From positions 7,325 to 71,324 of the forward strand of contig JAFRQX010000036.1 in the NCBI GenBank assembly GCA_017428385.1: a DNA stretch of 64,000 nucleotides, written 5' to 3'. The notes under the pieces were generated by a model. That model was not told the DNA's origin. It ran no database searches and saw only the letters and a program-made list of their open reading frames with translations. How positions within the stretch are numbered: the first letter of the stretch is position 1; every line of letters starts with the position of its first letter. This document shows, one piece after another, positions 1 to 64,000 of this stretch. Position numbers and translations under genes: made by a program. The DNA comes from Clostridia bacterium (lineage in GTDB: Bacteria; Bacillota; Clostridia; Christensenellales; Aristaeellaceae).

Positions 1-1
1 A

Positions 2-739
2 ACCGCTGCCGGTTCTTCCTGCGTGTTTTTCATGAGGAAAAACCTGAAGCAGAATGTGCAGCGCGCACTGACCGGATTTGCGGGCGGAGTCATGGTCGCG
101 GCTTCCATATGGAGCCTGCTGATCCCGGCAATGCAGCAGTCCGAGGAGATGGGCCGCTGGGCTTTTTTGCCGGCAGCGGCCGGTTTCTGGATCGGCATTC
201 TGTTTCTCCTGCTGCTGGATAAAGTGATTCCGCACCTGCACATGTTCGCGGAAAAAGCGGAAGGCCCCAGGACACGCCTGGCCCGGACCAGCATGATGGT
301 GCTGGCTGTTACGCTGCACAACATTCCGGAAGGAATGGCAGTCGGCGTTGTTTACGCGGGAATGATCTCGGGCTCCGCGGAAATTACCGCAGGCGGCGCG
401 CTGGCACTGGCCCTGGGTATCGCAATCCAGAATTTCCCGGAGGGAGCGATTATTTCCATGCCCCTGCGGGCGGAAGGCAAGGATAAGGGGAAGGCTTTCC
501 TGGACGGTGTGCTGTCCGGAGCGGTGGAACCCATCGGCGCGGTGCTGACCATCCTGGCCGCGTCGCTGATCGTGCCGGCCATGCCTTACCTACTCAGCTT
601 CGCGGCGGGCGCCATGATCTATGTGGTGGTGGAAGAACTGATTCCGGAGATGTCCGCCGGGGAACACTCAGACATCGGGGTGCTGATGTTCTCCCTGGGC
701 TTTACGCTGATGATGGCGCTGGACGTGGCGCTCGGCTAA
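2..739 (+). CDS. zupT: ZIP family divalent metal (Zn/Fe) transporter, 5'-truncated by window edge
   Basis: Frame open from nt 2 (TAAGSSCVFFMRK). ZIP signatures LAVTLHNIPEGMAVG and IAIQNFPEG; multiple TM helices. Confidence 0.9.
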   Translation, partial: TAAGSSCVFFMRKNLKQNVQRALTGFAGGVMVAASIWSLLIPAMQQSEEMGRWAFLPAAAGFWIGILFLLLLDKVIPHLHMFAEKAEGPRTRLARTSMMVLAVTLHNIPEGMAVGVVYAGMISGSAEITAGGALALALGIAIQNFPEGAIISMPLRAEGKDKGKAFLDGVLSGAVEPIGAVLTILAASLIVPAMPYLLSFAAGAMIYVVVEELIPEMSAGEHSDIGVLMFSLGFTLMMALDVALG

Positions 740-930
740 TTCATAATTCTGTGATCGCCGTAACCCATTCTTGCTGCGCCTGCGGCTTGCAATAATGGAC
801 GGCTGTAACATGGGTGTCATTAGTCGCGCTTAAGCGCGAATGACTCCTCAACAATTCAGAATTAAATGTTGACGGCGGGGCTGTCTCTTCTGTCACACCC
901 CTGCCGCGTCGTCCTTTGTATGGATTAACG

Positions 931-965
931 AAAACGCCCGGATCCGTGATGGATCCGGGCGTTGA
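931..965. terminator. Bidirectional intrinsic terminator
   Basis: aaaacgcccggatcc-gtgat-ggatccgggcgtt hairpin between convergent genes. Confidence 0.75.
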
Positions 966-978
966 TTTATGATCAGGA

Positions 979-1524
979 TCAGCCGTGTACCGGCAGGATG
1001 TCCAGGGTGCGCATGAGGTTCAGGCAGTTGTTGATCTGCTCTTCCGTCAGGGCCAGGCCGGGGGCTTCGTCGCCGGCGGTCAGGGTCAGCTCGATTTCAT
1101 GGCCAAGGCATATGGTGTAGAAGTCCAGGAAGTCAGGATCATCACCGGTTTCCCGGACCAGCAGCAGGTCCACACCGGAATCGGTCTTGAACGTATCAAA
1201 GGTGACGGTGTTTTCCTCGCTGAAGCCCATCTTCAGGCGTTCCAGGCTTTCTGCGTCCAGGTCGGACAGCTGGTTCACGCTGGCATAACTTTCATTGAAG
1301 GAAACATAGATGTTCAGGCGGGGCGCAGCGGGGTTTTCACTGACCACAGCGCATTCCATGGTCAGTTCACTCTGGGAAAGGATGGAGAGGTGATAGCCTT
1401 CCGGCAGTACACCGCTGAACTGCATACGGTTCTGGAAATCAATTGAGGTTTTATCCTCCGCAAAGGCGGAAACACAGGTGAGCAGCAGGACTGCGCACAG
1501 CAGAAGGGAAAGCATCTTTTTCAT
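979..1524 (-). CDS. Secreted hypothetical protein
   Basis: ATG at 1524 preceded by AGGAGG. Signal peptide MKKMLSLLLCAVLLLTCVSAFA. Confidence 0.8.
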   Translation of the reverse strand: MKKMLSLLLCAVLLLTCVSAFAEDKTSIDFQNRMQFSGVLPEGYHLSILSQSELTMECAVVSENPAAPRLNIYVSFNESYASVNQLSDLDAESLERLKMGFSEENTVTFDTFKTDSGVDLLLVRETGDDPDFLDFYTICLGHEIELTLTAGDEAPGLALTEEQINNCLNLMRTLDILPVHG

Positions 1525-1555
1525 ACGGGTAATACCTCCTTTTGACGGGATCCGG

Positions 1556-2245
1556 TCAGTACTGACGGACCACATAGTTCTTCATGATGAAGCCGGTGGC
1601 TTCCGTGTTGGGATCCGCAACCTGGTACCAGCTCTGGGTTTCAGCAATGACAGTCAGCTGGGAGCCGGAACGGTAGGTTGCCAGCACTTCAGCATCCTTG
1701 CTGGGGGCCCAGCGCATGTTGACCCAGCCGCTGGCGCGGGAGGGACGAACCTGGACCACGAAGGGTGTGATCAGACGGGCGGTGCGGAATTCCTTGTTCA
1801 GCTCCGCCATGGTATCGGTATATGCGGGAAGAACATTCGGTCTTGCCGTAGGCGCAATTGTAGGAATGGCGGTGGGAATGGGCGTGGGCGTTACGACAAC
1901 CAGGGGAGCCGGCTCAAACCACTGCAGGAAACGGCTCTGGACGTAAGCTTCACCGATCTTATCCCACTTGATGCAGGCCCAGCCGTTATCCAGGAAGCGG
2001 ATAACGCTCAGCTTGGAACCGTAGGGAGCGAGGCCGATGATGTTTTCGCCGACATAGGGCGTACTCCGGACGTTCAGTCCCTGGCCGTTGTCCGTATAGA
2101 CATACATGGTCATGACGGATTGATCCAGATAAGTATAGCTGTTGGGGGAGGACGCGGCCGTACCGATGCCGGATTCAGCAACGGCGGCAGCAAGGCCCAG
2201 CAGCAGAGCCAGCGCAAGCACAAGAGACAGCAGCTTTCTGTTCAT
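1556..2245 (-). CDS. Secreted protein with two bacterial SH3 (SH3b) domains and a Pro/Thr linker
   Basis: Signal peptide; GLNVRSTP...IIG and WVNMRWAPS...GFIM SH3b-like motifs; PTPIPTAIPT linker. Confidence 0.8.
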   Translation of the reverse strand: MNRKLLSLVLALALLLGLAAAVAESGIGTAASSPNSYTYLDQSVMTMYVYTDNGQGLNVRSTPYVGENIIGLAPYGSKLSVIRFLDNGWACIKWDKIGEAYVQSRFLQWFEPAPLVVVTPTPIPTAIPTIAPTARPNVLPAYTDTMAELNKEFRTARLITPFVVQVRPSRASGWVNMRWAPSKDAEVLATYRSGSQLTVIAETQSWYQVADPNTEATGFIMKNYVVRQY

Positions 2246-2483
2246 AAGAAATACCCTCCTTCATGCGGACCGGTTGTCAGTGTTATCCGACAGGATTTGT
2301 ATCCTTCCGGATATACCGATTATACCAAAAAAACGCGGGAGGGGGGAATTTTATTCCCGGAATAAAATTTCAATTCACAATTCATAATTATATGGATCTT
2401 TCTACAGGAGTTGTTCCGGATAGGTTGAAGGTTAATGAGTGAAAAGTGAAGAGTTGCGGCTACGGCCGCGGAGCAATCCTGCG

Positions 2484-2513
2484 TTGACAAAACAGGGGGA
2501 ATTGGAATATAGT
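2484..2513 (+). promoter_or_regulatory. Sigma-A-like promoter of esterase gene
   Basis: TTGACA-18-TATAGT upstream of the AGGAGG RBS. Confidence 0.5.
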
Positions 2514-2584
2514 AGGAGCAACAAGTTGTCCGTACATATTTGGACGACAAAGCGCAAGCTCAACAGCATAAGGAGGGAAATTCC

Positions 2585-3670
2585 ATGGAACAGAAATGGC
2601 CGTTGGACGTAACGGTTTCATTCGATCCGTATTTCGGTGAACCCAGCCGGGACGGCATCCAGGGCGCGGAGGTCCTGCCGGACGGAAAGGTGCACTTCAG
2701 GGTTATCGCCAAGGACGCAAAAGAGGTTGTGATCGACCGGTTCGGAACCATTTTCCCGCTTTCCAAAGTGGAAGACGGGGCGTGGGAAGGAACCTTTGAT
2801 ATGGGAACCGGCTTCCTGTATTTCTTCCTGAAGGTGGACGGCGCGGACGTGTTGTGCCCCTACATGCCCATCGGATACGGCTGCTGCCGCCCGATGAACT
2901 TTGTGGACGTGCCCGTGGCCGATATGGAAGGCTGGGACGACCTGGAAGGTGTGGAACACGGCGCGGTGACCCGTCGCTACTTCTACTCTACGGTGACCGG
3001 CAAGACGGAAATCTGCCTGGTGTGGACGCCGCCGGCCTATGATCCCGCAAAGGCCTATCCGGTGCTGTACCTGCAGCACGGCTACGGCGAGAACGAGACC
3101 GGCTGGATCTACCAGGGACATGCCGGCCGGATCGCCGACAGGCTGCTGGCGGAAGGCAAGATGGAAGAGATGATCATCGTCATGGGCAACGGCATGGCAA
3201 AGCCCAAAGACGAAAGCCAGCCCCGGGATTTTGCCCTGTTCCCGAACATCGTGGTAAAGGACCTGATCCCCTACATTGAGAAGAACTACAAGGTGCTGAC
3301 GGACAAATGGCACCGGGCTATGGCCGGCCTGAGCATGGGCAGCTTCCACACCAGCGTGACCACGCTGACGAATCCGGACCTGTTCGGCTACGCGGGCCTG
3401 TTCAGCGGCTTCCTCCGGGCTCCGTGGAATCCGGATGAGGAAATGCCCCACATGAAACTGCTGCATGAAGCGGATAAGTTCAACGAGAGCTTCAAGGTGT
3501 TCTACCGCGCCATGGGCACGGAAGATACCTACTGGGAAGCCTTTGACAAGGACGACGCCTACCTGGCGGACAAGCCCCTGAACATTACCCGGGAAACCTT
3601 CCCCGGCGGACATGACTGGACGGTGTGGCGCCGCTGCATCCGCTCCTTCCTGCCCAGACTGTTCAAATAA
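2585..3670 (+). CDS. CE1-like esterase (alpha/beta hydrolase, N-terminal CBM48-like Ig domain; feruloyl/acetyl esterase family)
   Basis: YPVLYLQHG, RAMAGLSMG nucleophile elbow, GGHDW catalytic His. RBS AGGAGG before ATG 2585. Confidence 0.85.
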   Translation: MEQKWPLDVTVSFDPYFGEPSRDGIQGAEVLPDGKVHFRVIAKDAKEVVIDRFGTIFPLSKVEDGAWEGTFDMGTGFLYFFLKVDGADVLCPYMPIGYGCCRPMNFVDVPVADMEGWDDLEGVEHGAVTRRYFYSTVTGKTEICLVWTPPAYDPAKAYPVLYLQHGYGENETGWIYQGHAGRIADRLLAEGKMEEMIIVMGNGMAKPKDESQPRDFALFPNIVVKDLIPYIEKNYKVLTDKWHRAMAGLSMGSFHTSVTTLTNPDLFGYAGLFSGFLRAPWNPDEEMPHMKLLHEADKFNESFKVFYRAMGTEDTYWEAFDKDDAYLADKPLNITRETFPGGHDWTVWRRCIRSFLPRLFK

Positions 3671-3718
3671 GGCAATGCAAAAAGGAGCCAGAGCGGCTCC
3701 CGTATAAGCTGATTTCTG

Positions 3719-3752
3719 AAAAATGTCATGACCTTCAGGTCATGACATTTTT
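3719..3752. terminator. Bidirectional intrinsic terminator
   Basis: aaaaatgtcatgacc-ttca-ggtcatgacattttt perfect stem with A/T tails. Confidence 0.85.
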
Positions 3753-4628
3753 TCTGACGTATTGTGCACAGGCTTTATAGTTTTCCTTGTATTTTTCCGG
3801 GAGTTCTTCTTCAGAGATTTTTTCGACCAGCGGGGCAGGGACATGACGGTGCGCGTCGTAAATGTTGATATAATCATGATAGCGGACAGCGTTACTGTCC
3901 AGGGGAATGACATAGTATTCAGTGCAGGGCTGATCTTCGAACACAAAAACAATACCGAAGCATTCCTCTCCATCCCGGTATCTGACCCTGACTGCATCGC
4001 CGTGCCGGACAAACAAGGGAAACAGAACATCATAGCAGCGGACACAGAGCCGGTTGCATTCCGAACAGTCCCACTCGGGGCCGCAGCCTTCCGCCAGATG
4101 GGAATAATCATATAAATCCACCGAATCAACCTTCATTCCCGGAAGCAGGACAAGCTCACCGAGTTCATCCTCGGAAAACGTCATGTCTCCTGACATGACA
4201 CGGCGCTTGGCGATTGTATAGCATGTGGAGGCAGTCTCGTGGTCATTATACTGCTGATAAAACAGCGGAATGGTTCGGAGAGCGTCATCATAAGACCTGC
4301 AGAGATACCTTTCATCGTACGCATGCGGGGTTGTCTTGATATGCAATTCATATACCGCTTCTTCATCCGGCTTTATAAAGTTGTCCAGCATGAAACGCTG
4401 CGCATGAACGAGTTTGGAAGTATATTCCTTCAGTTCCCCGGAAAAACATTGCTCAAGCTCCTGAAGGAGCGCAATCCTTTCCTCGTAATCTGCTGCGTAC
4501 TTCCAGACGATCGCTAACAAATCCATATCAGAAAACCGGCAGTCTGACAGGCTGATCTGCTTTTTCAGTGTGGAGGACGGGAGAAGAGACAGGATTTTAT
4601 TCCGAAGCATATCAGTCACAGCAATCAC
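3735..4628 (-). CDS. Hypothetical protein with a Cys cluster (CxxxxxCxxCxxxCxxC)
   Basis: 297-aa ORF, GTG start after AGAGG; no family recognised. Confidence 0.7.
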   Translation of the reverse strand: MIAVTDMLRNKILSLLPSSTLKKQISLSDCRFSDMDLLAIVWKYAADYEERIALLQELEQCFSGELKEYTSKLVHAQRFMLDNFIKPDEEAVYELHIKTTPHAYDERYLCRSYDDALRTIPLFYQQYNDHETASTCYTIAKRRVMSGDMTFSEDELGELVLLPGMKVDSVDLYDYSHLAEGCGPEWDCSECNRLCVRCYDVLFPLFVRHGDAVRVRYRDGEECFGIVFVFEDQPCTEYYVIPLDSNAVRYHDYINIYDAHRHVPAPLVEKISEEELPEKYKENYKACAQYVRKNVMT

Positions 4629-4739
4629 CTCTTTGGGCAGAACAGCATTGATAGCTGCATTTTAGCATAAGGGACAGGGTTTTACAAAAATATCCCGTAC
4701 AGCTGTACAGCAGTACGGGATTGCTTGTCAGGATCAGCC

Positions 4740-5423
4740 TTAGTTGTTGCCCGGGTTGATGTAGATGACCTGGGGCGTGGCCTGCGGCGCGGCGGGGGCC
4801 GGTTCGGGCGTCACAAACACCAGGATCGGGGTGGGTGTCGGCTCCGCGGCGGGCTGCTGCATGATGTAGATCACCTGCGGGGTGGGAGCGGCTGCTTCCG
4901 GCGGGTTGATGATGTTGATCACATCGGAAGCCGACTCGGAAGCCGCGGCGGTGTGGGTGCTCACTTCCGCCTCGTAGGAATAGGGATCCTCATGCAGGAT
5001 CACATGATCCGTGTTGAGCAGATCGGAGCGGATGTAGCCCAGGGTGCCATTGGCCAGCTGGACAGCGTACCAGATTTCCCCGGAGCTGTTCTTGACCCGG
5101 GCGGTGACGGTGAATTCCGTGCCGGCAGATTTGATCCGCATGACCCGGGTAGCATGGATGCTGGGCTGCGAGCGGACATTGACCTGCTTGATGGCGGTAT
5201 AGCACCAGCCTTCCGCAGGCATGGACTCGATCATCGTTTCAGCCTGGCGGACCACCACGCGGGTTTTCGTAACCACCGGGGGATAAAGCTCCCACCAGGG
5301 ATAGTTTATACTGACCGGATCAGGTACGGTATAATCCTCCGAATCGGCAGAGGCAGGCAGGATGACCGCGGCTATTACCAGAACAGACAGGACAAGACAC
5401 AGCCGGAACAGGAAAGATTTCAT
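4740..5423 (-). CDS. Secreted SH3b-domain protein with Pro-rich tail
   Basis: Signal peptide; VNVRSQPS...WYAVQLANGTLGYIRSDLL SH3b motif. Confidence 0.8.
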   Translation of the reverse strand: MKSFLFRLCLVLSVLVIAAVILPASADSEDYTVPDPVSINYPWWELYPPVVTKTRVVVRQAETMIESMPAEGWCYTAIKQVNVRSQPSIHATRVMRIKSAGTEFTVTARVKNSSGEIWYAVQLANGTLGYIRSDLLNTDHVILHEDPYSYEAEVSTHTAAASESASDVINIINPPEAAAPTPQVIYIMQQPAAEPTPTPILVFVTPEPAPAAPQATPQVIYINPGNN

Positions 5424-5568
5424 GTTCACCGTCTCCAATTCTTTCTATTTCATGATGTACAGGCTCATCCTCTATTTTAAAATGCGGCGGTGACATCTGT
5501 CAACCGCCACATGTTGTGGGACAAGGGTTTGAGGGCTACACAGTCATGAAAAAAACGGAAATACGGGA

Positions 5569-5961
5569 TCAGAAGTTCACGGTCCGGGGAGCGGAAGTGA
5601 AGGAGGAGAAAGTAGCGGTCGCATCCTCGAAATACAGGACTTCCGTATTGTCATCCTCGGCGGAATACATGGCCTGCAGGGCAGGATACTGCTCCAGCAT
5701 GTGCTTTTTCGCTTCGATCCGGTCGTCACGGATCAGCTTGCCGGCCACGCGGACCCAGGTGCCATCCGCAAAGGCGCAGATTTCAGCCTTCGGATTGGCC
5801 TGGAGCTGCTTGGAGACGGGCTTGATTTTACCGGTCTGGATGTACAGTTTGCCTTCGAAAATATCCACGGTGCCGAAAGGACGAACGCGGGGCTGATCGC
5901 CTTCGACAGTCGCCAGGTAATAGGTACCGCACTTTTTCAGGAATTCATAGACTTCGTTCAT
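5569..5961 (-). CDS. Pyridoxamine 5'-phosphate oxidase-like (NimA/NimC-like) flavin-binding protein
   Basis: YYLATVEGDQPRVRPFG...KQLQANPKAEIC motif; AGGAGG RBS. Confidence 0.85.
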   Translation of the reverse strand: MNEVYEFLKKCGTYYLATVEGDQPRVRPFGTVDIFEGKLYIQTGKIKPVSKQLQANPKAEICAFADGTWVRVAGKLIRDDRIEAKKHMLEQYPALQAMYSAEDDNTEVLYFEDATATFSSFTSAPRTVNF

Positions 5962-6031
5962 AACAGTTTACCTCCTGTTCTTTGGTGAAAATATTATACG
6001 ATGAGGAAGAGGAAAAAGGCAATGAATAATC

Positions 6032-6330
6032 AAATTCACAATTCATAATTCATAATTCATAATGGCGGAGGAAATCCTTTCCGGATGGAAAGGGTTTCTT
6101 TTGAATGAAATGGATTGGACAGTGGAGGCTGAGGAGAGCAGGAACGTGACAAAGGGACAGACCAAACTGTCATCATTCCAAAGGAACGTGACAGTTGGTC
6201 TGTCCCTGTTGTCACATTCCGCCAGACTGGATGGTTTTTGCGCTTAACAGACAGTGGAGGCTGAGGTGAGCAGAAGACGATTGGCAGTTGAGTAAATCAT
6301 TATGAATTGTGAATTATGAATTATGAATTA
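6032..6330. repeat. Mosaic intergenic repeat (AATTCAT/ATGAATT heptamer arrays flanking a GGGACAG..CTGTCCC long hairpin)
   Basis: Inverted heptamer arrays at both ends. Hairpin 6146-6215 recurs at 16745-16812; 19 bp gagtaaatcattatgaatt recurs at 22178-22196. Confidence 0.85.
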
Positions 6331-6369
6331 AAAACCTCTCCGGGAAGGATCCCGAAGAGGTTGGTTTAT

Positions 6370-7365
6370 TTAGTTCTCAATCCGGACGTCGCCGGAGGTG
6401 GTATCAATACGCAGGCGGGCACTGCCGTCGCCGTAGACGTACTTGTCTTCGCTCTTGATTTCCATGGGCAGGCTGGTGTGGAGCCGGCTGGGCTTGGCGT
6501 CAAGGTCAAGGGTGAAACCGGGAGCGTTGGGCAGCTTCAGGGTGATGTTGCCGGAAGTGGCGTCCAGATCCAGGTCTTTGAAGGACTGCATGGTTACGGT
6601 CATGTCGCCGCTGGTGGAGTCGAACTCCGCATTGTCCGCGGAGGCCAGGTCCGCAAGGATCGTGCCGGAGGTGGAATCCAGATGGAGCTTTTTCACATCC
6701 CCGGAAAGGGTGATGTTAAGGCCGCCGGAAGTTGATTTCATATCAACGTTTTCAGCGGAGGCGGCGGTGAAGGTGATATTGCCGGAGGTGGAACCGAGGA
6801 CCGCGCTGCGGATATCTCCGTCCTGCCGGATTTCCATATCACCGGAGGTGGAGGAAGCGTCCAGCTTCTTAGTGCTGATTTCCGCTTTCACATTGCCGGA
6901 AGTAGTGTCGAAGCGGACTTCATCCGCATCCAGCTTCGGGACGTTCACATCGGCGGAGGTCACGTCGATATTCGATTTTTTCAGCGCGGTGCCTTCCGGC
7001 AGGGACACGGTCAGGACCTTGTTCAGGTTGAAGTGTATATTCAGGCCGGGTTTGCAGTAACGTACGCGCAGGGTGTTTCCGTCCATCCACCAGCGGAGTT
7101 TTTCATCTTCGGAAAGAGTCCGGTTGGCGGTTTCAGAGACGGTGACGCCGGAACCGGCATGATATTCCAGATTGACGGCGCCGGAGGTCCATTCAATATC
7201 CAGATTCTCCACAGCGGAGGAAATTTCGGTATCGCCGGCGGTATACTGGTCCGCGTTCGCGAAGGTGGACAGGCCGAGGCTGTCGCCGAAGACCAGGAAG
7301 CAGCTGCCGGCCAGCAGAACCAGGACAACGAACAGGGCACCGATCATCATTTTTGACTTATTCAT
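6370..7365 (-). CDS. DUF4097-type beta-strand repeat (adhesin-like) membrane-anchored protein
   Basis: N-terminal TM helix; many TTSG/STSG repeats. Confidence 0.85.
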   Translation of the reverse strand: MNKSKMMIGALFVVLVLLAGSCFLVFGDSLGLSTFANADQYTAGDTEISSAVENLDIEWTSGAVNLEYHAGSGVTVSETANRTLSEDEKLRWWMDGNTLRVRYCKPGLNIHFNLNKVLTVSLPEGTALKKSNIDVTSADVNVPKLDADEVRFDTTSGNVKAEISTKKLDASSTSGDMEIRQDGDIRSAVLGSTSGNITFTAASAENVDMKSTSGGLNITLSGDVKKLHLDSTSGTILADLASADNAEFDSTSGDMTVTMQSFKDLDLDATSGNITLKLPNAPGFTLDLDAKPSRLHTSLPMEIKSEDKYVYGDGSARLRIDTTSGDVRIEN

Positions 7366-7370
7366 GGTTA

Positions 7371-8114
7371 TTACTCCTCTTCTTTAAAAGACTTAATCGC
7401 GGAATACAGCAGCCAGGCACCGCCGACGCACAGGGCGCCCAGGGAAATGGTTGAGAAGATGCTTTTAGTCCGCAGGGTGATCATATTCATCATGTTGGCA
7501 AACAGGATCAGGTCCACAGCACCTACGATAATCCAGCGGTTGAAGCCGCCGATGAAAGCGCGGACCGGTTCGGCGCGGAGCATAAAGGGCAGGCCGACCA
7601 GCGCGGCGGCGAACAGGAACGAGGAGGCGGCCAGGAAGAACCAATCACCATGGGAATAGAAGCAGGAAACCGCCAGGGTAAACAGGATGCTGAGAACGAA
7701 AGCACAGAAGGACCAGAAGAGCTTGTTCTTCGGCACCATGAGGGGAACCAGGGTCCAGGAGGCCACGATGGCCAGGCCGCCGAGCACCAGGTAGAACCAG
7801 GACAGCGAACTGCCGGTGGCCATGTTGACAATAAAGCAGATGAGAATCGGAACCATAAACAGGCCGGAGACCACGGAGCCGACGGTGGCACTGCGGCGCT
7901 TGAAGCGTTTTGCCTGATATTCAATCACTTGATCTTTTTCCTCCTTCAGATTGTTTTCTATTTCATTTTTCCGGAGTTTTTCCAGGACGGCAGAGCACTC
8001 CGGACAATCGTGAAGGTGTTCCTCGATGAGTTCACGGCTGGTTTGGCTGCAGACATCATCAGCGTAAAGCGGAAGCAGATCACGGATTACTTCGCACTCT
8101 TTATTCATGTTCAT
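7371..8114 (-). CDS. zf-HC2 zinc-binding anti-sigma factor with multiple TM helices
   Basis: CEVIRDLLPLY...HLHDCPEC (HxxxCxxC) motif; downstream of ECF sigma. Confidence 0.9.
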   Translation of the reverse strand: MNMNKECEVIRDLLPLYADDVCSQTSRELIEEHLHDCPECSAVLEKLRKNEIENNLKEEKDQVIEYQAKRFKRRSATVGSVVSGLFMVPILICFIVNMATGSSLSWFYLVLGGLAIVASWTLVPLMVPKNKLFWSFCAFVLSILFTLAVSCFYSHGDWFFLAASSFLFAAALVGLPFMLRAEPVRAFIGGFNRWIIVGAVDLILFANMMNMITLRTKSIFSTISLGALCVGGAWLLYSAIKSFKEEE

Positions 8115-8589
8115 CCATCCTTTCCATCAGTTTCAGTTTGGCGCGATGATATGTGACCCGGGCCCAGTTTTCTGTCTTGCCGAAGATGGTACCGATCTGG
8201 CTGAAGGACAGTTCACCGAAGACCCGCAGCTCGAAGACTTCCCGGTAGGGCTCGTCCAGGGCGTGGAGCGCGGTGTGGATCCGGAAGGAAGAATCCTTGT
8301 CCGTGATCTGCTGCTCAATGCTCTTTCCCGCGGCGGGAAGCTCCTCGGGGATCGGAGCGGTTTTGTTCCGGCGGCGCGTCTCGTCCACGAAGCAGTTCTT
8401 CGCGATGGCGCACAGCCAGGTGACCTCGTCCGATTCATTCCGGAAGGAGGAAGCTTTTGAGAAGGCTTTGAAGAATGCTTCCTGGGTGATTTCCTCGGCC
8501 GTGTGCCGGTCGCCGGCCATCGTCATCACATAGGAGAAAACCCGCATGTAGTAAGTGTTGTAAAGCCTCTCGCAGGTTTCGTTGTTCAC
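8101..8589 (-). CDS. ECF RNA polymerase sigma factor
   Basis: AEEITQEAF region 2; TWLCAIAKN; region 4 ELSFSQIG...ARVTYHRAK. Confidence 0.93.
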   Translation of the reverse strand: MNNETCERLYNTYYMRVFSYVMTMAGDRHTAEEITQEAFFKAFSKASSFRNESDEVTWLCAIAKNCFVDETRRRNKTAPIPEELPAAGKSIEQQITDKDSSFRIHTALHALDEPYREVFELRVFGELSFSQIGTIFGKTENWARVTYHRAKLKLMERMDEHE

Positions 8590-8623
8590 ACATCATCACC
8601 TCCTTCCCGATTTTTTACATGGA

Positions 8624-8652
8624 TTAGACGGAGTAATCCGGATTTCGTTACA
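8624..8652 (-). promoter_or_regulatory. ECF-type autoregulatory promoter
   Basis: TGTAAC-N16-CGTCTAA on minus strand, upstream of the sigma gene. Confidence 0.7.
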
Positions 8653-8838
8653 GAAAAAAATAAAAAAATTTTCAGGAATTTTTTCGCCGGGAGAAACGCG
8701 GCCGGCGACCGTGTTTTCCGAGCGGTTCCGGGACGATTTTACCGCAGGATGAATACTGTGTCCATATGGGAAGATTTGCGATTCCTCCATCGTATGATAT
8801 GATAGTGAAAAACCCGATCCACGAAGGGAGACCGAGAA

Positions 8839-10137
8839 ATGAAGAGCCTGTTTCCTGCCATCCGCCGCTGGCACATTGCGGCGATCCTGACAGCAGTGCT
8901 GGTTTTGCTGGCCGGGGCCGCACTGGCGGACGGTCCGCATACGGTGATGCTGAAATGCGGCGGAAACGGCTTTGTGGGCACGGACAAAAAGGGAACCCAG
9001 AAAAGCATCGTGATCGATCCGGCCACCAGCGTCTCCACAGAGGATGATGAGGAGACCTATACGCTGGAGGAGCTGAAGAACCTGCCGGACTTCCGGCTGG
9101 AGGGCGCCGCGCTGCGCTTTACGGTCAGCAGCTTCTTTGGAGACGAGCTGAGCTACACGCTGGTATGCGGGAAAACCTTCGCTGAGCCCCAGAAGGTGAT
9201 GACCGGACGGAACCTGTGGGACGTGACGGACGTGATCTCCGCCTGGCTGGAAGAAGGAAAGACGGAACTGAAGATCAGCCCCGTATTCAAGCAGGGCCCC
9301 TGGGGAATGAGGATCCAGGACGGAACGGTTTACCTGCAGCTGTGCTTTACCACATCCGCAAAGCTGCCGGATTTCCCGCGGGACAAGGTGCAGACCGGCC
9401 TGATCTATGAATCCAGCCTGAGCATGCTGGAAGAAGGAAACACTTTCGTGGCGCACTATGACGAGACGGCGGGCAGCCTGATGCAGGTGTCCCTGCCGCT
9501 GGGTGTGCCATACTATTACGCCGGAGGCACCGAAGACAAGTTCCTCAGGCGCTTTTTCCCGAGCACAACCACGCGTTATTACCGGGAAGACCATATGTAC
9601 CTGTGCGGGCTGGACTGCGTGGGCATGACGCACCTGGTTTACGAAAAATGCGGGCTGGAGCGGCATCCGTCCATCTCAGACCTGCTGCGCCACGGCATCG
9701 GCCATGACCTGATGGTCAAAAATGACCCGATGAAATGGTCAGCGTTCCTGAAACCCGGGGATCTTGTCGCGGTGAAGCACGGTACCTTCCATATCATGAT
9801 GTACCTGGGGACACTCCGGCAGTTCGGCTGGACAGAAAAAACAGCAGGGGAAGCGCTTCCCCTGCTGGATGCTCCGCTGGTGATCCACTGCGGCGGAGAT
9901 CCGTTCTACTATGAACGGTATGAGAAGTTTATTGAGGAACAGGGCTACAGAAACACCCTGCCGCCGGACGGAGGCGTGACGGTTTCCGTGATCATGGAAA
10001 CAAACGCAGATGCCCCGCACAGCACGGACGTTTCCTGGGGAAAACACTTCGGCTGGTACATGATCGACAACCAGCCCCTGCTGGTTTTCCCGCTGGACGA
10101 CTGCACGGACATGGCCTGGTACGGACCGGAGAAATAA
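8839..10137 (+). CDS. Secreted protein with DNRLRE-like N-terminal region and NlpC/P60-like C-terminal domain
   Basis: Signal peptide; WDVTDVISAWL; YYYAGG...GLDCVG...PGDLV...HIMMYLG (catalytic Cys/His pattern). Confidence 0.65.
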   Translation: MKSLFPAIRRWHIAAILTAVLVLLAGAALADGPHTVMLKCGGNGFVGTDKKGTQKSIVIDPATSVSTEDDEETYTLEELKNLPDFRLEGAALRFTVSSFFGDELSYTLVCGKTFAEPQKVMTGRNLWDVTDVISAWLEEGKTELKISPVFKQGPWGMRIQDGTVYLQLCFTTSAKLPDFPRDKVQTGLIYESSLSMLEEGNTFVAHYDETAGSLMQVSLPLGVPYYYAGGTEDKFLRRFFPSTTTRYYREDHMYLCGLDCVGMTHLVYEKCGLERHPSISDLLRHGIGHDLMVKNDPMKWSAFLKPGDLVAVKHGTFHIMMYLGTLRQFGWTEKTAGEALPLLDAPLVIHCGGDPFYYERYEKFIEEQGYRNTLPPDGGVTVSVIMETNADAPHSTDVSWGKHFGWYMIDNQPLLVFPLDDCTDMAWYGPEK

Positions 10138-10141
10138 AAGC

Positions 10142-11923
10142 TTACCGGTAATACTGGGCCTGAGCTTCAAACATGGCGGCATAGAGGCCGTCCGGGATAT
10201 TCACCAGATCATCATGGGTGCCGTACTCCGCCACCCGGCCTTCCGAGAACACGGCGATGTGATCGCAGAAGCGGCAGGAAGAGAGCCGGTGGGAGATATA
10301 GAAGGCGGTTTTGTCCTGGATCAGGGAGTTGAACTGCTTATAGATCTCATACTCGGCTACGGGATCCAGGGCGGCGGTGGGCTCGTCCAGGATGATGACC
10401 GGCGCGTCCTTGTACAGGGCGCGGGCCAGGGCCATCTTCTGCTGTTCGCCGCCGGAGGGTTCAATGCCGTCTTCCTCCATATACTTGAAGAGCTTGGCGT
10501 CCTCGCCGCTTTCCAGCTTATCCGCAAACTTTTCCAGACCGGCCTGTTTCAGCAGATCTGAAACACGGAGCCGGTCTTTTTCGTCCATGTTTTCCCGGTC
10601 CTTCAGGGTGACGTTTTCGCTGACGGTGAAACCGAAGAGCCTGAAGTCCTGGAAGACGGGGGAGAACTGCTGCATATACTGGTCATAATCGTATTCCCGG
10701 ATATCGGTTCCATCCAGGAGGATCTGTCCATCCGTGGGGTCATAGAGCCGGCACAGGAGCTTGATGAGGGTGGTTTTGCCGGCACCGTTCAGACCGACGA
10801 TGGACAGGCGTTCGCCCTTTTCTACGGTCAGGTTGACGCCGTCGAGCACCTTTTTCTCCGTGCCCGGATAGGCGAAGGAGACATTCCGGAACTCGATCCG
10901 GTGTTCTCCTGTCGGAACGGGCTTATCGCCCTTGGGCATAGCCTGGGGGTAGTTCATGAAGATGACGTACTCATAAGCGTAATTTGCTTTCTTCAGGAGC
11001 TCGGTGATATTGGACGCAATACCGCCCAGTGTGTTGAACAGGGATTCGGCCGCGGAAACCATCTGGGTGAAGATGCCCAGGGAGAAGACACCGCCGATTG
11101 TTTTCAGCGCGGTATAGCCGTAGGTAAAGGCGGTCTGGAAGACCGAAAGGGCTGCCTGAATCAGGGCATATTTCCGGGTGGTATCAGCCTGCCATTTCCA
11201 GCCCTGAAAGCTTTCTTCGCTGAAACCGTCCCATTTGTTCAGCAGCATGCCGGAAGCGTCGTACAGGCGGATATCCTTGCCGTAGCGGAAATCCACCATT
11301 TCCCAGCCGTAATAACCGAACATACGGTTTACTTTGGAAAGCCTTTCAAAGGCCTTCAGTTCCACCTTGCTGCTCAGCCGCATCAGGAACGCGTTCAGGC
11401 AGACGCACAGCAGGATCACTGCCAGCAGCAGCGGCGCATGCAGTGCAATGACCGTGACCAGGCCGACGATTTTGATGGCATTGCCGACGAAGGTAAAGAT
11501 CTGCTCGGAGATGCCGTAAACACCTTCGGAATACCAGCTCATGCCGGTATTGGTCTTTTCCAGCTGGTCCAGGAGCTTCTTGTCTTCAGTCAGCTGGTAA
11601 TCGAGGCCCATGGCGTGTTCGCTGATCAGCTGGGTGAAATAGTTATCCAGCCGCTCCTTGTACTTGCCCAGCTGGTTGACGGAAAGCTGGCGGATGACGG
11701 TCAGCAGGCATTCGCCGAGGATGAGGATAGCCGCATAGACGTACAGGCGGGTCAGGTCTTTTCCGCCGACCAGCTCGTCGATAATCAGGGGGGTCACGAA
11801 GATGGCGATGAAGGGCATCAGGATATCACAAAGGGTTTTCAGTGCCTCCAGGGGGAAGAACAGCGGGAACCGCTTCGCGGCCACCGGGAACATGAGGCGG
11901 ATGATTTCTTTCAGCTTTTTCAT
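10142..11923 (-). CDS. ABC exporter, fused permease/ATPase (second subunit)
   Basis: GLNGAGKTT Walker A, SGGEQQK signature, ILDEPT Walker B; N-terminal TMD. Confidence 0.95.
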   Translation of the reverse strand: MKKLKEIIRLMFPVAAKRFPLFFPLEALKTLCDILMPFIAIFVTPLIIDELVGGKDLTRLYVYAAILILGECLLTVIRQLSVNQLGKYKERLDNYFTQLISEHAMGLDYQLTEDKKLLDQLEKTNTGMSWYSEGVYGISEQIFTFVGNAIKIVGLVTVIALHAPLLLAVILLCVCLNAFLMRLSSKVELKAFERLSKVNRMFGYYGWEMVDFRYGKDIRLYDASGMLLNKWDGFSEESFQGWKWQADTTRKYALIQAALSVFQTAFTYGYTALKTIGGVFSLGIFTQMVSAAESLFNTLGGIASNITELLKKANYAYEYVIFMNYPQAMPKGDKPVPTGEHRIEFRNVSFAYPGTEKKVLDGVNLTVEKGERLSIVGLNGAGKTTLIKLLCRLYDPTDGQILLDGTDIREYDYDQYMQQFSPVFQDFRLFGFTVSENVTLKDRENMDEKDRLRVSDLLKQAGLEKFADKLESGEDAKLFKYMEEDGIEPSGGEQQKMALARALYKDAPVIILDEPTAALDPVAEYEIYKQFNSLIQDKTAFYISHRLSSCRFCDHIAVFSEGRVAEYGTHDDLVNIPDGLYAAMFEAQAQYYR

Positions 11924-13791
11924 TCGGCATCCTCCTCTCCTTCGGGATGCTCCCGGTAATACTGGGCCTGCACATCAAAGAGATGGGCATATTCGCCGCC
12001 TTTGGCCACCAGCTCGTCGTGGGTGCCGTATTCCGCCATCCGGCCGTCCATAAACATGGCGATGCGGTCGCAGAAGCGGGTGGAAGCCAGGCGGTGGGAA
12101 ATATAGACAGCGCTCTTCTTTCCGATCATCCGGTCAAAACGTTCATAAAGCTGCTTTTCCGCCAGGGCGTCCAGGGCGGCGGTGGGCTCATCCAGCACCA
12201 CCACCGGCGCGCCTTTATACAGCGCCCGGGCCAGGGCGAGCTTCTGCTTTTCGCCGCCGGACAGGTCAATGCCCTCTTCGGAGGCAATCTTCAGCAGCTC
12301 CGTATCCAGACCATTGGGCAGCTCGTCCAGCCTGTCGCCGAGACCGGCTTCCCGCAGGCAGGCTGCGGCCTTTTCCCGGTCCGTTTCCTGCATGGGCAGC
12401 ATGGATACGTTTTCCGCCAGGGGCAGGGCAAAGAGTTCAACATTCTGGAAGACCGGGGAGAACAGCTGGTAGTAATCCTCCCGGCGGTATTTCCGGATAT
12501 CCGTCCCGTTCAGGGTAATATATCCTTCCGTGGGATCATACAGCCGGAGCAGGAGCTTGATCATGGTGGTTTTGCCGGCACCGTTCAGGCCGACCACCGC
12601 CAGCTTTTCCCCGGGATGCAGGGTCAGGTTGAGGTGGGAAAGGGCATCCTTGTCCGCCTCCGGATACCGGTAGGAAACGTCGTGGAACTGCAGCTCCAGG
12701 GAATCCGTCTCCGGCAGGGGAAGCAGGTTTTCACCTTCTTCACCGTTCAGCTCCAGGAAAGAGCGGAGGTCATCCACTTCCATGGAGGCGCGGTTGAAAT
12801 CGCCAAACCGCTGCAGCAGGTAAATCAGCGCACCGGAGAAGGCGTTGGCCAGGGCCAGGTACAGGGTGAAGCTGCCGATGGACATGGGGTTGATTTCACG
12901 GATGATTGCAAAGTAGAGAACGGTGTAGGTGAGAAACCGGCAGATGACGTTCATCAACTGGCCGAAGAGCATGTTCCGGTTCCAGAGGTCCTGGTGATAA
13001 TCTATCCGCTCCTCCCGGGTCTCAAAAACAGCCCGCTGTTTTTTGAGCAGGAAGGGGATCATGGAGAACAGGCGGATGTCCTTGGCATATTCCGGCTGCT
13101 GGGTGACGCGGGCCATGTAGCTGCTTTTGCGCCAGACGGGGGCCAGACGGTCCCAGACTTCCTTTTTATCCTTTTTCAGGATGACCCGGTAGTACAGGAA
13201 GGAGAGAACGCCCATCACCGTGAGGGCCAGGATCAGCCGGTAATCCAGCACGAGGACGGCGATGAAGGTGACAATGGTGGTGAACAGGTTTTTGCCCAGG
13301 TCCTGCATGAGGTGCATCATGCCTTCGAAACCGTTGCTGTTGCCGTCGGTAGAGTTCTGGGCGCGCTGGTGAAGATCCAGGGCTTCCGGCTTTTCCAGCA
13401 TCGCGTAATTCATGCGCATGGCTTTCGCCGCCCGCTCATGGATGACGTGCATGCGGACGTCGATATACCGGGGCCAGACCAGGCTGCCGGCGATGGTTCT
13501 GCCGAAGGAGAAGGCAAGGGCTATGAGCGCCGCGATGATGATGATCACGATCAGCCGGTGCTGCTTTTCCGCCATGGGCAGGTCGATTGTAATTGCGTCC
13601 ACGATGAACTTGGACAGAAAACCGCCGAGGTAACTCTGGACAGAAGCGCAGAACAGATCCGTGAAGGCCAGCAGGAACACAATGGGGCAGTACTTCCGGA
13701 TCCGGTTCAGTACAAAACGGGTATTGGACCAGAGACCGAAGTCCCGGTGCAGGGGATTGTCTTTGCTTTCTTTATAGGTCATTGGTATCAC
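11920..13791 (-). CDS. ABC exporter, fused permease/ATPase (first subunit)
   Basis: GLNGAGKTT, LSGGEKQK, VLDEPT. 4-nt overlap with the next gene suggests a heterodimer. Confidence 0.95.
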   Translation of the reverse strand: MIPMTYKESKDNPLHRDFGLWSNTRFVLNRIRKYCPIVFLLAFTDLFCASVQSYLGGFLSKFIVDAITIDLPMAEKQHRLIVIIIIAALIALAFSFGRTIAGSLVWPRYIDVRMHVIHERAAKAMRMNYAMLEKPEALDLHQRAQNSTDGNSNGFEGMMHLMQDLGKNLFTTIVTFIAVLVLDYRLILALTVMGVLSFLYYRVILKKDKKEVWDRLAPVWRKSSYMARVTQQPEYAKDIRLFSMIPFLLKKQRAVFETREERIDYHQDLWNRNMLFGQLMNVICRFLTYTVLYFAIIREINPMSIGSFTLYLALANAFSGALIYLLQRFGDFNRASMEVDDLRSFLELNGEEGENLLPLPETDSLELQFHDVSYRYPEADKDALSHLNLTLHPGEKLAVVGLNGAGKTTMIKLLLRLYDPTEGYITLNGTDIRKYRREDYYQLFSPVFQNVELFALPLAENVSMLPMQETDREKAAACLREAGLGDRLDELPNGLDTELLKIASEEGIDLSGGEKQKLALARALYKGAPVVVLDEPTAALDALAEKQLYERFDRMIGKKSAVYISHRLASTRFCDRIAMFMDGRMAEYGTHDELVAKGGEYAHLFDVQAQYYREHPEGEEDAE

Positions 13792-13813
13792 TCCCAGGAT
13801 GCTTTCTTACATG

Positions 13814-13843
13814 AAAAAACGCCCATTCCACAGGGAACGGGCG
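13814..13843 (-). terminator. Leader (attenuator) terminator upstream of ABC exporters
   Basis: Minus strand CGCCCGTTCC-CTGT-GGAATGGGCG-TTTTTT, about 25 nt before the ABC start. Confidence 0.85.
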
Positions 13844-13868
13844 GACAGTGTCAATCAAATCCGGATAA

Positions 13869-13943
13869 TCAGACAAGGCCAGATCCGGAAAAGGACGCCC
13901 GTAATTCCTGCGCGGTTCTAAAAGTTCTGAATATGCGATTCAT
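13869..13943 (-). CDS. Leader peptide MNRIFRTFRTAQELRASFSGSGLV (24 aa)
   Basis: AGGAGG RBS 7 nt before ATG; ends 25 nt before the terminator; contains the antiterminator complement. Confidence 0.75.
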   Translation of the reverse strand: MNRIFRTFRTAQELRASFSGSGLV

Positions 13944-14137
13944 TTCCGGACCTCCTTTCTTCAATTCATTCGACTTATTCAAACATAAAAAGCAGGCTGT
14001 GTCAACGGGTTGTCAGTACATTTTACAACTCTTTTACCTATACTGACAGTATGGGTTTTCAACGAAAAACCCGGCCTGCGCGAACAGACCGGGAAAAGGA
14101 GGCTGCACAGCGGACCTGTGCAGTGAACCACAAAGGA

Positions 14138-15730
14138 TTACCGCGTGAACCGGGAGATGAACTTCCAGGCGTTCTCGCAGCTGTGATGGCGGCATTCATG
14201 GATCTGGCCGCTGACGCTGGCAAAGGCGGTGCGGATGACGCCGTCCTCACTCTCGTAATAGTGGACGGTCAGGGTGCTGCCCCGGGAAGGATCATAGATC
14301 TTTTCCACCTTGTCGCCGGGGATGCCCCAGATGGGCTGCTCCCAGGAATCCTTCTGCTCAAAGGAGATGCCGTCGAACTTCTTTTTCAGCTGATTGACTT
14401 CCGCCACATACTGTACCCGCTCCAGGGCCGTGTCGGAGTGGAAAGGCAGCTCAGGCAGGTGGGATTCCTCGCCGCCGGAATAGAAGACGGGCACGGCCAC
14501 GGTCTTGTTCAGCCGCTCGGTGGGCGGGCCGCCCCAGAAGGTCTTGTAGACGGGGAAGAGGGCACTGGCGGGCATGATGCCGGCGAAGACGTCCGGATAC
14601 TCCTGGTAGCAGTCCCAGGTCTTGCCGCTGCCCATGGAGAAGCCGGTGGCGTAGATGCGGTGCTCATCGATGGGGTAGCGCTTCTTCAGGTCCTCAATGA
14701 CTTCCACCGCTTCGGTGGCGGTAACGTTCTGGTGGTTTTCCACGGAAACGAAGAGGAAGTTGTAGCGGTGGCAGATTTCCCACCAGCCGGCGACAAAGGT
14801 CAGGTACATGGAGGAGTCGCCGCCGCCGTGGAAGCCGAGCACCAGCGGGACGGGGCCGTTGTCGAACAGGCCGTTGTTGTAATAGGCGAAGTAGCCGACC
14901 TTATGGGTCTTGGCGTCCTTGATGATCCGGTTGTCGGAAGAGGTGTTGACGGTGACGCAGCCGGCGTCTTCCGTCATGTTCAGGGCCTTGAAGTCGGGCT
15001 CCAGCTCCACGTTGCCGCACCACATCTTGAAGTGCTTGACGAAGGCGTCAAAGTCCGCTTCATAATCGGCCTTGGCCTTGACGAGCAGATGCTCACAGCC
15101 GTCGAAGGCCTTGTTGATCTCTTCGCTGTTGCCGACGCTGAGGATCGGAATATCCTTGCGCTGTACGTCCGGCATTAGGCTCAGGCGCTCCATGGAGCAC
15201 ATGGCGGGGGTGATCTCGCCGGGACCCCAGAGATATTCACCCTGCAGGGAACGGAGGAGGTGCTTTGCCACATAGTCGGCGGAGGCACCGTAGCTGTAGA
15301 TGTCCGCGCGGAAGATAGCGCCGCGGACGAAATAGCCCTTGAAGGTCTGGGTGAAGAAGTCGAAGTTCTCCACGATACCGTCTTTATAAACCTGGATCAT
15401 TTTGATCTCGGCGATTACGGCAGCATAGAAGCTTTCATCCGCGCCGGCCCAGCCGCCTTCCGCGGTGGGATAGACAAAGAGCACGCTGGAATCAACGTTC
15501 GCGGCGATGTTCGCCAGGCCGGTTTCCCGGGCGAAGTCCACGGCGCTGTCCATGCTCTGCTTTTCTTCTTCGAAAACCAGCAGCAGCGGCGCGCGGAAGC
15601 CGTAGTTATTCGTCTGTCCGTCTATTTTATTATCCGGAACATATACCTTCAGAAAGAATTGATCAAAGGTATGCTCCCAGCATTTTCCTCCGGTGATGTC
15701 CCGGACCTGAGGTCTTTCCATCATGGCCAT
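14138..15730 (-). CDS. Cytoplasmic esterase (PHB-depolymerase/LpqC-like C-terminal domain; divergent N-terminal domain)
   Basis: PLVLGFHGGG, IYATGFSMG nucleophile motif, C-terminal His (GQIHE). Confidence 0.75.
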   Translation of the reverse strand: MAMMERPQVRDITGGKCWEHTFDQFFLKVYVPDNKIDGQTNNYGFRAPLLLVFEEEKQSMDSAVDFARETGLANIAANVDSSVLFVYPTAEGGWAGADESFYAAVIAEIKMIQVYKDGIVENFDFFTQTFKGYFVRGAIFRADIYSYGASADYVAKHLLRSLQGEYLWGPGEITPAMCSMERLSLMPDVQRKDIPILSVGNSEEINKAFDGCEHLLVKAKADYEADFDAFVKHFKMWCGNVELEPDFKALNMTEDAGCVTVNTSSDNRIIKDAKTHKVGYFAYYNNGLFDNGPVPLVLGFHGGGDSSMYLTFVAGWWEICHRYNFLFVSVENHQNVTATEAVEVIEDLKKRYPIDEHRIYATGFSMGSGKTWDCYQEYPDVFAGIMPASALFPVYKTFWGGPPTERLNKTVAVPVFYSGGEESHLPELPFHSDTALERVQYVAEVNQLKKKFDGISFEQKDSWEQPIWGIPGDKVEKIYDPSRGSTLTVHYYESEDGVIRTAFASVSGQIHECRHHSCENAWKFISRFTR

Positions 15731-15907
15731 GAGTATGTCCTCCTGAGATATGTTGTTTTCAATGTCTGGATTGAAACGATGAACAATCGGTCAGGTTATA
15801 TTGTATAAGGATGGGGAATAAAGGCGCAATACGCGGAAGGAAGAAGAAGAGGACAAAAAAAGCAAAAAAATGATACCGAGGGGAAGGCTCCCCCCTCGGT
15901 ATTAATG

Positions 15908-16100
15908 AATACTGAAAACTTAAAACTTAAGACTTAAAAATGGAGGATAAAACTGCTTCAGAAAGAAGCAGTTTTCAGTGTTTTAAGGCGGTGGGGAAGT
16001 TAAGAGCGTGGAAAAAGCGGCAAGAACAGTGACAGACAGTCAGTCCCCCTTGTCACATTCTTGCCGCAGTGTTGAGTGAAGAGTGTAGAGTGTAGAGTTG
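15908..16100. repeat. Mosaic intergenic repeat
   Basis: AAAACTT heptamers, aaaactgcttc..gaagcagtttt hairpin (also at 16601, 35293), GAGTG(A/T)A heptamers. Confidence 0.8.
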
Positions 16101-16205
16101 CCCTTTGGGCAGTGCAGTGTTGCATATAAGAGTCAATTTGGAATATGATATAAATACAGATAGATGAAGTGAACATATTCTGCTGTATCGAACGGAGGGT
16201 GAGAT

Positions 16206-16514
16206 ATGGGCTGGATTTCGTGGTTGATTATCGTACTGGCTGTGGGGATCCTGGCTTGTTTCGGCGTGGGGATATTCCGGAAAAAGCAGGGTTCTGATGT
16301 GCGTGATAACGGAGAACTGACAACGGGTGTCTCCTTTGATCCGGAGAAACAGGAGCCGGTGATCCGCAGTTCGATATGCACCGGAGAAAAAGTGGCGGGG
16401 TTCAAGAGTAAGGAAGACGGCCACTTTACAGAGGTGATGGTGCTCCGGACGCCGAAGGATGAGGAAAGGTTTAAGGAGATGTATCATCTGGATTCAGTGA
16501 AAACTGAATACTGA
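16206..16514 (+). CDS. Small membrane-anchored hypothetical protein
   Basis: GGAGG RBS; N-terminal TM; conserved-looking PVIRSSICTGEKVAGF segment. Confidence 0.75.
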   Translation: MGWISWLIIVLAVGILACFGVGIFRKKQGSDVRDNGELTTGVSFDPEKQEPVIRSSICTGEKVAGFKSKEDGHFTEVMVLRTPKDEERFKEMYHLDSVKTEY

Positions 16515-16539
16515 AGATGAAAAATAATGAATACTTAAG

Positions 16540-16880
16540 ACTAGATCCTTCGACTGCGCTCCCTTCGTACCGCTTGCTCAGGATGACATCTCATAAGGAA
16601 AAAACTGCTTCAGAAAGAAGCAGTTTTTTAGTATTTAAATGATTTTTTTGCTTCGCAAAAAAGAGAGGAACGAGATTTCTCCACGCGGCAGCAAGCAGGC
16701 TTGCGCAGAAGGACAGAGTGGGCACTGTGGAGAAGTGAATGGATGTGACAAAGGGACAGACCAACTATCATCATTCCAGAAGAACGTGACAGTTGGTCTG
16801 TCCCTTTGTCACATTGCGGTGTAGTGATGAGTGTAGAGTGATGAGTGAAGAGTGAAGAGTGAAGAGTGAAAAGTGTCCTC
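16540..16880. repeat. Mosaic intergenic repeat
   Basis: Contains the GATCCTTCGAC..GCTCAGGATGAC module, aaaactgcttc hairpin, GGGACAG long hairpin and GAGTGAA heptamer run. Confidence 0.85.
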
Positions 16881-16893
16881 GTTTCTTCCGCTG

Positions 16894-17844
16894 TTAGACA
16901 GCGGTTGAAATGAGGAAACGACCAAAGCCCTCAACGGAGACGTCCGGCAGGGCGGCAGGGAGAACAGCGGTTTGCCAGGGGAGAAGGGTTTCCCGGTGAT
17001 TCTCCCAGCAGAGGGTGCAGCCTTTGGCTGTGGCGGTCAGGAACTGCATTTTGCCCGTAGGCAGGGTCATCCTCCCGTCCAGGTCATAGGCATACAGCTG
17101 GAAATGAGGATCGCTGACCAGCAGCGTACGCCGACCGCCGGGCAGATCTTCGGTTTCGCTTGCCTGGCAGGGCGGCGTACCGGAGTTGGAAACGGAGATG
17201 GCCTGATCAATGTGCAGGGGCCTCGGCTTGCCATCCTTTCCGATCCGGCCCCAGTCCCAGAGACGGTAGGTGAGATCACTGGCCTGCTGGATTTCATAGC
17301 AACGGATGCCGGAACCCAGGGCATGGACGGTTCCGGCGGGAATATAGAACACGTCTCCTGCATGGACTTCCGTCCGGCAGAGGCTGCTTTCCAGCCTGCC
17401 CTCATCCAGGACAGAACGCAGGGACTGGCCATGGGTATCAATGCCGTAAACCAGCTGCGCTCCGGGAGCGGCGTCCAGGATATACCAGGCTTCGCTTTTG
17501 CCGGGCTTGCCTTCATGGGAGAGGGCATAGCTGTCATCCGGATGAACCTGGACGGACAGGGGCTGGCGGGTATCCAGCAGCTTCAGCAGGAGCGGGAAAC
17601 CGTTTTCTTCTCGGCCAGTTAAACACTTGCCCCAGAGCGGGAAGAGATCCCGCAGGGTTTTGCCGGCATATTCCCCGTTGGCAACCCGGCTTTCATGACC
17701 GGGCAGGGCGGAAACTTCCAGGCTTTCGCCGGTGATTTCATCCGGCGAGTTTTTGCCGAAAAGCTCCTTCAGCGCGTGACCGCCCCAGGGGGTCTCCGAT
17801 CCATGCCGGAAAGAGGGTACCATAACAAGCGGATAGACGTTCAT
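16894..17844 (-). CDS. manA: Class I mannose-6-phosphate isomerase
   Basis: PWGG, GESLE, FPLLLKLLD, LSVQVHP, GKSEAWYIL, GTVHA, EIQQ Zn-binding motifs. Confidence 0.92.
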   Translation of the reverse strand: MNVYPLVMVPSFRHGSETPWGGHALKELFGKNSPDEITGESLEVSALPGHESRVANGEYAGKTLRDLFPLWGKCLTGREENGFPLLLKLLDTRQPLSVQVHPDDSYALSHEGKPGKSEAWYILDAAPGAQLVYGIDTHGQSLRSVLDEGRLESSLCRTEVHAGDVFYIPAGTVHALGSGIRCYEIQQASDLTYRLWDWGRIGKDGKPRPLHIDQAISVSNSGTPPCQASETEDLPGGRRTLLVSDPHFQLYAYDLDGRMTLPTGKMQFLTATAKGCTLCWENHRETLLPWQTAVLPAALPDVSVEGFGRFLISTAV

Positions 17845-17948
17845 TTTCCTGTTCTCCTGTGTTCATTTGGGCAAAAGCAAGGCTCAGGCAGGCTGGTTCA
17901 GCCTGACAGCGGCTTTTTGCTTATGCGGTTGTCGTGTGTTAAAAACCT

Positions 17949-19451
17949 TTAGAAATCAAAGGGTTCAAGCGGCAGATTGTTCTCCCCGAAGAAGGGAACC
18001 TGCGCCGCGTAGTCTGTCCAGGCATACCGGGCATGCACCGGCTGTTTGACGCTGTCCGCACGGAGCAGCAGCCGGTCTCCTTGGAGTTCCGCCCGGGCGG
18101 GGACATAACAGCCGTCGGCACCCGCAATCTCCAGCAGGGCGGCAGTTTCACCGCGGAGTTGAACGGGCGCGGAAAGACGGATGGAAAGCGTATCTCCCTG
18201 CGGCGTCAGATCCAGTGCCCGGGGAGAAACTTCTCCGGCACCGTACAGCATGATACCGGCCAGATCCGCCAGGCGCTCGCCCACGGGGCGCTTCGCGGTG
18301 GGGTGGATATTGCCGTATTCCCCCTGGTCCAGCAGGCAGATCATCCCGGTGCCTGGTACGGCGTCCCGTACCGCGGCCTGGGCTTTGCGGAGCAGGGGCC
18401 AGCGGAAAGTTTCTATCCCGTTCTGGTCCACCCACATGGGAAGCTGCACAAACAGGAAGGGCAGAGCCTCATCCCGGAACAGTTTTCGCCAGGTGCGGAT
18501 CAGCAGGGTCAGCAGGGTATCATAGTGATCGGTTTTGCCGGTGTCCTCTTCACCCTGGTAGAACAGGATGCCGGTCAGCGTTACGGGCACAATCTCCCGC
18601 ACCATGGTGACGGCCAGCCCGGCAGGCCGGTAAGGAGAACCGGGCCCAGCCGGAGGATTCCAGGGAACAAACCCGCAGGCGGCTTCGATGTCCGCCCAGG
18701 GGGCTCCCGGATGGGACTGCTTGTACTCATCCACCTTGCTGCACCAGGCACCGAAGGTTTCCTGGAAGAGGTTCTCTTCCTCCTGCCAGGTTTCCATGCT
18801 TTTGCCGGCGGTGAGGGCTTCATATTCCTCCAAGTAGCGGACACCTTCCGGTTCGGTGCGAAGGACGTCTTCCTCCATCCAGCAGGTGACGGAGGTGCCG
18901 CCCCAGTAGCAGCCGATGATACCGACCGGGATCTCCGGCATGCGTTCCCGGAGCTTCGCGGCGAAGAAATAAGCCACCGCGCTGTTAACCCCGCCGGTTC
19001 CGGGAGAAACAGCCTGCCAGCGGGTTTCCGCCACAGCCTTTTGCTGGGCTGGGCCTTGCACGGACTGCTTCGGGACGTTGAAGAAACGCAGGAGCGGATC
19101 GTCATACTGCCGGATGATCTCCGGACCCTCGTCCGCGTTGCGCAGCTCCAGCTCCATATTGCTCTGGCCGCCGGCAAGGAAGACCTCGCCGATGGCCACG
19201 TCGTCCGCTTCGGCCTGCTCATCACCCGCCTGGATGACCAGGCGGCAGCCCGCCTGCGCTTCCTGCGGGGGCAGGGAAACCAGGAAACGGGTGCCTTCCG
19301 CCCGGGCGGAGCCTTCCCACAGGAGGGAACCCTCCCGGCTGAAAAGCCGGACGGTTACGGTCAGCCCTTCGGAGACATCCCCGAAGACCCGGATCTCTTT
19401 CCGTCTGCACAGCACTGCGCCGTCGGTGAACAGAGACGCCGGTTTCAGCAT
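17949..19451 (-). CDS. Sialate O-acetylesterase (SASA/SGNH) family carbohydrate esterase
   Basis: GEVFLAGGQSNME, LFYQGE, DxxxxxIHP motifs. Confidence 0.9.
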   Translation of the reverse strand: MLKPASLFTDGAVLCRRKEIRVFGDVSEGLTVTVRLFSREGSLLWEGSARAEGTRFLVSLPPQEAQAGCRLVIQAGDEQAEADDVAIGEVFLAGGQSNMELELRNADEGPEIIRQYDDPLLRFFNVPKQSVQGPAQQKAVAETRWQAVSPGTGGVNSAVAYFFAAKLRERMPEIPVGIIGCYWGGTSVTCWMEEDVLRTEPEGVRYLEEYEALTAGKSMETWQEEENLFQETFGAWCSKVDEYKQSHPGAPWADIEAACGFVPWNPPAGPGSPYRPAGLAVTMVREIVPVTLTGILFYQGEEDTGKTDHYDTLLTLLIRTWRKLFRDEALPFLFVQLPMWVDQNGIETFRWPLLRKAQAAVRDAVPGTGMICLLDQGEYGNIHPTAKRPVGERLADLAGIMLYGAGEVSPRALDLTPQGDTLSIRLSAPVQLRGETAALLEIAGADGCYVPARAELQGDRLLLRADSVKQPVHARYAWTDYAAQVPFFGENNLPLEPFDF

Positions 19452-19457
19452 GGGCCA

Positions 19458-20636
19458 TTACCTTCTTTCCTTCAGGTATTCCAGATTCCGGCGGATCAGG
19501 TCGGCCCGCTGGCGGACACAGTCCGCGCTGCGGAGCGGATCCTCCGGGGTATTGAACACATAGTCCTTGAGCCTCTCCAGATCCGTTTCCGCCACGTGCA
19601 TGCGGGTATCGGAAGAGGCATAGTAGATATAGACCCGGCCGTCATCATCCGCGATGGCGCCGTTGGTGAAGACAACGTTGCTCACATCGCCGGTGCGCTC
19701 CCGGCCGAGGGGACCGAGGAGCATGCCGGAGGGCTCCGCAATGATGCGGGAAGGATCATGGAGATCCGTTGCAAAGGCGTACAGCACATACCGTAGTCCG
19801 GCAGCGGTGTTCCGCACGCCGTGGGCGATGTGGATCCAGCCGCGGTCCGTCTTGATGGGCACGGCACCGGCACCGTTCTTGGACTCGGTCAGGGTGTGGT
19901 ACTTCCGGCGGGAAATGATCTTCTCCTCGCCGACGACCGGATGGGTGATATCCCCGCAAAGACCGAAACCGATGCCCCCGCCGGAGCCGGTCTCGATGAA
20001 GTCGTCCATGGGACGGGTATAGAAGGCATACTTGCCATCCACGAACTCCGGATGGAGTACCACGTTCCGCTGCTGGGGAGAATTCAGGGTAATCAGGTTC
20101 GGCAGGCGCTCCCAGGTTTCCAGGTCCTTTGTCCGGACGATGCCCGCCGCGGCAACGGCGGCGGAAAGATCGGCACTGCGGGTATCCTTGCTCTCGGAGC
20201 AGAAGACGCCGTAGATCCAGCCGTCCTCATGGGCAGTCAGGCGCATGTCATAGACGTTGGTTTCCTGCTTTTCCGTATCCGGCAGGATGACCGGATAATC
20301 CCGGAAACGGAAGCCTTCGGTAGGCTTGTCGCTTTCCGCCACGGCGAAGAAGCTTTTCCGGTCCATGCCTTCCACGCGAACCACCAGGCAATACTTTCCG
20401 TTCAGCTTGATGGCGCCGCTGTTCAGGGTGGCATTGACGCCCAGGCGCTGCATCATAAAGGGATTGGTGTCCGGATTCGCGTCATACATCCAGAAGGGAG
20501 GAATATGATCCCGGGTGAGGACAGGGTTGGCGTAGCGGGAAAAAAGGCCGTTGTAGAAGCGGGAATCAACGGGGTTGGGGAGGGAGATGAGTTGCTCATA
20601 GGATTCCATGAGGGAGGCAAAAGTGCGAGTGTTCAT
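19458..20636 (-). CDS. mgp: 4-O-beta-D-mannosyl-D-glucose phosphorylase (GH130_1)
   Basis: [63 protein letters not shown]. Confidence 0.93.
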
Positions 20637-20654
20637 AAAAACATCCTTACGTTT

Positions 20655-21010
20655 TTAGGTAGGAGGTAGGAAGTAGGAGAGAGGAGGTATTGTCTTTTGC
20701 TTCGCAAAAGAATGATATGTTGCTTCGCAACATGATATTTCGACTTAATGTCGAAATGATAGGTTCGACTGTGTCGAACATGATATGTTTGGCTTCGCCA
20801 AACGTGATTAGTTATTGACCGCCTCTGTCAGGGTGACCTTGTGGAGGAAGTGGTGTTCCGTATAGGTTGAAGGTCTATATCTCCGGAGGAGATTCTTCGA
20901 CGCGCCCGCAGGCGGGCTTGCTCAGAATGACAATCATTACGTTAGGGGTAATTCTGTAAGTTCACATTGTTCGTAATTATGAATTATGAATTGTGAATTA
21001 TGAATTATTA
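20655..21010. repeat. Mosaic intergenic repeat with five-hairpin TGATA array
   Basis: TAGGAGG-type heptamers, hairpin array 20694-20804, GATTCTTCGAC..GCTCAGAATGAC module, ATGAATT array. Confidence 0.85.
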
Positions 21011-22039
21011 ATAGTTGTGTTTTGCTTCGTCATCGCCGTAGTGGAGGACGCTGTGGGATTTGATGTAGCTGACGACGGAGTCCACGGTGGTGAAGGCCAG
21101 GCCGACATGGGTGTCGGCTGCGCCGTAGTAGATGGCGATGCGGCCGGTGTCTCCATCCTGCAGAGTAGCGCAGGGGAAGACCACATTGGGCACGAAGCCG
21201 CTGACTTCATAGGGTTCTTCCGGCGTCAGCAGGTAGTTGGCGCAGCGGTAGAGCACCTTGCTGGGCTCGTTGATATCCAGGATGGCGCCGCCCATGGAAT
21301 AGACGAAGCCGTTGCAGGTGGAGGAAACGCCGTGGTAGAAAAGCAGCCAGCCTTCAGTGGTTTCAATCGGGGCGGCGCCGGCGCCGATCTTGACGCCCTG
21401 CCACCATTCTCCGCCACTGCCCATCACATGGCGATGCTTGCCCCAGAACACCATGTCCGGGCTCTCGCTGAGGAAGATATCGCCGAAGGGTGTATGGCCG
21501 CTGTCGGAAGGCCGGGAGAAGAGACGGAAGGTTCCGTTGATCTTCCGGGGGAAGAGTACCGCGTTACGGTTGAAGGGGATAAAGGGATTCTCCAGGCGGG
21601 TGAAGGTTTTGAAGTCCTTCGTCTTCGCCATGCCGATGGAGGCGCCGTGGAAATCTCCGCACCAGATGATGTAATAGGTGTCTTCCACCTTCACGAGGCG
21701 GGGATCATAGGCGTAATGGGGCATCATGGGGTTGCCGTCTTCATCGGTGAAGGGAACCTTTTCCCGCTCCACATCCCAGTGGATGCCGTCTTTGGAATGA
21801 CCGAGGTAGACGTAGGGAACGCCGTTGACCTGCTCGCCGCGGAGCACCGCGATGTAGCCGTCTTCCCACGGCACGACGGCGCTGTTGAAAATCCGGGCGA
21901 TTTCCGGGGTGGGATTGCGGCCCAGCACCGGGTTCTCAGAGTAACGCCATACGGGAGTCTCGGTTTTCAGATCCGCAGGACGATCCTGCCAGGGGATATT
22001 GGGGAGAGAGGAGACGTTGAGCATTTTTACTTCAGGCAT
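21008..22039 (-). CDS. Beta-1,4-mannooligosaccharide phosphorylase (GH130_2)
   Basis: PVWRYSENPV, IFNSAVV, YAYDPRL, NRNAVLFPRKING, GFVPNVVFPCA. Confidence 0.92.
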   Translation of the reverse strand: MPEVKMLNVSSLPNIPWQDRPADLKTETPVWRYSENPVLGRNPTPEIARIFNSAVVPWEDGYIAVLRGEQVNGVPYVYLGHSKDGIHWDVEREKVPFTDEDGNPMMPHYAYDPRLVKVEDTYYIIWCGDFHGASIGMAKTKDFKTFTRLENPFIPFNRNAVLFPRKINGTFRLFSRPSDSGHTPFGDIFLSESPDMVFWGKHRHVMGSGGEWWQGVKIGAGAAPIETTEGWLLFYHGVSSTCNGFVYSMGGAILDINEPSKVLYRCANYLLTPEEPYEVSGFVPNVVFPCATLQDGDTGRIAIYYGAADTHVGLAFTTVDSVVSYIKSHSVLHYGDDEAKHNY

Positions 22040-22065
22040 ATGTCTTACTCCTTATTGTCGTTTTT

Positions 22066-22218
22066 AATTCATAATTAATAATTCACAATTCATAATTATG
22101 AGTTGCTGAACTATGGATATGAATGATTCGTGTGACGATCTTCATGCTTTGGCTTTTCGCAGCTGTTATGGGTTGGTGAGTAAATCATTATGAATTATGA
22201 ATTGTGAATTATGAATTC
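22066..22218. repeat. Mosaic intergenic repeat bounded by inverted AATTCAT/ATGAATT arrays
   Basis: Same terminal arrays and 19-bp junction as the 6032-6330 element. Confidence 0.8.
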
Positions 22219-23227
22219 AGATATTCCCATGGGGGATTTCCGATTCCCTGTAAACGGGCTGTCCGCCGACAACCAGGCGGCCGAAGGGCTTGCGTTCTCC
22301 GGCACAGCGCTCCAGCAGGGCTTTGACTGCCAGCTCGATCATGCCGTCGGTATCGATGCGGAAGGTGCTGAGCGGCACATCCCCGGGATTGCCCTGGGGG
22401 AAGTCATCAAAACCGGTGACGGAGATATCCTCCGGAACCCGGTAGCCCTTCTCCTTGAGGAGGCTGATCAGCATCCGGGCGGTGATATCGCAGTTGCAGA
22501 CGAAAGCGGTGGGAAGTTCATCTGGCAGAACCGGATCCACCAGGCCGCCGGTCAGCTCGCGGTCCGGAAGGATCCACTCCTCCCGCACCTGCAGGTCGTT
22601 GAGCAGCATCGCCCGGTAATAACCCAGGAAGCGGTCCATGATACTGCTGGTGGCTTTGATGTTGCCGACAAAGCCGATCTTTGTATGTCCCCGGCGGATC
22701 AGGTGGCTGGTCAGCCGGTAGGCGCCGTAGCTGTTATCCCCGGCGACCGCGTCGGCATTGGCCTGCTCATCATAGAAATCCAGGAACACGATGGGCACCC
22801 CGGCCTGCGCGACCTTGCGGTAATAAGCCTTGGCCGGCTCGCCCAGGAGGATCAGCCCGTCCGCGTGACCGGAGGTCATGAGGTTGGGAAGGACGCCTTC
22901 CTTTTCGTTCTCCGGGGTCAGGATCTCCAGCAGGCCGAAATGTCCCAGATCCGCCAGCTTCTTGATCAGCTGCTTGCAGAGGATGGCGTAATAGGAATCC
23001 GGCTCGAAGTATTTATCCGGGATCACGATCCCGATCTCCAGGTGATCGTGGAGGATGTTCCGGGTTCCCCGGGGATACGAATAACCCATCTCATCCGCTT
23101 TTTTGATAATCTTTGAGCGAAGCTTGTCGCTCATGCCGGATTTACCCGCCAGCGCCTTGGAAACCGTGACCGCACTGGTCCCCACGGCTTTGGCGATATC
23201 CCGCATCGTCGCTTTCTTTGCTGCCAA
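22217..23227 (-). CDS. LacI family transcriptional regulator
   Basis: HTH TMRDIAKAVGTSAVTVSKAL; sugar-binding domain (VPEDISVTGFDD). TTG start after GAAAGGA chosen; frame open to 23266. Confidence 0.93.
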   Translation of the reverse strand: MAAKKATMRDIAKAVGTSAVTVSKALAGKSGMSDKLRSKIIKKADEMGYSYPRGTRNILHDHLEIGIVIPDKYFEPDSYYAILCKQLIKKLADLGHFGLLEILTPENEKEGVLPNLMTSGHADGLILLGEPAKAYYRKVAQAGVPIVFLDFYDEQANADAVAGDNSYGAYRLTSHLIRRGHTKIGFVGNIKATSSIMDRFLGYYRAMLLNDLQVREEWILPDRELTGGLVDPVLPDELPTAFVCNCDITARMLISLLKEKGYRVPEDISVTGFDDFPQGNPGDVPLSTFRIDTDGMIELAVKALLERCAGERKPFGRLVVGGQPVYRESEIPHGNI

Positions 23228-24431
23228 TTGTTCCAGTCCTTTCTCCTGCTCCGGCGTATTCACCAATCAGCCGGAGGCACATTCTTCCGTTGTGGTACGG
23301 GCACTTCCACTCGTCCGCTTCGGGCTTGCCGAGGGAAATCCCGCTTTCATCCAGTTCGTTGAACCATTCGCCGCCGTTCCGGGGATCCACAAAGACCCTG
23401 CGGATATAGTCCCACTGCTGTTCCATCCGCTCCAGCCAGACTGGATCTCCCGTGAGCCGGAGGCCGAAGTCAAAGCCCAGCATGGTTTCCGCCTGGGGCC
23501 ACCAGGCCCGGTAGGTGCTGGCCTCACCGTTCACGCATTCATAGAGAAGCCCGCGGTCCGAGAGACCGCGTTCCGTGACGCTGCGCAGCAGCTCCAGACA
23601 CATGGCCCGGTAAGGGGCGCGATCTTCCGCCTTGAGGATCAGGGTTTCCGCAGCGTCCCAGAGCAGCCAGGAAGCTTCAATATCGTGGCCGTAGCTCTGC
23701 ATGTCCAGCAGGGGACGCCAGGCGGCGTCGAAAAACACCTCCAGGCGGCGCTTTACCGGATTCATGACCTGATTCAGGCATTGCCGGAGGCCGGCTTTGC
23801 CCGCAAGGCGGACCTGCTCATCCGGACGGGCACGGTACAGCTCCGCATAGGCTTCGATCACATGCAGGAGCGTGTTCATGGTCCGGGAGGCCAGCACGCC
23901 GTTCTCGCTCAGCTTTTCATTGCTTTCGGGCGTGAAGGCTGCCGTCTGCGCTTCCAGGTATCCGCCCGCGTCCCGGCATTTGGTTTCGATGACGCGAAAC
24001 AGGGAACGGGCCCTGTCCAGCGCGCCGGGATTGCCTGTGAGCCGGTAATAGGCCGCCAGTCCGTAAACGGCGAAGGCCTGACAGTAGGTATGCTTGGTGG
24101 TGTCCGCCGGCTTTCCGTCATAAGTGACAGACCAGAACAGGCCGCCGTTTTCCGGATCCCCGAAGCGGTCCAGGAAACGATAGGCATGATCCGCGTATAC
24201 CCGCAGGTCCGGCCGTTTCAGCACAGCGGCAGCCGTCGAAAAGAACCACAGGATACGGCTGTTCAGGATGCAGCCTTTGTCTGCTTCCCGGTTCAGCTGT
24301 AAATCACTGTCGACATATCCGTAATATCCGCCGTAAGTGTTGTCCAGCAAGGCTTCCCAGAACGGAAGGATTTTCTGTTCCAGGTGTTCGCAGACTTCGG
24401 ATATAAGCGCGGCCGGTTCTTTGTTAACCAT
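23142..24431 (-). CDS. Cellobiose 2-epimerase / mannobiose epimerase (AGE family)
   Basis: KGCILNSRILWFFS, TMNTLLHVIEAY, SYGHDIEASWLL, WKCPYHNGR catalytic His motifs. Confidence 0.93.
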   Translation of the reverse strand: MVNKEPAALISEVCEHLEQKILPFWEALLDNTYGGYYGYVDSDLQLNREADKGCILNSRILWFFSTAAAVLKRPDLRVYADHAYRFLDRFGDPENGGLFWSVTYDGKPADTTKHTYCQAFAVYGLAAYYRLTGNPGALDRARSLFRVIETKCRDAGGYLEAQTAAFTPESNEKLSENGVLASRTMNTLLHVIEAYAELYRARPDEQVRLAGKAGLRQCLNQVMNPVKRRLEVFFDAAWRPLLDMQSYGHDIEASWLLWDAAETLILKAEDRAPYRAMCLELLRSVTERGLSDRGLLYECVNGEASTYRAWWPQAETMLGFDFGLRLTGDPVWLERMEQQWDYIRRVFVDPRNGGEWFNELDESGISLGKPEADEWKCPYHNGRMCLRLIGEYAGAGERTGTIGSKESDDAGYRQSRGDQCGHGFQGAGG

Positions 24432-24478
24432 ACTGTTAACCTCACGATTCATTATAAGGAAAAGACGGCTTCTGTCAA
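24423..24478 (-). promoter_or_regulatory. Internal sigma-A promoter with overlapping GTTAAC-N6-GTTAAC operator
   Basis: TTGACA(24478-73)-16-TATAAT(24456-51); gttaac pair 24423-24440 over RBS/start. Confidence 0.75.
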
Positions 24479-24496
24479 TTGAAGCAGGGGCGGGAA

Positions 24497-25372
24497 TCAG
24501 CCCTTCACAGATCCGCTGGCCAGGCCGGCGTAAACCTGTTTCTGGAAGACCAGGAAGATAATGAGACTGGGGATCAGCGTCAGCAGGACGCCGGCGCAGA
24601 TGATGTTATAGGAGCTCTTGAAGGGACCGGAGAAGGAGTACAGGGCGGTGGAAATGGTGCGCCAGGAGTTGGACTGGAGATAAAGATTGGCGCTGTAGTA
24701 CTCATTGTAGACGCCCACACCCTTCAGCACGGCCACGGTGATGATGGCCGGTTTGGTCAGGGGCAGCAGGATTTTGAAAAACACCCCGAAGTAGGTGCAG
24801 CCTTCCAGCACGGCGGATTCATCCAGCGCCCCGTCCAGGTTTTCAAAATACTGGAGGAAGATATAGATGGAGATGACGTCCGTGCCGCTGAGCAGGATCA
24901 TGTAGCCGGTGATGGAATTCAGCAGCCCCAGGTTCTTCATGATCTGGTAGGTGGTGACCTGCATGGCGATGCCGGGAATCAGGGTGGCGATCATGAACAG
25001 GTTCCGGATCAGCCCGTTGCCGGGGAAACGGAAGCGGTTCAGGACGTAGGCCAGCATGGAGCCCATCATCACGGAGACGGCCACCACGACGATGACCACC
25101 GAGGCGGAGGTCAGGAAAGCCCGGAGCATATCGCCTTCCGTCCAGACCTGTACATAGTTGCCGAAGTTGAACCAGTTCCGTGGCAGGGCCATGGCGTTGG
25201 TGGAGGCGTACTCCTCTGCGCTTTTGAAGGACGTGGTGAAGGAGGACCAGATGGGCAGCAGCGCGATAAAGCAGGCCAGGAACAGCGAAAGATACTCCAG
25301 GGCCCGGATGACGGAACGCCTGATCCGGGCGCCGCGGTTGGATTCCCGGACGGCGTGGACTGCGATGGACAT
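24497..25372 (-). CDS. Carbohydrate ABC transporter permease (MalG-like)
   Basis: EAA-like loop LDESAVLEGCTYFGVFFKILLPL; TM helices. Confidence 0.93.
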   Translation of the reverse strand: MSIAVHAVRESNRGARIRRSVIRALEYLSLFLACFIALLPIWSSFTTSFKSAEEYASTNAMALPRNWFNFGNYVQVWTEGDMLRAFLTSASVVIVVVAVSVMMGSMLAYVLNRFRFPGNGLIRNLFMIATLIPGIAMQVTTYQIMKNLGLLNSITGYMILLSGTDVISIYIFLQYFENLDGALDESAVLEGCTYFGVFFKILLPLTKPAIITVAVLKGVGVYNEYYSANLYLQSNSWRTISTALYSFSGPFKSSYNIICAGVLLTLIPSLIIFLVFQKQVYAGLASGSVKG

Positions 25373-25391
25373 AAACCTGTTTCCTCCCTTC

Positions 25392-26354
25392 TCACCAGAG
25401 CGCCTTGGCCTTGTTGGCCTTGGCGTTGAAGGTGCTTTCGGAATCCTTCATCACATACCGGAAGAACAGGCGCTGCAGCACCGTGAACAGCAGGATCAGC
25501 GCCATGAGGACCATGGCCATGGCGCAGGCCTGGCCAACCTTCTGGGACACGTGAGCCATCTGGTGGATCTTGATAAAGAAGGTGGCGGTGCCATTGGCGC
25601 CCATGCTGCCCACGACGTAGGCAGGCTCGAAGGCGGACAGGGATCCGGTGATGGACAGGATGAGGTTGAGCATGAACACGGTTTTGATGCCCGGCAGGAT
25701 GATGGCTTTGAACTGCTGCCAGCGGTTTGCGCCGTCAATGGTGGCCGCCTCATAGAGGGTCGGATCGATGGAGGCGATGGCGCCGATAAACAGCACCATG
25801 TTCTGGCCGCAGTATTTCCAGACGGAGGTAAAGACCAGGGACCAGTTGTTGACACTCTGGTCCCGCAGCCAGTAGGGCAGCTTTTCCAGCGGGATGCCGA
25901 TGGCCTGCAGGACCGTGTCCAGCACGAAACCGTGAGTAAAGAAATACTTGAAGATATAACCGATGGCGATACCGTTTACCAGGAAGGGAAAGAAGAGCAC
26001 AGCCTTATAAATCCCCGATCCCCTGAGCCGCTCCAGGCTGAGGACGGAAGCGAAGAAGAGAGCCAGGGCCAGCTGAACCACGGCGCCGGCCATGTAGTAA
26101 AGGCTCAGCAGCATGGCGTCCACATACTCGGGCTTGGTGAAGATCTTCAGGTAGTTGTCAAAACCGACAAATCCCTTGTCCTTCGTGTAGCTCATGTTGT
26201 GGAAGCTGAACTGGATCATCTTCCCGAAGGGGATGTAGGTGAACAGGATCAGCAGGAACAGCGGGACGACCGCGAACAGAAAGATGACAAGCACTTTCTG
26301 CCAGTTGATTTTCCCTCGGCGCAGATCCGGCTGCACGGTACTGACGATACTCAC
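25392..26354 (-). CDS. Carbohydrate ABC transporter permease (MalF-like)
   Basis: LYEAATIDGANRWQQFKAIILP EAA motif. Confidence 0.93.
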   Translation of the reverse strand: MSIVSTVQPDLRRGKINWQKVLVIFLFAVVPLFLLILFTYIPFGKMIQFSFHNMSYTKDKGFVGFDNYLKIFTKPEYVDAMLLSLYYMAGAVVQLALALFFASVLSLERLRGSGIYKAVLFFPFLVNGIAIGYIFKYFFTHGFVLDTVLQAIGIPLEKLPYWLRDQSVNNWSLVFTSVWKYCGQNMVLFIGAIASIDPTLYEAATIDGANRWQQFKAIILPGIKTVFMLNLILSITGSLSAFEPAYVVGSMGANGTATFFIKIHQMAHVSQKVGQACAMAMVLMALILLFTVLQRLFFRYVMKDSESTFNAKANKAKALW

Positions 26355-26389
26355 GGGGGATGCACCTCCCTGGTGTTTGGATGAAAGAA

Positions 26390-26422
26390 GGCGGGTCCGG
26401 GGGAGTGTTTCCCGGACCCGCC
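26390..26422 (-). other. Strong GC stem-loop after substrate-binding gene (mRNA stabiliser or partial terminator)
   Basis: ggcgggtccggg / cccggacccgcc 12-bp perfect stem, weak U tail. Confidence 0.7.
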
Positions 26423-26472
26423 CGGAGGAGATGACGGCTATAGGGAAAGCCGCCCATTATGAAAAGCGATGA

Positions 26473-27807
26473 TTACTTGACTTCAACGTTCAGGGCAGCC
26501 TGCGCGTCGCTCCAGGCGGCGTTCCAGTCAGCCATGATTTCGTCAAAGGTCTTGTCGTGGTTGAAAGCGTGCTCGATGATTTCCTGCACCTTGGTGTTGC
26601 CGCCGGCGTTGAAGTTCAGTTCAGACTCGGCGTTCATCTCGTTCAGCAGGGTTTCCTCTCCGGGCAGGGAATCCGCGTCGGACAGCATATCGATGCCGTC
26701 GAAAGCAGCGTACAGGTCCGGATATTCGCCGCTCTTATCGATCGGGACGCCGCCTTCGCTGTAGGCGAAGCCGCTTTCGTGGGTCAGCCACTTCAGGTAG
26801 TACATGGAAGCCAGCTTCTCTTCATAGGAAGCCTGGACGTTGATGGCAAAGTTGTAGTCGCCGCCGGCGGGAGCATACTGCTTTCCGTCGATGGAGATGG
26901 GGAACGCCATGTAGCCGACGTCTTCCGGATGCTCGCCGCCTTCAGCGTCACGCATCTGGGTGAAAGCCCAGGAACCCAGCACCATGGAAGCGATCTGGCC
27001 GTTGTTCAGCATCGGCTTGCAGCCTTCCCAGTCGGTGGTGGTGTAGTCGTCTTCGATCAGGCCTTCAGCAGTCGCGTCGTACAGGATCTTATACACGGCG
27101 TAGGGGCCGGTGCCGTTGCCCTGATCCGCGAAGGGATCCTTGGCATGGGCCAGTTCCTGGTTCATGTAGGTGTCCTTGCCGGTGGCGGCGACGCCGATGT
27201 AAGCGTCCCAGGCACCCATGGTCCAGCCGGCAGCATAGTTGGTGTACAGCGGGATGGCGTCGGTTTTTTCCTTGACAGCCTTCAGGGCGGCGATGAACTC
27301 ATCGGGGGTCTTGGGCAGCTCGGTCACGCCGGCTTCCGCGAAGATCCGCTTGTTGTACAGGACGCCGTTGGCATTGCCGGTGGAAGGAATACCGTAGCAG
27401 ATGCCGTCAAAGGACCAGGAGCTCATGAAGTTGTACAGGCCGCTCAGGGTCTCCAGGGAGCCCAGCGGAACGAAGTACTTGGACAGCTCGTCCTTCTGCA
27501 CGGTGGGGATGCCCATGATGGTCCAGTCGGTGTTGCCGACGCGCATGAGGGCGTTTTCAGCATAGTCTGTGATCAGTTCGTACTCGATCTCCACGTTGGG
27601 GTAGATCTGACGGAACGCTTCCACATAGCCGTTCAGCTTGTCCGCGATATCGGTGCGGTGATAGGCAAAGTGGATCTTGGCAGTCAGGTCGGTGTTTTCG
27701 CCCAGGACGATCTGATCGAAGGTGGGCAGGGTTTCTTCCGCGGAGGCGAAAGAGGCCAGGCCGAGCATCAGGCAAACAGCCAGGACCAGGGACAGAATTT
27801 TCTTCAT
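26473..27807 (-). CDS. Carbohydrate ABC transporter substrate-binding protein (manno-oligosaccharide by context)
   Basis: Signal peptide; family-1 SBP motifs (GVLYNKRIF, LPKTPDEF). Confidence 0.92.
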   Translation of the reverse strand: MKKILSLVLAVCLMLGLASFASAEETLPTFDQIVLGENTDLTAKIHFAYHRTDIADKLNGYVEAFRQIYPNVEIEYELITDYAENALMRVGNTDWTIMGIPTVQKDELSKYFVPLGSLETLSGLYNFMSSWSFDGICYGIPSTGNANGVLYNKRIFAEAGVTELPKTPDEFIAALKAVKEKTDAIPLYTNYAAGWTMGAWDAYIGVAATGKDTYMNQELAHAKDPFADQGNGTGPYAVYKILYDATAEGLIEDDYTTTDWEGCKPMLNNGQIASMVLGSWAFTQMRDAEGGEHPEDVGYMAFPISIDGKQYAPAGGDYNFAINVQASYEEKLASMYYLKWLTHESGFAYSEGGVPIDKSGEYPDLYAAFDGIDMLSDADSLPGEETLLNEMNAESELNFNAGGNTKVQEIIEHAFNHDKTFDEIMADWNAAWSDAQAALNVEVK

Positions 27808-27844
27808 TGGGTGGTTCCTCCTCTTTTTGATTAATGAGTTTGTT

Positions 27845-27903
27845 AGGTTAACAAGTTAACCTTTGCTGTTTACATATTAACCATACAATGAGAATTTTGT
27901 CAA
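27845..27903 (-). promoter_or_regulatory. Mannan operon promoter and palindromic operator
   Basis: TTGACA-17-TTAATA; 18-bp palindrome aggttaac-aa-gttaacct just downstream. Confidence 0.75.
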
Positions 27904-28124
27904 CGTCCAGAAAAACGTTATGATTCTTGTAAACTATGATTTGTAAGCTTTTTGAAGAAAACAGAAAAACCTTGCTGAACAACTTAAAACAAGTTAACAA
28001 AATAGTTAACAAAGTACATTTTCAGAGCAAAAAAATTTTTGAATTTTATCTAAAAACAGGAAAACGAAGCGGAAATATCGGAAGGAGATCCGGGACGAAG
28101 AGCGGCAAGGACGGGGGAAAGCCC

Positions 28125-28154
28125 TTGACACTGTCTGTTGTCCCGTAGTATAGT
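28125..28154 (+). promoter_or_regulatory. Sigma-A-like promoter of the esterase/GNAT operon leader
   Basis: TTGACA-18-TATAGT. Confidence 0.6.
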
Positions 28155-28187
28155 CAATCCAATCTGAAAGAAAGGAATGCTCTACTG

Positions 28188-28307
28188 ATGCAGCGTAACG
28201 GATCCAAATACAGTGAATCTATTATGATCTCCGCGAATGGCATGATGCAGATTCGCATTATTTCCGTATACGGTCATACAGTCAGAGAAGAGCAGTCCGG
28301 CATATAA
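28188..28307 (+). CDS. Leader peptide MQRNGSKYSESIMISANGMMQIRIISVYGHTVREEQSGI (39 aa; true start could be a downstream Met)
   Basis: AAAGGA 11 nt upstream; stop 14 nt before terminator; 3' codons complementary to terminator 5' arm and loop. Confidence 0.55.
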   Translation: MQRNGSKYSESIMISANGMMQIRIISVYGHTVREEQSGI

Positions 28308-28321
28308 ACCAGGATTTATCC

Positions 28322-28355
28322 AGCCGCTTATCTCTGACAGATAAGCGGCTTTTTT
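28322..28355 (+). terminator. Leader (attenuator) terminator
   Basis: 12-bp perfect stem agccgcttatct/agataagcggct plus T-run, 39 nt before the esterase start. Confidence 0.88.
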
Positions 28356-28393
28356 GATACCCAAAGGCGGGATCAGAAACACGGGAGGGAAAA

Positions 28394-29311
28394 ATGATAA
28401 ACAGTCTGAAAAGATGCTGTGCCGTTCTGGCAGCGGTTCTGCTGGCAACAGCGGCGCCGGCTTTTGCGGAAGAAAAGACTGTGCGGACAGAAAGCTGGAG
28501 AATGGAAAACCGCAATGAGGTTTTTGCCTGGATTCCGGAGGGGCTTCCGGCAGAACCGGTTCCCATGGTGCTGGCGATGAACTGTACAAACGGCAATCCG
28601 CAGGCGGAAGTGAAAACCAACGGCTGGGACGTGCTGTGCGCGGAGGAGGGCTTCATTGTCATTGCGCCGGAATACAGGGACAGTGCATCCTATGAAGAAA
28701 CAGATTATCTCCGCATGGTGATTGAACAGGCGGTCAGCCGGTATCCGGTGGATCCGTCCAGGGTTTACGCCACGGGCTTTTCCAATGGCGGAGCGGCGGC
28801 GATTGCGCTGGCTTCGGAATATCCGGAACTGATCGCCGGGATTTCAGCGGCCGGGTGGCTGGTGGAAGTGAAAAACACGGAGGGGCTGCTGACGCCCTTC
28901 CAGGTGCTGAAGGGAACGGAAGAATTCACCGTCCGGAACGGGCAGGGCGATATGGAACTGATGGAAGATGAAAAGAACGCCCTGCGGACCCTGTTTGAAA
29001 TGAACCGAATGCCTTCGGGCGAAACAGATTATCACGCGGTGCCTTACTGGGGGTACAGGCCGGACCGGCAGGAAAGTATCTGGCCGGAATACAAGGACTA
29101 TCATTATTACGGCGGAAGCGGTATTCCGCAGAGCAACGTGGAGTGGCAGATCAGCGATTACTGCCTGGAAGGCTATGAAGCGCCTTTTGCCCAGCTGGTA
29201 CTGATTGAAGGCGCGGATCATACGCCGCATGATTATCATGCCAGGATTGCGTGGGATTTCTTCTCCCGCTTCAGCCGGAACACAGACGGAACGATAACTG
29301 AAAGGAAATAA
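28394..29311 (+). CDS. Secreted PHB-depolymerase/LpqC-family esterase
   Basis: Signal peptide; VYATGFSNGG nucleophile; GADHTPH. Confidence 0.85.
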   Translation: MINSLKRCCAVLAAVLLATAAPAFAEEKTVRTESWRMENRNEVFAWIPEGLPAEPVPMVLAMNCTNGNPQAEVKTNGWDVLCAEEGFIVIAPEYRDSASYEETDYLRMVIEQAVSRYPVDPSRVYATGFSNGGAAAIALASEYPELIAGISAAGWLVEVKNTEGLLTPFQVLKGTEEFTVRNGQGDMELMEDEKNALRTLFEMNRMPSGETDYHAVPYWGYRPDRQESIWPEYKDYHYYGGSGIPQSNVEWQISDYCLEGYEAPFAQLVLIEGADHTPHDYHARIAWDFFSRFSRNTDGTITERK

Positions 29312-29317
29312 AGAATA

Positions 29318-30790
29318 ATGATTATCAGAAAATTTACAGAGCAGGATGCGCAGGCCGTGTCCGAACTGATTATTACCACGATCCGGATTTCCAATACGAA
29401 GGATTATCCGGTGGAGCTGATGGAAGAACTGGTGAAGACGGAAACACCGGAGCATGTGCTGCAGCGGGCCTCCTGGACGCACTTCTATGTGGCGGAGGAA
29501 GCCGGGAAGATTATCGGCTGCGGCGCGATCGGCCCTTACTGGGGCAAAGAAGATGAAAGCAGCCTGTTCACGATCTTTGTGCACCCGGAATGGCAGGGCA
29601 AGGGAATCGGCCGGGCCATCGTGGAAACCCTGGAAAAGGATGAGTACGGCATACGGGCAAACCGGATCGAGATTCCGGCCTCCATTACCGGGCTGCCGTT
29701 CTACCGGAAGCTGGGATACGGCTTCAAGGACGGAAAGGATACCGTTGACGAGGAACACCTTTACCGGCTGGAAAAGCAGATTGAGGCTCCGGTCATCCGT
29801 CAGGTGGAGGATGCGGAGGAAAAATCCCGCATTTGCCGGGAGATCCTGGAAGCCCTGCCGGAGTGGTTTGAGGTTCCGGAATCCCGGGAACAGTATATCC
29901 GGGAATGCAGGAAATGGTTCTTTGCAGCGGCGGAACGGAATGGCAGGGCGGTGGGCTTCCTGTGCCTGAAGGAAACGGGAAAGGCTACCGTTGAACTGGC
30001 AGTGACCGGCGTACTGAAGGCGCTTCACCGCCGGGGAACCGGCCGGGCGCTGTTTGAAGCGGCAAAGGCATACGCGGTTGCCGCAGGATATGAATTCATG
30101 CAGGTCAAGACGGTGGCGGAGGGCCTCTATGAAGACTATGACCGGACCAACCGGTTCTACCAGGGGCTGGGCTTCCGGGAACTGGAAGTGATTCCGCAGG
30201 TATGGGATGAGGACAACCCCTGCCAGATCTATGTGATGTCCCTGAGGAAATCCCCGTGGGAGCAGATCATGACCCGCCGGAGCTACCGGGGCAAATACAA
30301 ACCGGACAGGATTCCGCGGGAAGACCTGAAGACGATCCTGGAGGCGGGGCTGGCGGCACCCTCCGGCTGCAACAAACAGACCACCAGCCTGGTGGCGGTG
30401 GACGATCCGGAGATCCTGAAGCAGATCAACGCGGTGATTGATCCGCCGGTCTGCGAGACGGCACCGGCCATGATCTGCGTCCTGTCCCAGCGGATTAACG
30501 CGTTCCGGGACCGGTGCTTTGCGACGCAGGACTATTCCGCGGCCATTGAAAACATGCTGCTGACGATTTCCTCCATTGGATACGGGAGCTGCTGGTTTGA
30601 AGGACATATTACAGATGAGGACCGGATCTGCGACCGGATCGCGGAAATCCTGAATGTGCCGGAGGGATACGACCTGGTCTGCATCCTGCCGGTCGGAAAA
30701 ATGGAAAGCGAACCGACTGTACCGAAGAAAAAGCCCTTTGCCGAACGGGCCTGGTTCAACGGATTCGGCAAAACGGAAGAAACGGAGTAA
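29318..30790 (+). CDS. Three-domain fusion GNAT-GNAT-nitroreductase
   Basis: Two acetyl-CoA motifs (VHPEWQGKGIG; LHRRGTGRAL), then TRRSYRGKY...AAPSGCNKQ nitroreductase. Confidence 0.9.
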   Translation: MIIRKFTEQDAQAVSELIITTIRISNTKDYPVELMEELVKTETPEHVLQRASWTHFYVAEEAGKIIGCGAIGPYWGKEDESSLFTIFVHPEWQGKGIGRAIVETLEKDEYGIRANRIEIPASITGLPFYRKLGYGFKDGKDTVDEEHLYRLEKQIEAPVIRQVEDAEEKSRICREILEALPEWFEVPESREQYIRECRKWFFAAAERNGRAVGFLCLKETGKATVELAVTGVLKALHRRGTGRALFEAAKAYAVAAGYEFMQVKTVAEGLYEDYDRTNRFYQGLGFRELEVIPQVWDEDNPCQIYVMSLRKSPWEQIMTRRSYRGKYKPDRIPREDLKTILEAGLAAPSGCNKQTTSLVAVDDPEILKQINAVIDPPVCETAPAMICVLSQRINAFRDRCFATQDYSAAIENMLLTISSIGYGSCWFEGHITDEDRICDRIAEILNVPEGYDLVCILPVGKMESEPTVPKKKPFAERAWFNGFGKTEETE

Positions 30791-30798
30791 TAAAGCCA

Positions 30799-31614
30799 AT
30801 GGATGCTTTTGTGAATGAGAAGGATTTCGAACTGCTGGCGAGAGATCGGTGTACCTTCCAGGTACTGGACAGGATCCTGAGGCAAGAATGTGAGCTGATC
30901 CGGACAGATCATGAACGCCTGATCCTGTGCCATTCCGCATCGCGCTATCCGGTCTGGATCTGGACGCCGGACGGCCTGACGGAGGCGGAGAAGGAAGCAG
31001 CCTGGAAACTGGCATCTGAGTTCCACCTGGTGGAAGAGGGCTTCGAGATCATCATGAAATACGAGCTGGCGGAATACTTCATGGCCCGCGCGGAAAAGGA
31101 GGGCATGAAGATGGGCTGCCAGATGGAGATGATGGCCTATGATTGCCCGGAACCCAAGGCGCCGGAATTTCCGGCGGACGGGGAACTGTACGAATGCACG
31201 CCGGAAGATACGGACGAGGTTGTGAAATTCCTGAGCGGATTCTTTATGGATTTAGACGGGGAACTGCCGCCGGATGAACGTATCCTGGCCAAAGCACAGG
31301 AATACATCGGCAACCAGGCGTTTTTCCAGTGGAAGACGGCGGAGGGCACGCCGGTTGCCTGCTGCTATTACAGGCCGAACCAGGATATGGCCTCCATCGG
31401 CGGCGTATGGACCGTACCGGAATACCGCAGGAAGCATTACGCGCAGCACATGGTGTATGCCGTGACAAAAAAGATCGCCGGCATGGGGTATCTGCCCATG
31501 CTGTATACGGACGCCAATTACGCGGCGTCCAATGCCTGCTATCAGAAGATCGGCTACACCCTGCGGGGCAGGCTGTGCACGATTAAACGCATGGAAGAAA
31601 AAAAGATGATATAA
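30799..31614 (+). CDS. GNAT acetyltransferase (C-terminal FR47-like domain)
   Basis: VWTVPEYRRKHYA; NAASNACYQKIGY-type motif B. Confidence 0.88.
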   Translation: MDAFVNEKDFELLARDRCTFQVLDRILRQECELIRTDHERLILCHSASRYPVWIWTPDGLTEAEKEAAWKLASEFHLVEEGFEIIMKYELAEYFMARAEKEGMKMGCQMEMMAYDCPEPKAPEFPADGELYECTPEDTDEVVKFLSGFFMDLDGELPPDERILAKAQEYIGNQAFFQWKTAEGTPVACCYYRPNQDMASIGGVWTVPEYRRKHYAQHMVYAVTKKIAGMGYLPMLYTDANYAASNACYQKIGYTLRGRLCTIKRMEEKKMI

Positions 31615-31630
31615 TCACGGAGGCAAAAAG

Positions 31631-32101
31631 ATGTTTTATGATACAGAGGATCTGCAGGACGGTGCAATCCGGCTGCAGCTGGAAAGAACCGCAGAGGGGT
31701 ATCCGGAGAAAGGCTGGGTGCCGGCTTACTACTTCGGAATCTGCCTTCCGGACGGAACGCGGATCGGGCAGTGCGACCTGCGGATCGGCCACAATGACCG
31801 GCTCTACATCGGCGGGAACATCGGCTATGGGATCGATGAAGCCTACCGGGGACACCATTACGCGGCAAAAGCCTGCGGGCTGCTGTTCCGGCAGGCCCGG
31901 AAGCATGATCTGGGGTATGTGATTATTACCTGCGATCCGACCAACACCGCTTCCTCGAGAACCTGCGAGCTGGCGGGCGGAGAGTATCTGGAAACGGCGG
32001 ATATTCCGGAAGACCACGATATGTATGAAAGGGGACTGCACCAGGTTATGGTTTACCGCTTTGACCTGGACTGCGGGGAAAACGAAGATGGAACGAACTG
32101 A
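31631..32101 (+). CDS. GNAT acetyltransferase
   Basis: GNIGYGIDEAYRGHHYA; NTASSRTCELAGG. Confidence 0.88.
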   Translation: MFYDTEDLQDGAIRLQLERTAEGYPEKGWVPAYYFGICLPDGTRIGQCDLRIGHNDRLYIGGNIGYGIDEAYRGHHYAAKACGLLFRQARKHDLGYVIITCDPTNTASSRTCELAGGEYLETADIPEDHDMYERGLHQVMVYRFDLDCGENEDGTN

Positions 32102-32537
32102 ACGGGTGATCCTGACCAACCTGTGTATGATCCAGGACGGCACAAAGGTGCTGGTACAGGAAAAGGTGGGCAAGGATGCCGGCGGGATTATTTTCCCCGG
32201 CGGCCATGTGGAGGAACATGAACCCATCGTGGACTCGGTGATCCGGGAAATGAAGGAAGAAACCGGACTGACGATTGAAAAGCCGCAGTTATGCGGCATC
32301 AAGGAATGGGTCAACGAGGACGGTACCCGGTACGTTGTCTTCCTGTTCAAGACCGACCGCTTTTCCGGGAAACTGACCTCCTCTGACGAAGGACGGGTGT
32401 TCTGGCTGGAGAAGGACGATGTGCTGAAGAGCAACTGGATCTGGCAGATGGACTGCCTGCTGAAGATCATGGCGGACGGGGAATATACGGAACTGTTTTT
32501 TGACCCGGCGGATGACTGGAAGCCGGTTCTCAAATAA
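32088..32537 (+). CDS. Nudix hydrolase (8-oxo-dGTP diphosphatase-like)
   Basis: PGGHVEEHEPIVDSVIREMKEETGL Nudix box; ATG 32088. Confidence 0.92.
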   Translation: MERTERVILTNLCMIQDGTKVLVQEKVGKDAGGIIFPGGHVEEHEPIVDSVIREMKEETGLTIEKPQLCGIKEWVNEDGTRYVVFLFKTDRFSGKLTSSDEGRVFWLEKDDVLKSNWIWQMDCLLKIMADGEYTELFFDPADDWKPVLK

Positions 32538-32554
32538 TACCGGAGGAAACAGAA

Positions 32555-33007
32555 ATGAGCATTTCCTACAGAAAACTGACAGAAAACGACCTGGAGACCT
32601 TCATCCGGATGCGGATTACGCAGCTCCGGGAGGAAGGCGCAACGGAGGACGTGGACCTGGTGCCGCCGCTGATGGATTACTATCACCGGCACCTGGCGGA
32701 CGGAACCTATGTGTCCTGGCTGGCACTGGACGGGGAGAAGATCGTCGGCACCAGCGGAATGTCCTTTGTGGAAAAGCCGCCGTACTTCAGCTGTCCCTCC
32801 GGGCGGATCGGCCTTTTGTCCAGCATGTACACCGATCCTGAATACCGGCGTATGGGCATCGCGAAGGAGCTGCTCCGGCGGGTAACGGAAGAAGCCCGGG
32901 CATACGGCTGCGGATGCGTGCAGATTACCGCCTCCGACATGGGCGTGCTGCTGTACACGGACTTCGGATTTAAGAAAAACGGAAACTTTATGCAATATAA
33001 CCTGTAA
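32555..33007 (+). CDS. GNAT acetyltransferase
   Basis: MYTDPEYRRMGIA; GVLLYTDFGF. Confidence 0.9.
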   Translation: MSISYRKLTENDLETFIRMRITQLREEGATEDVDLVPPLMDYYHRHLADGTYVSWLALDGEKIVGTSGMSFVEKPPYFSCPSGRIGLLSSMYTDPEYRRMGIAKELLRRVTEEARAYGCGCVQITASDMGVLLYTDFGFKKNGNFMQYNL

Positions 33008-33020
33008 GGAGGACCAGGAC

Positions 33021-33782
33021 ATGATCACCGAGTCTTTTGATAACCTTTCCCAGGCAATCATCAATCCGGTACGGAAGGAGAACGCCCCGGCGGTGGACGC
33101 CTGCATCGTGACGTTCTCCCATGAGATAGAGAAATATGTGGCGGAGAACTACGCCTCCGGGGAGATCACTTCCCTCTGGTGCGCCACAGGAAGGACGCCG
33201 GTTTACCTGATCGAGAAAAACGGCAAGCGGTTTGCCTTCTACAAAACCTATGTGGGCGCGCCGATCACCGTCGGCCTGATGGAGGACGCCGCGGCGGAGA
33301 TGGCCTGCGACAGGTTCATCCTCTTCGGCGGGGCAGGCTGCCTGAACAAGGAAATCGCCCACGGCAAGGTGATGGTCCCCACCGCTGCCTACCGGGATGA
33401 GGGTACGTCCTATCACTACGCCCCGGCGGCGGACTACGTGACCGTGGGAAAATCTGATACGGTGGCGGAATTCATGAAAACGAACGGTATTCCTTATGTG
33501 CTGGGGAAAACCTGGACTACGGATTCCTTTTACCGGGAGACGCGGAACAACTTTGAGAAGCGGAAGGCGGACGGCTGCATCTCCGTGGAGATGGAGTGCG
33601 CCGGCGCACAGGCGATGTGCGACTTCCGGGGACTGGAACTGTATCCCTTCTTCACAAGCGGCGACCTGCTGGACGCGCCGGAATGGGACGACCGGGGCAA
33701 GGATTACAAGGACGGCGGCCAGCATGACGTGGGCCACTTCAGCATCGCCCTGGCCCTGGCGGACTATATTTCACAAAAATAA
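33021..33782 (+). CDS. Nucleoside phosphorylase (PNP/UDP family)
   Basis: VGAP, FGGAG, RDEGTSYHY, WTTDSFYRET, VEMECA motifs. Confidence 0.9.
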   Translation: MITESFDNLSQAIINPVRKENAPAVDACIVTFSHEIEKYVAENYASGEITSLWCATGRTPVYLIEKNGKRFAFYKTYVGAPITVGLMEDAAAEMACDRFILFGGAGCLNKEIAHGKVMVPTAAYRDEGTSYHYAPAADYVTVGKSDTVAEFMKTNGIPYVLGKTWTTDSFYRETRNNFEKRKADGCISVEMECAGAQAMCDFRGLELYPFFTSGDLLDAPEWDDRGKDYKDGGQHDVGHFSIALALADYISQK

Positions 33783-33793
33783 TTTCCGCAGGG

Positions 33794-33822
33794 TGTAACA
33801 TTTACCGCTTTTCATTCGTAAT
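33794..33822 (+). promoter_or_regulatory. ECF-type promoter
   Basis: TGTAAC-N17-CGTAAT upstream of sigma gene. Confidence 0.6.
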
Positions 33823-33839
33823 ATCAGTGAAGAAGGCAG

Positions 33840-34379
33840 GTGGAAGGGATGACCGGGGAGCAGGAACTGGTAAGACTGCTGAAGACCGGCAGCGCGGACG
33901 CGTTTGAACAGATGATCACACGCTGTCGTGCCGGAGCAGAAGCCTATGCCTGCAGCCTCCTCCATGATTCCCAGGCCGCCGAAGACGCCGTACAGGAAGC
34001 TTTCTCCAGACTCTATGCCGTCCGGACAGACATCGATGAAAACCGTTCCTTCTCCGCTTATCTGTACACGATCGTAAAACGAATCTGTATAGACGAGCTG
34101 CGGAAAAAGAAACGGTTCCCGGATCTTCCGGGAGAGCTGCCCGATCCGCCGGTTCCCTCGGCGGAAGCGGAATACATCAGCCACTGGGACCGGCTGAACC
34201 GGATCCACATGCTGGCTGAACTGGATGAGACGGACAGGAGACTGCTGACAGCTTTCTCACTGGAAGGGAAGACCACGAAAGAGATCGCCGGGGAAATGAA
34301 CATGACCGACGGTCAGGTGCGGGTCCGGCTGCACAGGATCCGCAGAAGAATCAGGAAAGGAATGAAAGACGATGCGTGA
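33840..34379 (+). CDS. ECF RNA polymerase sigma factor
   Basis: AEDAVQEAF, FSAYLYTIVKR, region 4 TKEIA...VRVRLHRIR. Confidence 0.92.
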   Translation: MEGMTGEQELVRLLKTGSADAFEQMITRCRAGAEAYACSLLHDSQAAEDAVQEAFSRLYAVRTDIDENRSFSAYLYTIVKRICIDELRKKKRFPDLPGELPDPPVPSAEAEYISHWDRLNRIHMLAELDETDRRLLTAFSLEGKTTKEIAGEMNMTDGQVRVRLHRIRRRIRKGMKDDA

Positions 34380-34557
34380 TGAGTATCTGAACCAGATCAT
34401 CCGGCGCGGAAACGAACTGGCAGTGCTGGAACATGCCGCACTGTCTTATCCGAAAAACACCTCAGTAATCCGTTGGGCGGTGGCTGCCGCCTTCGGGATG
34501 CTGGTGACCTTTCTTCCTTCCGTCTGTACAGCACACGCCTTCTTCCAGATGATGTGA
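34372..34557 (+). CDS. 61-aa single-TM protein, putative mini anti-sigma factor
   Basis: Overlaps sigma stop; hydrophobic C-half ending in AHA-FFQMM. Confidence 0.6.
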   Translation: MRDEYLNQIIRRGNELAVLEHAALSYPKNTSVIRWAVAAAFGMLVTFLPSVCTAHAFFQMM

Positions 34558-34573
34558 AAGGCGGAAACCATCC

Positions 34574-35209
34574 ATGGAAGAAAAGCATAACAATAACGAA
34601 AAAAAGCAGGTAAAAAAGAAATCCCTGGCACGGGAAATCCTGGAATGGGTGCTGACCATTGTGCTGGCTGTCGTGATTGCACTGCCGATCCGGGCTTTTG
34701 CGTTTGAGATGGTCCGGGTGGACGGGGAATCCATGAACAGCACCCTGGCCAACGGGGAAATCATGTTTGTGTCCAAGTTTGACTACGCGACCACCTGGCT
34801 TTCCTTCCCGTGGCAGGATGACAGGAGCAAGGAGCAGGCAACACGCATCACCACCGGCGGCAATCCCCAGCGGTTTGACGTGGTGGTATGCCGGTATCCG
34901 GGACGGGGCGACACCAACTTTGTGAAGCGGGTGGTAGGCCTGCCGGGAGATACGGTGGAGGTTCGGGAAGGCTACCTGTACGTGAACGGCGAGAAGTTTG
35001 ACGAGCCGTATATCAAGGACGAATACCGGACCGGCCGGCTGAACAGCTTCGGCCCGTACGAGGTTCCGGAAGGCGAATACTTTGTAATGGGCGATCACCG
35101 GAACAACTCCAACGACAGCCGCATGCAGGGATCCCTGCCGCGAAACATGATCATCGGGCACGTGCGCACCGTGCTGTATCCCTTCGGCGAAATCCGGGGA
35201 ATAGAATAA
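34574..35209 (+). CDS. lepB: Signal peptidase I
   Basis: VDGESMNSTL (Ser), FVKRVVGLPGD (Lys), MGDHRNNSNDSR boxes. Confidence 0.95.
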   Translation: MEEKHNNNEKKQVKKKSLAREILEWVLTIVLAVVIALPIRAFAFEMVRVDGESMNSTLANGEIMFVSKFDYATTWLSFPWQDDRSKEQATRITTGGNPQRFDVVVCRYPGRGDTNFVKRVVGLPGDTVEVREGYLYVNGEKFDEPYIKDEYRTGRLNSFGPYEVPEGEYFVMGDHRNNSNDSRMQGSLPRNMIIGHVRTVLYPFGEIRGIE

Positions 35210-35245
35210 AAAAAGGGCATCGCTTTGAGGCGATGCCACTTTTTT
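35209..35245. terminator. Bidirectional terminator
   Basis: ggcatcgc/gcgatgcc stem with A and T tails between convergent genes. Confidence 0.75.
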
Positions 35246-35249
35246 AAAT

Positions 35250-35328
35250 TAATACTGAAAACTTAAAACTTAAAACCTAAAAATGGTGGAACAAACTGCT
35301 TCCGGAAGGAAGCAGTTTTCAGTATTTA
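35250..35328. repeat. Short mosaic repeat (AAAACTT heptamers plus aaactgcttc..gaagcagtttt hairpin)
   Basis: Near-identical to 15908-15980. Confidence 0.8.
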
Positions 35329-35329
35329 A

Positions 35330-35860
35330 TCAGAAGAATTTAACGGTTTCTTCCAGGGGCTTCCGGGGCGGCGTGGCGGGAGCGGCGTCGCTCTTGCCGA
35401 CGGCGATGACGGAGATCAGCTCCTCGTTTTCCGGAATGCCGAGTTTGTCCCGGAGCAGTTCCACGTCCCGCAGGCCCATGATCAGGGTATCATAGCCCAG
35501 GTCCTTGGCCGCGAGGATCAGGTAGGCGTCATGCAGGCCCAGGTCATAAATGCCCCAGCCGTTGCCGATATCATCCACGGGCTGGCCGTCCGGGCCGAAA
35601 CCGACGATGCCTTTGACGAAGGTGGTGACGATGAGGGCCGCGTTGGCGGAGCTTTTTTTGTTAAAACCGGGAAGGGCGGCATCCCGCAGGGTTTCCAGAA
35701 CCTCCGGTGTTTCCAGCACGTAGCAGCGGGCAGTCTGCTGGTTCATCCAGGAGGGAGCCTGCTGGGCAGCTTTGCAGATGGCTTCCAGGTCTTTGTGGCA
35801 GGCGCCGGACTGATAGCTCCGGACGCTGCGGCGGGCGGCGATCAGGTCTTTGAATTCCAT
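35330..35860 (-). CDS. Nitroreductase family protein
   Basis: ARRSVRSY, QAPSWMNQQ, LGYDTLIMG, RKPLEE. Confidence 0.92.
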   Translation of the reverse strand: MEFKDLIAARRSVRSYQSGACHKDLEAICKAAQQAPSWMNQQTARCYVLETPEVLETLRDAALPGFNKKSSANAALIVTTFVKGIVGFGPDGQPVDDIGNGWGIYDLGLHDAYLILAAKDLGYDTLIMGLRDVELLRDKLGIPENEELISVIAVGKSDAAPATPPRKPLEETVKFF

Positions 35861-35936
35861 GAAAATATCCTCCTTTATGAATATGATTTATCTGATTTCC
35901 TGAACAGGATTGACAAACAAGGTTTATCAGAAACGG

Positions 35937-37244
35937 TTACCGGCAGGCTTTCCGCACTGCTTCCCGGACGGCTTCCAGGGGAAGGTTGAGCTCCTTCGCC
36001 AGGGCGGCGATCTCCTCATACTCAGCCTTGACTCGTTCGGCGCCCATGCCGGAGGCCCGCTTAAGCCGGACGGGACCGTATTCCGTGGAGACGGTTTCCT
36101 CATGGCGGTCCAGTACATACCGGCTCATGTCCTGGCGGCGGATGCCCAGGGTGGTGGTGTGCTTCATCATAACTTCCGCCAGTTTGTCCGCGTCCTGCGC
36201 CAGGCAGATAACCGACAGCAGGATGCCCGGGCGGCTCTTCTTCATGCCGATGGGCTGGGTGTAGACGTCCCGGGCGCCGGCGGCGAAAAGCTGCTCCATG
36301 GCAAAGGCGATATCCTCGCCGGTCATGTCATCCAGGTTGCACTCGAGGCGGGTGATGGTTTCCAGCTCTCCTTCGCTTTGGCCCAGGAATGCACGGATAC
36401 AGTTGGCCTGTTCAAAATCCTTTTTGCCCATGCCGTAGCCGATGGCTTCCACAGCCATGACGGGGCGGTCGCCGAAACGGGAGACAAAGTGCTTCAGCAG
36501 GGCGGCGCCTGTGGGCGTGCAGAGCTCGCCCCTGATTTCTCCGCCATAGGAGGGAATGCCCTCCAGGATCAGCGCGGTGGCCGGGGCGGGAACGGGCAGG
36601 ATGCCGTGGGCGCAGTGGACATGGCCGCTGCCGGTATGAACAGGAGAAGCAATAACCTGATCCGGGAAAAGCTGTTCCATCAGCAGGCATACGCCCACCA
36701 CGTCCGCCACCGCGTCCAGGGTACCCACCTCATGGAAATGGATCTCCGTGACCGGACGGCCGTGAACCCGGCTTTCCGCATTGGCAATCAGGGCATACAC
36801 AGCCTTGGCGTCGGCCTTGACCCGGTCGGACACATCCAGGCCGTTGATCAGCGCTTCAATATCCGCCACGGAGGCATGGTGATGATGCCCGTGGTCATGA
36901 TCGTGGTGATGATCATGTTCTTCTTCATGGTGATCATGGTCATGCTCGTGATGATGATCATGATCATGGTGGTGATGCTCATGGTCATGATCATGGTGCT
37001 CGTGATCATGATGGTGGTCATGGGCGTCTCCGGCTTCTTCCTCCACGCCGTCCACGGTAACCTTCACATGCGTTCCGGTGATACCGCACTTGACCGATCC
37101 TTCAGCGGCAACCGTAACGCCGGGCAGGCCAATGACGTTCATTTTGTCAATGAAAGCCTGGCGGTCGCCGGTCAGCTCCAGCAGGGCCGCGGTCAGCATA
37201 TCCCCGGCAGCGCCCATGGCGCATTCCAGATACAGTGTCTTCAT
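35937..37244 (-). CDS. larC: Nickel pincer cofactor biosynthesis protein LarC (nickel insertase)
   Basis: CAMGAAGDM, IHFHEVGTLD, CAHGILPVPAPAT, ELCTPTGAA, ECNLDDMTGE; long His-rich insert. Confidence 0.95.
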   Translation of the reverse strand: MKTLYLECAMGAAGDMLTAALLELTGDRQAFIDKMNVIGLPGVTVAAEGSVKCGITGTHVKVTVDGVEEEAGDAHDHHHDHEHHDHDHEHHHHDHDHHHEHDHDHHEEEHDHHHDHDHGHHHHASVADIEALINGLDVSDRVKADAKAVYALIANAESRVHGRPVTEIHFHEVGTLDAVADVVGVCLLMEQLFPDQVIASPVHTGSGHVHCAHGILPVPAPATALILEGIPSYGGEIRGELCTPTGAALLKHFVSRFGDRPVMAVEAIGYGMGKKDFEQANCIRAFLGQSEGELETITRLECNLDDMTGEDIAFAMEQLFAAGARDVYTQPIGMKKSRPGILLSVICLAQDADKLAEVMMKHTTTLGIRRQDMSRYVLDRHEETVSTEYGPVRLKRASGMGAERVKAEYEEIAALAKELNLPLEAVREAVRKACR

Positions 37245-37798
37245 TTGACTGTTCTCCTGTTATTCAGAATCAGGCGGCCCCGTTCCAGGGCTATAACGAG
37301 CAAGGGAACCAGAACGATCTGCAGGATAATCCCGAGGACAGGCTTGGCAAACGCCCTGACCCAGACAAAGGCCAGCAGGGCGTCATTGATCTTTACCAGA
37401 CCCAGGCTGGTCAGGAGAAGGTATACGATGCCGTATACAATACGGCCCGCAAGCATGGCGACGATCAGGGAAACGTAGATGCTCCATTTCTTTTTCGGCA
37501 GCAGCATATACAGCAGTCCGGACAGGGCGCCGTATGTGGCCAGCTCAAAGGCCATTACCGTGGCGTCGGGGAAAATGCCGGGCATACCGTTCAGCAGCGA
37601 ACTGAGCAGCGGAGCTGTAAAGCCAACCACGAGGCCCCAGGACCAGCCGCACAGGAAACCACACAGCAGCACAGGAATATGCATCAGATTCAGGGTTTTA
37701 CCGATATCCGGAATGAGTCCGGCAACTCTTGGCATCATGACAGCCAAAGCCAGCAGTAAAGCGGCATAGGTCAGTTTGCGAACTTTCAGGGAAGACAA
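37241..37798 (-). CDS. ECF transporter S component (substrate unknown)
   Basis: Six TM helices, LMHIPVLL motif; TTG start after AGGAG; 4-nt overlap with larC. Confidence 0.85.
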   Translation of the reverse strand: MSSLKVRKLTYAALLLALAVMMPRVAGLIPDIGKTLNLMHIPVLLCGFLCGWSWGLVVGFTAPLLSSLLNGMPGIFPDATVMAFELATYGALSGLLYMLLPKKKWSIYVSLIVAMLAGRIVYGIVYLLLTSLGLVKINDALLAFVWVRAFAKPVLGIILQIVLVPLLVIALERGRLILNNRRTVK

Positions 37799-37850
37799 GG
37801 GCAGTTCTCCTCTCATATATCGTTGGCAGTGATCTGCTTCAAGTATACTT

Positions 37851-37881
37851 ATGTTAAACCTTAAAGTAAACTCCAAGTCAA
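37851..37881 (-). promoter_or_regulatory. MerR-type promoter with dyad operator
   Basis: TTGACT-19-TAACAT with CTTGGAGT-N2-ACTTTAAG dyad in the spacer. Confidence 0.75.
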
Positions 37882-38094
37882 GAGTCTGGATGCAATAAAT
37901 GAAAAAACAGGCGGGAAAAGGTATTCTATTTTTCCGATTTCATCCTTTATTCATATGGCTGACGCCTGTATGATAAACGGCGAACACAGCTGATTCCCGG
38001 AATCCCGGCAGAAACGGACGGAAAGAAACAGAGCGGGAGGAAAGGAAACGCAGCACAGAAGCGTATCGGACAAGGCAAAACAAATCAGACAGAA

Positions 38095-39069
38095 ATGAGA
38101 GCATCAGTAATGAATAAAGTGCAAAAGACCGGGATCCTGCTGCTGGTATTGGTTCTGGCACTGACTGCGTGCACATCCTTTGCCGACACGGGAGAGAGAG
38201 GAAACACCATGAACAACATCGACGTCAGACAACAGACAGAATTCCGGTATAACCGGTTCGCGGATCTGTACTACTACCTGCTGGCACATATGCCCATTGA
38301 TTATGCAGCGGACGTATCAGATCCTGAATATACGGCGGAAATGGCAGGCAAACTGGGCATTTTTCCGGGTATTCCTCCCAAACTGACGGAGTATTATGAA
38401 GAGAATTTTGACCGGCTGGCGATTACCGGCTTTATTCCGCTGGCAGTGAAGAACACCCAGCAGTTCAGGGAAGCGCTGGTTTCCTGCGGCCAGCTGACAG
38501 ACCGGGATATGGAAGCCTTTGTGGATCCGATGATTGAAATCTGTGACAGGGTCTCCGAAAGGTTTTATGATTGGTGGACAGCGCATCATGAAGAGGTGGC
38601 GCCGCAGACGGATAAGGTATACGACCGTTTCCGGACGCTCACAGACCGGCTTGACGCTTTTTTCAACAACCTGGAGATGAAACCTTCCGTGCTCTTTTCA
38701 TACAGCCTGCGGAAGAACGGCCGGGCATTTTTCCAGCCGGGAGAAATCATCGTCTATCTGACCTACCCGGAAAAACCGGAGGAGATTACGGGCTGCTTCC
38801 TGCAGTACCTGCATGAATGCACCCATTCTGTCACGGATCCGCTGATGAACCGGAGAATCCTTATGGCGGACGGATCCCATGACATTGCAGAATACCAGGT
38901 GCTGGTTTTTGACGAGTACCTGCTGGACGCCCTTTATCCGGAGATGACTGAAACCTACCGTGAATGGATCGGGCAGGAATACCTGGACTATTCCCACAAA
39001 GCGCTGGGGGAAGAGGGAGAAGCAAGGCTCAGGGAACGCCTGGAGGCAATGCTGACGGAGGATAAATGA
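38095..39069 (+). CDS. Hypothetical protein with signal peptide (HExxH-like LHECTH)
   Basis: 324-aa ORF; possible second start at ATG 38209. Confidence 0.7.
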   Translation: MRASVMNKVQKTGILLLVLVLALTACTSFADTGERGNTMNNIDVRQQTEFRYNRFADLYYYLLAHMPIDYAADVSDPEYTAEMAGKLGIFPGIPPKLTEYYEENFDRLAITGFIPLAVKNTQQFREALVSCGQLTDRDMEAFVDPMIEICDRVSERFYDWWTAHHEEVAPQTDKVYDRFRTLTDRLDAFFNNLEMKPSVLFSYSLRKNGRAFFQPGEIIVYLTYPEKPEEITGCFLQYLHECTHSVTDPLMNRRILMADGSHDIAEYQVLVFDEYLLDALYPEMTETYREWIGQEYLDYSHKALGEEGEARLRERLEAMLTEDK

Positions 39070-39070
39070 G

Positions 39071-39697
39071 ATGCCTGCGATGAAGAATATCACGACGATC
39101 CTGCTGGATATGTATGGCGTGATCCTGGAGGAAAGCAAGGGATATTTCATTCCCTATACATTCGGTTCCTTTGACCAGGCGGAGTATGACCGTCTGACAA
39201 GGCAGTTCAAGGAAGAAAAACTGTTTACCAGGGCGGCGAACGGGGAAATGACCTCGGACGAGTTCCTGACGCAGCTTGGATTTCAGGATCCGCAGTACCA
39301 CATGGTCAACTATATTGACAACTTTCTGCACCTGGACCAGGGCTTCAGGGAGTTCGCTGAAAGGTATTCCACGAAGTATGATTTTGTGCTGCTTTCCAAT
39401 GACGTGTCCGAGTGGAGCGCCTGGATTACAAAGCATCATGACCTGGATCAGTATTTCACCCATAAGATCGTCAGCGGGGATGTAAAATGCCGCAAGCCGG
39501 ACCGCAGAATCTATGAGATTGCGCTGGAAAGAACAGGGAAGAAGCCGGAGGAATGCTGCTTTGTGGACAACAGCGTGAAGAACCTGATCACAGCGGCTGA
39601 ACTGGGCATTGAACCGATCCTGTTCAACCGGGACGGGGAAGAGTATACCGGCACCATCGTCAATTCCTTCGCGGAGCTGGCGGATCTGCTGGGATGA
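39071..39697 (+). CDS. HAD-superfamily phosphatase
   Basis: ILLDMYGVI motif I, LSND, KCRKPD, FVDNSVKN. Confidence 0.9.
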   Translation: MPAMKNITTILLDMYGVILEESKGYFIPYTFGSFDQAEYDRLTRQFKEEKLFTRAANGEMTSDEFLTQLGFQDPQYHMVNYIDNFLHLDQGFREFAERYSTKYDFVLLSNDVSEWSAWITKHHDLDQYFTHKIVSGDVKCRKPDRRIYEIALERTGKKPEECCFVDNSVKNLITAAELGIEPILFNRDGEEYTGTIVNSFAELADLLG

Positions 39698-39885
39698 GAA
39701 AGCGTTCGTGGAAACAGGGCAAAGCTGCCGGCAGATAAACGATACGGCTGTCCCGAGAAGGCCTGAAAAGACCGGCGGGGCAGCTGTTTTTTCATTCCGG
39801 AAATAAAAATGTTGATGGGGCGTGCAGATTCGCCCTTCTCATTCGTCTAATGTATGTAACGTTACAAAACCGGAGGCATGATACT

Positions 39886-40347
39886 GTGGACAAGGGATTC
39901 TTCATCGCGGAGATCGAAGCCTGCTCGGAAACGATGTACCGGGTAGCCTGGTCGATCCTGCGGAACGAGACCGATGTGCAGGACGCGTTGCAGGACGCGG
40001 CACTCAAAGCCTGGGAAAAGCGGAGCAAGGTGCGGGAGGAAAAGTATTTCCGCACGTGGCTGATCCGCATATTGATCAACGTATGCTACGACATACAAAG
40101 AAAGCACCGGAATGTCGTTCCACTGGAGAAGATTCCCGCCCAGACCTATGCGAAAGCACCGGATCCGGAACTGGCCATAGCGCTGAGAGCTGTTCCGGAA
40201 AAGCTTCGGCTGCCCCTTGTGCTGTGCTACTGCGAAGGCATGAGCTATGAGGAAGCCGCGGACGTGCTGCGGATTCCCATGACCACCCTGCGGGGCCGGC
40301 TCAACCGGGGGAAAGACGTATTGAGAAAGGAGCTGAAAGCGGAATGA
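39886..40347 (+). CDS. ECF RNA polymerase sigma factor
   Basis: DVQDALQDA, FRTWLIRILIN, MSYEEAADVL. GTG start after GGAGG; CGTCTAA at 39844. Confidence 0.92.
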   Translation: MDKGFFIAEIEACSETMYRVAWSILRNETDVQDALQDAALKAWEKRSKVREEKYFRTWLIRILINVCYDIQRKHRNVVPLEKIPAQTYAKAPDPELAIALRAVPEKLRLPLVLCYCEGMSYEEAADVLRIPMTTLRGRLNRGKDVLRKELKAE

Positions 40348-41471
40348 AGCGCGACATGAAAGATATCAATCTGCAGAATGCCTTCTGGCCGATGACAGAA
40401 GAATGTCACGACAGGCTGAACACTGCTCTCAGCGGCCTGAGGGAGGAACAACCTGTGAAACGATTTACTGCAAGAACAGTTTTAATAGCAGCCTGTATTA
40501 TTGTTGCCCTGATGGCGGTGGCACTTGCTGCCGGACAAATCCTGGGATGGACAGATTTCTACTCAAATTTTTATAACACATTTGTACCGGACGGAGCCCA
40601 GCAAATTATGCGGGATAATGGTGAGGTGACCTATACAGTCGGTCCGGTAACCTTTACTGTGGGCGGGTTGTATTTCGACGGTCATATCGCGACAGCTTCG
40701 ACGAATGCCAGACTGGCGGAGGGAATAAATGCGCTACTGACCGGAAACGATCCGTATGATGCAATCGGCGCCAATGGAGAGAATGGGGAGCTGGTCGCAA
40801 AAAAGCTCGGGGTGGATCCGGAACTCTCCTGGGCAGACGCGGCAAAAGAACTGAAGCTTCCGCTGTACAGCGTACGGGCAATCCTGGAAGCACCTGAGGA
40901 GTATTCCGGGGAAGCAATGGAAGATCCGATGTTCAATGATGATGGCAGCCTGACATACTTCTCCATGCCGCTGCTTAACGGGAAATTTCATGGTGAAGCA
41001 ATGGAGTTTGGACTCTATCTGAGGGTTCAGGAAATCAATGTGGAAGATCCGGCGCAACAAGCTGAAGCATTGAAAGAACATAAAACCATCAGCATTCCTT
41101 TGGAGGCACCGGATGATACCAAAGAATATACTGTGCCGACGAATATGATTGTGGAGGATACAGTACGGCTGGATTCTGTTAGGGGCGATCTCTTCTCCGG
41201 AGGCTTGTACCTGACCGCCTCCTATACGGTGCTGAAGGAGGATACTTCAGAGGATGATGCTGTGGATGTCCTGTACAGCCTGGAATATGTCCAGCCCAAT
41301 GGAGAACCTTTCCCGACAGGAATGAGTCTTTCTGGCGGCGTTAAGGATTTTGACACGTGGCCTGTGGTTGAAACTGAAGACATGATTTCTGCGAATCAAT
41401 TCCCGGAAAAGATCGGATTGATGATTAATGGGGACGAGGCTTCGATCGTGATACTGGAACTGAAGAAGTAA
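40344..41471 (+). CDS. Anti-sigma-like membrane protein (DUF4179-like)
   Basis: 4-nt overlap with sigma; short cytoplasmic N-terminus, TM ending AVALAAG, large extracellular beta-rich domain. Confidence 0.7.
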   Translation: MKRDMKDINLQNAFWPMTEECHDRLNTALSGLREEQPVKRFTARTVLIAACIIVALMAVALAAGQILGWTDFYSNFYNTFVPDGAQQIMRDNGEVTYTVGPVTFTVGGLYFDGHIATASTNARLAEGINALLTGNDPYDAIGANGENGELVAKKLGVDPELSWADAAKELKLPLYSVRAILEAPEEYSGEAMEDPMFNDDGSLTYFSMPLLNGKFHGEAMEFGLYLRVQEINVEDPAQQAEALKEHKTISIPLEAPDDTKEYTVPTNMIVEDTVRLDSVRGDLFSGGLYLTASYTVLKEDTSEDDAVDVLYSLEYVQPNGEPFPTGMSLSGGVKDFDTWPVVETEDMISANQFPEKIGLMINGDEASIVILELKK

Positions 41472-41477
41472 AATACC

Positions 41478-41514
41478 GGGGCGCCGCCGGACAATAGGGC
41501 GTCGCCCCTTTTTT
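41478..41514 (+). terminator. Intrinsic terminator
   Basis: ggggcgccgcc/ggcgtcgcccc stem plus TTTTTT. Confidence 0.7.
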
Positions 41515-41525
41515 GAGGAAACAAG

Positions 41526-42773
41526 ATGAAACGATTGATTTGCATCCTGCTGGCGGTTATGGCGCTGATTCTGTCAGGAATTGTCTGCGCTCAGGCTAAG
41601 ACGCTTCGTGTGGTTGGAGAGTTTTATGACTTGCCTAAAGCTATGCAATGGTATAAGGACTGGATCAAGATTCATCCCAGGGACGAATTGAAGGTGAATA
41701 CAAGTATTTATTCTGCCTATGAAACTACAGCGGACCTGATTAAAGCGCTGGAGGCGAAAAAAGGAAAATACAGCGTTATGAGAATACAGTCGGCCTATGC
41801 GGACTGGGAACAGGTGCGGGATTCCGGACTGCTGGTTGATCTGTCCGGATCAGAGCAGTTGACATCTTACGTTGGGCGGATGTATCCGGTTTTTCAGGAA
41901 ATGGTTTACAAAGATGGGAAACTGACGGGTATTCCCTGCGCTTCGTGTGTGGACTGGGCAGGATTATGCTGCAATCCGGAATGCTGGGAAAAAGCAGGCT
42001 ATGGAACAGAGGATGTTCCGACGTGCTTCCTGGATTTGCTTGATTTCCTGGAAAAATGGGCAGAAAGGAATGAAGCAGAACCGACAGGGATCAGCCTGAT
42101 GCAGACATACATGTTTGTCAATTTTGCCAGGGACAGCTATACAGACTGGCTGAGCAGGTTTTATGTGGATCAGTATGTCAATCAGTGCCTGAGGCAGGGC
42201 GAAAGACCTGTTTTCAATACACCTGAAGCGATAACCATACTGAAGAAGATCGCCTGGATTGGTGAGGCATTGTATGAATGTGATTCAAAGGTTCCGCGTA
42301 CGGAAATTCAATGGGACACCGAAGGCGAGTACGGATTCCATACCTCCTGGCTTCTGGAAGATGGAATGTACGGGTCATATATCATACCATGCAGGGTTAC
42401 GAAAGATGCCCCGGAGATCTATCCGGTGCATATGGAGATACTTTGCATTCCGCAGAACGCCCCGGAACGGGAGCAAGCACTGGAGTTTGTGGAACACTAT
42501 ATCCAGCATGTAAATGACGCGGTACCGTCAGATGATATGTCATATGAAACAAGAGACTATCTTGAGTGGAAATCACAGCTGCTGACAGATGCGGAAGCAA
42601 CAGATTCCTACCGGGAAATGGTCAGCCATATGGAGTATTCACACTGGAATTATGAAATCCCTTTCGCTCAAAAGATTCAGAAAGCTATCAGCAAATTTGC
42701 CGCAGGCAGCATAAGCGCTGAAGAGCTTGTTGTGATCATTGACGAGAGTATCACCGCAGACCTTGGGAAGTGA
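41526..42773 (+). CDS. Secreted extracellular solute-binding-like protein
   Basis: Signal peptide; YKDGKLTGIP...LCCNPECW..AG family-1 SBP-like motif. Confidence 0.65.
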   Translation: MKRLICILLAVMALILSGIVCAQAKTLRVVGEFYDLPKAMQWYKDWIKIHPRDELKVNTSIYSAYETTADLIKALEAKKGKYSVMRIQSAYADWEQVRDSGLLVDLSGSEQLTSYVGRMYPVFQEMVYKDGKLTGIPCASCVDWAGLCCNPECWEKAGYGTEDVPTCFLDLLDFLEKWAERNEAEPTGISLMQTYMFVNFARDSYTDWLSRFYVDQYVNQCLRQGERPVFNTPEAITILKKIAWIGEALYECDSKVPRTEIQWDTEGEYGFHTSWLLEDGMYGSYIIPCRVTKDAPEIYPVHMEILCIPQNAPEREQALEFVEHYIQHVNDAVPSDDMSYETRDYLEWKSQLLTDAEATDSYREMVSHMEYSHWNYEIPFAQKIQKAISKFAAGSISAEELVVIIDESITADLGK

Positions 42774-42783
42774 TCCCAGTCGG

Positions 42784-42809
42784 AAAAACTGCCGAAAGGC
42801 AGTTTTTTT
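42784..42809 (+). terminator. Intrinsic terminator
   Basis: aaaaactgcc-gaaa-ggcagttttt. Confidence 0.85.
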
Positions 42810-42819
42810 CTTTTATCTC

Positions 42820-42866
42820 TTGACGGAATGAAAGAAACATTTTATTATATCGAACGAACGTTCGAT
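42820..42866 (+). promoter_or_regulatory. Promoter with TetR-type palindromic operator
   Basis: TTGACG-17-TATTAT followed by ATCGAACG-AA-CGTTCGAT. Confidence 0.8.
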
Positions 42867-42891
42867 TTAGTTTTAAATACAGGAGGATACT

Positions 42892-43467
42892 ATGCCGAGA
42901 GAAAACAGAAAGGAACTGATTATCCGGGAAACGCTGAAGCTGTTTTCCGAAAAGGGATTCGCGGCCGTCTCCATGCGGGATCTGGCGGAATCCGTCGGCA
43001 TCAGTGTAAGCACGATCTACCATTATTACCCGAGCAAACAAGACCTGGCCCAGGATATGATTGCCCGGGCGAACGAACTGACCGCGAAAGCCCGTGACTC
43101 CTTTTTCCGAATCCTGAGCGGCACGGAGAAGGTGGAATGCGAGCCTTTTGTGCGCGCGGGAGTCATGTATGTGACAGCCTATCTGCGGCATGAGCAGATC
43201 GATCCCCTGCTGCGGATGCTGGAGAGCGAGCGGTTTCATGAGCCTGCCGCGGAGGAAGCCTGGCAGAGGATGATGTTCACCGATCCGATCGCGCACGAGG
43301 CAAAGGTATTTGAACTGCTGGCCGCCCGGGGGGAAATCAAGGAAACAGACGCGGACCGGCTGGCCGGGGAGTATCACGGGATTGTTATGCTGGGCTATTT
43401 TACCGGGGATACGGACAGGATGGCCCGGGAACTGACGGCGTTTTACAACAGAGTATTTAACAGATAA
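42892..43467 (+). CDS. TetR/AcrR family regulator
   Basis: LFSEKGFAAVSMRDLAESVGISVSTIYHYYPSKQDL HTH. Confidence 0.93.
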   Translation: MPRENRKELIIRETLKLFSEKGFAAVSMRDLAESVGISVSTIYHYYPSKQDLAQDMIARANELTAKARDSFFRILSGTEKVECEPFVRAGVMYVTAYLRHEQIDPLLRMLESERFHEPAAEEAWQRMMFTDPIAHEAKVFELLAARGEIKETDADRLAGEYHGIVMLGYFTGDTDRMARELTAFYNRVFNR

Positions 43468-43479
43468 GGGAGACAGGAC

Positions 43480-44367
43480 ATGAAGAAGTACAGAAGTGAA
43501 AAGAGCGGACAGGCCATCCTGGAGACCTATGACCGGATCCTGTCCACCTGGCAGTGTGAGACAAAGGAAAGGGACGTGGAGACAGAATACGGAACCACCC
43601 ATGTGATCGAATGCGGGGCGGAGGAAGGTCCGGCGCTGGTACTTTTCCACGGAGTGGGGGACGACTCGGCGCTGATGTGGATCTACAACGCGCCGGAACT
43701 GGGAAAGCATTTCCACCTTTACGCCATCGACACGATGGGCGGCCCGGGGAAGAGTGTGCCCAACGAGAACTACAACAAGGAATTTGACGACGTGCGCTGG
43801 ATCGACGGGGTGCTGGATGCGCTGGGCATCGGGAAGGCCTTCTTCGCGGGCGTATCTATGGGCGGATACCTGGTGCAGATTTATACGCTGATGCACCCGG
43901 AACGGGTGATGAAAACCATCAGCATCTCCGGCACGGTACCGGTGGGCGGAAAGAAGAACTCCATGTCGGCAATGATGAAGATCTTCCTGCCGGAGGCGCT
44001 GTTCCCGACGGATAAAAACGTGACAAAACTGCTCAAGAAACTGAGCGGGGAGAACTATGCGGTCTTTACGGAAAACAAGGAGATCATGGCCCATTACAAA
44101 AGCCTGCTGAAGGGCTTCAACAACATGGCCATGGGCTACCACAGGCTCCACGCGTTCACCCCGGAAGAGGTGAACCGGATCCGGGACAAGGTGACCTACC
44201 TGGTGGGAACGGAGGATCCGTTTGAGAAAATTGGCGGACGGGAAGTCCTGGAGCAGAATCACATGGACGCGGTATTCTATGAAAAAGCCGGACATGGGCT
44301 GAACCATGAGCGAGCGGAGGAGATCAACCGGAAGATGATCAGTGTTCTCCAGGGAGCGGCGGAATAA
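43480..44367 (+). CDS. Alpha/beta hydrolase (carboxylesterase-like)
   Basis: LVLFHG, AGVSMGG, GTEDP, AGHGLNHE catalytic triad. Confidence 0.92.
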   Translation: MKKYRSEKSGQAILETYDRILSTWQCETKERDVETEYGTTHVIECGAEEGPALVLFHGVGDDSALMWIYNAPELGKHFHLYAIDTMGGPGKSVPNENYNKEFDDVRWIDGVLDALGIGKAFFAGVSMGGYLVQIYTLMHPERVMKTISISGTVPVGGKKNSMSAMMKIFLPEALFPTDKNVTKLLKKLSGENYAVFTENKEIMAHYKSLLKGFNNMAMGYHRLHAFTPEEVNRIRDKVTYLVGTEDPFEKIGGREVLEQNHMDAVFYEKAGHGLNHERAEEINRKMISVLQGAAE

Positions 44368-44817
44368 CCAGTTCAGCTTTATCTATCAGCGGCACAATCC
44401 TATATCACCTGTAGGAGCGAAAACGGAAGTCGATTGTGATAAGCCGGCAATAAGCATCATGGAACCGGGAGTGTCATGACAGACCATTGGTATGATTTGT
44501 GCATGTACGATTAATACCGTTGGTAACTTCATTAAAGACGGGATTTTTATATAATTGAATTGTTTCAATCATGCAGCGACACATTATGGGCAGCCATACC
44601 AAGTGATATTCCAGAAAGCGGAGTAAGCAGCATATACTTTGGATATAACGCCGCCACAGGATACAGCATTACCAATCTGGGGAGAATTACGAGCGAATGT
44701 ATTTCTACAGCATATTTTATCCCGCCGGTGAATCCGGCTATGAAGAAAACACAGGGAATCTTGAACGTAAACGGCATTATGACCGTGTGCACCGGAGAAA
44801 GATAAAGAGGGAATTAT

Positions 44818-45471
44818 ATGAACAAAAAACGCCTGAACCGGGACAAATGGGGGTTCCAGTATTACCCGTATTACCAGATGAGGATTGACCATGAACTGTT
44901 TCACGGAATGGTCTGCCTGATCCGGTTTACGGACGGGGAAAAGAATTACTGGGAAACGCCGAAAGCCGGCAGGATCCAGGTGACCGGTGAAGGGATGACC
45001 TGGCTGGAGTTGATTCCGGATGATACCCGCCGGGTGATCACCGCCATGTATTTTCCGGACGGAACCCATGGACCGGAACGGGAAAGCTATCCGGTGACCG
45101 CAAATGAACAATACCAGCCGTCCATCTGGTATATTGATATCATTGAGGGCACCGAGTATGATGAAGACGGCGTTGCAGCGTTTATCGACAAATATCTTGA
45201 CGTGATCATAACGCCGGAAGGCGACGTGAAGGTAGACGACCGGGATGAACTGGACGCGGCGTACGCTTCCGGAGAACTGACCAAAGAGCAGTACGACGCG
45301 GCCCTGGCGGAGGGCGAAGACATCCTGAAGGCATACGGCGACGATATCCGCGAGCTGGACGCGTGGTGCGCGGCAGTCCGGCAGCTGGCGGAGGACCGGA
45401 TCGCGGCGAGGGAGCCCATTACCATGTGCCGGGAAGTCCGGGAGTGGAGAAAAACACAGGGAGAATCCTGA
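44818..45471 (+). CDS. DUF402-domain protein
   Basis: WYIDII, FIDKYLDVIITPEG, VDDRDELDAAY pattern. Confidence 0.75.
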   Translation: MNKKRLNRDKWGFQYYPYYQMRIDHELFHGMVCLIRFTDGEKNYWETPKAGRIQVTGEGMTWLELIPDDTRRVITAMYFPDGTHGPERESYPVTANEQYQPSIWYIDIIEGTEYDEDGVAAFIDKYLDVIITPEGDVKVDDRDELDAAYASGELTKEQYDAALAEGEDILKAYGDDIRELDAWCAAVRQLAEDRIAAREPITMCREVREWRKTQGES

Positions 45472-45494
45472 TACGGAAAGGCTGGAGAACCGTT

Positions 45495-46730
45495 ATGAAT
45501 CAGACAGAGAAGGCACTGGCTCTCGCGAAAAGCGATAGGCTGAACTGCATCGCGGAACTGGATGAAACCGCACTGGAACAGGCAAAAGCACAGGAAGCGG
45601 GCAAACAGGACAAGCCGCTGGCCGGGATACCGGTGCTGGTGAAAGACAATATTGACGTGAAGGGCCTGCATACCACGGCAGGCAGCCTGGCACTGGCGGA
45701 CAATATTGCCCGGGAGGACGCACCGGTGATCCGGAACCTGCGCAGGAACGGCGCGGTGATCCTGGGAAAAACCAATATGACGGAGTTTGCCAATTATACA
45801 ACCGATGGTATGCCGGGTGGATACAGTTCCCGCGGCGGGCAGGTGATTCACGCGGTGAATCCGAAGCTTTCACCCACCGGTTCTTCCTCCGGATCGGCGG
45901 TGGCGGTTGCAGCGGGAATTGTACCGATGGCTGTGGGAACAGATACCTCCCACTCCGTGACCGGCTGCGCGATGTTCAACGGGATCTGCGGGCTGAAACC
46001 GCCAGCGGGCACACTGTCGGCGGAAGGGATCATTCCCATTGCCAGGACGCTGGACAGCGCAGGGGCGATGGCGCGGAACCTGACCGACGCACTGAAACTG
46101 TATTCCGCCATGCGGGACGAACCGCTGCCGGAACTGAAGCCCCTCAGGATGGACAAGCTTCGCATTGCGGTGAACCGGGCAAACAGGGAGCATCTTCAGT
46201 GCCAGGAACAGTTCCTGAACAGCCTGCTGAGGAAGCTGAAAACAGGCGGGGCCGTGATCGGAGAAGTGGATCAGGGAGCGGCGCCTGAAATGGTGACGAT
46301 CATGCAGTGGGAATTCGGGCCGATGCTGGAAGACTATCTGGCAAAATCCACGGCGGAACGGAAAACCCTGGCGGAGATTGTCGCGTACTATGAAGCCAAT
46401 CCGGATACCATGATGAAGTACGGGGACAAATTGCTGCGGGCAGCGCTGGATGAAACGCCCGGCGGACTCGAGGGGAAACCCTATCTGGACGCCCTGGAAG
46501 CACGTAAAGAAGCTATTTCAAAGGTTACGGCGGAGATCGGGGATTATGACGCTGTCCTGATGACGGGACCGACAAGCATTATGCATTACTGCGGTCTGCC
46601 GACGGTTACGGTGGCGGGAGAAAAGAAGAATCCCGACGGTGTGAATGAGGCAGTGATCCTGTACGGAAAGGATGAGTACAGGCTGTATGAAGCCGCCCTG
46701 GCGATTGAACAGGTGATGCTGAAGATATAG
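45495..46730 (+). CDS. Amidase signature family protein
   Basis: GIPVLVKDNI (Lys), GSSSGSAVAVAA, GTDTSHS; ATG 45495 after GGAG. Confidence 0.9.
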   Translation: MNQTEKALALAKSDRLNCIAELDETALEQAKAQEAGKQDKPLAGIPVLVKDNIDVKGLHTTAGSLALADNIAREDAPVIRNLRRNGAVILGKTNMTEFANYTTDGMPGGYSSRGGQVIHAVNPKLSPTGSSSGSAVAVAAGIVPMAVGTDTSHSVTGCAMFNGICGLKPPAGTLSAEGIIPIARTLDSAGAMARNLTDALKLYSAMRDEPLPELKPLRMDKLRIAVNRANREHLQCQEQFLNSLLRKLKTGGAVIGEVDQGAAPEMVTIMQWEFGPMLEDYLAKSTAERKTLAEIVAYYEANPDTMMKYGDKLLRAALDETPGGLEGKPYLDALEARKEAISKVTAEIGDYDAVLMTGPTSIMHYCGLPTVTVAGEKKNPDGVNEAVILYGKDEYRLYEAALAIEQVMLKI

Positions 46731-46776
46731 GGCATCCGGGAGCCCCCCCGGGCTTTTGAAAACGGCAATTTCCGGG

Positions 46777-46805
46777 TTGACAAGGGACAGGACTTCTGGT
46801 GTAAT
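46777..46805 (+). promoter_or_regulatory. Sigma-A promoter of GNAT leader
   Basis: TTGACA-17-TGTAAT with extended TGn. Confidence 0.7.
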
Positions 46806-46836
46806 AAGATTAATCTTTGAAAGGCAGGTGAGTGAC

Positions 46837-46893
46837 ATGGTTTACCAGGCATACCGGATTGAGAACTTCTGTCATTCACCCAAAGCCGCCTGA
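46837..46893 (+). CDS. Leader peptide MVYQAYRIENFCHSPKAA (18 aa)
   Basis: GCAGGTG RBS; lies between promoter and terminator; codons 7-12 complementary to terminator 5' arm. Confidence 0.7.
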   Translation: MVYQAYRIENFCHSPKAA

Positions 46894-46928
46894 AGCAGTC
46901 AGCGGCCATTGGTCAATACGGAAAGTAC

Positions 46929-46957
46929 AGTGTTCTCGATTTCGGGAACACTTTTTT
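46929..46957 (+). terminator. Leader (attenuator) terminator
   Basis: agtgttctcga-tt-tcgggaacact plus TTTTT, 28 nt before the GNAT start. Confidence 0.8.
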
Positions 46958-46985
46958 GTTTGACTGCGGAAGGAGCATAAAACAG

Positions 46986-47936
46986 ATGACATTTGAATCA
47001 GTGAGGAACAATCCGGAGCTCTGTGAACAGGTGAAGGACTACTGCCGGGAAAAGTGGGAGAAGGTCAGCGGCATCTTTGCCCAAACGGCGGACAGGAGCG
47101 TCAGCGCGGAACAGTTTCCGCAGACGTGGGTGATGCTGGTGACGAGTCCGGAAGGAACCAGGGTGAAGGGGTTTTACCAGCTGGAGGAAAAGGACAGGCT
47201 GACCATCCATACCGGACTGACGCCTTTCATCACCACGCTGTTTGTGGATCCCGGGATGCGCGGCGGAAAAGGTTTCGGGGAAATGATCCTGAACCACGCA
47301 CGGGGCGTGCTGGGAAGCATGGGATACGATACCGCCTACCTCTGCACGGACCACATCGGATACTATGAACAGTATGGCTTTGAAGAGATCGCGCTGGACA
47401 TCACCGACTACGGGCAGCCGACGAAGGTGTATGTGACGGACACGCTGGGCGAGAACCGGTATGAGGTCTTTGACCGGAAGCATCCGATGCCGGATCATAC
47501 GCGGCTGGCGGTTTACGGACTGCAGCACGAAATGCAGGATAACCCGGCCTTCCTGCTGTGGTTCCTGAAGAACGCGACGGTGACAGGACAGTATCCGAAG
47601 TTTTTTACGGTGACCGCTTTCCGAGAGGAACGGGTCGTCGGCGCGGTGAACGCGATGTGCAGCCCGGAGGATCCGCAGAGCTGGTACATCGGGGACCTGA
47701 TCGTGGCGGAAGACTGCCGCGGGCAGGGAATCGCGGATAAAATGATCCGCAAGGCGCTGACCCGGATCGGCCGGTGCGCCGCGGGCGGGGAAACGGTCTG
47801 CTCCTATATTGAGAAAGACAATGAGGCCTCCGGGAACCTGCACCGGAAGCTTGGATTTGAGGACACCGGAGAGCTGAAATCTTTCGGGGATTTATGCTTC
47901 AGGGAAAACATGACCACATGGATCAGGAAGATATAA
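46986..47936 (+). CDS. Tandem two-domain GNAT acetyltransferase
   Basis: LFVDPGMRGGKGFG and LIVAEDCRGQGIA motif A; NEASGNLHRKLGF; AAGGAG RBS. Confidence 0.9.
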   Translation: MTFESVRNNPELCEQVKDYCREKWEKVSGIFAQTADRSVSAEQFPQTWVMLVTSPEGTRVKGFYQLEEKDRLTIHTGLTPFITTLFVDPGMRGGKGFGEMILNHARGVLGSMGYDTAYLCTDHIGYYEQYGFEEIALDITDYGQPTKVYVTDTLGENRYEVFDRKHPMPDHTRLAVYGLQHEMQDNPAFLLWFLKNATVTGQYPKFFTVTAFREERVVGAVNAMCSPEDPQSWYIGDLIVAEDCRGQGIADKMIRKALTRIGRCAAGGETVCSYIEKDNEASGNLHRKLGFEDTGELKSFGDLCFRENMTTWIRKI

Positions 47937-48011
47937 CAGGAAAAAGAAGTGGGCTGCCTCTGAATGAGGCAGCCCGTTTTATGGATAGGATTGGAGATCC
48001 CTGTCAGTCAT

Positions 48012-48773
48012 TTACTTTTTGTCGTAGGTATAACGGATTCCGTTGTCCTTGCAGTACTTGTGCGCATAGGAACCAAAGGTGACCCTGCAGGTCAGGTTGT
48101 CGCAGTTGACGAACGCCATGTTTTCGATCTTCTTCACGGTGCTCGGGATGGTGAGGACAGTCATGCCGTTCTGTCCCTGGAAGGCAACACTGGCAATTTC
48201 CTTGATGCCGTGGGGAATGGTGTATTCGCCGTTAATGGTGCCGAAGGAGCTGACGATCCGCTTGGTTTTCTTTTCAATCAGCAGCTTGCCTTTGACCTCA
48301 TAGTAGTTATTGCCGCGGGAAATCTTGACATACTTCAGCTGATCGCAGTAATTGAATACACCGTCGCCAATCTTTCTCACGGTGCTGGGGATGGAGATGG
48401 ACCGCATATCAACATTGAGCATGAAGGCCTGACCCTTAATGGTTGTGACACCGTGAGGGATCGTAAGATCCTTCAGGCGGTAGCATCCGGCTATTGCACA
48501 GACACCCAGTTCTTTAACGGTGAAAGGGATAACAACTTTTTTCAGGTTTACACAGTTCCAGAACGCGTCTTCAGCAAGGGAAGTGATCCAGTATCCGTCG
48601 ATCTGCGCCGGGATGATGGCAGTCTCAATGTTCTCGTCCACACAGCGGAGCTCCGCGGTATGGGCGCTCTTTACCGTGTACGTATACGGGCTTTGTTCCT
48701 CCGCAGCGGCTCCGGCAAGGATTGTTCCGCAGGCGAGCAGCAGCGCCAGCAGCATGACCAGTAGTTTTTTCAT
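48012..48773 (-). CDS. Secreted leucine-rich repeat (BspA/TpLRR-type) protein
   Basis: Signal peptide; repeated L..l.IP.gv..I...aF..C units. Confidence 0.88.
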   Translation of the reverse strand: MKKLLVMLLALLLACGTILAGAAAEEQSPYTYTVKSAHTAELRCVDENIETAIIPAQIDGYWITSLAEDAFWNCVNLKKVVIPFTVKELGVCAIAGCYRLKDLTIPHGVTTIKGQAFMLNVDMRSISIPSTVRKIGDGVFNYCDQLKYVKISRGNNYYEVKGKLLIEKKTKRIVSSFGTINGEYTIPHGIKEIASVAFQGQNGMTVLTIPSTVKKIENMAFVNCDNLTCRVTFGSYAHKYCKDNGIRYTYDKK

Positions 48774-48824
48774 AACAATATCCCCCTTTTTTATTTTTGG
48801 CCAGCCTCACAGGACGGGCCTGTC

Positions 48825-48888
48825 TGTAAGCTGACTGTAACATGAGGCGTGTTACAGTGTATTCACAGCGGTGTAACGATGATGTAAA
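48825..48888. promoter_or_regulatory. Two OmpR/WalR-like direct-repeat boxes plus an 8-bp inverted repeat
   Basis: TGTAAG-N5-TGTAAC (48825), TGTAAC-N5-TGTAAA (48872), ctgtaaca-N7-tgttacag (48835-57). Confidence 0.5.
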
Positions 48889-49044
48889 CAATGCAAAAAG
48901 TATGCAAACAGAAAAGGAATTGCAAAATAGAAATAGAAAAAGGAAATGAAGTGCCCGGCGGCAGAGAATCGTGTATAATATAAAGCGAATGTGATACGGC
49001 ACGAATATAATCAGATGAATATAAATGCTGAAGGAGGAATAAAG

Positions 49045-50127
49045 ATGTCTTTTGATCCTGAAAGGTATACGCATGATTCCGACAGGTCAGCCCTGAAGGC
49101 TTTGCAGGCCATCCCGGGCTTTTCCCTGCTGACCAAGGGATTCATGAATCTATGGAATGAACCCCAGGAGAAGATCCTGAACATGTCCACCCGGATTAAG
49201 CTGGGGGACAACCAGATGAAGAAGTACTACGATATGCTGCCGCCGATCTGCGAGAAGCTGGGTATTCGGGTACCGGATCTGTACCTGGAACTGGATGTGA
49301 AGCCCAACGCGTACACATACGGCGATTCCAACCCCTTCATTGTGCTTACTTCCGGACTGCTGAAGGCACTGCCGGAAGACCTGATCCCGACGATCCTGGC
49401 CCATGAATGCGGGCATATTGCCTGCCATCACGCACTGTACAGGACCATGGGACGGCTGGTGCTCAGCGGAGCGTCCACGGCCATATCCTCGCTGGTGAAG
49501 CTGGGCGGACTTCTGACAGTACCGCTGCAGGTGGCTTTTTATTACTGGATGCGGTGCAGTGAGTTTTCCGCGGACCGGGCGGCGGTGCTCTGCGACGGAA
49601 CGGCAAGCAAAATGCAGGAGGTCTGCATGCGCCTGGCCGGCTGGGACAAGGACATCATGGCCGACGCGAATATCGACGCCTTCCTGCAGCAGGCGGCGGA
49701 CTACAAGGAAATGATTAACGATAACGCCTGGAACAAGACGCTGGAGTTTATGATCATGAGCCGGATCAGTCATCCGCTGACAGCGGTCCGGGCGGTGGAG
49801 TGCGGCGAGTGGGCAAAGAGTGACCTGTTCAACCGGATCCTGAACGGTATTCCGGATCCGGTCGAAGCAAAGCCCGCGGAGGAAGCACCGGTGAATGATG
49901 CGGCAGCCTCGCCTGCTGAACCGCAGAAGACGGAACCGTTTGATATCCTCGGACTGCTGGGCCTGAAGAAGCAGGATGAAGCCGAACCGGAGCAGCCGGC
50001 AGTACAGGCCGCTCCCGTGGAAACGGAAGCAGAGAAGGAACTGCGCTGGTACCGGAAGATGGCGGAGGAAGGCCTGATCACCTGGGATCAGTATGAACAG
50101 AAGAGAAAAGAACTGCTGGGTGAATAA
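49045..50127 (+). CDS. M48 family zinc metallopeptidase with C-terminal SHOCT-like domain
   Basis: PNAYTYG, LAHECGH, EFSADRAA, SHP; GLITWDQYEQKRKELL tail; AGGAGG RBS. Confidence 0.9.
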   Translation: MSFDPERYTHDSDRSALKALQAIPGFSLLTKGFMNLWNEPQEKILNMSTRIKLGDNQMKKYYDMLPPICEKLGIRVPDLYLELDVKPNAYTYGDSNPFIVLTSGLLKALPEDLIPTILAHECGHIACHHALYRTMGRLVLSGASTAISSLVKLGGLLTVPLQVAFYYWMRCSEFSADRAAVLCDGTASKMQEVCMRLAGWDKDIMADANIDAFLQQAADYKEMINDNAWNKTLEFMIMSRISHPLTAVRAVECGEWAKSDLFNRILNGIPDPVEAKPAEEAPVNDAAASPAEPQKTEPFDILGLLGLKKQDEAEPEQPAVQAAPVETEAEKELRWYRKMAEEGLITWDQYEQKRKELLGE

Positions 50128-50189
50128 TCCAATGGAATAAATTTAGCCGCCGGTTGAACGCCGGCGGCTGTTTCTGTGTCGGGATGATA

Positions 50190-50507
50190 TTACCGGGATA
50201 AGACAGGGGCGAGGCTGCCGGGAGCCCGCTCGGGAACGGCAGCCCGGAAGGACGCTTCAGGAGAATCCTCCCAGAGGGCCCGGCAGGCAAGCCCATCCCG
50301 GATCAGCAGGGTGATGACCTTTTCCAGATCTTTTTTCCGGATCAGAATACCAAATCGCTTCTCTTCTGAAGGCATATGGAAGCTGTTGGCAAAGAAGACA
50401 TCGTAGAAAGGCATTTTGAAAGGAATGTGTTCGTCCCTCAGGATCTCCCGGATGCGGAAGATGTCAGCCGTTTTCCATTCGGGGCCTAAAGATGTCCAAC
50501 GTTTCAT
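50190..50507 (-). CDS. Hypothetical protein
   Basis: AGGAGG RBS; 105-aa ORF at the end of the minus-strand operon. Confidence 0.65.
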   Translation of the reverse strand: MKRWTSLGPEWKTADIFRIREILRDEHIPFKMPFYDVFFANSFHMPSEEKRFGILIRKKDLEKVITLLIRDGLACRALWEDSPEASFRAAVPERAPGSLAPVLSR

Positions 50508-50545
50508 GATGATCCCTCCTTTGTGCGGGATTATCGTAACAGGTT

Positions 50546-51310
50546 TCAGGAAATGTTTCTTGTCATTTCTTGTGGACTTTTGTCGGCTGATTTAATGAAC
50601 ACCAGATGATTGAAGAAGGCGATCTTCCGGTATTCGTCCATGGAGGCGGCTTTTGTTTCCAGGTCAAGCATGGACTGATACCATTCATCGGTAAACTTGA
50701 TCTCGCTGTTGGAAGACAGCCCGTAGAATGCACGGATTCCGAAGACGTCCCGAAGCATCATCTGATCCGCCAGGAAATCTGTGATGTATTCGTTCGTGTA
50801 GACGTCCCGGCTTCCAAACATGCTGTCTTCCGCCTGATCCCCGGTGAGCAGGTCCAGGGCAGCCTTCGGGTTATCATTCAGTACCGCATAAGCCATGGCC
50901 CGGCCCAGGTCGTTATGCTTCACAACCGACAGGATTCCGCCGGGTTTCAGGATCCTTTCCAGCTGCTTCAGGACAGCATCCATGTCATCCACATACTCCA
51001 GCACATTGTGGCAGATGACAACGTCACAGGTGTTGTCAGCGACCGCGGATAAATATTCGGCACCCTGCGGAACCAGGGTATAGTCATGATTCGTGACTCG
51101 CAGGCGGGTCATTTCCTCATTGGGCTCCACGGCTGTGACATCGTGGTGTTCCGCGTAGTGATCCGCTGTCAGGCAGAAACCCGCGCCGAAGTCCAGGATC
51201 TTCATCCTCCTGTCGCATGAAAGATTCAACTGCCTGAAAATCAGGTCATAGAACATTCTCCCCCAGGGCTGATCCACAACGTTTCTGTAATTCTGAATCG
51301 GATTGGTCAT
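50546..51310 (-). CDS. Class I SAM-dependent methyltransferase
   Basis: ILDFGAGFC motif I; DVVICHNVLEYV; LKPGG. Confidence 0.9.
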   Translation of the reverse strand: MTNPIQNYRNVVDQPWGRMFYDLIFRQLNLSCDRRMKILDFGAGFCLTADHYAEHHDVTAVEPNEEMTRLRVTNHDYTLVPQGAEYLSAVADNTCDVVICHNVLEYVDDMDAVLKQLERILKPGGILSVVKHNDLGRAMAYAVLNDNPKAALDLLTGDQAEDSMFGSRDVYTNEYITDFLADQMMLRDVFGIRAFYGLSSNSEIKFTDEWYQSMLDLETKAASMDEYRKIAFFNHLVFIKSADKSPQEMTRNIS

Positions 51311-51330
51311 ATGAATACCTCAAAATACCA

Positions 51331-52089
51331 TTATTGTTTCTGCGCGATGATCCGGTACCAGTCGATTTTCTCAAAATCCGTTTCGGGGAAATTGCAGGGA
51401 ACCGGACGCAGGGTGACTGAACCGTAACCCAGCTCGGCCAGCTTCTTCTCAATGATGGCCAGGGGAAAGGGATTGTAATGCTCCTCAAAGATTTCCTTCT
51501 GCACAATCTTATTCTCCTGCTCGAAGGTGTACAGCAGGTTGAAGGTGATGGAGCCGTCCGGATTGTGATCCCAGACCTGGACCAGATTGACCCTGGTTCC
51601 GTCATGAAAGAAGGGATTGTACAGATAGAACCGCTGCTTTTCCCGCTGGATCTTTTCCCAGTTCCGTGAATCGAAACAGAGGTATCCGCCGGGCTTTACG
51701 TGGGCGTCCATGGCTTCAAGGGCTTTCAGGACGTCTTCGTTGGACACATAGCCAAGGGCGTTTCCTGTGCTGGCGACGCAGTCAAAAGTTCTGCCTTCCC
51801 AGGGAGAAAGATCCCTGAAATCGCTGCACTTCAGCTCAATAGGCTTTTGCTTTGCGGCGGCCTTTTTTTCACACCGGGACAGCATGGCTTCGCTCAGGTC
51901 GGAACCGCATATCTCAATGCCGAGTTCCAGCAGAGGCAGGGTCATGCTGCCTGTGCCGATGCTGACGTCGAGCAGGGTATGAATGGGCCTGCCGCCCAGG
52001 AATTCCTTCCAGTCATTCCGGATGATTTCAGCCCGCTTTTCGTTTTCGATCAGGTCATAGATATCCGCCCGATCATAAAGTTGACTCAT
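51331..52089 (-). CDS. Class I SAM-dependent methyltransferase
   Basis: LLDVSIGTG, GSDLSEAML, VKPGGYL. Confidence 0.9.
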   Translation of the reverse strand: MSQLYDRADIYDLIENEKRAEIIRNDWKEFLGGRPIHTLLDVSIGTGSMTLPLLELGIEICGSDLSEAMLSRCEKKAAAKQKPIELKCSDFRDLSPWEGRTFDCVASTGNALGYVSNEDVLKALEAMDAHVKPGGYLCFDSRNWEKIQREKQRFYLYNPFFHDGTRVNLVQVWDHNPDGSITFNLLYTFEQENKIVQKEIFEEHYNPFPLAIIEKKLAELGYGSVTLRPVPCNFPETDFEKIDWYRIIAQKQ

Positions 52090-52123
52090 GGGGATTTATC
52101 CTCCAAAGCATTTGTCAGGATAA

Positions 52124-52756
52124 TCAGAACAGCCCGTTTTTGGTCGGTTTTCCGTGACCGTAGTAAACCGTCCGGTCACCCAGCGCCCGGATCTTTTCGG
52201 CGCTCCGCTCCAGGGCGTCCCGATCATAGAAGAGGTGTCCCACTCCGGGACGGATCCAGTTATCCAGGGCATCGCCGACGAGCAGGTGCTTCTCCTCCAC
52301 ATCCACGCCGACGGAACCCAGGGTGTGGCCGGGAAGCTCGATCACTTTTGCGTCAAAGCCATAAGCGCTCAGGTCATCTCCGTCCGTGACGAAGATCAGG
52401 TTATCCGGCTTCTCTACGGGGGTGTTTCTCAGCACCTTGAGGGACATGCCAAGGACCACACTCCCGACCAGGCCGGAAGACTTCAAGGGCTGTTTGTCAA
52501 AGCTTTCAAAAAGCTCCTCATCCTTCGGGTGGACGGCTACTGGGACACCGTACTTTCTGGACAGTTCCGCCGCGTTTTCCGCATGGTCAAAATGAACATG
52601 CGTCAGCACGATCAGTTTCATTTCATACTTGTCGCATTCCGCAACAACCTGATCCAGACACTGTTTGCTGGCGGTATCCACGAGGATGGCTTTGGTGCCG
52701 TCTGTAATCAGGTAGCAGTTATCTGTGCCGCCTTTGATACGTTTGATCTCAGTCAT
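52124..52756 (-). CDS. Metallo-beta-lactamase-fold hydrolase
   Basis: THVHFDH, PGHTLGS, GDAL, YGHG metal ligands. Confidence 0.92.
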   Translation of the reverse strand: MTEIKRIKGGTDNCYLITDGTKAILVDTASKQCLDQVVAECDKYEMKLIVLTHVHFDHAENAAELSRKYGVPVAVHPKDEELFESFDKQPLKSSGLVGSVVLGMSLKVLRNTPVEKPDNLIFVTDGDDLSAYGFDAKVIELPGHTLGSVGVDVEEKHLLVGDALDNWIRPGVGHLFYDRDALERSAEKIRALGDRTVYYGHGKPTKNGLF

Positions 52757-53028
52757 ATGGTTTACTCCAATGAAATATTATTTTTACAGCCGCTTTCCGG
52801 CATCTGAAGAAGATGGTATGAAGTGATTTGGTGGGTTTGCAGATGAACGTTTTCGATTGTACCATATATGCGGTGGAAGCAAAAGAAGAATACCATTACT
52901 TCTCATATTCATGATATGATTATAGCGGAACAGGACTGCGGATACATGTTTATGGAGAGAACGAAATGTGAATCTTTCCTGAAATAGTTGTAAAGAGCTG
53001 AACAATTTGTTCGGAAAGGAAATAACCA

Positions 53029-53778
53029 ATGAGGGATCTGTATATCCGGAGCATGGGCCTGCTGGAACCGCTACCCCGGGAAAGCTACCTGGCGAAGCTG
53101 CCGGTGGTGAAATACCTGGCGGACAACGGGATCACATTCCATAAGCAGGTGACCTTCTTTGTAGGGGAGAACGGTTCCGGGAAATCCACACTGATTGAGG
53201 CACTGGCCATATCACAGGGCTTCAATCCGGAAGGCGGAACAAAGAACTTCAGTTTCTCCACGGAGAACTCCCATTCGGAACTGTGTGATTACCTGCGGGT
53301 GGCACGGGGATTCCTTTATCCGCGGGATGGTTTTTTTCTGCGGGCGGAGAGCTTCTATAACGTGGCGTCCAACATTGACCAGATGGACCGGGAAGGCGGA
53401 TGCGGGGCTCCGGTGATTGCCAGTTACGGCGGCGTATCCCTGCACAAGCAGTCCCATGGAGAAAGCTTCCTGGCCCTGGTGGAGAACCGGTTCGGCGGCC
53501 AGGGCCTGTATATCCTGGATGAGCCGGAGGCGGCCATGTCGCCCCGGGGAATTATCCGGCTGATGCAGAACATGGATGAGCTGGTCCGGAAGGATTCCCA
53601 GTTTATTATCGCGACCCATTCCCCGATGCTGATGGCATTCCCGGACGCGGAGGTCTACCAGATCAAAGAAGACGGGATTGACAGCGTACGCTTCCAGGAC
53701 ACGGATCACTACAGGACAGCGGTCCGGTTCCTGCAGAACCCGGAAAGCGCAGTAGACGAAATCCTGGGAAGGGAATAG
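53029..53778 (+). CDS. Standalone ABC/AAA-type ATPase (COG3910-like)
   Basis: GENGSGKST, SHGESF, ILDEPE, IATHSP. Confidence 0.9.
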   Translation: MRDLYIRSMGLLEPLPRESYLAKLPVVKYLADNGITFHKQVTFFVGENGSGKSTLIEALAISQGFNPEGGTKNFSFSTENSHSELCDYLRVARGFLYPRDGFFLRAESFYNVASNIDQMDREGGCGAPVIASYGGVSLHKQSHGESFLALVENRFGGQGLYILDEPEAAMSPRGIIRLMQNMDELVRKDSQFIIATHSPMLMAFPDAEVYQIKEDGIDSVRFQDTDHYRTAVRFLQNPESAVDEILGRE

Positions 53779-53789
53779 AGACAGGTAGG

Positions 53790-54210
53790 AGGCGGTGTCA
53801 TCGCTTTGCGATGACAAATGCTGTGATCGCTGTATTCCGCAATCTCAATGGTCGCAACTCCACACTGTGGAGTTTGCTCCCTTTCGATTGACCTTAGACC
53901 CGATGAGATTTCCGCCACTGGCGGTCATCGGTTCTTCGCCCAAAGCCGCTGTGCGCCTTTGACAGCTGTAGCATGGGAGTTGTTACCCAAATCATAGATT
54001 TGGACAACTCCTCAACAATTAAGAATGAAGAATGCAGAATGATCCGCTGCGGCGGGAATGACAACGTGGGCGCTGCGAGTTATTCAATGCGCTTTGGGTG
54101 TCATCTTGAGCAAGTGAGCGTAGCGAACGCGTCGAAAGATCTCCCAGCCCGTTTGCAATCGGGAACGCAATCTGAACATCAGAGTGATGAGTGAAGAGAG
54201 AAGAGCGTGC
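53790..54210. repeat. Mosaic intergenic repeat
   Basis: Reverse copy of the GATCCTTCGAC..GCTCAGGATGAC module at 54100-54142, GTCAT..ATGAC hairpin near 53797, GAGTGAA heptamers. Confidence 0.65.
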
Positions 54211-54265
54211 CGCTGCACGGAAGGTAAATAAAAAAGTACACCTATCAAGATTGATGGAGAGAAAA

Positions 54266-54458
54266 ATGGATATCAGGCAACAGGACTATGATGAATATAA
54301 ATGGCCGTGCATGAGACCCAGAGTTTTATTACAAGGCAATATCCTTTTATAAGAAGAACGGTTTCCAGGTCATCGGTTTTGACAGATATGCCTACTCAAA
54401 CCATGACCCGGAGAAAAATAATATGCGGATTGAAATGGGCAAAATGCTGGACCGGTAA
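54266..54458 (+). pseudogene. Degraded GNAT (streptothricin-acetyltransferase-like) remnant
   Basis: Fragments in three frames: MDIRQQDYDEYK / VHETQS / YYKAISFYKKNGFQVIGFDRYAYSN..MRIEMGK-stop; central domain missing. Confidence 0.7.
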
Positions 54459-54501
54459 ACCGGATGAGACCGGCATTGAAAAATATACAGGAGGAAGAAA
54501 T

Positions 54502-55299
54502 ATGCAGATTGGAAGCTCCAATAATACCGAAGCGGTGAAGGAACAGTATAAAACATCCAATGGACTGGATACCAGGATTTCGTTCCATGACAAGTATTCA
54601 ACCAACAAACTTGGATATGGAAACTGGATTGTTTCAAATTACCAGATCAGCGCAGGAATGAAGGTCCTGGAACTGGGATGCGGTACGGGAAGCCTGTGGA
54701 TCGGAAGGGATGAACTGATCAGTCAGTTTGGAAAACTTGTGCTCACGGACTTTTCGGAGGGAATGCTCGAAACTGCGAGGAAGAACCTGGGAGAAAAGGA
54801 TCAGATTGAGTATCAGGTGGCGGATATCCAGGACCTGCCGTTTGAGGACAACACCTTTGACGTGGTGATTGCCAATTCCATGCTTTATCATGTTCCCGAC
54901 ATCAATAAAGGAATCGGCGAAGTCAGAAGAGTACTGAAGGACGACGGAACGTTCTATTGCGCGACCCTGGGAGAGAATAACTTTGTTGAGCAGCTTGCCG
55001 AATGGTTTAAGCTCAGCGGGGAGAACTTCAATCCCAACCATAATTTCACGATGCAGAATGGAGCACAGAAATTAAAGACTGCTTTTTCAGAGGTTGAGGC
55101 ACGGATCTATAAGGATTCCCTTCACATAACGGATATTGACGATCTTGTAAGCTATCTGACCAGTCTGGCTTCGCTCAAGGCTTTGAATGACGTTCCGGTG
55201 GAACGGCTGAAGGAAATCATAGCGGGGCATGCCGTAAACGGTGTAGTGGACCTGCCCAAAGAGTACGGAATGTTTATTGCCCGGGGATATGCGGGATAA
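54502..55299 (+). CDS. Class I SAM-dependent methyltransferase
   Basis: VLELGCGTG, TDFSEGML, FDVVIANSMLYHV; AGGAGG RBS before ATG 54502. Confidence 0.92.
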   Translation: MQIGSSNNTEAVKEQYKTSNGLDTRISFHDKYSTNKLGYGNWIVSNYQISAGMKVLELGCGTGSLWIGRDELISQFGKLVLTDFSEGMLETARKNLGEKDQIEYQVADIQDLPFEDNTFDVVIANSMLYHVPDINKGIGEVRRVLKDDGTFYCATLGENNFVEQLAEWFKLSGENFNPNHNFTMQNGAQKLKTAFSEVEARIYKDSLHITDIDDLVSYLTSLASLKALNDVPVERLKEIIAGHAVNGVVDLPKEYGMFIARGYAG

Positions 55300-55336
55300 T
55301 ATGGGGAGGGGGGGAACACCCCCGACAGGCCCGCAT

Positions 55337-55374
55337 AAAAAAAGAATCCGAACCTTTTATGGGTTCGGATTTTC
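55337..55374. terminator. Bidirectional terminator
   Basis: aaagaatccgaacc/ggttcggattttc stem. Confidence 0.75.
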
Positions 55375-55520
55375 TGTTTGCCTCATTTGACAGCCCACCA
55401 GGCTGATATTTGGCCCATTGAAAACTGCAACAATGAATGCCTGCGGGCACTATGAGTTGAGCATCGATCATCAATGTGTCCGGGAATCCGGGCATATATC
55501 AGGATGAAGCTGCTGTGCGT

Positions 55521-56075
55521 TTAGTGGGGATTGGTGAAGAAGTTGATGATGCTGTCTATACCCTGAAGGGCATTTGCGTCGTCTGCGGCAGGTGTTACAT
55601 TGGTGTTGTGACTGGAAACCAGGTCGTGAATGGATTGACAGTTCATATGGTGTAAAAGGATACGGGCTGTGCTGTATGCCTTTTCCATACGGCCGTCCCC
55701 GCCGCCAACCAGGATCACAGCGCCTTTTTTTTCTTTAGGGATGGGCTCTTCTTTCCGAAAGAACGCGGCGCAGTAATAGGTCTGGAGCCTGCTTCCCAGA
55801 TCCAGCAGTTTGCCGGTCAGCTCTGAAAAATACACCGGGGAAGCGATCAGGATGTTGTCGCATTCCTGGATGTAGGCATAGATCTCCTGCATCTCATCGG
55901 CGATGGCGCAGCCGGGGTGCTCCCAGCAGTACCGGCAGTCAACGCAGGGAGAAACATCGCAGTGATAGGCGTTTACGATTTTATATTCTCCAGGCAGTTT
56001 CTTCGTCAGCTCTTTGATCAGGCTGACGGTGTCGCCGTTTGCCCTGGGAGAACCGTTCAGTATCAGTGTTTTCAT
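55521..56075 (-). CDS. Flavodoxin-fold NADPH-dependent FMN reductase / iron-sulfur flavoprotein
   Basis: NGSPRANGDT, CVDCRYC..C, IASPVYF. Confidence 0.9.
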   Translation of the reverse strand: MKTLILNGSPRANGDTVSLIKELTKKLPGEYKIVNAYHCDVSPCVDCRYCWEHPGCAIADEMQEIYAYIQECDNILIASPVYFSELTGKLLDLGSRLQTYYCAAFFRKEEPIPKEKKGAVILVGGGDGRMEKAYSTARILLHHMNCQSIHDLVSSHNTNVTPAADDANALQGIDSIINFFTNPH

Positions 56076-56086
56076 TGTGCTCCTGC

Positions 56087-57616
56087 TTATTTATGCCATA
56101 CTTCGTTCATGAATTTGATCCGTCTTTCAAGCCACGTTGCAAGCTGTTCGGCAGACTCCTCTTCGTTTTTGCAGGCATAGGCCTGCCGGTTCAGTTCATA
56201 ATCGATGGGAGACTTGTCTCTCATATTGCTCCAGCGTTTATAGTTTTTCGTAAATGCAGATTTGTACTTCTGGCTGTCAGAACGGACTGACTCAATGGTT
56301 TCGGTGAACACGCCCCGGTCATAAAGATCTGTCCACTTCCGGGCGATGATATCTGTGAACCATTCCTGCCTCATCAGTACGTTGAGCCACGGGTTGATTG
56401 CCTTGTACACATGATCCACATCATCCACCACATTGGCCGCGTGGTACCCGCGACCATACTCGACGACATAACGGTTTCCCATGGCTGAATCAAAGTCCCA
56501 GGGGGCTTCAAACCGCAGCTTTTTGTCACCGTCGGGACTGAGATCAGCGCTCATGAAAAAGCTGGAATAGTAAATATCCGGGTCACAGGTGATTTCACTG
56601 AGAATATACATATCCGCCAGGGACTGAACGTCGACGACAGTTTCGACAGCCTCCCGGGGCGTCTTGGAAGACGGTGCGGTATTCCTGAAATCGGCGGTCA
56701 TCTCCAGTGCTTTATCATCATAGGAGGCTGAATACATGATGTCGTAGGTGTTGGAAATAAAGTTCCGGATCGTGATGCGCTGGGTTTCGGAGCGGATATT
56801 GCTCTTGATTGTGAAACCCACAAGATCCTGCTTGCGCTGGGGATCCGTGCAAAGTGGTGTGAAAGGGTTTGCATTGGGATAACCGTTAAACGGAATCAGC
56901 GGCGCAAAATTGTTGTAATTGATGGTGAAGGAGTGCAGGCGGTCTTCCAGCGTGTAATATGCGTCATATTCCACAAAATATCCCACGTTCGGGCCGTTTT
57001 CTCCTTCTTTGGGTTCAGGTACGTTTACGCGGCCCTTGGCTACTTCCTGCTGTTCCGCGAGGAGGTATACGCCCCAGTACTTACCGTTGATCTCCACCTC
57101 AACCAGTTCGCAGTCGGAACAGTAAAGGTCTTCTCTCAGGATTTTGTGTGCCAGTTCAAAGGCTGTTTTGTTCCGCAGCATGGAAAGGTCCTTGTATTCC
57201 GCCAACAGAAGCCAGTTTTTGAACGGCTGTCCTTCGTTAAGATCGCCAAAGGACTGCTTTTCCGTGAATTTGATCCGCAGCGGCTTTTTCTCATAGCTGG
57301 TGGTCCAGTTGCCCCTGACTTTGACCTGCGCCGGTTGCTTGCTGACGGTGGTTTTACCGTCGGTTCCGGTGTAGGAGACGGTGCATTCGACATAATAAGG
57401 TTCAGGGGGGATTTTATAATCGGGCGTCCAAGAGGCGATAGCCGCGGAGACGTTGCCCTTCACGGGTTCGGTCACGAAGCGGGTGCCTTCTCCCTTGGTA
57501 ACGGTTTTGATGGAAATCAGGGGCATCAACCGTTTGCCGGCTGCCTGTGCACCGGCACAGCAAAGAAGAGCCATTGCGATAAGCAGTGCGGCAAGGAATG
57601 CTTTTGTATGTTTCAT
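56087..57616 (-). CDS. Secreted CotH-family atypical kinase
   Basis: KVRGNWT, LRIKF, WLLLAEYKD..LRN, YWGVYLLAEQ, PWDFDSAMG; signal peptide. Confidence 0.88.
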   Translation of the reverse strand: MKHTKAFLAALLIAMALLCCAGAQAAGKRLMPLISIKTVTKGEGTRFVTEPVKGNVSAAIASWTPDYKIPPEPYYVECTVSYTGTDGKTTVSKQPAQVKVRGNWTTSYEKKPLRIKFTEKQSFGDLNEGQPFKNWLLLAEYKDLSMLRNKTAFELAHKILREDLYCSDCELVEVEINGKYWGVYLLAEQQEVAKGRVNVPEPKEGENGPNVGYFVEYDAYYTLEDRLHSFTINYNNFAPLIPFNGYPNANPFTPLCTDPQRKQDLVGFTIKSNIRSETQRITIRNFISNTYDIMYSASYDDKALEMTADFRNTAPSSKTPREAVETVVDVQSLADMYILSEITCDPDIYYSSFFMSADLSPDGDKKLRFEAPWDFDSAMGNRYVVEYGRGYHAANVVDDVDHVYKAINPWLNVLMRQEWFTDIIARKWTDLYDRGVFTETIESVRSDSQKYKSAFTKNYKRWSNMRDKSPIDYELNRQAYACKNEEESAEQLATWLERRIKFMNEVWHK

Positions 57617-57761
57617 ACTGCAGGTCCCTCCCTGTAGATAGGTATGGAAAAAGGAACTGAAAAGGTGTGGGGCTTTGGAAGCTATGGGTTCATTCTACAG
57701 AAGGGGGAGGGGAAAGTCAAATAAAGGGAATGAATACTGAAAACTGATGGGGACGGGGGAG

Positions 57762-58086
57762 GGAGCATAGGGGAGTCGATTCCGTTCGCTCAATGGTCGT
57801 TCAAGTCCCTTGGAGCGGGAGATGTGTGCCCGGGGAGTCGAACCCCGTCTCGCTGCGCTGCGCTTGCTCGGTCAGGTTCGCAATAGTCGTCCGCCTTCTC
57901 TGCCGTTCGGCAGACTCCTTTGCTCACCAGGCTTCCACATCGCTTTCGCCTGCGGCGAGCAGCCCACTGGGCTGCCGCTCTGTTCCGCCCCTCTCCAATG
58001 CTTCGCGTTGTCGAGACAGGGGTCGACTTCCCCTTGCACACATAAACGAAAATCACCACCCATGAAGGGTGGTGATTTTGTTTTGT
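57762..58086. mobile_element. tRNA-derived non-autonomous mini-element bounded by an 18-bp duplication of the tRNA-Ala 3' end
   Basis: ggagcataggggagtcga at 57762-57779 and 58087-58104; internal T-arm copies at 57832-57846 and inverted at about 58000-58042. Confidence 0.6.
58049..58079. terminator. Strong bidirectional terminator downstream of tRNA
   Basis: aaaatcaccaccc-atgaa-gggtggtgatttt. Confidence 0.9.
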
Positions 58087-58141
58087 GGAGCATAGGGGAG
58101 TCGAACCCCTGACCTCGACAATGCGAATGTCGCGCGCTACC
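58086..58141 (-). pseudogene. tRNA-Ala(CGC) 3' portion with non-canonical 5' end (att-like junction)
   Basis: Intact anticodon arm CGACA-TTCGCAT-TGTCG, T-arm AGGGG-TTCGACT-CCCCT and 3' acceptor strand ATGCTCC-A. Expected GGGGCAT/D-stem 5' part absent. Confidence 0.8.
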
Positions 58142-58187
58142 GGGTATGCTTAAACTCACCACAAGCTCCTCAAGCTCTGTGAGCCTT

Positions 58188-58216
58188 ATAATACAACGTT
58201 TTCCGGTTTTTGTCAA
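58188..58216 (-). promoter_or_regulatory. Consensus sigma-A promoter pointing into the tRNA fragment
   Basis: TTGACA-17-TATTAT. Confidence 0.8.
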
Positions 58217-58342
58217 TTTGCTCAAAAACCCTGATTTTCCTATCAGATATGCACTTACTCACTGTAAAAATGGGCGTTTTTTTCGTTTTTAGGCGGTAAC
58301 ACGAATATGAAACTTCTCACCATTTAACAAAATAGACACAAT

Positions 58343-59983
58343 TTACAATGCCATCGTGAAAAAGGTTCTCTGAGCTTCAGAAATCTGGGTTTTCCCATCC
58401 GCAGTTTCTCTTCGAAAATCCTCCAGCGCAACATAAAATGTTACGGAGAGGTAGTAGTCGCGCCTGACCTCTATCCTTTCAATTAGGTGAGCAAGAACCA
58501 TTTTCTTTTCATCCCGTTGCATTAAATCATAAGTATCTGCCCACTCCATGATGCTCTGATACTGACTCGAGAGGAACTTAACATGGTTTTCTTCGTTGTC
58601 CTTTTGCTTTTGAAGATCGGCAATTACTTTCTCCATTGTTGTAATTCGATCGCGAATATCATTCAGCATCGGATTCAACACATCAGCAGTTAGTTTGCTT
58701 TCGCCCATAAGACAGTTGATTATCTCTTTTTCGATAGCCTCACGTTTTGCTTGGAGCTGTTTTAGTTCTCCCTCGCACCTCTTTATCATGCTTAAGGTTG
58801 AGCTTTCTTTTTGCCTCCTGGCTTGTTCTTTCCAGATAGAATCAACTGTAGACTTAACGCTTTCAAAGTACTGATGAACAACACGATCAATCTCATCTTC
58901 AATGATTCTTGCTGAATAGACGGTTTGTCCATCACATTCTCTGGCATCTATTGCTCCATTATAGCAACGATAGATCGGACGGAAGTAAGTGTGGTTTTTT
59001 CGATTTCTTACACAATAGCTTCCAACAAGTTTTTTGTGGCAATGACCGCAATAAAGAATACCCGAAAGCAATGTGGCGCCATAGACTGATGTCTTTGTTC
59101 TTCCCTCTTCAATGATACCATTCTCCAATTCCCTACGGCTGTCATACCGGTGAAGAATACGATCCTTGAGAGCATGCTGGACGAATTCAAACTCAGCATC
59201 TGATATCAAGCGAAGGTCCTCAATAGGTTCTGATACCACATCGTTCATATGCATCCTGCCAGTATACACAATATTCTTTAGTATTGTCATAACTGTCGGC
59301 CGTGTCCAGACTTTCTTGTCGTCTGGGTATTTTTTGTTAAGATGATTACAAATCTGCCATGCACCACAATCGTGTTTTCCAGCCAGATTAAAGATTTCCT
59401 GAATGATCGGGCCTGTCTTTTCATCAATTTCCAAATCATATAGCGGACGATTTTTCTTTCCAATCCGGCCCTTATGCACCAGTTTGTATCCATAAGGGCA
59501 AGTGCCACCTCGCCAGATCCCATCTGCTGTCATTTGAGAATGAGCAGCCTTCACACGTATAGAAGTTTTTTCACTTTCACCACCGGCTTGCCAGTAACGG
59601 ATATAATTGATCAACTTATCTGCCCTGTTCTCAATTCGCTGCTGACCCTCCCTCGTGCTCCAGACTTCAATCCCATGTTCGACAAACCATTGAACCAAAA
59701 AAGGCGTTTCATCTTCTCGTCGTCCAAGTCGGTCAAACATAAAGACCAGGAGAATATCGAACTCCCTGCGCTCAGCTTTTGATCTTATCTCTTGGATAGC
59801 ATCTCGTTTGCTCGCGGAAATCTTATACCCTGAAACGCCTTTTTCCATCAGTTCACCAGTAAACTTCCATTCCGGTTGTCTGCTAATAAAATCCAGACAT
59901 TCACGGCGTTGCATAGGAATGTCATCTTGTGGGTCAACCTGCCCTTTGGTGGATACTCTGTATAAACACATTACTCTTTTCAT
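58343..59983 (-). CDS. Large serine recombinase (resolvase + recombinase + Zn-ribbon/coiled coil)
   Basis: CLYRVST catalytic Ser, FMFDRLGR, GGTCPYGY, LSGILYCGHC...YRC; RBS before ATG 59983. Confidence 0.95.
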   Translation of the reverse strand: MKRVMCLYRVSTKGQVDPQDDIPMQRRECLDFISRQPEWKFTGELMEKGVSGYKISASKRDAIQEIRSKAERREFDILLVFMFDRLGRREDETPFLVQWFVEHGIEVWSTREGQQRIENRADKLINYIRYWQAGGESEKTSIRVKAAHSQMTADGIWRGGTCPYGYKLVHKGRIGKKNRPLYDLEIDEKTGPIIQEIFNLAGKHDCGAWQICNHLNKKYPDDKKVWTRPTVMTILKNIVYTGRMHMNDVVSEPIEDLRLISDAEFEFVQHALKDRILHRYDSRRELENGIIEEGRTKTSVYGATLLSGILYCGHCHKKLVGSYCVRNRKNHTYFRPIYRCYNGAIDARECDGQTVYSARIIEDEIDRVVHQYFESVKSTVDSIWKEQARRQKESSTLSMIKRCEGELKQLQAKREAIEKEIINCLMGESKLTADVLNPMLNDIRDRITTMEKVIADLQKQKDNEENHVKFLSSQYQSIMEWADTYDLMQRDEKKMVLAHLIERIEVRRDYYLSVTFYVALEDFRRETADGKTQISEAQRTFFTMAL

Positions 59984-60552
59984 ACTGCAACCCTCTTTCC
60001 TTTGAGGGCTATAGCATGGAAGCGCGCAGCATTCAGTTTTCAAGGTGCGTTTTATGTACAGTCACAGATTAGTTTTAGGAATTAAAAGTGTCAAGGATAT
60101 CATTTCGCTCACTCGTCTGAGTTCGAACTCGTGTCCTACCTCTTAGGAGATCGAAAAAGTGTTCGCCTTTGCTGTTCCCTGAAGTGCCTTTAAGCCTTGC
60201 CATTGCTGGGTTTCTAACGTTTTTCACAGTTCGCATTTTCCTTCAAAATACCCCCGTTTTCCCCCAGTGCTGTTAGCTGGGTGTTAGCACAGCTAACAAA
60301 GGCGGCGTGTTCGACTTTCACATCTACCGCCAAATCGTTAGCTGGACGTGATGAAATCATCATCATTTATCCCCGTAATGCGTCAAATGACTGCCCAGTC
60401 ATGAATGAATATTCATTGCATATTTTCCAAGACGCTTCCAGTATTCCAGATCTGTGTTTTGTCCCTCCATAAAGCGGATCGCGGCATAAGGGCCGGGAAA
60501 TGCACGAACTCCCACGGGGTATGTGCCTCGTGGGAGTTTTTTTTCGTCTTTT

Positions 60553-61728
60553 TTACTCGATTTCGAGAGTGATTGCTTCCTCCATGTGCGGCTGCTGGTT
60601 CTGGTAAACGGGCACTAAGGAGATGCCAGTCAAATCATTCATGGCATCAAATAATACTTCATATACAAGCTGGTTTTCTCCGCTTATTCCGACACCTTGC
60701 ACTCCGTTCTCTGAAATTATTTCACCATTGACATATAGGTACCAATCCTCGATCATGTCAATATGATCCGGATTCTCCCATGTCTTCCAGACTTGAATCC
60801 ACGCATCCGGGCAGGTGATCATGATTTTTCCACGCAAATCGATATGTCCTGCCGTCAGTTCAGCCATAGCCGTATAATTCGAGCCACTTATGCTGCCTTT
60901 CAGCCGTGTCAGATCGGTGTTCTGATTCAAAGTGAATTCAAAGAAGGTGTTTTCGCCTCTCTCCGTCGACTGCCGATACGTGGTTCCGTCTTGATACATG
61001 ATGCTGTGAATACGATAAAGTTTTGCCTGGAAAGTCAAGGTTTCCTCAAGACGATCATCAGGAATTTCACACTCTTTCCATCCGATGACGCTACCATCTT
61101 CCTGGACGATATTGTCCCCGCCAATAATATCAAGATAGGTTCCGTCCGCTAAACTCAGACCATCATGCAATCCTTTTTCTGTGCTTTCAATCCATCGCTG
61201 GCTTTGACCATCAAGCTGCAGGATTGCCTGCTGACGTTCAGGCTCGTCGCTGATCATAGTTTGGGAGACAATCATGTTTTCTTCAACCCAATCCCAATTG
61301 ATTTCACCATCCGGGCTGCCTTCATGGAGAACGGTTGAAGTCCAGTCGCCGCTCATCCGATATGAAATAAACACTCGGTTTCCTTCATAATATGCCTGCT
61401 CGATACGGATGGTGATACCATCATCTGTTGTCCATTCACGTTCAATAGGATCGGCGACTTTATCTACTTCTGAAAGTCTGCTGTCCCCACGCGGATTCTG
61501 CGCCAGTTCGCCGAAGAGCCCAAGCCCGGCTGCAAGTGCGGCGGTCATGGAAATAATAACAAGAGCAATAACAAGAATGGCAGATGTAGAAAGCTTTTTG
61601 ACCACAGGTTCTTCTCCTTTCGCTTTTCGTGCAATCTGGTAATGCAGCGAAGGCGCTTCGTCAATCCCGCGAGTACAATCGTCAATCGCAGCGCGGATGC
61701 TGTTCATGATTTCCTGATCAGTTTTCAT
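60553..61728 (-). CDS. Anti-sigma-like membrane protein (DUF4179-like)
   Basis: Overlaps sigma stop; TM ending TAALAAG; GITIRIEQAYYEG beta segment resembles 40344-41471. Confidence 0.7.
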   Translation of the reverse strand: MKTDQEIMNSIRAAIDDCTRGIDEAPSLHYQIARKAKGEEPVVKKLSTSAILVIALVIISMTAALAAGLGLFGELAQNPRGDSRLSEVDKVADPIEREWTTDDGITIRIEQAYYEGNRVFISYRMSGDWTSTVLHEGSPDGEINWDWVEENMIVSQTMISDEPERQQAILQLDGQSQRWIESTEKGLHDGLSLADGTYLDIIGGDNIVQEDGSVIGWKECEIPDDRLEETLTFQAKLYRIHSIMYQDGTTYRQSTERGENTFFEFTLNQNTDLTRLKGSISGSNYTAMAELTAGHIDLRGKIMITCPDAWIQVWKTWENPDHIDMIEDWYLYVNGEIISENGVQGVGISGENQLVYEVLFDAMNDLTGISLVPVYQNQQPHMEEAITLEIE

Positions 61729-62242
61729 CGTCTTCGCCTCCTTCCAGTTCGGTTCTCAGTTTCTGCTTTGCCTTATGGATTCTGCTGGAAACAGCTGCTT
61801 CCGTCAGGTTCAGCATTTTTGCGATTTCTTTGATGGGATAGCCCTCATAGAAATACAGCAGAACGACTTCCATGTATTTGGGCTTCAACTTCATGATCGC
61901 CATGGTCAGAGCAATATGATCATCGCTTGGTGGCGCAGATGACAGGAAGGGCAGCTGGTCGACGGAAACACGAAAATCAATGTATCGATACCATGCACTT
62001 CGTCTGTAATCCCGACAGCAATTGATTGCGATCCGGATCAGCCAGGTCTTTTCACTGCTTTCCCCACGAAAAGAATCCATGCTCCTGAAAGCCTTCAGAA
62101 AGGTTTCCTGTACCACATCCTCCGCAGCAGTACGATCTCTCAGGTATATGCAGCAGATTCGGAGCAGATCCTTTTCATATTGCTGCACCATTTGATCAAG
62201 TCGGTCTGCCGGGGTTTGATTCGGCGCCTGAATCATTCCCAC
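61718..62242 (-). CDS. ECF RNA polymerase sigma factor
   Basis: AEDVVQETF, KTWLIRIAIN, YPIKEIAKML; CGTCTAA at 62265-62271. Confidence 0.93.
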   Translation of the reverse strand: MGMIQAPNQTPADRLDQMVQQYEKDLLRICCIYLRDRTAAEDVVQETFLKAFRSMDSFRGESSEKTWLIRIAINCCRDYRRSAWYRYIDFRVSVDQLPFLSSAPPSDDHIALTMAIMKLKPKYMEVVLLYFYEGYPIKEIAKMLNLTEAAVSSRIHKAKQKLRTELEGGEDDEN

Positions 62243-62515
62243 CGTTGATCACCTCCTCAATCATTTAGACGATGGGCAAGCCCAAAACTTAAATTTTTCA
62301 GAAAATGTTTTTCGAGGTGGCTTTTTCGATGCCACCCCATTGTTATACACGATTTCCGGCCCTTAAGCCACACCGATTTCTGTTTTTATAGAAAGAGTGC
62401 CTGTCCGGCAAAACGTTCACATCGAGCAGTACATGCAGATCACAACATAAGAGCAGTTAAAGAGACTCCCGCAGGATGCTGGGCCTTGCATTTTCTATTA
62501 TTACTCATCGTTATT

Positions 62516-62848
62516 CTATATGCCCTTGTCTTTCATTCTTTTCAGAGCCTCTTCCGCACCTTTGACTGCGGTCATCTCAACAAGCACATCCTTAAGTTCT
62601 GTCTCCAGTTCACGCATTCTTTTTTCTTTTCTCCAGGAAAGTCTAGGCAAATTGATTCCCCATTCTATCTGAGTTTCTGTCGCTCCTGCGTCTTTGAGTA
62701 TTTCTTTCATTTCCTTCAATAGTTTTTCTCCTCTTTTATCCAGCTCACTCCAGTTTGATATCAATTTATTTTTTAATTCTTCCTTGTCAATGCGTCTTGA
62801 AGCAATCATTTCCATTACATGTTCTACGAATTGATCTATTTCATTCAT
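62516..62848 (-). CDS. Hypothetical charged helical protein
   Basis: 110-aa AT-rich ORF with Glu/Lys-rich composition; start overlaps an upstream stop (ATGA). Confidence 0.6.
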   Translation of the reverse strand: MNEIDQFVEHVMEMIASRRIDKEELKNKLISNWSELDKRGEKLLKEMKEILKDAGATETQIEWGINLPRLSWRKEKRMRELETELKDVLVEMTAVKGAEEALKRMKDKGI

Positions 62849-63159
62849 TTTGCCTTACCCGCTTTTCTCCGTAGGTCATTCTCGATACTTTTCCACATTG
62901 AATCTGATGTAACAAGATAAGATTCTTATATTGACGCTTCGGTGTACTTTCTTTCCTTCTTAACGTTGAAGTCCTTGCAAAATTGTCTGCGATCGGATAC
63001 ACCCCCCAAAAAAACAAATATCACAGACTTGCCTGTGATACCTGATAGCAGGTTCATCAGTGCATGCCTATGATATTTATATTTTATCACACAGTATTCT
63101 GTTGTCAATTTTATGGGCCAATCAGCATACACCGCCAGAGTCATCATGAGAGTATGCAC
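62845..63159 (-). pseudogene. Possible degraded gene with internal stop
   Basis: Frame of ORF 62926-63159 continues past TAA as ESYLVTSDSMWKSIENDLRRKAGKAK-TGA, coupled to the next ATG. Confidence 0.35.
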
Positions 63160-63263
63160 GGTAGAATAACTCGACTGTTTATCCTACCATGCATGAGCTA
63201 TTGTTGAAAAACTAAACCGGGGATGCGCTCCCCGGCCCTCATGTCGCGATCTGCTTATAGCTC

Positions 63264-64000
63264 TCAGTTTATCAGTTCCAGATTCCCTTGTTCGTCGATG
63301 CTGTAATCAAATACATCCAGAACAGCGCCTGTCGGCACAAATTCATTCCGTACTTCATCGAATACCAACGGCGAAAGCTGGCGGAAAATGTGCACACCGT
63401 CTCTGCCATAGCAGGCCGAGCCGTATGCCTGGATGCCTGAATCCTGGTAAACTTCGTATCCGTAGGTTGTATAACTCGCCTCGATTTTTCGCGTTTGCAA
63501 ATGATACACATCAATGTACCGGACATAGCATCCCGTCCCATGTCCGATCACACTGAACTCCAGATAAACGCTTGTTCCATGATCGGTGCCGCACACACGG
63601 AAGTCCTCGCACGCAAAGGGGATGTAGTCCCACAGATACCAATCGGGCCACTGCTCCACAAAGATCAGGGTTCCTTCTTCACCCCAGCCCCATCCGGAAA
63701 AACTGATGACCTGCACCAACGGCACATTCTCGGTTGAAATATCTGAATTCCCATGATGCTGAAGGTCTGCCTGGCTGATAAGCTCCCGAAGCACAGGCGC
63801 TCCGCAGGGCTCCATTTCGATTCCCCAGGATTGAAGCAGCTCGCGTGTTGCTTCGTCCTGACCCCGGTCATAGGCGTCCCGCAGACGCTGACAGGCCTCC
63901 TCCGGATCCATGGCAAGTGGCTGAAACCCCCGCTCCTCTGCTCCGTTATAGCGTGGGATTTCTTCACGCCAAACATAGCCGCTGTGTTCTCGCACGTTTT
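63264..64000 (-). CDS. Hypothetical protein, 5' end beyond window
   Basis: 243+ aa open frame running to window edge. Confidence 0.7.
   Translation of the reverse strand, partial: NVREHSGYVWREEIPRYNGAEERGFQPLAMDPEEACQRLRDAYDRGQDEATRELLQSWGIEMEPCGAPVLRELISQADLQHHGNSDISTENVPLVQVISFSGWGWGEEGTLIFVEQWPDWYLWDYIPFACEDFRVCGTDHGTSVYLEFSVIGHGTGCYVRYIDVYHLQTRKIEASYTTYGYEVYQDSGIQAYGSACYGRDGVHIFRQLSPLVFDEVRNEFVPTGAVLDVFDYSIDEQGNLELIN

Follow-up and report, generated by a model that had tools for sequence, protein, structure and literature searches.

Heptamer arrays and hairpin modules form a replication-oriented community of intergenic repeats in one clade of uncultured rumen Clostridia

Heptanucleotide tandem repeats (STRRs) were reportedly described in cyanobacteria by Mazel et al. 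in 1990. TAACTGA repeats occur in Beggiatoaceae, cyanobacteria, and Bacteroidetes (PMC4679880), and GGGAATC / GGGGAYT arrays in Xanthomonas and Nostoc (PMC4692102). Described hairpin repeats include the REP/REPIN-RAYT systems and E. coli BIMEs (Nunvar 2010, PMC2817692; Bertels & Rainey 2011, PMC3116915), with a TIRYT/TIRtron variant (Di Nocera 2013, PMC3733652; Quentin 2018 subclass 2.1, PMC6006769) whose flanking-repeat motif is GGGGWSAS (PMC6006769 section 20; PMC3733652). Y1 transposases work on the lagging-strand template, and the IS200/IS605-derived miniature elements (PATEs), with their replication-coupled single-stranded-DNA transposition, are summarised in the same source (PMC6006769).

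We analyzed a window of 64,000 nucleotides from the 3.32-Mb genome of an uncultured rumen Clostridia bacterium, the intergenic gaps of which host several families of tiny repeats. BLAST of ten intergenic regions of the window against the genome gave 1,359 matches, and genome-wide 397 of 1,601 intergenic regions contained repeated DNA, totaling ~35 kb. Module patterns had 70-82 real matches versus 0-3 in reversed-sequence controls. The five modules listed in a preliminary description of the window were each found where it had placed them, proved to be repeated across the genome as dispersed, non-coding, structure-forming DNA, and were polymorphic when empty and filled sites were compared among relatives. 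That description had joined them into one family; the modules are real, but they fall into at least seven separate families with differing distributions among related species. It also lacked the commonest component, short tandem heptamer arrays, of which two of its modules and several further fragments are pieces, the two modules being the 19-mer GAGTAAATCATTATGAATT shared by positions 6290 and 22178, and aatactgaaaact at 15908, 35250, and 57733.

An array repeats one degenerate heptamer, A-[ACG]-T-[GT]-[AC]-A-N, 3-7 times in tandem. Genome-wide, period-7 runs numbered 447, versus 13 for period 5 and 16 for period 8, and 425 of the 447 matched one unit, in which position 1 is A in 99%, position 3 is T in 99%, and position 6 is A in 96%. 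The runs are mostly intergenic with a GC content of 25%. The 5’ start of an array is undefined; its 3’ terminal unit, AAT[GT][AG]T, is defined and conserved. Arrays occur singly or as convergent pairs whose arms face a cargo, the cargoes being unrelated to one another in sequence. Neighboring arrays were convergent in 47 cases and divergent in 4, and an inverted 11-mer lay downstream of 59/308 arrays and upstream of 0/308. In the window, the left arm of one convergent pair (6025..6065, +; AATTCAC AATTCAT x3, ending AATGG) is 94% complementary over 32 nt to 6298-6329 in the right arm (6296..6335, -), which adjoins the terminator of the gene at 6370-7365. A second pair (22065..22218, unstranded; arms 22065-22099 + and 22184-22218 -) encloses 84 nt of unique cargo between lacI and a GH130 gene. 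Two short arrays (AATTCAC AATTCAT; AGTGAAA AGTGAAG) lie 3’ of a gene at 2364..2455 (+), and a mini-array of two units, AATGAAT ACTGAAA, at 57729..57742 (+). Like the known heptanucleotide repeats, these are intergenic arrays of few 7-nt units, with hundreds of sets per genome, and their lengths differ between relatives by 7-nt steps; the convergent arrays are akin to the 70-75 convergent pairs of Xanthomonas. They differ in belonging to a new lineage, in the AT-rich, degenerate unit with its many flavors, in the defined 3’ terminal unit, and in the associated families of hairpin modules.

Plain simple-sequence repeats and decaying MITEs, that is, slippage from chance seeds and remnants of lost transposons with no common mechanism or function, would account for a series of 2, 3, and 5 units at one orthologous site, for proto-arrays overlapping the 3’ end of lacI, and for array flavors that are locally coherent. 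We regard this explanation as highly improbable and already disfavored, in that one unit is common to 95% of arrays where chance would give at most ~18% (a rough estimate for AT-rich 7-mers in any rotation on either strand), and neither a common 3’ terminal unit, nor strictly convergent geometry (59:0), nor replication polarity is expected from chance seeds. Covariation within families further argues for selection on structure.

Arrays, the hairpin called the GA-module, and mini-hairpin arrays track GC-skew (replication) polarity in 85-93% of cases. For single arrays, the G-rich strand was favored 239:48 (p about 1e-31), in every flavor. Since the bias was present with both leading-strand (69:12) and lagging-strand (46:7) flanking genes, it is independent of transcription; relative to transcription, arrays were 101 sense versus 85 antisense, and the GA-module 13:17. 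The closed genome of a related species, G001, repeated the array polarity (34:7 in 20 samples; ~37:9 in a contiguous 440 kb). The polarity of the GA-module was opposite to that of the arrays (47:16 in the source genome, 89:7 in G001), and that of mini-hairpin arrays was 61:10. Because dnaA in G001 is not located at a GC-skew switch, the label “leading strand” rests on three indirect points, namely purine skew, 61% of ORFs, and 12 of ~14 specific essential-gene markers (our own tally of a mixed list), from which the G-rich strand is probably the leading strand. The strong replichore polarity contrasts with Xanthomonas, where no leading/lagging preference was seen (Rehm et al.). This orientation points more strongly than any other clue to a single-stranded-DNA mechanism and was absent from the preliminary reading. 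With their direction fixed relative to replication and not to transcription, the repeats most likely act or spread as DNA.

With moderate confidence, we interpret the repeats as a lineage-specific community of structure-defined, non-autonomous elements that act as single-stranded DNA and are BIME/REPIN- and STRR-like. The heptamer arrays are its backbone, and on or around them sit REPIN doublets, whose REPs are related to those of four Y1 (HUH) transposase genes of the TIRYT/RAYT type, together with the GA-hairpin, the mini-hairpin arrays, and the elements F6 and F7. We propose that at the replication fork these elements behave as single-stranded DNA, with the non-autonomous hairpin modules undergoing strand-specific insertion and excision as IS200/IS605 elements and REPINs do by Y1 transposases. 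The arrays would lengthen or shorten by slippage in 7-nt steps and may supply arms or landing pads. The same polarity might instead serve the host, if one strand were read by the replication, repair, or segregation machinery, for instance as priming or single-strand initiation sites, as translocase or recombinase guides, or as SSB platforms with one heptamer per monomer. KOPS and Chi are known skewed motifs, to which the transcription-independent polarity found here in two species is comparable. Three invariant positions repeat in each 7-nt unit over ~1,600 units, one mosaic is near-identical between species, and the mini-hairpins have GCGAAGC/GNA loops, which form very stable DNA hairpins. 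There is also a precedent in B. subtilis CspB, which is cited in PMC4679880 as binding heptamer repeats with one protein per heptamer. A host-serving signal nonetheless seems quite unlikely, given that 14/25 species of the genus and every other family sampled lack arrays, which are therefore dispensable, that content at orthologous sites turns over fast, that G001 has a zone of >0.4 Mb without arrays, and that nested insertions look selfish.

The hairpin modules resemble REPs, REPINs, and BIMEs in being short intergenic palindromes in tens of copies, with inverted doublets and mosaics with other motifs. The GTGACAAAGGGACAGACCAA..TTGGTCTGTCCC hairpins at 6143-6219 and 16743-16815, with 28-nt arms that are 96% complementary, are REPIN doublets (REPIN-W) built of two inverted REPs, GTGACA-nn-GGGACAGACCAAC-TGTCA, with 14 doublets genome-wide. 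The first (6143..6219, unstranded) lies between direct repeats GTGGAGGCTGAGGWGAGCAG (6122-6141, 6254-6273), and a single diverged copy of the type was found at 16022-16060. The GTGACA..GGGACAGACC.. hairpin of the window is arranged as a REPIN doublet, and its core resembles the REPs beside Y1 genes. Four such genes (PF01797), with a mutual identity of 39-43%, are present in the same genome outside the window. Besides HUH and Tyr motifs, their proteins carry an HTH-like C-terminal tail, and their best NCBIfam match was 'REP-associated tyrosine transposase' at 63-76 bits, short of the 80-bit cut-off. As in REP-RAYT systems, the genes are divergent and single-copy, each flanked by its own REP family. 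They match subclass 2.1/TIRYT, sharing the HTH-like tail and repeat cores, here GGGGAC(A/G)G, near GGGGWSAS. Quentin et al. saw no REP-like sequences beside subclass 2.1 genes (PMC6006769), whereas 4/4 genes here are flanked by dispersed repeats. Unlike REPs and BIMEs, the repeats carry no GTAG or CGTC tag; the REP-W of the window has no adjacent Y1 gene; and the arrays, GA-module, and F6-F8, most of the mosaic, have no BIME counterpart.

The preliminary description had attributed REP-like elements to an enzyme, possibly RAYT, encoded outside the window. RAYT-type genes are indeed present elsewhere in the genome, but none has the REP type of the window at its flanks, and no RAYT/TIRYT gene in the genome is flanked by REP-W, GA, F6, F7, or F8. 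Only for the REPIN module is a link to RAYT supported. RAYT-like genes were found in related species that lack arrays and not in two array-positive genomes, both incomplete; RAYT therefore cannot explain the heptamer arrays, which are independent of it. REP-A and REP-D, the direct RAYT flankers, were rarely near arrays (0-3% within 100 nt), and the heptamer arrays, the GA-module, the mini-hairpin arrays, and 115-nt F6 are families of their own. Y1 enzymes may move REPIN-W, and the GA, F8, F6, and F7 modules and the arrays might be moved by Y1 or any other enzyme. Like PATEs, the modules are defined by hairpins rather than terminal inverted repeats, have no evident target duplication, and are oriented by replication direction. 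Unlike PATEs, they measure only 35-120 nt, neither an IS200-type TnpA/TnpB partner nor classical IS200 TnpA was found in the source genome, and the flanks of four F6 insertion sites shared no conserved target tetra- or pentanucleotide.

The GA-module (GATCCTTCGAC..CTCAGGATGAC) is a ~40-nt hairpin in ~70 copies, whose stem covaries and which carries a tandem G·A motif. Its pattern GAT(C/T)CTTCGAC..CTTGCTCAG(G/A)ATGAC occurs at 16544-16588 (-), 20891-20932 (-), and 54099-54141 (+). The stem is fully paired in 70/82 copies through six triplet types, the S/S' pair being GC in 37 copies and CG in 32, and a variable P2 stem carries GNA loops. Both the tandem G·A motif and the GNA/GNRA-like loops fit RNA as well as DNA, which counts against the single-stranded-DNA interpretation. 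F6 is a 115-nt multi-stem element whose long-range helix covaries via six pair types, F7 is embedded in arrays, and F8 consists of arrays of mini-hairpins. F6 was found nested in REPIN-W, in the GA-module loop, and in F7, and REP-A was found nested in F6. In the window, F7 (CTGYGATCGCC..hairpin..GCTGTARCATGGG..hairpin..CTCCTCAAC) lies at 742..866 (+) within short heptamer units AATTCAT AATTCTG ... AATTCAG AATTAAA; G001, G004, and L053 carry the same element within arrays, at orthologous sites or elsewhere. In the unstranded mosaic at 16496..16881, the stop of a 102-aa ORF is overlapped by heptamer units (16496-16541, +). These are followed by a GA-module on the minus strand (16544-16588), then by an F9 hairpin (16596-16627) and a mini-hairpin at 16640-16657; REPIN-W (16743-16815) precedes an AGTGAAG array of 7-8 units (16823-16881, +). 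In the mosaic separating two GH130 genes (20657..21012, -), an ACTTCCT/ACCTCCT array (20657-20680) is followed by five mini-hairpins that form an F8 array with ATATCAT linkers (20692-20810). The GA-module there, including its conserved 3’ tail, spans 20835-20932, and a stop codon is overlapped by an AATTCAT array (20971-21012). The nested mosaic at 53797..54205 (+) begins with the hairpin GTCATCGCTTTGCGATGAC (53797-53815) and holds an F7 element (53820-54019) split by F6 (53833-53945), an AATTAAG/AATGAAG/AATGCAG array (54014-54042), the GA-module (54099-54141, +), and an AGTGATG/AGTGAAG array (54182-54205).

The F9 hairpins, aaactgcttc..gaagcagttt at 15950, 16602, and 35293, have A- and T-runs on their flanks as in bidirectional terminators. 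At 15904..15975 (+) an ACTGAAA/ACTTAAA array is followed by AATGGAGGA and the A-run/T-run hairpin AAACTGCTTC..GAAGCAGTTT; in the G007 ortholog the F9 stem sequence differs and pairing is kept. At 35247..35330 (+), directly 3’ of a bidirectional terminator, an ACTGAAA/ACTTAAA array is accompanied by a hairpin of the F9 type and a short inverted arm (TTTTCAGTATTTAAT). The cargo between arms in relatives is often a gene for the PF05635 “23S rRNA intervening-sequence protein”. Among PF05635 genes of the genome and relatives, 10/18 lay between convergent heptamer arrays and a further 4 had one arm, and bracketing also occurred in two other families of the order with quite different units, GCCAGCC, GTTAGAG, and GAATTCG. 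Within the genus, PF05635 was present in 7/11 array-positive versus 0/14 array-negative genomes (Fisher p = 7e-4). A literature search found no paper tying PF05635 to heptamer arrays. The arrangement is like that of 23S rRNA intervening sequences with PF05635 (S23p / four-helix-bundle, Avd-like), in which a small PF05635 gene sits within an inverted-repeat stem, the stems here and in relatives being heptamer arrays. The cassettes differ in lying outside rRNA genes; moreover, most convergent pairs have unrelated non-coding cargo, and most arrays have no partner at all. The repeats could instead work as RNA, with convergent arrays forming 30-bp AU-rich transcript stems like the RNase III-excised intervening sequences, hairpins serving as terminators, stabilizers, or protein-binding RNA motifs, and the PF05635 protein as cassette partner. 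The terminator-like F9, the tandem G·A motif and variable P2 stem of the GA-module, as seen in many RNA motifs, and the arrays that directly adjoin RBSs and stop codons would fit, as would the PF05635 association. Function at the RNA level is unlikely, however, as there was no transcription-orientation bias, polarity tracked GC skew regardless of flanking-gene direction, the inverted partner was missing for ~250 of ~310 arrays, G011 had 185 array matches and no PF05635, and an Rfam search gave no match even at E<5.

Arrays were present in 11/25 species of the genus and in 0/16 other families of the order, GA-module counts rose and fell with array counts across the genus, and the repeat community is restricted to a single clade within one genus of uncultured rumen Clostridia. 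Turnover of the repeats is rapid, as shown by empty or differently filled orthologous sites and by nested insertions. The gap between the two GH130 genes measured 10-60 nt in species without arrays, compared with 244-655 nt, and differing content, in four array-positive species (among them G001, G004, and G007). Orthologs of 22065..22218 carried 0, 2, 3, or 5 units, or an F7 element. The block at 15.8-16.9 kb was wholly missing in G001 and G004 and had different content in G007, where the feature at 16022..16100 (+), the diverged single REP-W-like palindrome followed by an AGTGAAG/AGTGTAG array (16068-16100), was missing from the orthologous site. The mosaic at 6061-6360 was 99-100% identical between species with flanks 84-90% identical, which suggests that constraint or exchange, rather than selfish turnover, may have acted there. 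Within it, the REPIN-W at 6143..6219 was 100% identical in G001 and G007, with flanks of 82-90%.

The five repeat items of the preliminary description were all found at their positions, and a genome-wide self-comparison extended them across the genome: ten intergenic regions of the window gave 1,359 BLAST matches in the whole genome (3.32 Mb, 46 contigs, the window being C33:7325-71324). In an all-against-all comparison of intergenic regions, which were defined by our own crude gene calls (longest ORF), about 35 kb of intergenic DNA was repeated, spread over 397 of 1,601 regions. Several of the module counts reported here were obtained with regular expressions of our own design, controlled on reversed sequence. 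No Rfam family matched any module, either at the gathering score or at E<5, and readings as known ribozymes, HEARO RNAs or riboswitches were dropped because of this. The repeats had been called BIME-like. Their mosaic organisation does resemble that of BIMEs. However, in an E. coli-type BIME the REPs alternate in orientation and are separated by a few conserved linker motifs, whereas the present mosaics mix unrelated families (heptamer arrays, GA-modules, F6, F7, F8 and REPINs) in variable order, so that the likeness is limited to organisation.

Heptamer arrays, short tandem runs of a degenerate 7-nt unit and the chief constituent of the repeats, accounted for three of the sequences noted before, the 19-mer, aatactgaaaact and aattcataattc, each of which is a piece of such an array. 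The genome contained 447 runs of period 7 versus 13 of period 5 and 16 of period 8. The period-7 runs were 21-49 nt long, 25% G+C and mainly intergenic. The unit A-[ACG]-T-[GT]-[AC]-A-N fitted 425 of the 447 runs when strand and phase were chosen for fit; this optimisation builds in some agreement, which we estimated at no more than about 18% for AT-rich 7-mers versus the 95% observed. Position 1 was A in 99%, position 3 was T in 99% and position 6 was A in 96%, and T was never present at position 2. Flavours, including AATTCAT, ACTTAAA, AATGAAG, AGTGAAG and AATGCAT, were coherent inside one array. No motif was found at the 5' starts of the arrays; the 3' end was a conserved final unit, AAT[GT][AG]T, regardless of flavour. 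With tandem 7-nt units at many intergenic loci of one genome, the arrays have the properties of STRR-type repeats. A rival explanation would take them for plain simple-sequence repeats. The arrays behave as slippage-prone repeats that are under a polar, sequence-specific constraint.

The geometry of the arrays was directional as well. After merging (382 arrays, with neighbour pairs scored within 800 nt), 47 neighbouring pairs were convergent, facing an enclosed cargo, versus 4 divergent, and of 308 arrays, 59 had an exact inverted 11-mer on their downstream side, while none had one upstream. Convergent pairs capable of forming a stem-loop are thus present, as in Xanthomonas. The DNA between the arms was 26-390 nt long. 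Since this cargo was unrelated from pair to pair among 46 convergent pairs, the pairs are not copies of one MITE, and a single master element with heptamer terminal inverted repeats was ruled out. Some arrays extended into genes: heptamer units reached into the final codons and stop of a 102-aa ORF (window 16496-16516) and of a GH130 gene (20971-21012), and arrays can therefore provide C-terminal residues and stop codons. An array of ACTTCCT/ACCTCCT units (window 20657-20680), one of about ten of this type in the genome, is anti-Shine-Dalgarno-like on the transcribed strand; the RBS of the second GH130 gene follows about 20 nt downstream, and the array could pair with it. Four contig ends fell inside heptamer arrays (C12:4-24, C39:1-30, C8:136602-136622 and C35:141-169), and the arrays probably caused the assembly breaks at several contig ends. 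Such repeats break assemblies and can mislead annotation where they overlap stop codons and RBSs.

The arrays were strongly oriented. Single arrays had their unit on the G-rich strand in 239 cases versus 48 on the other strand in this genome (p ~1e-31), a polarity that was robust to several window sizes and thresholds and present in every flavour. Relative to transcription there was no bias, with 101 sense and 85 antisense arrays. Between co-directional genes the ratio was 69:12 where the genes were on the G-rich strand and 46:7 where they were on the other. The same bias beside leading- and lagging-strand genes ruled out transcription and purine loading as causes of the orientation; purine loading is also countered by AATTCAT, which favours the G-rich strand although pyrimidines outnumber purines in it. 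In the closed related genome G001, GC skew was positive over the arc that runs from about 2.7 Mb across 0 to about 0.85 Mb, negative over the remainder, and arrays tracked the skew (34:7 in 20 samples, about 37:9 over 440 contiguous kb). No forward-strand array match was listed for 0.58-1.17 Mb of G001, and its 20-kb samples at 0.68 and 0.85 Mb contained no arrays. Forward arrays seemed to be in excess at 1.17-1.26 Mb, but those concerned were arms of convergent pairs.

Four points underlie the assignment of the G-rich strand as the leading strand. GC and AT skew share their sign; essential-gene markers were co-oriented with the G-rich strand in 12 of about 14 cases (our own tally of specific markers from a mixed list); 61% of ORFs were co-oriented with it; and a G-rich leading strand is the general rule in Firmicutes. 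A caveat is that dnaA of G001 (C1:1306829-1307311) lies inside uniformly negative GC skew, far from either skew switch, and an origin at dnaA was rejected for this genome.

Two hairpin families shared the dependence on replication direction. The GA-module, a hairpin of about 40 nt with tandem G·A, corresponds to the GATCCTTCGAC..CTCAGGATGAC item on the opposite strand and reads TGTCAT-xyz-GA-S...S'-GA-z'y'x'-ATC. Anchored matches numbered 82 (control, 0), and all three xyz pairs were kept in 70 of the 82, with six triplet types; S/S' was GC in 37 copies and CG in 32. The fold has a 5-bp stem, then tandem G·A, a single base pair and an internal loop, which is conserved; its second stem, with GNA loops, is variable. 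A hammerhead was ruled out by inspection, as CUGA is not conserved (half of the copies have UCGA) and the G8 position is C; a classical k-turn was ruled out by the covarying S/S' pair, which leaves no 3-nt bulge. GA-module polarity was opposite to that of the arrays (47:16 in this genome, 89:7 in G001) and in G001 flipped at the same two places. F8, mini-hairpin arrays with ATAT(TT)CAY linkers (71 loci versus 2 in the control; window 20692-20810), had a polarity of 61:10. Orientation tied to replication direction, a property of miniature elements derived from IS200/IS605, was thus found for the GA-module, F8 and the heptamer arrays. A less favoured rival explanation, that the repeats are host polarity signals, would suit this orientation. 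Few repeats with strong covariation and 93% replication polarity are as small as the GA-hairpin.

Covariation extended to F6, a 115-nt element with 46 copies (window 53833-53945), whose long-range helix occurs as AACC/GGTT, AATC/GATT, AAGC/GCTT, ATCC/GGAT, AACT/AGTT and ATGC/GCAT. F7 elements sit within arrays, and F9 consists of terminator-like hairpins joined to ACTTAAA arrays. The F7 sequence TG(C/T)GATCGC (window 756-765 and 53823-53832) is near HIP1, the cyanobacterial octamer GCGATCGC, a likeness that is probably coincidence.

A RAYT or GIY-YIG enzyme outside the window had been proposed to spread the repeats. The GTGACA..GGGACAGACCAA hairpin, here REPIN-W, has the layout of a REPIN, its two inverted REPs being about 16 nt apart; 14 such doublets were found, two of them in the window (6143-6219 and 16743-16815). 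REPs, the short palindromes of a REPtron, comprised about 28 copies of REP-W (the window's own type), about 45 with the core GGGGACGGTTCT and about 22 REP-A palindromes. Four Y1 transposase genes were located (C35:10313-11284, C35:15528-16298, C30:1852-2610 and C36:11512-12261). Their proteins (249-282 aa) carry HUH and Tyr motifs, are 39-43% identical among themselves, score above the Pfam Y1_Tnp cut-off and have weak HTH_23/HTH_38 matches at residues ~217-252. With NCBIfam NF047646, 'REP-associated tyrosine transposase', they scored 63-76 bits, under the curated cut-off of 80. Each Y1 gene has its own REP type beside it (REP-A to REP-D), but the window's type W was beside none of them. Type B came nearest to REP-W: the two share the GTGACA stem, and their cores agree by eye to about 70%. 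REP heads were GTGACA, GAGACA, AAGACAA and GGACAC, instead of the expected end tag GTAG or CGTC (Di Nocera 2013, PMC3733652). TIRYTs, or subclass 2.1, are long proteins that have an HTH-like domain at the C terminus and whose genes lie between inverted repeats with GGGGWSAS (PMC3733652; PMC6006769). These features were present for all four Y1 genes, with the flanking repeat cores GGGGACAG or GGGGACTG in type A and GGGGACGG in types B-D, and as judged from sequence the four match this class. They differ in that all four are flanked by dispersed REP families, a link that was not found in the reference survey. No IS200-type TnpA (~130-160 aa) was found in this genome, only the four long Y1 genes; IS200-type matches (E ~1e-41) were confined to other species. 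A RAYT link, itself an inferred enzyme assignment, is reasonable for REPIN-W and conjectural for all other modules. A RAYT driving the arrays was ruled out by species distribution, since RAYT-like genes are found among array-positive and array-negative species alike.

Of the 25 species of the genus, 11 had AATTCAY arrays; 16 other families of the order had none. GA-module counts rose and fell with array counts across the genus, and F6 was present genus-wide and amplified in array-positive species. Within 100 nt of arrays lay 39% of GA-modules and 30% of REP-W, compared with 14% of random intergenic positions; REP-A and REP-D were not enriched at this distance. The protein family PF05635 was present in 7 of 11 array-positive versus 0 of 14 array-negative genomes (Fisher p = 7e-4, not corrected for phylogeny). 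Among 18 PF05635 loci, ten were bracketed by convergent arrays on both sides and four had a single arm; the convergent pair at C18:42983-43436 contains a PF05635 four-helix-bundle gene. PF05635-array loci extended to two other families, with different units. No PF05635 cassette was found within the window, and our literature search found no paper tying PF05635 to heptanucleotide arrays. A rival explanation places the hairpins at the RNA level, as in IVSs, and the bracketing of PF05635 genes resembles that of IVS-type cassettes. Such cassettes are defined by location in 23S rRNA and RNase III excision, whereas those found here lay between protein genes.

The source is an uncultured rumen Clostridia bacterium, and comparison with its relatives indicated turnover of the mosaics. 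Between two GH130 genes, array-negative relatives have a gap of 10-60 nt. This gap measured 370 nt in the present genome, 655 nt in G007 (RUG111, the closest relative, at 83-89% nucleotide identity), 244 nt in G001 and 601 nt in the related genome G004, and its modules differed in each. The lacI-GH130 gap held, by species, 0, 2, 3 or 5 AATTCAT units, a convergent pair, or F7, and the block at 15.8-16.9 kb of the window was missing from G001 and G004. Elements were nested in one another: F6 in REPIN-W (C11:11153), in a GA-module loop (G007) and in F7 (window 53833), and REP-A within F6 (C35:6784). Against simple turnover counts the mosaic at 6061-6360, which was 99-100% identical to G007, its REPIN part 100% identical to G001, between flanks of 82-90%. 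Two patches, this mosaic intergenic element and 6661-7260, were 95-100% identical to G007 and the rest of the block 67-91%, a pattern that suggests either recent interspecies recombination or strong constraint.

Because of replication polarity, independence of transcription, covariation and nesting, we favour the reading that the elements may be small non-autonomous repeats acting as single-stranded DNA, by analogy with Y1/HUH systems (PMC6006769). A more specific version, which we consider improbable, is that the arrays would be a strand-specific single-stranded DNA feature at the replication fork, read unit by unit by a protein (candidate, the PF05635 'IVS protein') and serving as arms or landing pads for hairpin-transposing nano-elements of 35-120 nt. 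If true, polarity would offer a testable mechanism for the heptamer (STRR-type) repeats known from cyanobacteria, Xanthomonas, Beggiatoaceae and other groups. The nearest published systems are REP/REPIN-RAYT, TIRYT, BIMEs and heptanucleotide repeats (STRR, TAACTGA, GGGAATC). To our knowledge, heptanucleotide arrays have been on record since 1990 with neither function nor mechanism known. The shared degenerate unit, defined 3' end, convergent pairing and polarity make the question 'DNA or RNA?' testable for them. Xanthomonas arrays form convergent pairs without leading/lagging preference (Rehm et al., PMC4692102), whereas 85% of the present arrays were co-oriented with the replichore, independent of transcription. 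The repeats could also serve as strain markers for rumen metagenomes.

Other features were observed in the window. A tRNA-like fragment (Rfam tRNA 38.6 bits, uncalled by ARAGORN) adjoins a 566-aa large serine recombinase at 58086-60043, a region that looks like an integrated element; from about 58 kb, G+C drops to 43-47% and GC skew reverses. At 36882-37037, a repeat of 12-nt period lies within a long ORF pair, Met/Val/Ile-rich on the + strand and His/Asp-rich on the - strand. Two neighbouring ABC-exporter-like genes (10142-13791) are tandem paralogues, with stretches 72-76% identical (10202-10474 with 12007-12279, and 10691-10893 with 12487-12689).

Follow-up and report, generated by a model that had tools for sequence, protein, structure and literature searches.

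Three sequence-unrelated leaders with upstream ORFs and attenuator layout precede ABC transporter, hydrolase and GNAT genes in a Clostridia genome fragment

Three 5' leaders in a 64,000-nucleotide stretch of Clostridia DNA (the whole stretch analysed, hereafter the window) are real attenuators of an already known kind. Each of them (L1, L2 and L3) has a promoter followed by a short upstream open reading frame (uORF) and, ahead of the first gene, a strong intrinsic terminator whose 5' arm is complementary to part of the uORF. The interesting part of the finding is the family around L3, apparently a large and undescribed group of leaders ahead of GNAT acetyltransferase genes in gut bacteria.

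An earlier note on this DNA had described three leaders sharing one layout, and the sequence bears this out (Table 1). The terminators, with stems of 10-12 bp followed by T-runs, belong to about a dozen strong terminators of the window; a scan of positions 1-60000 found no others within 5' leaders. From T-tract to start codon of the downstream gene the distance is 31 nt in L1, 38 nt in L2 and 27 nt in L3, and no promoter lies between terminator and gene in any of the three. The complementarity that the note had seen between uORF and terminator 5' arm exceeds dinucleotide shuffles in every case, with duplex energies of -20.4 (L1), -20.9 (L2) and -14.6 (L3) kcal/mol against shuffle means of -12.7, -12.5 and -7.8 kcal/mol (p = 0.005, 0.0025 and 0.0055, respectively). 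A helix competing with the antiterminator sequesters the ribosome-binding site of the uORF itself in every leader, and all three uORFs are conserved in length and in the position of the stop. The fragment comes from rumen or gut Clostridia.

Table 1 Features of the three leaders and the units downstream of them, in window coordinates
Feature	Positions	Strand	Description
L1 conserved box TTGTAAAATGTACTGACAAC	14009..14028	-	Just 5' of the -35; conserved in the window, L006 and L010
L1 promoter	13977..14005	-	-35 TTGACA 14005-14000, 17-nt spacer, -10 TTGAAT 13982-13977; read from sequence
L1 uORF MNRIFRTFRTAQELRASFSGSGLV	13869..13943	-	24 codons + stop; SD GGAGG 13955-13951, ATG 7 nt after SD
L1 antiterminator segment CGCAGGAATTACGGGCGT	13895..13912	-	Inside uORF; pairs with SD region (P1) or terminator 5' arm
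L1 P2 hairpin TCCGGAT ... ATCCGGA	13860..13889	-	Encloses uORF stop codon; conserved in RNAalifold consensus
L1 intrinsic terminator	13814..13843	-	10-bp stem 13843-13820, CTGT loop, T6 to 13814
Two overlapping ABC half-transporter genes, 620 + 593 aa	10142..13782	-	Unit gated by L1; ATG 13782
L2 promoter	28125..28154	+	TTGACA at 28125, 18-nt spacer, TATAGT 28149-28154; 11/12 consensus matches; invariant in orthologues
L2 uORF	28188..28307	+	39 codons + stop; weak SD AAAGGAA 28171-28177, 10 nt 5' of ATG
L2 antiterminator segment GTCAGAGAAGAGC	28281..28293	+	Pairs with 28326-28338 (terminator 5' arm + loop)
L2 intrinsic terminator	28322..28355	+	12-bp stem 28322-28350, CTGAC loop, T-run to 28355
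L2-gated operon	28394..33782 (end approximate)	+	First gene ATG 28394
L3 promoter	46777..46805	+	TTGACA at 46777, 17-nt spacer, TGTAAT 46800-46805; read from sequence; same in L024
L3 uORF MVYQAYRIENFCHSPKAA	46837..46893	+	18 codons + stop; SD AGGTGA 46826-46831, ATG 5 nt after SD
L3 P1 helix (anti-antiterminator)	46827..46880	+	5' arm GGTGAGTGACA (SD to A of AUG) pairs with 3' arm TGTCATTCACC (codons 12-15); fold z = -4.0
L3 antiterminator segment GGATTGAGAAC	46856..46866	+	Mimics terminator 3' arm; pairs with 46932-46942
L3 intrinsic terminator	46929..46958	+	10-bp stem 46929-46952 + T6
Two-domain GNAT acetyltransferase, 316 aa	46986..47975	+	L3-gated unit; ATG 46986, own terminator hairpin 47951-47975

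The leaders are unrelated in sequence, as had been proposed, since a covariance model of L3 that scores 116 bits on L3 itself gives 14 bits on L1 and 8 bits on L2. None of them matches a cis-regulatory family of Rfam 15; in the whole window only tRNA reaches a gathering score, and relaxed searches leader by leader returned terminator-like noise only. A ribosome-binding site had been claimed for each leader, which holds for L1 (GGAGG) and L3 (AGGTGA) and is weak in L2 (AAAGGAA). As for the gated genes, where two acetyltransferase units had been named beside the exporter pair, the L2 unit turns out to be a longer operon and the L3 unit is the GNAT gene alone, because its own terminator follows it. 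Conservation of uORFs and pairings in orthologous leaders had been named beforehand as a refutation test; both are kept, and the pairings covary.

Leader L1 is kept in orthologous loci of three of the four lineages at 76% identity or more, and is absent in relatives at 68% or below. Its promoter hexamers TTGACA and TT(G/A)AAT recur in two relatives (L006 and L010), and the box upstream of them may be an operator or an UP-like element. The uORFs have 24, 24 and 25 codons at the same site and with the same stop position, including those of relatives at 81% and 76% identity, and the terminator lies 23 nt past the stop of the 24-codon uORF. In all three lineages helix P1 is conserved and the antiterminator maps to the same uORF nucleotides (28-49), with compensatory changes; the terminator likewise carries compensatory changes in L006, L007 and L010. 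Of the peptide, only an SG dipeptide encoded by an RNA hairpin is kept. Both downstream proteins have an ABC_tran domain in the C-terminal half, with one nucleotide-binding domain (NBD) each after about 340 aa of N-terminal sequence. They align full-length to MsbA-type models, below threshold, and their transmembrane domains (TMDs) match nothing in Pfam or the PDB.

Leader L2, kept in all orthologous lineages at 77% identity or more and absent at 66%, is built on a long imperfect hairpin, P1, which is spanned by the uORF and also buries the start codon (fold z = -5.0); orthologues fold to an equivalent hairpin from different sequence. The ORF of 39-40 codons is kept in four lineages with its frame, start and stop, and every indel is 3 nt. 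Substitutions are spread evenly across codon positions; the 39-aa product gives no sign of amino-acid selection and has no relatives among 1.84 billion representative proteins. Folds of truncated transcripts contain the antiterminator in the window, L016 and L020 but not in L012, and an A-to-G change in L020 keeps a G-U pair. The terminator is nearly invariant in orthologues, with a compensatory U-A to C-G change in L159. Downstream lie, in order, a secreted alpha/beta-hydrolase (PHB-depolymerase-like), a GNAT-GNAT-nitroreductase fusion, two GNATs, a NUDIX enzyme, a further GNAT and a PNP_UDP phosphorylase, an order identical in L012 and L016.

Leader L3 is kept in all lineages of orthologous loci, down to 53-58% identity. 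A contig from an RNA run (46804-47360; assembled at low depth and possibly containing DNA) spans leader 3 and the GNAT gene, whose product has an uncharacterised GNAT as its nearest PDB match. Beyond these loci, metagenomes contain at least 120 occurrences of the L3 5' motif, 92 of 120 with a uORF of 18-30 codons behind it. A terminator comes next and then, in all 10 diverse representatives scanned, a GNAT gene. Most family sequences were retrieved by a pattern containing ATG, and conservation of the ATG is unbiased in three lineages only; every lineage retrieved via the GNAT protein instead of the motif has both SD and ATG, and the uORF is there in all GNAT-homologue loci obtained in this way. 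A promoter similar to that of L3 is found in 54 of 95 family loci.

Pairing across the family supports all three helices. The antiterminator helix is 96.4% paired, against 24-69% in slid controls, with 13 doubly changed cells and none of 500 shuffles as high, and it occupies a fixed place in the uORF across 65 leaders. P1 (93% paired, with C-G to U-A covariation) and the terminator (99% paired, five pairs changed on both sides) likewise exceed all 500 shuffles and the slid controls. The conserved hairpin arm is read in two different frames among family members. The 'sensor peptides' of the earlier note thus find no support, because peptide sequence is conserved neither in the L3 family nor in L1 or L2.

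The elements exist and show conservation; the alternative helices covary and have statistical support. Each leader is probably a ribosome-dependent, four-segment transcription attenuator. Segment 1 would be the Shine-Dalgarno and start region of the uORF itself; segment 2, inside the uORF, would have two possible partners, segment 1 (forming helix P1) and segment 3; and segments 3 and 4 would be the two arms of the terminator. With no ribosome on segment 1, P1 would form first, segment 3 would be free for segment 4, and transcription would stop before the gene. A ribosome moving through the uORF and covering segment 2 would likewise bring about termination. One held at the start codon or the first few codons would occupy segment 1 and leave segment 2 free to capture the emerging terminator 5' arm, and RNA polymerase would go on to transcribe the ABC exporter pair behind L1, the hydrolase/GNAT operon behind L2 or the GNAT gene behind L3. 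We infer that ribosomes translate the uORFs and that their position decides between the structures. As to the natural trigger, a guess that is somewhat less likely than not is an inhibition of translation by which ribosomes become trapped early in the uORF, for instance by antibiotics binding the peptidyl-transferase centre. A common inducer, or the 'network' earlier suggested, would be conjecture from the shared design of L1-L3.

Folds with modelled ribosome footprints agree with the geometry of this scheme. Before the terminator 3' arm is transcribed, the 5' arm and the uORF segment are paired in the minimum-energy fold. They stay paired when a ribosome is modelled at codons 1-4 and come apart once it covers the segment (codons 5-21 in L1, 29-40 including the stop in L2, and 5-14 in L3). 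Some points count against the model. Equilibrium folding of the full-length RNA always yields the terminator, and the attenuator model therefore depends on co-transcriptional kinetics. Modelled footprints leave the antiterminator unmasked in L1 and L3 when the ribosome is at the stop codon, so it is ambiguous whether normal translation would raise or lower readthrough. The Shine-Dalgarno sequence of L2 is weak and 10 nt from the AUG, and the uORF start sites are themselves buried in P1.

An unlikely alternative is that the terminators are conditional but run by an RNA-binding antiterminator protein, a small ligand or an uncharged tRNA, the short ORFs being incidental. Unconserved peptides, the hairpin arm read in two frames, and L3 P1 arms that are both conserved in sequence beyond what pairing needs would all fit such control, as would the strong structure of the L2 RNA (z = -5) and the tRNA gene that lies 5-8 nt 5' of 15 of 94 L3-family leaders. 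But the conserved 5' arm of L3 corresponds exactly to an SD and AUG, with A-rich codons after it, the uORFs of L1-L3 keep their length and stop position, and every indel in the L2 ORF is 3 nt. Nor do the loops contain conserved unpaired positions such as a ligand pocket needs, and no Rfam family matches.

Less probable still, a ribosome-dependent device might sense amino-acid or charged-tRNA supply, or a metabolite through nascent-chain arrest (as in trp, tnaC and speFL), and not antibiotics. The downstream genes do look metabolic (GNATs, NUDIX enzyme, phosphorylase, hydrolase), with no gene here reaching a curated resistance-family threshold; many L3-family uORFs have His and Cys codons at codons 12-17, and there are family members with a physically linked tRNA gene. 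However, no leader conserves a series of identical regulatory codons. In L3, His, Ser and Cys codons are what the complement of the SD arm spells, and they are gone in frame-shifted members; a ribosome stalled at them would cover the antiterminator. Finally, it is highly improbable that the hairpins terminate constitutively but leakily, or that they mark where small independent genes end, with accidental uORF complementarity. In favour, no fold of the full-length RNA is more stable than the terminator, and gene callers annotate the 39-40-aa ORF of L2 as a gene. Against it, the stretch from each terminator to the gene behind it contains no promoter, the complementarity is significant in all three leaders and covaries, and the 39-aa product shows neither amino-acid selection nor relatives.

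Starting again from ribosome-dependent attenuation, a wider and rather doubtful possibility is that in Clostridia of gut and rumen the L3-type leaders make up a widespread and as yet undescribed class of attenuators that sense the ribosome. The class would be dedicated to a single GNAT clade, with one, two or three domains per protein, and its leaders would sometimes be transcribed as an extension at the 3' end of a tRNA gene. Those GNATs, together with the L2 operon (hydrolase, nitroreductase, several GNATs), might then be unrecognised translation-stress-induced enzymes. If true, they could modify ribosome-targeting drugs or a translation component. Known antibiotic acetyltransferases (AAC, phosphinothricin or streptothricin type) were considered and rejected, with thresholds not reached; the best NCBIfam scores are 24 bits for AAC(3)-I against a cut-off of 200 and 23 for AAC(6') against 140. 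Amino-acid biosynthesis leader peptides (trp, his, leu, thr) were also rejected, as there is no conserved codon run and the downstream genes are not biosynthetic.

Among known systems, L1 resembles bmrB-bmrCD of Bacillus subtilis, in which ribosome-mediated transcription attenuation of a heterodimeric ABC exporter is experimentally established and induction is ribosome-dependent (PMC4191407). Both have a leader ORF, structures predicted as anti-antiterminator, antiterminator and terminator, and, behind them, a neighbouring pair of ABC half-transporter genes with heterodimeric exporter architecture. The bmrB terminator lies inside its 162-nt leader ORF and that of L1 outside the uORF. The TMDs of the L1 pair match no Pfam or PDB exporter, so orthology to BmrCD would be conjectural.

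The earlier note had assigned the leaders to the vmlR/lmo0919 type of riboregulator. A layout of ribosome-coupled transcription attenuation stood, and L1-L3 share with the ARE-ABCF leaders (vmlR, lmo0919/vgaL, cplR) an intrinsic terminator, an alternative antiterminator and a 5' hairpin sequestering a regulatory uORF. In cplR, such a hairpin sequesters the uORF in the repressed state, and mutation of the uORF start codon abolishes induction (PMC10201436). Membership of that type fails, because its uORFs have 3-4 codons (consensus MIN, MRI, MK[L/Q], MAGN; PMC10201436) and precede genes for soluble ABCF proteins with two NBDs and no TMD, whereas here uORFs of 24 (L1), 39 (L2) and 18 (L3) codons, with the antiterminator segment inside them, precede TMD-bearing membrane ABC exporters (L1) or a hydrolase and GNATs (L2 and L3). 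The cplR terminator also hides the SD of the main gene, a feature not seen in L1-L3.

There is also a match in logic with ermK, tet(M), mef/msr and the E. coli trp leader, where the position of a ribosome on the leader ORF chooses between antiterminator and terminator (reviewed in PMC5418344). L1-L3 share this four-segment logic, as do bmrB and cplR, but differ from the leaders just named in having no conserved arrest motif or regulatory codon run. Their segment 1 also differs: it is a coding stretch in those systems, whereas in L1-L3 it would be the uORF's own ribosome-binding site.

Three 5' leaders in the window, L1, L2 and L3, each place a uORF ahead of an intrinsic terminator, and in each the best partner of the terminator 5' arm lies inside the uORF. 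Measured against 2000 dinucleotide-preserving shuffles per uORF, the pairings were CGCAGGAATTACGGGCGT in L1 (-20.4 kcal/mol, p = 0.005), GTCAGAGAAGAGC in L2 (-20.9 kcal/mol, p = 0.0025) and GGATTGAGAAC in L3 (-14.6 kcal/mol, p = 0.0055), confirming the arrangement of uORF, terminator and complementary uORF segment claimed for all three in the earlier note. The L2 and L3 leaders also folded far better than their shuffles (z = -5.0 and z = -4.0, respectively). Our scan of window positions 1-60000 found only about a dozen strong terminators, those outside the leaders lying at gene 3' ends or within coding sequence. As no promoter-like site separates terminator from gene in L1, L2 or L3, the downstream genes are expressible only via readthrough. 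A hairpin at 9867 was rejected as a fourth leader; genes called on L006, an orthologous contig, place it most likely within a convergent coding gene.

Features of the three leaders and of the genes behind them (positions in the window)
Feature	Position	Strand	Description
L1 promoter, -35	14005-14000	-	TTGACA
L1 promoter, -10	13982-13977	-	TTGAAT
L1 SD	13955-13951	-	GGAGG
L1 uORF	13943..13869	-	24 codons
L1 antiterminator segment	13895-13912	-	within uORF
L1 hairpin P2	13889-13860	-	around uORF stop codon
L1 terminator	13843-13820	-	10-bp stem + T6
L1 downstream start	13782	-	ATG of first of two overlapping ABC half-transporter genes, 31 nt past terminator
L2 promoter	28125-28154	+	near-consensus
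L2 uORF	28188..28307	+	39 codons behind weak SD
L2 antiterminator segment	28281-28293	+	within uORF
L2 terminator	28322-28350	+	12-bp stem + T-run; operon's first gene 38 nt on
L2 operon, order			signal-peptide alpha/beta-hydrolase (PHB-depolymerase-like), GNAT-GNAT-nitroreductase fusion, GNAT, GNAT, NUDIX, GNAT, PNP_UDP phosphorylase
L2 operon, later part	31631-34379		GNAT (156 aa), NUDIX, GNAT (150 aa), PNP_UDP phosphorylase, then ECF-type sigma factor gene
L3 promoter	46777-46805	+	
L3 uORF	46837..46893	+	18 codons behind SD AGGTGA
L3 antiterminator segment	46856-46866	+	within uORF
L3 terminator	46929-46952	+	10-bp stem + T6; GNAT gene 27 nt on

A shared design that the earlier note left unstated is a helix, P1, built from the uORF's own ribosome-binding site. 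In all three leaders, this site forms one arm of P1, and the second arm is, or abuts, the antiterminator segment: GGAGGUCCG pairs with CGGGCGUCCUU in L1, the SD-to-AUG stretch pairs with ...CAGUCAGAG...GAGCAGUCC in L2, and GGUGAGUGACA pairs with UGUCAUUCACC in L3. P1, antiterminator and terminator together are the classical 1:2 / 2:3 / 3:4 arrangement. A single genome fragment hence holds one four-segment design, with the ribosome-binding site as anti-antiterminator arm, in three sequence-unrelated leaders. That they are unrelated, as the earlier note held, is borne out by R1, a covariance model of L3, which gives L1 and L2 only noise-level scores; we accordingly rejected an origin of the three by divergence from a single element.

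When transcripts truncated ahead of the 3' arm of the terminator are folded, the 5' arm takes the uORF segment as its partner. This pairing survives a modelled ribosome on codons 1-4 and is lost once the ribosome covers the segment, at codons 5-21 in L1, 29-40 (stop included) in L2 and 5-14 in L3. Because the full-length RNA at equilibrium always prefers the terminator, with no switch under ribosome footprints, switching being confined to the truncated co-transcriptional folds, any switch must be kinetic, as in known attenuators. A ribosome modelled at the stop codon of L1 or L3 would not mask the antiterminator, so that efficient translation might itself favour readthrough. That the uORFs are translated, what the inducing signal is and which way the response runs are inferences.

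Of most value is the finding that L3 is one of a large family of leaders associated with GNAT genes, a family apparently undescribed so far. The leader is present at every GNAT homologue locus retrieved via the protein (91%, 58% and 57% identity), and exact matches to its 21-nt 5' motif, GAAAGGCAGGTGARTGAYATG, number at least 120 in metagenome contigs. Among the matches listed, 92 have a uORF of 18-30 codons behind them, and in most of these a T-run at about 111-150 nt and then an ORF come next; the rest are chance matches, such as one at a csrA start. Ten of the ten diverse downstream proteins scanned are GNATs with one, two or three domains, and a W[YFH][YIL]GDL domain is common to most multi-domain members, in shuffled architectures. 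Family members reach about 100-137 bits with R1, a few atypical or truncated ones less. A search of the retrieved loci with this model found no extra non-anchor members, the weak matches being a gene's 3' end and a real ORF's start.

Covariation was assessed in 24 diverse L3-family leaders with 500 shuffles. Pairing stands at 96% for P1 plus the terminator, where 14 cells are doubly changed, a level reached by 0/500 shuffles. For the antiterminator helix it is 96.4%, compared with 24-69% in slid controls, and 13 cells are doubly changed (0/500 shuffles). In members that vary, segment and terminator vary to match: at locus L148 the segment, TGAAAACAT, is identical to the leader's own terminator 3' arm, and at L036 the segment CAGAAAAC accompanies terminator arms GTTTCTG/CAGGAAC. 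The segment occupies uORF nucleotides 17-35 throughout a set of 65 unique leaders, whose uORFs stop 15-37 nt ahead of the terminator. The reading frame through the conserved hairpin arm differs in some members (ISFT, not YHSH), so the apparent peptide motif is an RNA constraint. With at least 90 independent examples before gut/rumen GNATs, the family makes GNAT substrate and inducer a concrete question open to experiment.

At 15 of the 94 L3-family loci examined (L047, L063, L067, L084, L095, L025 and L029 among them), a tRNA gene, mostly Leu-UAG and also Trp-CCA or Thr-CGU, ends 5-8 nt before the leader motif; there, the leader would be transcribed as a tRNA 3' extension. At loci elsewhere, a promoter puts the 5' end in roughly that position. 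One further match, L136:10463-10579, combines the 5' motif and a short local hairpin at the start of an ordinary ~80-codon ORF (MDHSKTGKF...) with no terminator after it, and may reflect chance or the exaptation of a ribosome-binding site. Among low-depth assembled RNA contigs, one (46804-47360) spans the L3 leader and GNAT gene, which is compatible with co-transcription, short of proof.

L1 is kept in relatives at 81% (L006) and 76% (L010) identity, which retain the promoter, upstream box, SD, P2 hairpin and terminator, with uORFs of 24 or 25 codons and the same end point. The encoded peptides are almost wholly different between lineages (MNRIFRTFRTAQELRASFSGSGLV, MFTANERYPFPGSRAVLSGSVCFR and MTPMTTVVIAVPNGRLAFSGPASAR). 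In all three lineages, the antiterminator occupies uORF nucleotides 28-49 and changes jointly with the terminator arm (ACGGGCG/CGCCCGT, CGAGCGG/CCGCTCG and GAATGGCCGGC/GCCGCTCATTC), the cognate pairs being the most stable in two of the three. Transporter relatives at 56-68% identity do not have the leader, and a genome-contig search that used the ABC protein as query yielded only 3 relatives (56-61% identity), all without it. In one 77% lineage (L007/L008), the uORF is lost and the terminator retained.

The upstream box, TTGTAAAATGTACTGACAAC (14009-14028, - strand), adjoins the -35 element and may be an operator or UP-like element adding control of transcription initiation. In L007, a promoter-like TTGACA..TTGAAT lies directly before the retained terminator (L007:2120-2509), and the second ABC gene is called in two pieces of 252 and 385 aa (L007:4360-6235), which could reflect gene decay or an assembly error. 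One RNA contig matches the L1 flanks (SD/start region and terminator) around window 13853-13918; 66 different letters replace the 66-nt uORF interior, in what looks like a strain variant of equal length and diverged interior.

L2 loci of 87%, 83% and 77% identity conserve promoter, terminator and an ORF of 39-40 codons; a 66% relative lies in another operon, without the leader. All indels in the ORF are of 3 nt, substitutions fall evenly across codon positions (8/7/10, 11/7/13 and 8/7/8), and the 39-aa peptide matched only itself among 1.84 billion representative proteins; thus the reading frame is maintained and the amino-acid sequence is not. The variable mid-ORF forms an equivalent long hairpin from differing sequence in the window and in the relatives L012 and L016 (arms GUGAAUCU/AGAUUCGC in the window versus ACGGUAUUUCU/AGAAAUGUCCGU in L016), and the antiterminator segment is invariant save one G-U-compatible change. 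Conservation and covariation make L1-L3 well supported as attenuators. The earlier note's uORFs and pairings hold in orthologous leaders (loci at 81% and 76% identity for L1, the 77% lineage apart, 77-87% for L2 and 57-91% for L3); its sensor peptides find no support, given the differing L1 peptides, the even L2 substitutions and the L3 arm read in different frames.

The 35-nt L2 terminator (window 28320-28354; L159:1-33), which occurs once in the window, is joined in metatranscriptome contigs to at least four different upstream and three different downstream sequences, each of the latter with an SD and ATG. It may be a repeated module common to several leaders in these communities; its pattern had no match in viral contigs. 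Assembled RNA contigs tend to end exactly at this terminator, and these breaks look like assembly artefacts.

Downstream of L1, the two ABC half-transporters (10142-13782, - strand) align to MsbA-type exporters far below threshold, and neither Pfam ABC_membrane nor any PDB chain gave a match to their TMD-bearing N-terminal halves (~340 aa each); the two proteins appear to form a divergent exporter family. The L2 unit, described earlier as three genes, is a longer operon reaching about 33782; a 507-aa opposite-strand ORF (31583-33106) with no family match looks spurious. L3 gates only a 316-aa two-domain GNAT, poorly modelled by AlphaFold (pLDDT 59) and followed by a GC-rich hairpin and T-run (47951-47975). 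No downstream protein reached curated antibiotic-resistance family thresholds, and the "drug" and "network" elements of the translation-stress-inducible drug export/acetylation network proposed earlier are not supported. PHB-depolymerase-type esterase signatures occur in the gene upstream of L1 (14138-15730, -) and also in the first gene after L2 (28394-29311, +). The related contigs were found in metagenomes of ruminant gut, other gut and digesters, and the closest genomes are MAGs of Acetatifactor and Lachnospiraceae.

Inducible resistance in Firmicutes has often first been noticed via such leaders, so a conserved attenuator points to genes that matter when translation is disturbed. Rfam holds no family for L1, L2 or L3 at gathering score or relaxed thresholds, and our literature search turned up no account of a uORF leader linked to GNAT genes. 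In bmrB-bmrCD, the terminator sits inside the leader ORF, and lincomycin, erythromycin and chloramphenicol induce its ribosome-dependent readthrough (PMC4191407); ermK, tet(M), mef/msr, vmlR and lmo0919 fall in the same established mechanism class (PMC5418344). The uORF of C. difficile cplR has 3 codons and is sequestered by a 5' hairpin; mutation of its start codon abolishes induction (PMC10201436). L1-L3 resemble all of these in mechanism but are members of none of these families, including the vmlR type with which the earlier note had matched their layout: they differ in their long uORFs, in an antiterminator contained in the uORF, and in the genes they regulate.

Follow-up and report, generated by a model that had tools for sequence, protein, structure and literature searches.

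A putative ribosome-dependent transcription attenuator upstream of a two-gene ABC exporter operon in Clostridia

We found that the leader of an ABC exporter gene pair, in a stretch of clostridial DNA of 64,000 nucleotides (called the window, meaning the whole stretch that was analysed), carries a short upstream open reading frame (uORF), strands able to form an anti-antiterminator and an antiterminator, and an intrinsic terminator. On balance we consider it probable that these parts attenuate transcription in a ribosome-dependent way, through three competing RNA states, and so gate the two-gene operon. The reading is built on the observed elements, their complementarity, their conservation in relatives, partial covariation and predicted energetics. 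The evidence from the window alone is moderate, and the comparison with relatives appears to be what decides the matter.

The leader and the exporter operon

The leader and the ABC operon all lie on the minus strand, with the uORF and the terminator between the promoter and ABC1 (Table 1). The tandem hairpins behind the esterase-like gene are also kept in the relatives L006, L007, L016, L020 and L021, and they would shield the leader from transcription coming from upstream. The A/T-rich motif is kept in L006, L010, L014, L016, L020 and L021. Within it the promoter scan also takes TAAAAT as a possible -10, and the motif could serve as an UP element, as a binding site for an activator or as a second -10-like box. 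The promoter pattern TTGACA-N17-TGnTT(G/A)AAT is present in all relatives, and the transcription start is predicted near 13970. The AGGAGG, 7-nt spacer and ATG that introduce the uORF are present as the initial annotation of this DNA had described them. The terminator stem has 10 bp, seven of them G-C pairs, and starts 25 nt after the uORF stop; the terminator scan detected it, among five terminator-like sites in 700 nt where 0.9 were expected. The promoter scan detected no promoter-like site between the terminator and ABC1.

Table 1. Positions of the leader elements and neighbouring genes in the window
Feature	Positions	Strand	Description
Upstream gene	14138-15730	-	530 aa, esterase-like
Two tandem intrinsic terminators	14123-14103, 14093-14070	-	from the terminator scan; end of the esterase-like gene
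A/T-rich motif TGTAAAATGTACTGACAA	14027-14010	-	directly 5' of the -35; single occurrence in the window
Predicted promoter	14005-13977	-	-35 TTGACA 14005-14000, 17-nt spacer, TGtTTGAAT 13985-13977 (TGn plus -10 TTGAAT)
Shine-Dalgarno sequence (SD) AAAGGAGG of the uORF	13958-13951	-	AGGAGG at 13956-13951, then 7-nt spacer TCCGGAA
uORF MNRIFRTFRTAQELRASFSGSGLV	13943-13869	-	24 codons; ATG 13943-13941, TGA 13871-13869
Segment A GGTCCGGAAA	13952-13943	-	end of SD, spacer and first base of ATG
Segment AT GGAATTACGGGCG	13908-13896	-	codons 13-16; antiterminator strand, mimics the 3' arm of the terminator
Segment B TTTCCGGATC	13891-13882	-	ORF nt 53-62, codons 18-21; toggle strand
Segment C ATCCGGA	13866-13860	-	just 3' of the stop codon
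Intrinsic terminator	13843-13814	-	T5 CGCCCGTTCC 13843-13834, loop CTGT, T3 GGAATGGGCG 13829-13820, T6 13819-13814
ABC1 SD GGGAG	13795-13791	-	ABC1 ATG at 13782, 32 nt past the T-tract
ABC1	13782-11920	-	620 aa, fused permease/ATPase half-transporter
ABC2	11923-10142	-	593-aa half-transporter; start overlaps the ABC1 stop by 4 nt

The two adjacent genes each encode a membrane domain fused to an ATPase domain, the arrangement of a heterodimeric type-IV (ABCB-like) exporter, and ABC1 and ABC2 are presumed to be heterodimer partners. The pair is syntenic in L006, L010, L014 and L016. ABC1 matched Pfam ABC_tran and NCBIfam MsbA-like exporter models, every one under the equivalog cut-off, and its PDB matches were ABCB1 and MsbA. 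The similarity of both proteins is of the generic ABCB/MsbA type, and BmrCD was absent among the best 60 PDB matches of the pair. In both proteins ABC_tran occupies the C-terminal third and includes Walker A, the ABC signature, Walker B followed by Glu (D-E) and the H-loop His. Judged by these motifs, both ATP sites look canonical and neither looks degenerate.

Four pairings can be drawn among the leader strands. Segment AT pairs with T5 as CGGGCG:CGCCCG and GGAA:TTCC with a 3-nt bulge, so the pairing of uORF positions 13896-13908 with a terminator arm holds at exactly those coordinates, and it recurs at the same position in five lineages. Segment A pairs with segment B through 10 pairs, one of them G-U; this corresponds to the pairing of the ribosome-binding-site spacer with codons of about 18-21 in the initial annotation, and 88.6% of its cells are paired over nine sequences. 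T5 pairs with T3 to make the terminator. The B:C hairpin joins TCCGGAT (13889-13883) to ATCCGGA (13866-13860) and holds the stop codon in its loop. This hairpin was not among the elements named in the annotation.

The predicted energies were as follows: the terminator hairpin has -17.0 kcal/mol, the AT:T5 duplex -18.3 kcal/mol (in the top ~2% of dinucleotide shuffles) and the A:B duplex -19.9 kcal/mol, against -13.9 +/- 2.4 kcal/mol when shuffled (likewise the top ~2% of dinucleotide shuffles). The fold of the whole leader showed no unusual stability (z = -0.55), as is usual where the folds of a switch compete. A second register for the anti-antiterminator, pairing AAAGGA/GTCCG with CGGGC/TCCTTT, gives the window its minimum-free-energy fold. 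The A:B register was nonetheless preferred, since the alternative is 73% paired in relatives with zero covariation, compared with 88.6% for A:B. An Rfam scan of the region with E values up to 10 returned noise, the best match reaching at most 22.8 bits against gathering thresholds of 49.5-102 and carrying unrelated sRNA names.

The folds had been described as mutually exclusive, and this is true of some pairs of them. A:B and B:C compete directly for the same bases, as do AT:T5 and T5:T3. A:B and AT share no nucleotides, and A:B excludes AT:T5 only topologically, since both together would make a pseudoknot; their exclusivity in the folds stems in part from the use of pseudoknot-free prediction. 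The switch would have three states for this reason, with A:B excluding B:C directly and AT:T5 only topologically.

Conservation among relatives

Relatives of graded similarity came from a protein search with ABC1, and the DNA around twelve of them was retrieved. Leaders of like design precede orthologous ABC pairs in L021 (96% ABC1 identity), L020 (95%) and L016-L019 (90%), and at lower identity in L014/L015 and L006 (81%) and L010/L096 (76%). With the window these make five leader lineages, the other four lying at 76-96% protein identity. These leaders support the proposal of an attenuator architecture before a two-gene ABC exporter unit, and the architecture is conserved. All five lineages have the same element order of SD, uORF, A:B, B:C, AT and terminator.

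The reading frame is kept with its signals. In all five lineages the ATG is invariant, the SD lies 7-9 nt before it, and the uORF has 24-28 codons with length differences of +12, +3, -3 or 0 nt. Because these differences are multiples of three, the conserved TCC-GGR is always read as Ser-Gly. The stop codon falls 6-7 codons past this Ser, inside B:C, in the five lineages, and the terminator starts 25-30 nt after the stop across them. This conservation of SD, spacing, ATG, frame and stop, together with the position-dependent ribosome folds described below, would fit a translated uORF on which the position of the ribosome selects the fold.

The peptide itself is much freer. It reads M(N/I)RIFR(T/A)F(R/I)T(A/T)QE(L/I)RASFSGSGL(V/I) in the window and L021, MNRIFR(T/A)FTT(T/A)Q(E/K)TRAAFSGP... 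in L016 and L020, MSLFTSRAAGRAAAPEKRAAFSGSGCFR in L014, MFTANERYPFPGSRAVLSGSVCFR in L006 and MTPMTTVVIAVPNGRLAFSGPASAR in L010. The N-terminal halves are unrelated in the three more distant lineages (MSLFTSRAAGRAAAPEK.., MFTANERYPFPGS.., MTPMTTVVIAVPNG..), and RIFR-F is kept only among relatives with ABC1 at least 90% identical. The annotation's idea of stalling in the Arg/Phe-rich RIFRTFR stretch is not supported by this comparison, in which the stretch is not a conserved sensor. What is conserved in the peptide is the C-terminal R-A-x-F-S-G-(S/P), which coincides exactly with the RNA strands AT and B; RNA pairing explains its conservation on account of that coincidence. The leader comparison revealed no sign of selection on the peptide itself.

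Helix statistics were taken from the 9-sequence alignment, in which the CCGG core of segment B is invariant. T5:T3 has 95.6% of cells paired and three pairs changed on both sides. AT:T5 together with B:C is 83.7% paired, and none of 500 shuffles matched its covariation score. A:B shows almost no covariation. Compensatory changes were seen from G-C to A-U at columns 75:136 (AT:T5) and from A-U to G-C at columns 90:109 (B:C), the latter in three sequences, and a further one occurs at columns 68:140 of the AT:T5 and B:C structure. When the 3' partners were shifted by 1-3 columns, all three helices lost pairing, and the loss was sharpest for the terminator. T5 has its best upstream partner at uORF nt 47-50 in every lineage except L014, whose ORF is 12 nt longer and whose best partner lies at nt 60. 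Covariation over only five lineages makes for weak statistics and is suggestive; the repeated co-location is hard to call chance.

The distribution of the leader is narrow. It occurs only in the clade whose ABC1 identity is 76% or more, with one exception inside the clade, L007-L009 (77% ABC1 identity), which keep the promoter and the terminator and are without uORF, AT, B and C. Relatives at 56-68% ABC1 identity have no leader and short unrelated upstream regions; among these, L011-L013 (64-68% identity) lack the leader and L011 has an HTH regulator gene directly upstream. A search of a genome collection with ABC1 returned only relatives at 56-61% identity, all without the leader. Scanning metagenomes with the promoter-proximal motif gave 120 stretches, nearly all of them chance matches, the one true leader being L096, which is almost the same as L010. 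A covariance model over the window and 15 loci recovered only its own input sequences and generic terminators. A match inside the window at 28282-28354 was considered as a second copy of the leader and rejected, being an ordinary terminator after a gene.

The relatives are annotated as Lachnospiraceae, Acetatifactor or Clostridia MAGs. Different studies of sheep and cattle gut metagenomes contain a leader identical to that of the window, and the sheep and cattle DNA runs, with an identical leader, add no variation. Runs holding at least 81% of the leader's sampled words also include anaerobic-digester metagenomes. In metatranscriptome contigs the depth was flat and low across the terminator and the end of the upstream gene and may include DNA; these contigs run across gene boundaries, are uninformative on 3' ends and speak neither for nor against attenuation.

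Folding and the predicted switch

The leader has an intrinsic terminator before the regulated genes and an antiterminator that uses the 5' arm of that terminator, as attenuators do. In the mechanism that we propose, A would pair with B in the off state, forming an anti-antiterminator that also closes the ribosome binding site of the uORF, while T5:T3 would form and end transcription in the T-tract before ABC1. Without a ribosome, A:B would form first and the terminator next. Under normal translation the ribosome would cover AT and then B and C, ending at the stop codon within the B:C loop, again with termination as the outcome. The on state would begin with a ribosome that stays on the start codon or within the first ~6 codons and covers A, so that B could pair with C and AT with T5 around the B:C hairpin; with the terminator blocked, RNA polymerase would read into the ABC genes. 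Segment B would be the toggle strand, pairing with A when the operon is off and with C when it is on. Termination and readthrough would be expected to take place in this manner in vivo.

Folding without a ribosome gave the expected off conformation at full length: A was paired to the 3' part of the uORF and the terminator was formed in the window and in five of the six other leaders. Folds of growing prefixes of the window leader showed A paired with the region of B and the 3' part of AT from ~80 nt until T5 is out, in the A:B register at ~95-105 nt. Between 141 and 146 nt, and without a ribosome, the antiterminator has an advantage of 2-4 kcal/mol over the A:B state, and at 151 nt and full length the A-paired state with the terminator lies 9.5 kcal/mol below the antiterminator. 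Because the antiterminator is the more stable at 141-146 nt, the untranslated off state would depend on kinetic trapping.

For the folds with a ribosome, 29 nucleotides were kept unpaired to stand for it. At the stage before T3 is present, placing the P-site at codons 1-6 made B:C with AT:T5 the best fold in six of seven leaders, the exception being L014. With the P-site at codon 9, where the ribosome covers part of AT and frees A, no antiterminator formed except for a partial form in L010. These results agree with the idea that an early stall favours the antiterminator, for P-sites at about codons 1-6 and not at codon 9 or later. Every lineage showed the B:C hairpin in its minimum-free-energy folds.

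When T3 was included at equilibrium, the probability of the terminator was 0.01-0.26 for L006 (codons 1-4) and L010 (codons 1-2) and 0.5-0.9 for L016 and the window, where it was at least 0.88 at any ribosome position; it was undiminished in L014, L020 and L021. Of the two conformers, whose folding had been put forward as a check, the antiterminator is recovered before T3 with an early ribosome, and the terminator dominates the window at equilibrium. Because the terminator wins at equilibrium whatever the mask, antitermination in the window would have to be kinetic, and kinetic decisions are usual in attenuators. Equilibrium folding was set aside as a test of the switch, since the terminator wins in most sequences and only the stage before T3 is informative.

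Signal, alternatives and known systems

The signal is most likely general or early translation arrest, for example by ribosome-targeting antibiotics. This is favoured because the N-terminal peptide is unconserved and the stall window lies at initiation and early elongation. The annotation had also offered the exported substrate as an inducer, which the analysis does not support. A ribosome stalled at the conserved C-terminal motif would cover AT, which predicts termination, and stalling there was rejected as the on signal for this reason. We infer that the ABC pair exports drugs. A more specific reading, which we hold tentatively and regard as rather unlikely, is that the leader senses arrest at initiation or in the early codons and switches on a canonical-site heterodimeric drug-efflux or resistance exporter in rumen Clostridia exposed to feed antibiotics, among which may be lincosamides, streptogramins, pleuromutilins and phenicols. 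In that reading the leader would be tuned to arrest at initiation or within the first few codons because the uORF's own SD and spacer supply the 5' strand of the anti-antiterminator. A bolder variant has the R-A-x-F-S-G-(S/P) codons constrained both as RNA and as peptide.

The peptide and the RNA each invite a different account of the trigger. Peptide-specific arrest is known from leader peptides such as ErmCL, ErmBL and MsrDL, and nascent RIFRTFR could similarly stall the ribosome, alone or with a drug or exported substrate. RIFR-F is invariant in six close variants, one change being a synonymous CGC to CGT at Arg3, and the neighbouring codons 2, 7, 9, 11, 13 and 14 do vary; furthermore, the predicted stall window at codons 1-6 overlaps RIFRTFR. 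However, a conserved run of 12 nt among such close sequences is not significant, the leader peptide has no +x+ (R/K-x-R/K) motif, and the same RNA architecture occurs with unrelated N-termini in three more distant lineages. These lineages weaken the case for peptide arrest, though each could be tuned to its own drug, and overall we consider this explanation improbable. To the opposite account, in which a ligand, protein or sRNA chooses between A:B and B:C with AT:T5, the GGAGG/CCGG strand does no more than pair and the uORF is incidental, we likewise assign a low probability. It gains from the unconserved N-terminal part of the peptide, from the placement of all conserved peptide parts (R-A-x-F-S-G-S/P) on strands AT and B, and from the fact that an open frame of 24 codons is not rare by chance (about 0.3). 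It has difficulty with an ATG that every lineage keeps 7-9 nt past a strong SD, with indels that are all multiples of three and with a stop position fixed relative to B:C in five lineages. The leader also has no conserved unpaired pocket and no repeated protein-binding motif, and the Rfam matches up to E = 10 are noise only.

Two further explanations dispense with arrest. The promoter, SD, ORF and terminator would make a complete minimal gene, so the uORF might be a stand-alone small-protein gene, with the ABC genes expressed through terminator leakage or an unrecognised promoter and no conditional switch; the relatives of the L007 type, which have promoter and terminator without the uORF, fit such a view. 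We find it very improbable, given that only 32 nt without a promoter-like site separate the T-tract from the ABC1 ATG, that AT follows the changes of T5 across lineages, which a plain terminator does not need, and that the unconserved peptide sequence makes a functional protein unlikely. An amino-acid-starvation attenuator of the trp, his or leu type, sensing charged tRNA through a run of regulatory codons, would likewise consist of a leader ORF, an antiterminator and a terminator, and the uORF of the window contains four codons for Arg and three for Phe. With no tandem run of a single codon, Arg and Phe content that is unconserved in the other lineages, and regulated genes that are exporters and not biosynthetic, it is extremely unlikely.

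We therefore return to ribosome-dependent attenuation triggered by general or early arrest. The leader is most likely an undescribed example of a well-known class, the ribosome-dependent attenuators of drug-pump and resistance genes; it is not surprising to a specialist and leaves the understanding of attenuation unchanged. If confirmed, it would be the second leader-peptide attenuator on a heterodimeric ABC exporter, after bmrBCD, and would come from uncultured Clostridia of the ruminant gut and digesters; the exporter pair would then be a candidate for inducible efflux. It would also be a compact natural case in which the uORF ribosome binding site is one strand of the anti-antiterminator, and would predict which class of arrest, at initiation or during early elongation, induces it. 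With N-terminal peptides that vary freely on a conserved RNA, the five lineages would amount to a natural mutagenesis series.

A similar gene context is that of bmrB-bmrCD of B. subtilis, where a translated leader precedes a heterodimeric ABC exporter pair and is predicted to form an anti-antiterminator, an antiterminator and an intrinsic terminator; translation of the leader is required, and lincomycin, chloramphenicol and erythromycin induce readthrough (Reilman et al. 2014, PMC4191407). The window has the same set of leader ORF, three structures and two-gene ABC exporter downstream. The bmrB leader has 53 aa, with the terminator within its coding sequence (PMC4191407), whereas the uORF described here has 24 codons and the terminator lies 25 nt past its stop; with a peptide of 24 aa and a terminator downstream of the stop, it falls outside the BmrB-like leaders. 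Unlike in bmrB, the anti-antiterminator here holds the uORF's own SD. No sequence similarity was seen between the two leaders, and the ATPase sites of the window pair, both of which look canonical, are a further difference from the BmrCD system.

Mechanistically, the predicted early-stall window has its closest match in vmlR of B. subtilis, in which a uORF lies inside the anti-antiterminator and ribosome arrest at or near initiation keeps the anti-antiterminator from forming, which leads to the antiterminator and bypass of the terminator (Takada et al. 2022, PMC9226507). Lincomycin or retapamulin stalls the ribosome on the vmlR uORF at initiation, and sequence variants of this uORF are tolerated (PMC9226507). 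The uORF has three codons (MIN), in contrast to the 24 here, and its product is a cytoplasmic ABC-F ribosome-protection factor and not a membrane exporter; vmlR has extras of its own, a hairpin sequestering the SD of the main gene and NusG-dependent pauses.

In Streptococcus pneumoniae, a Rho-independent terminator lies directly upstream of the heterodimeric ABC pair patAB, an antiterminator and an anti-antiterminator are predicted, and mutations in the terminator lead to derepression of the pump (Baylay and Piddock 2015, PMC4319486). The patAB leader is much shorter, with transcription starting 67 nt from patA, and no leader peptide is described for it (PMC4319486), which shows that a terminator can attenuate exporters of this kind even where no leader peptide is known. 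In ermK, mef/msr and msrD, antibiotic-induced stalling on a short leader ORF favours the antiterminator (reviewed in PMC5418344). Those leaders need specific peptide motifs and cognate macrolides, whereas no motif is conserved here outside the part constrained by RNA. By analogy with these systems, the leader in the window would work like those of vmlR and bmrBCD without homology to either.

Motif next to the leader promoter

Next to the promoter of the predicted attenuator leader lies a motif, TGTAAAAT(T)GTACT(G/T)ACAA, which we also found at the equivalent position in relatives' loci around homologues of the half-transporter gene ABC1 (L006, L010, L014, L016, L020 and L021). L010 and L006 carry tandem repeats of portions of it. 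A promoter scan of the window read TAAAAT within the motif as a -10 box, with CTGTCA at 14049-14044 as its partner. Candidate roles for the motif are an UP element, an activator site and, because of this pairing, a second promoter. Whichever role it has, it suggests control at the level of initiation on top of the predicted attenuation.

Features around the leader and in related loci
Feature	Location	Strand	Remarks
Conserved motif	window 14010-14027	(-)	directly 5' of -35 box
Both half-transporters	window 10142-13782	(-)	consensus Walker B-Glu and H-loop in each
XRE-type (HTH_3/HTH_31) regulator gene	L011 583-1491		68% relative
Insert of ~160 extra bases between -10 box and uORF SD	L020 1010-1330; junction at window 13975/13976		one allele, 95% ABC1 identity
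Putative mannan or mannooligosaccharide utilisation cluster	window 14138-22039	(-)	upstream genes
Leader without uORF, AT, B and C	L007 2880-3000; likewise L008, L009		77% relative
66-nt skip within leader	window 13853-13918		one low-depth metatranscriptome contig, run X26

Variants and replacements of the leader

The insert in L020 opens with about 35 nt similar to the beginning of an L014-type leader (GAAGA..AGG..AAATGAGTCTGT) and encodes a 35-codon ORF with R-F-S-G. It may be what is left of another leader that once stood in tandem with the present one. This junction also turned up, as a loose end, in a sheep-gut run (X6), alongside the uninterrupted allele. Within the window, the covariance model gave a weak match (20 bits) at 28282-28354 (+); we rejected this as a second leader copy, as the site is just an ordinary terminator, made up of CCGCTTATCTCTGACAGATAAGCGG and a T-run, before an ORF at 28394.

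In L007, L008 and L009 the leader lacks the uORF together with the antiterminator strand (AT), the toggle strand (B) and segment C. L007 has kept the promoter and a terminator, GCTCATTCCGCAGTGAATGAGCGG then GTTTGTTT, and would represent an attenuator that has decayed or else a promoter under constitutive damping; its ABC2 is broken into two called ORFs. The skip in the X26 contig starts near codon 9 of the uORF, stops just ahead of the terminator 5' arm and would delete AT, B and C with the terminator retained. Strain variation or an error of assembly may account for it.

In L011, the regulator gene occupies the leader's place and stops 10 nt short of ABC1. Because this locus has a regulator gene instead of the leader, control devices are suggested to differ between clades of this ABC exporter family.

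Upstream genes and the transporter pair

The genes upstream encode two GH130 phosphorylases, a type I phosphomannose isomerase, a SASA-type acetylesterase and a PHB-depolymerase-like esterase. Together they resemble a cluster for the utilisation of mannan or mannooligosaccharides. They have no relation to the ABC unit, and two terminators lie in between.

The membrane domain of neither window ABC protein reached the Pfam ABC_membrane model. ABC2 has PSGGEQQK where an LSGGQ start is usual. The Walker B-Glu and H-loop match the consensus in ABC1 and ABC2, so the pair is predicted to have two canonical ATP sites, whereas in many bacterial heterodimeric exporters one ATP site is degenerate.
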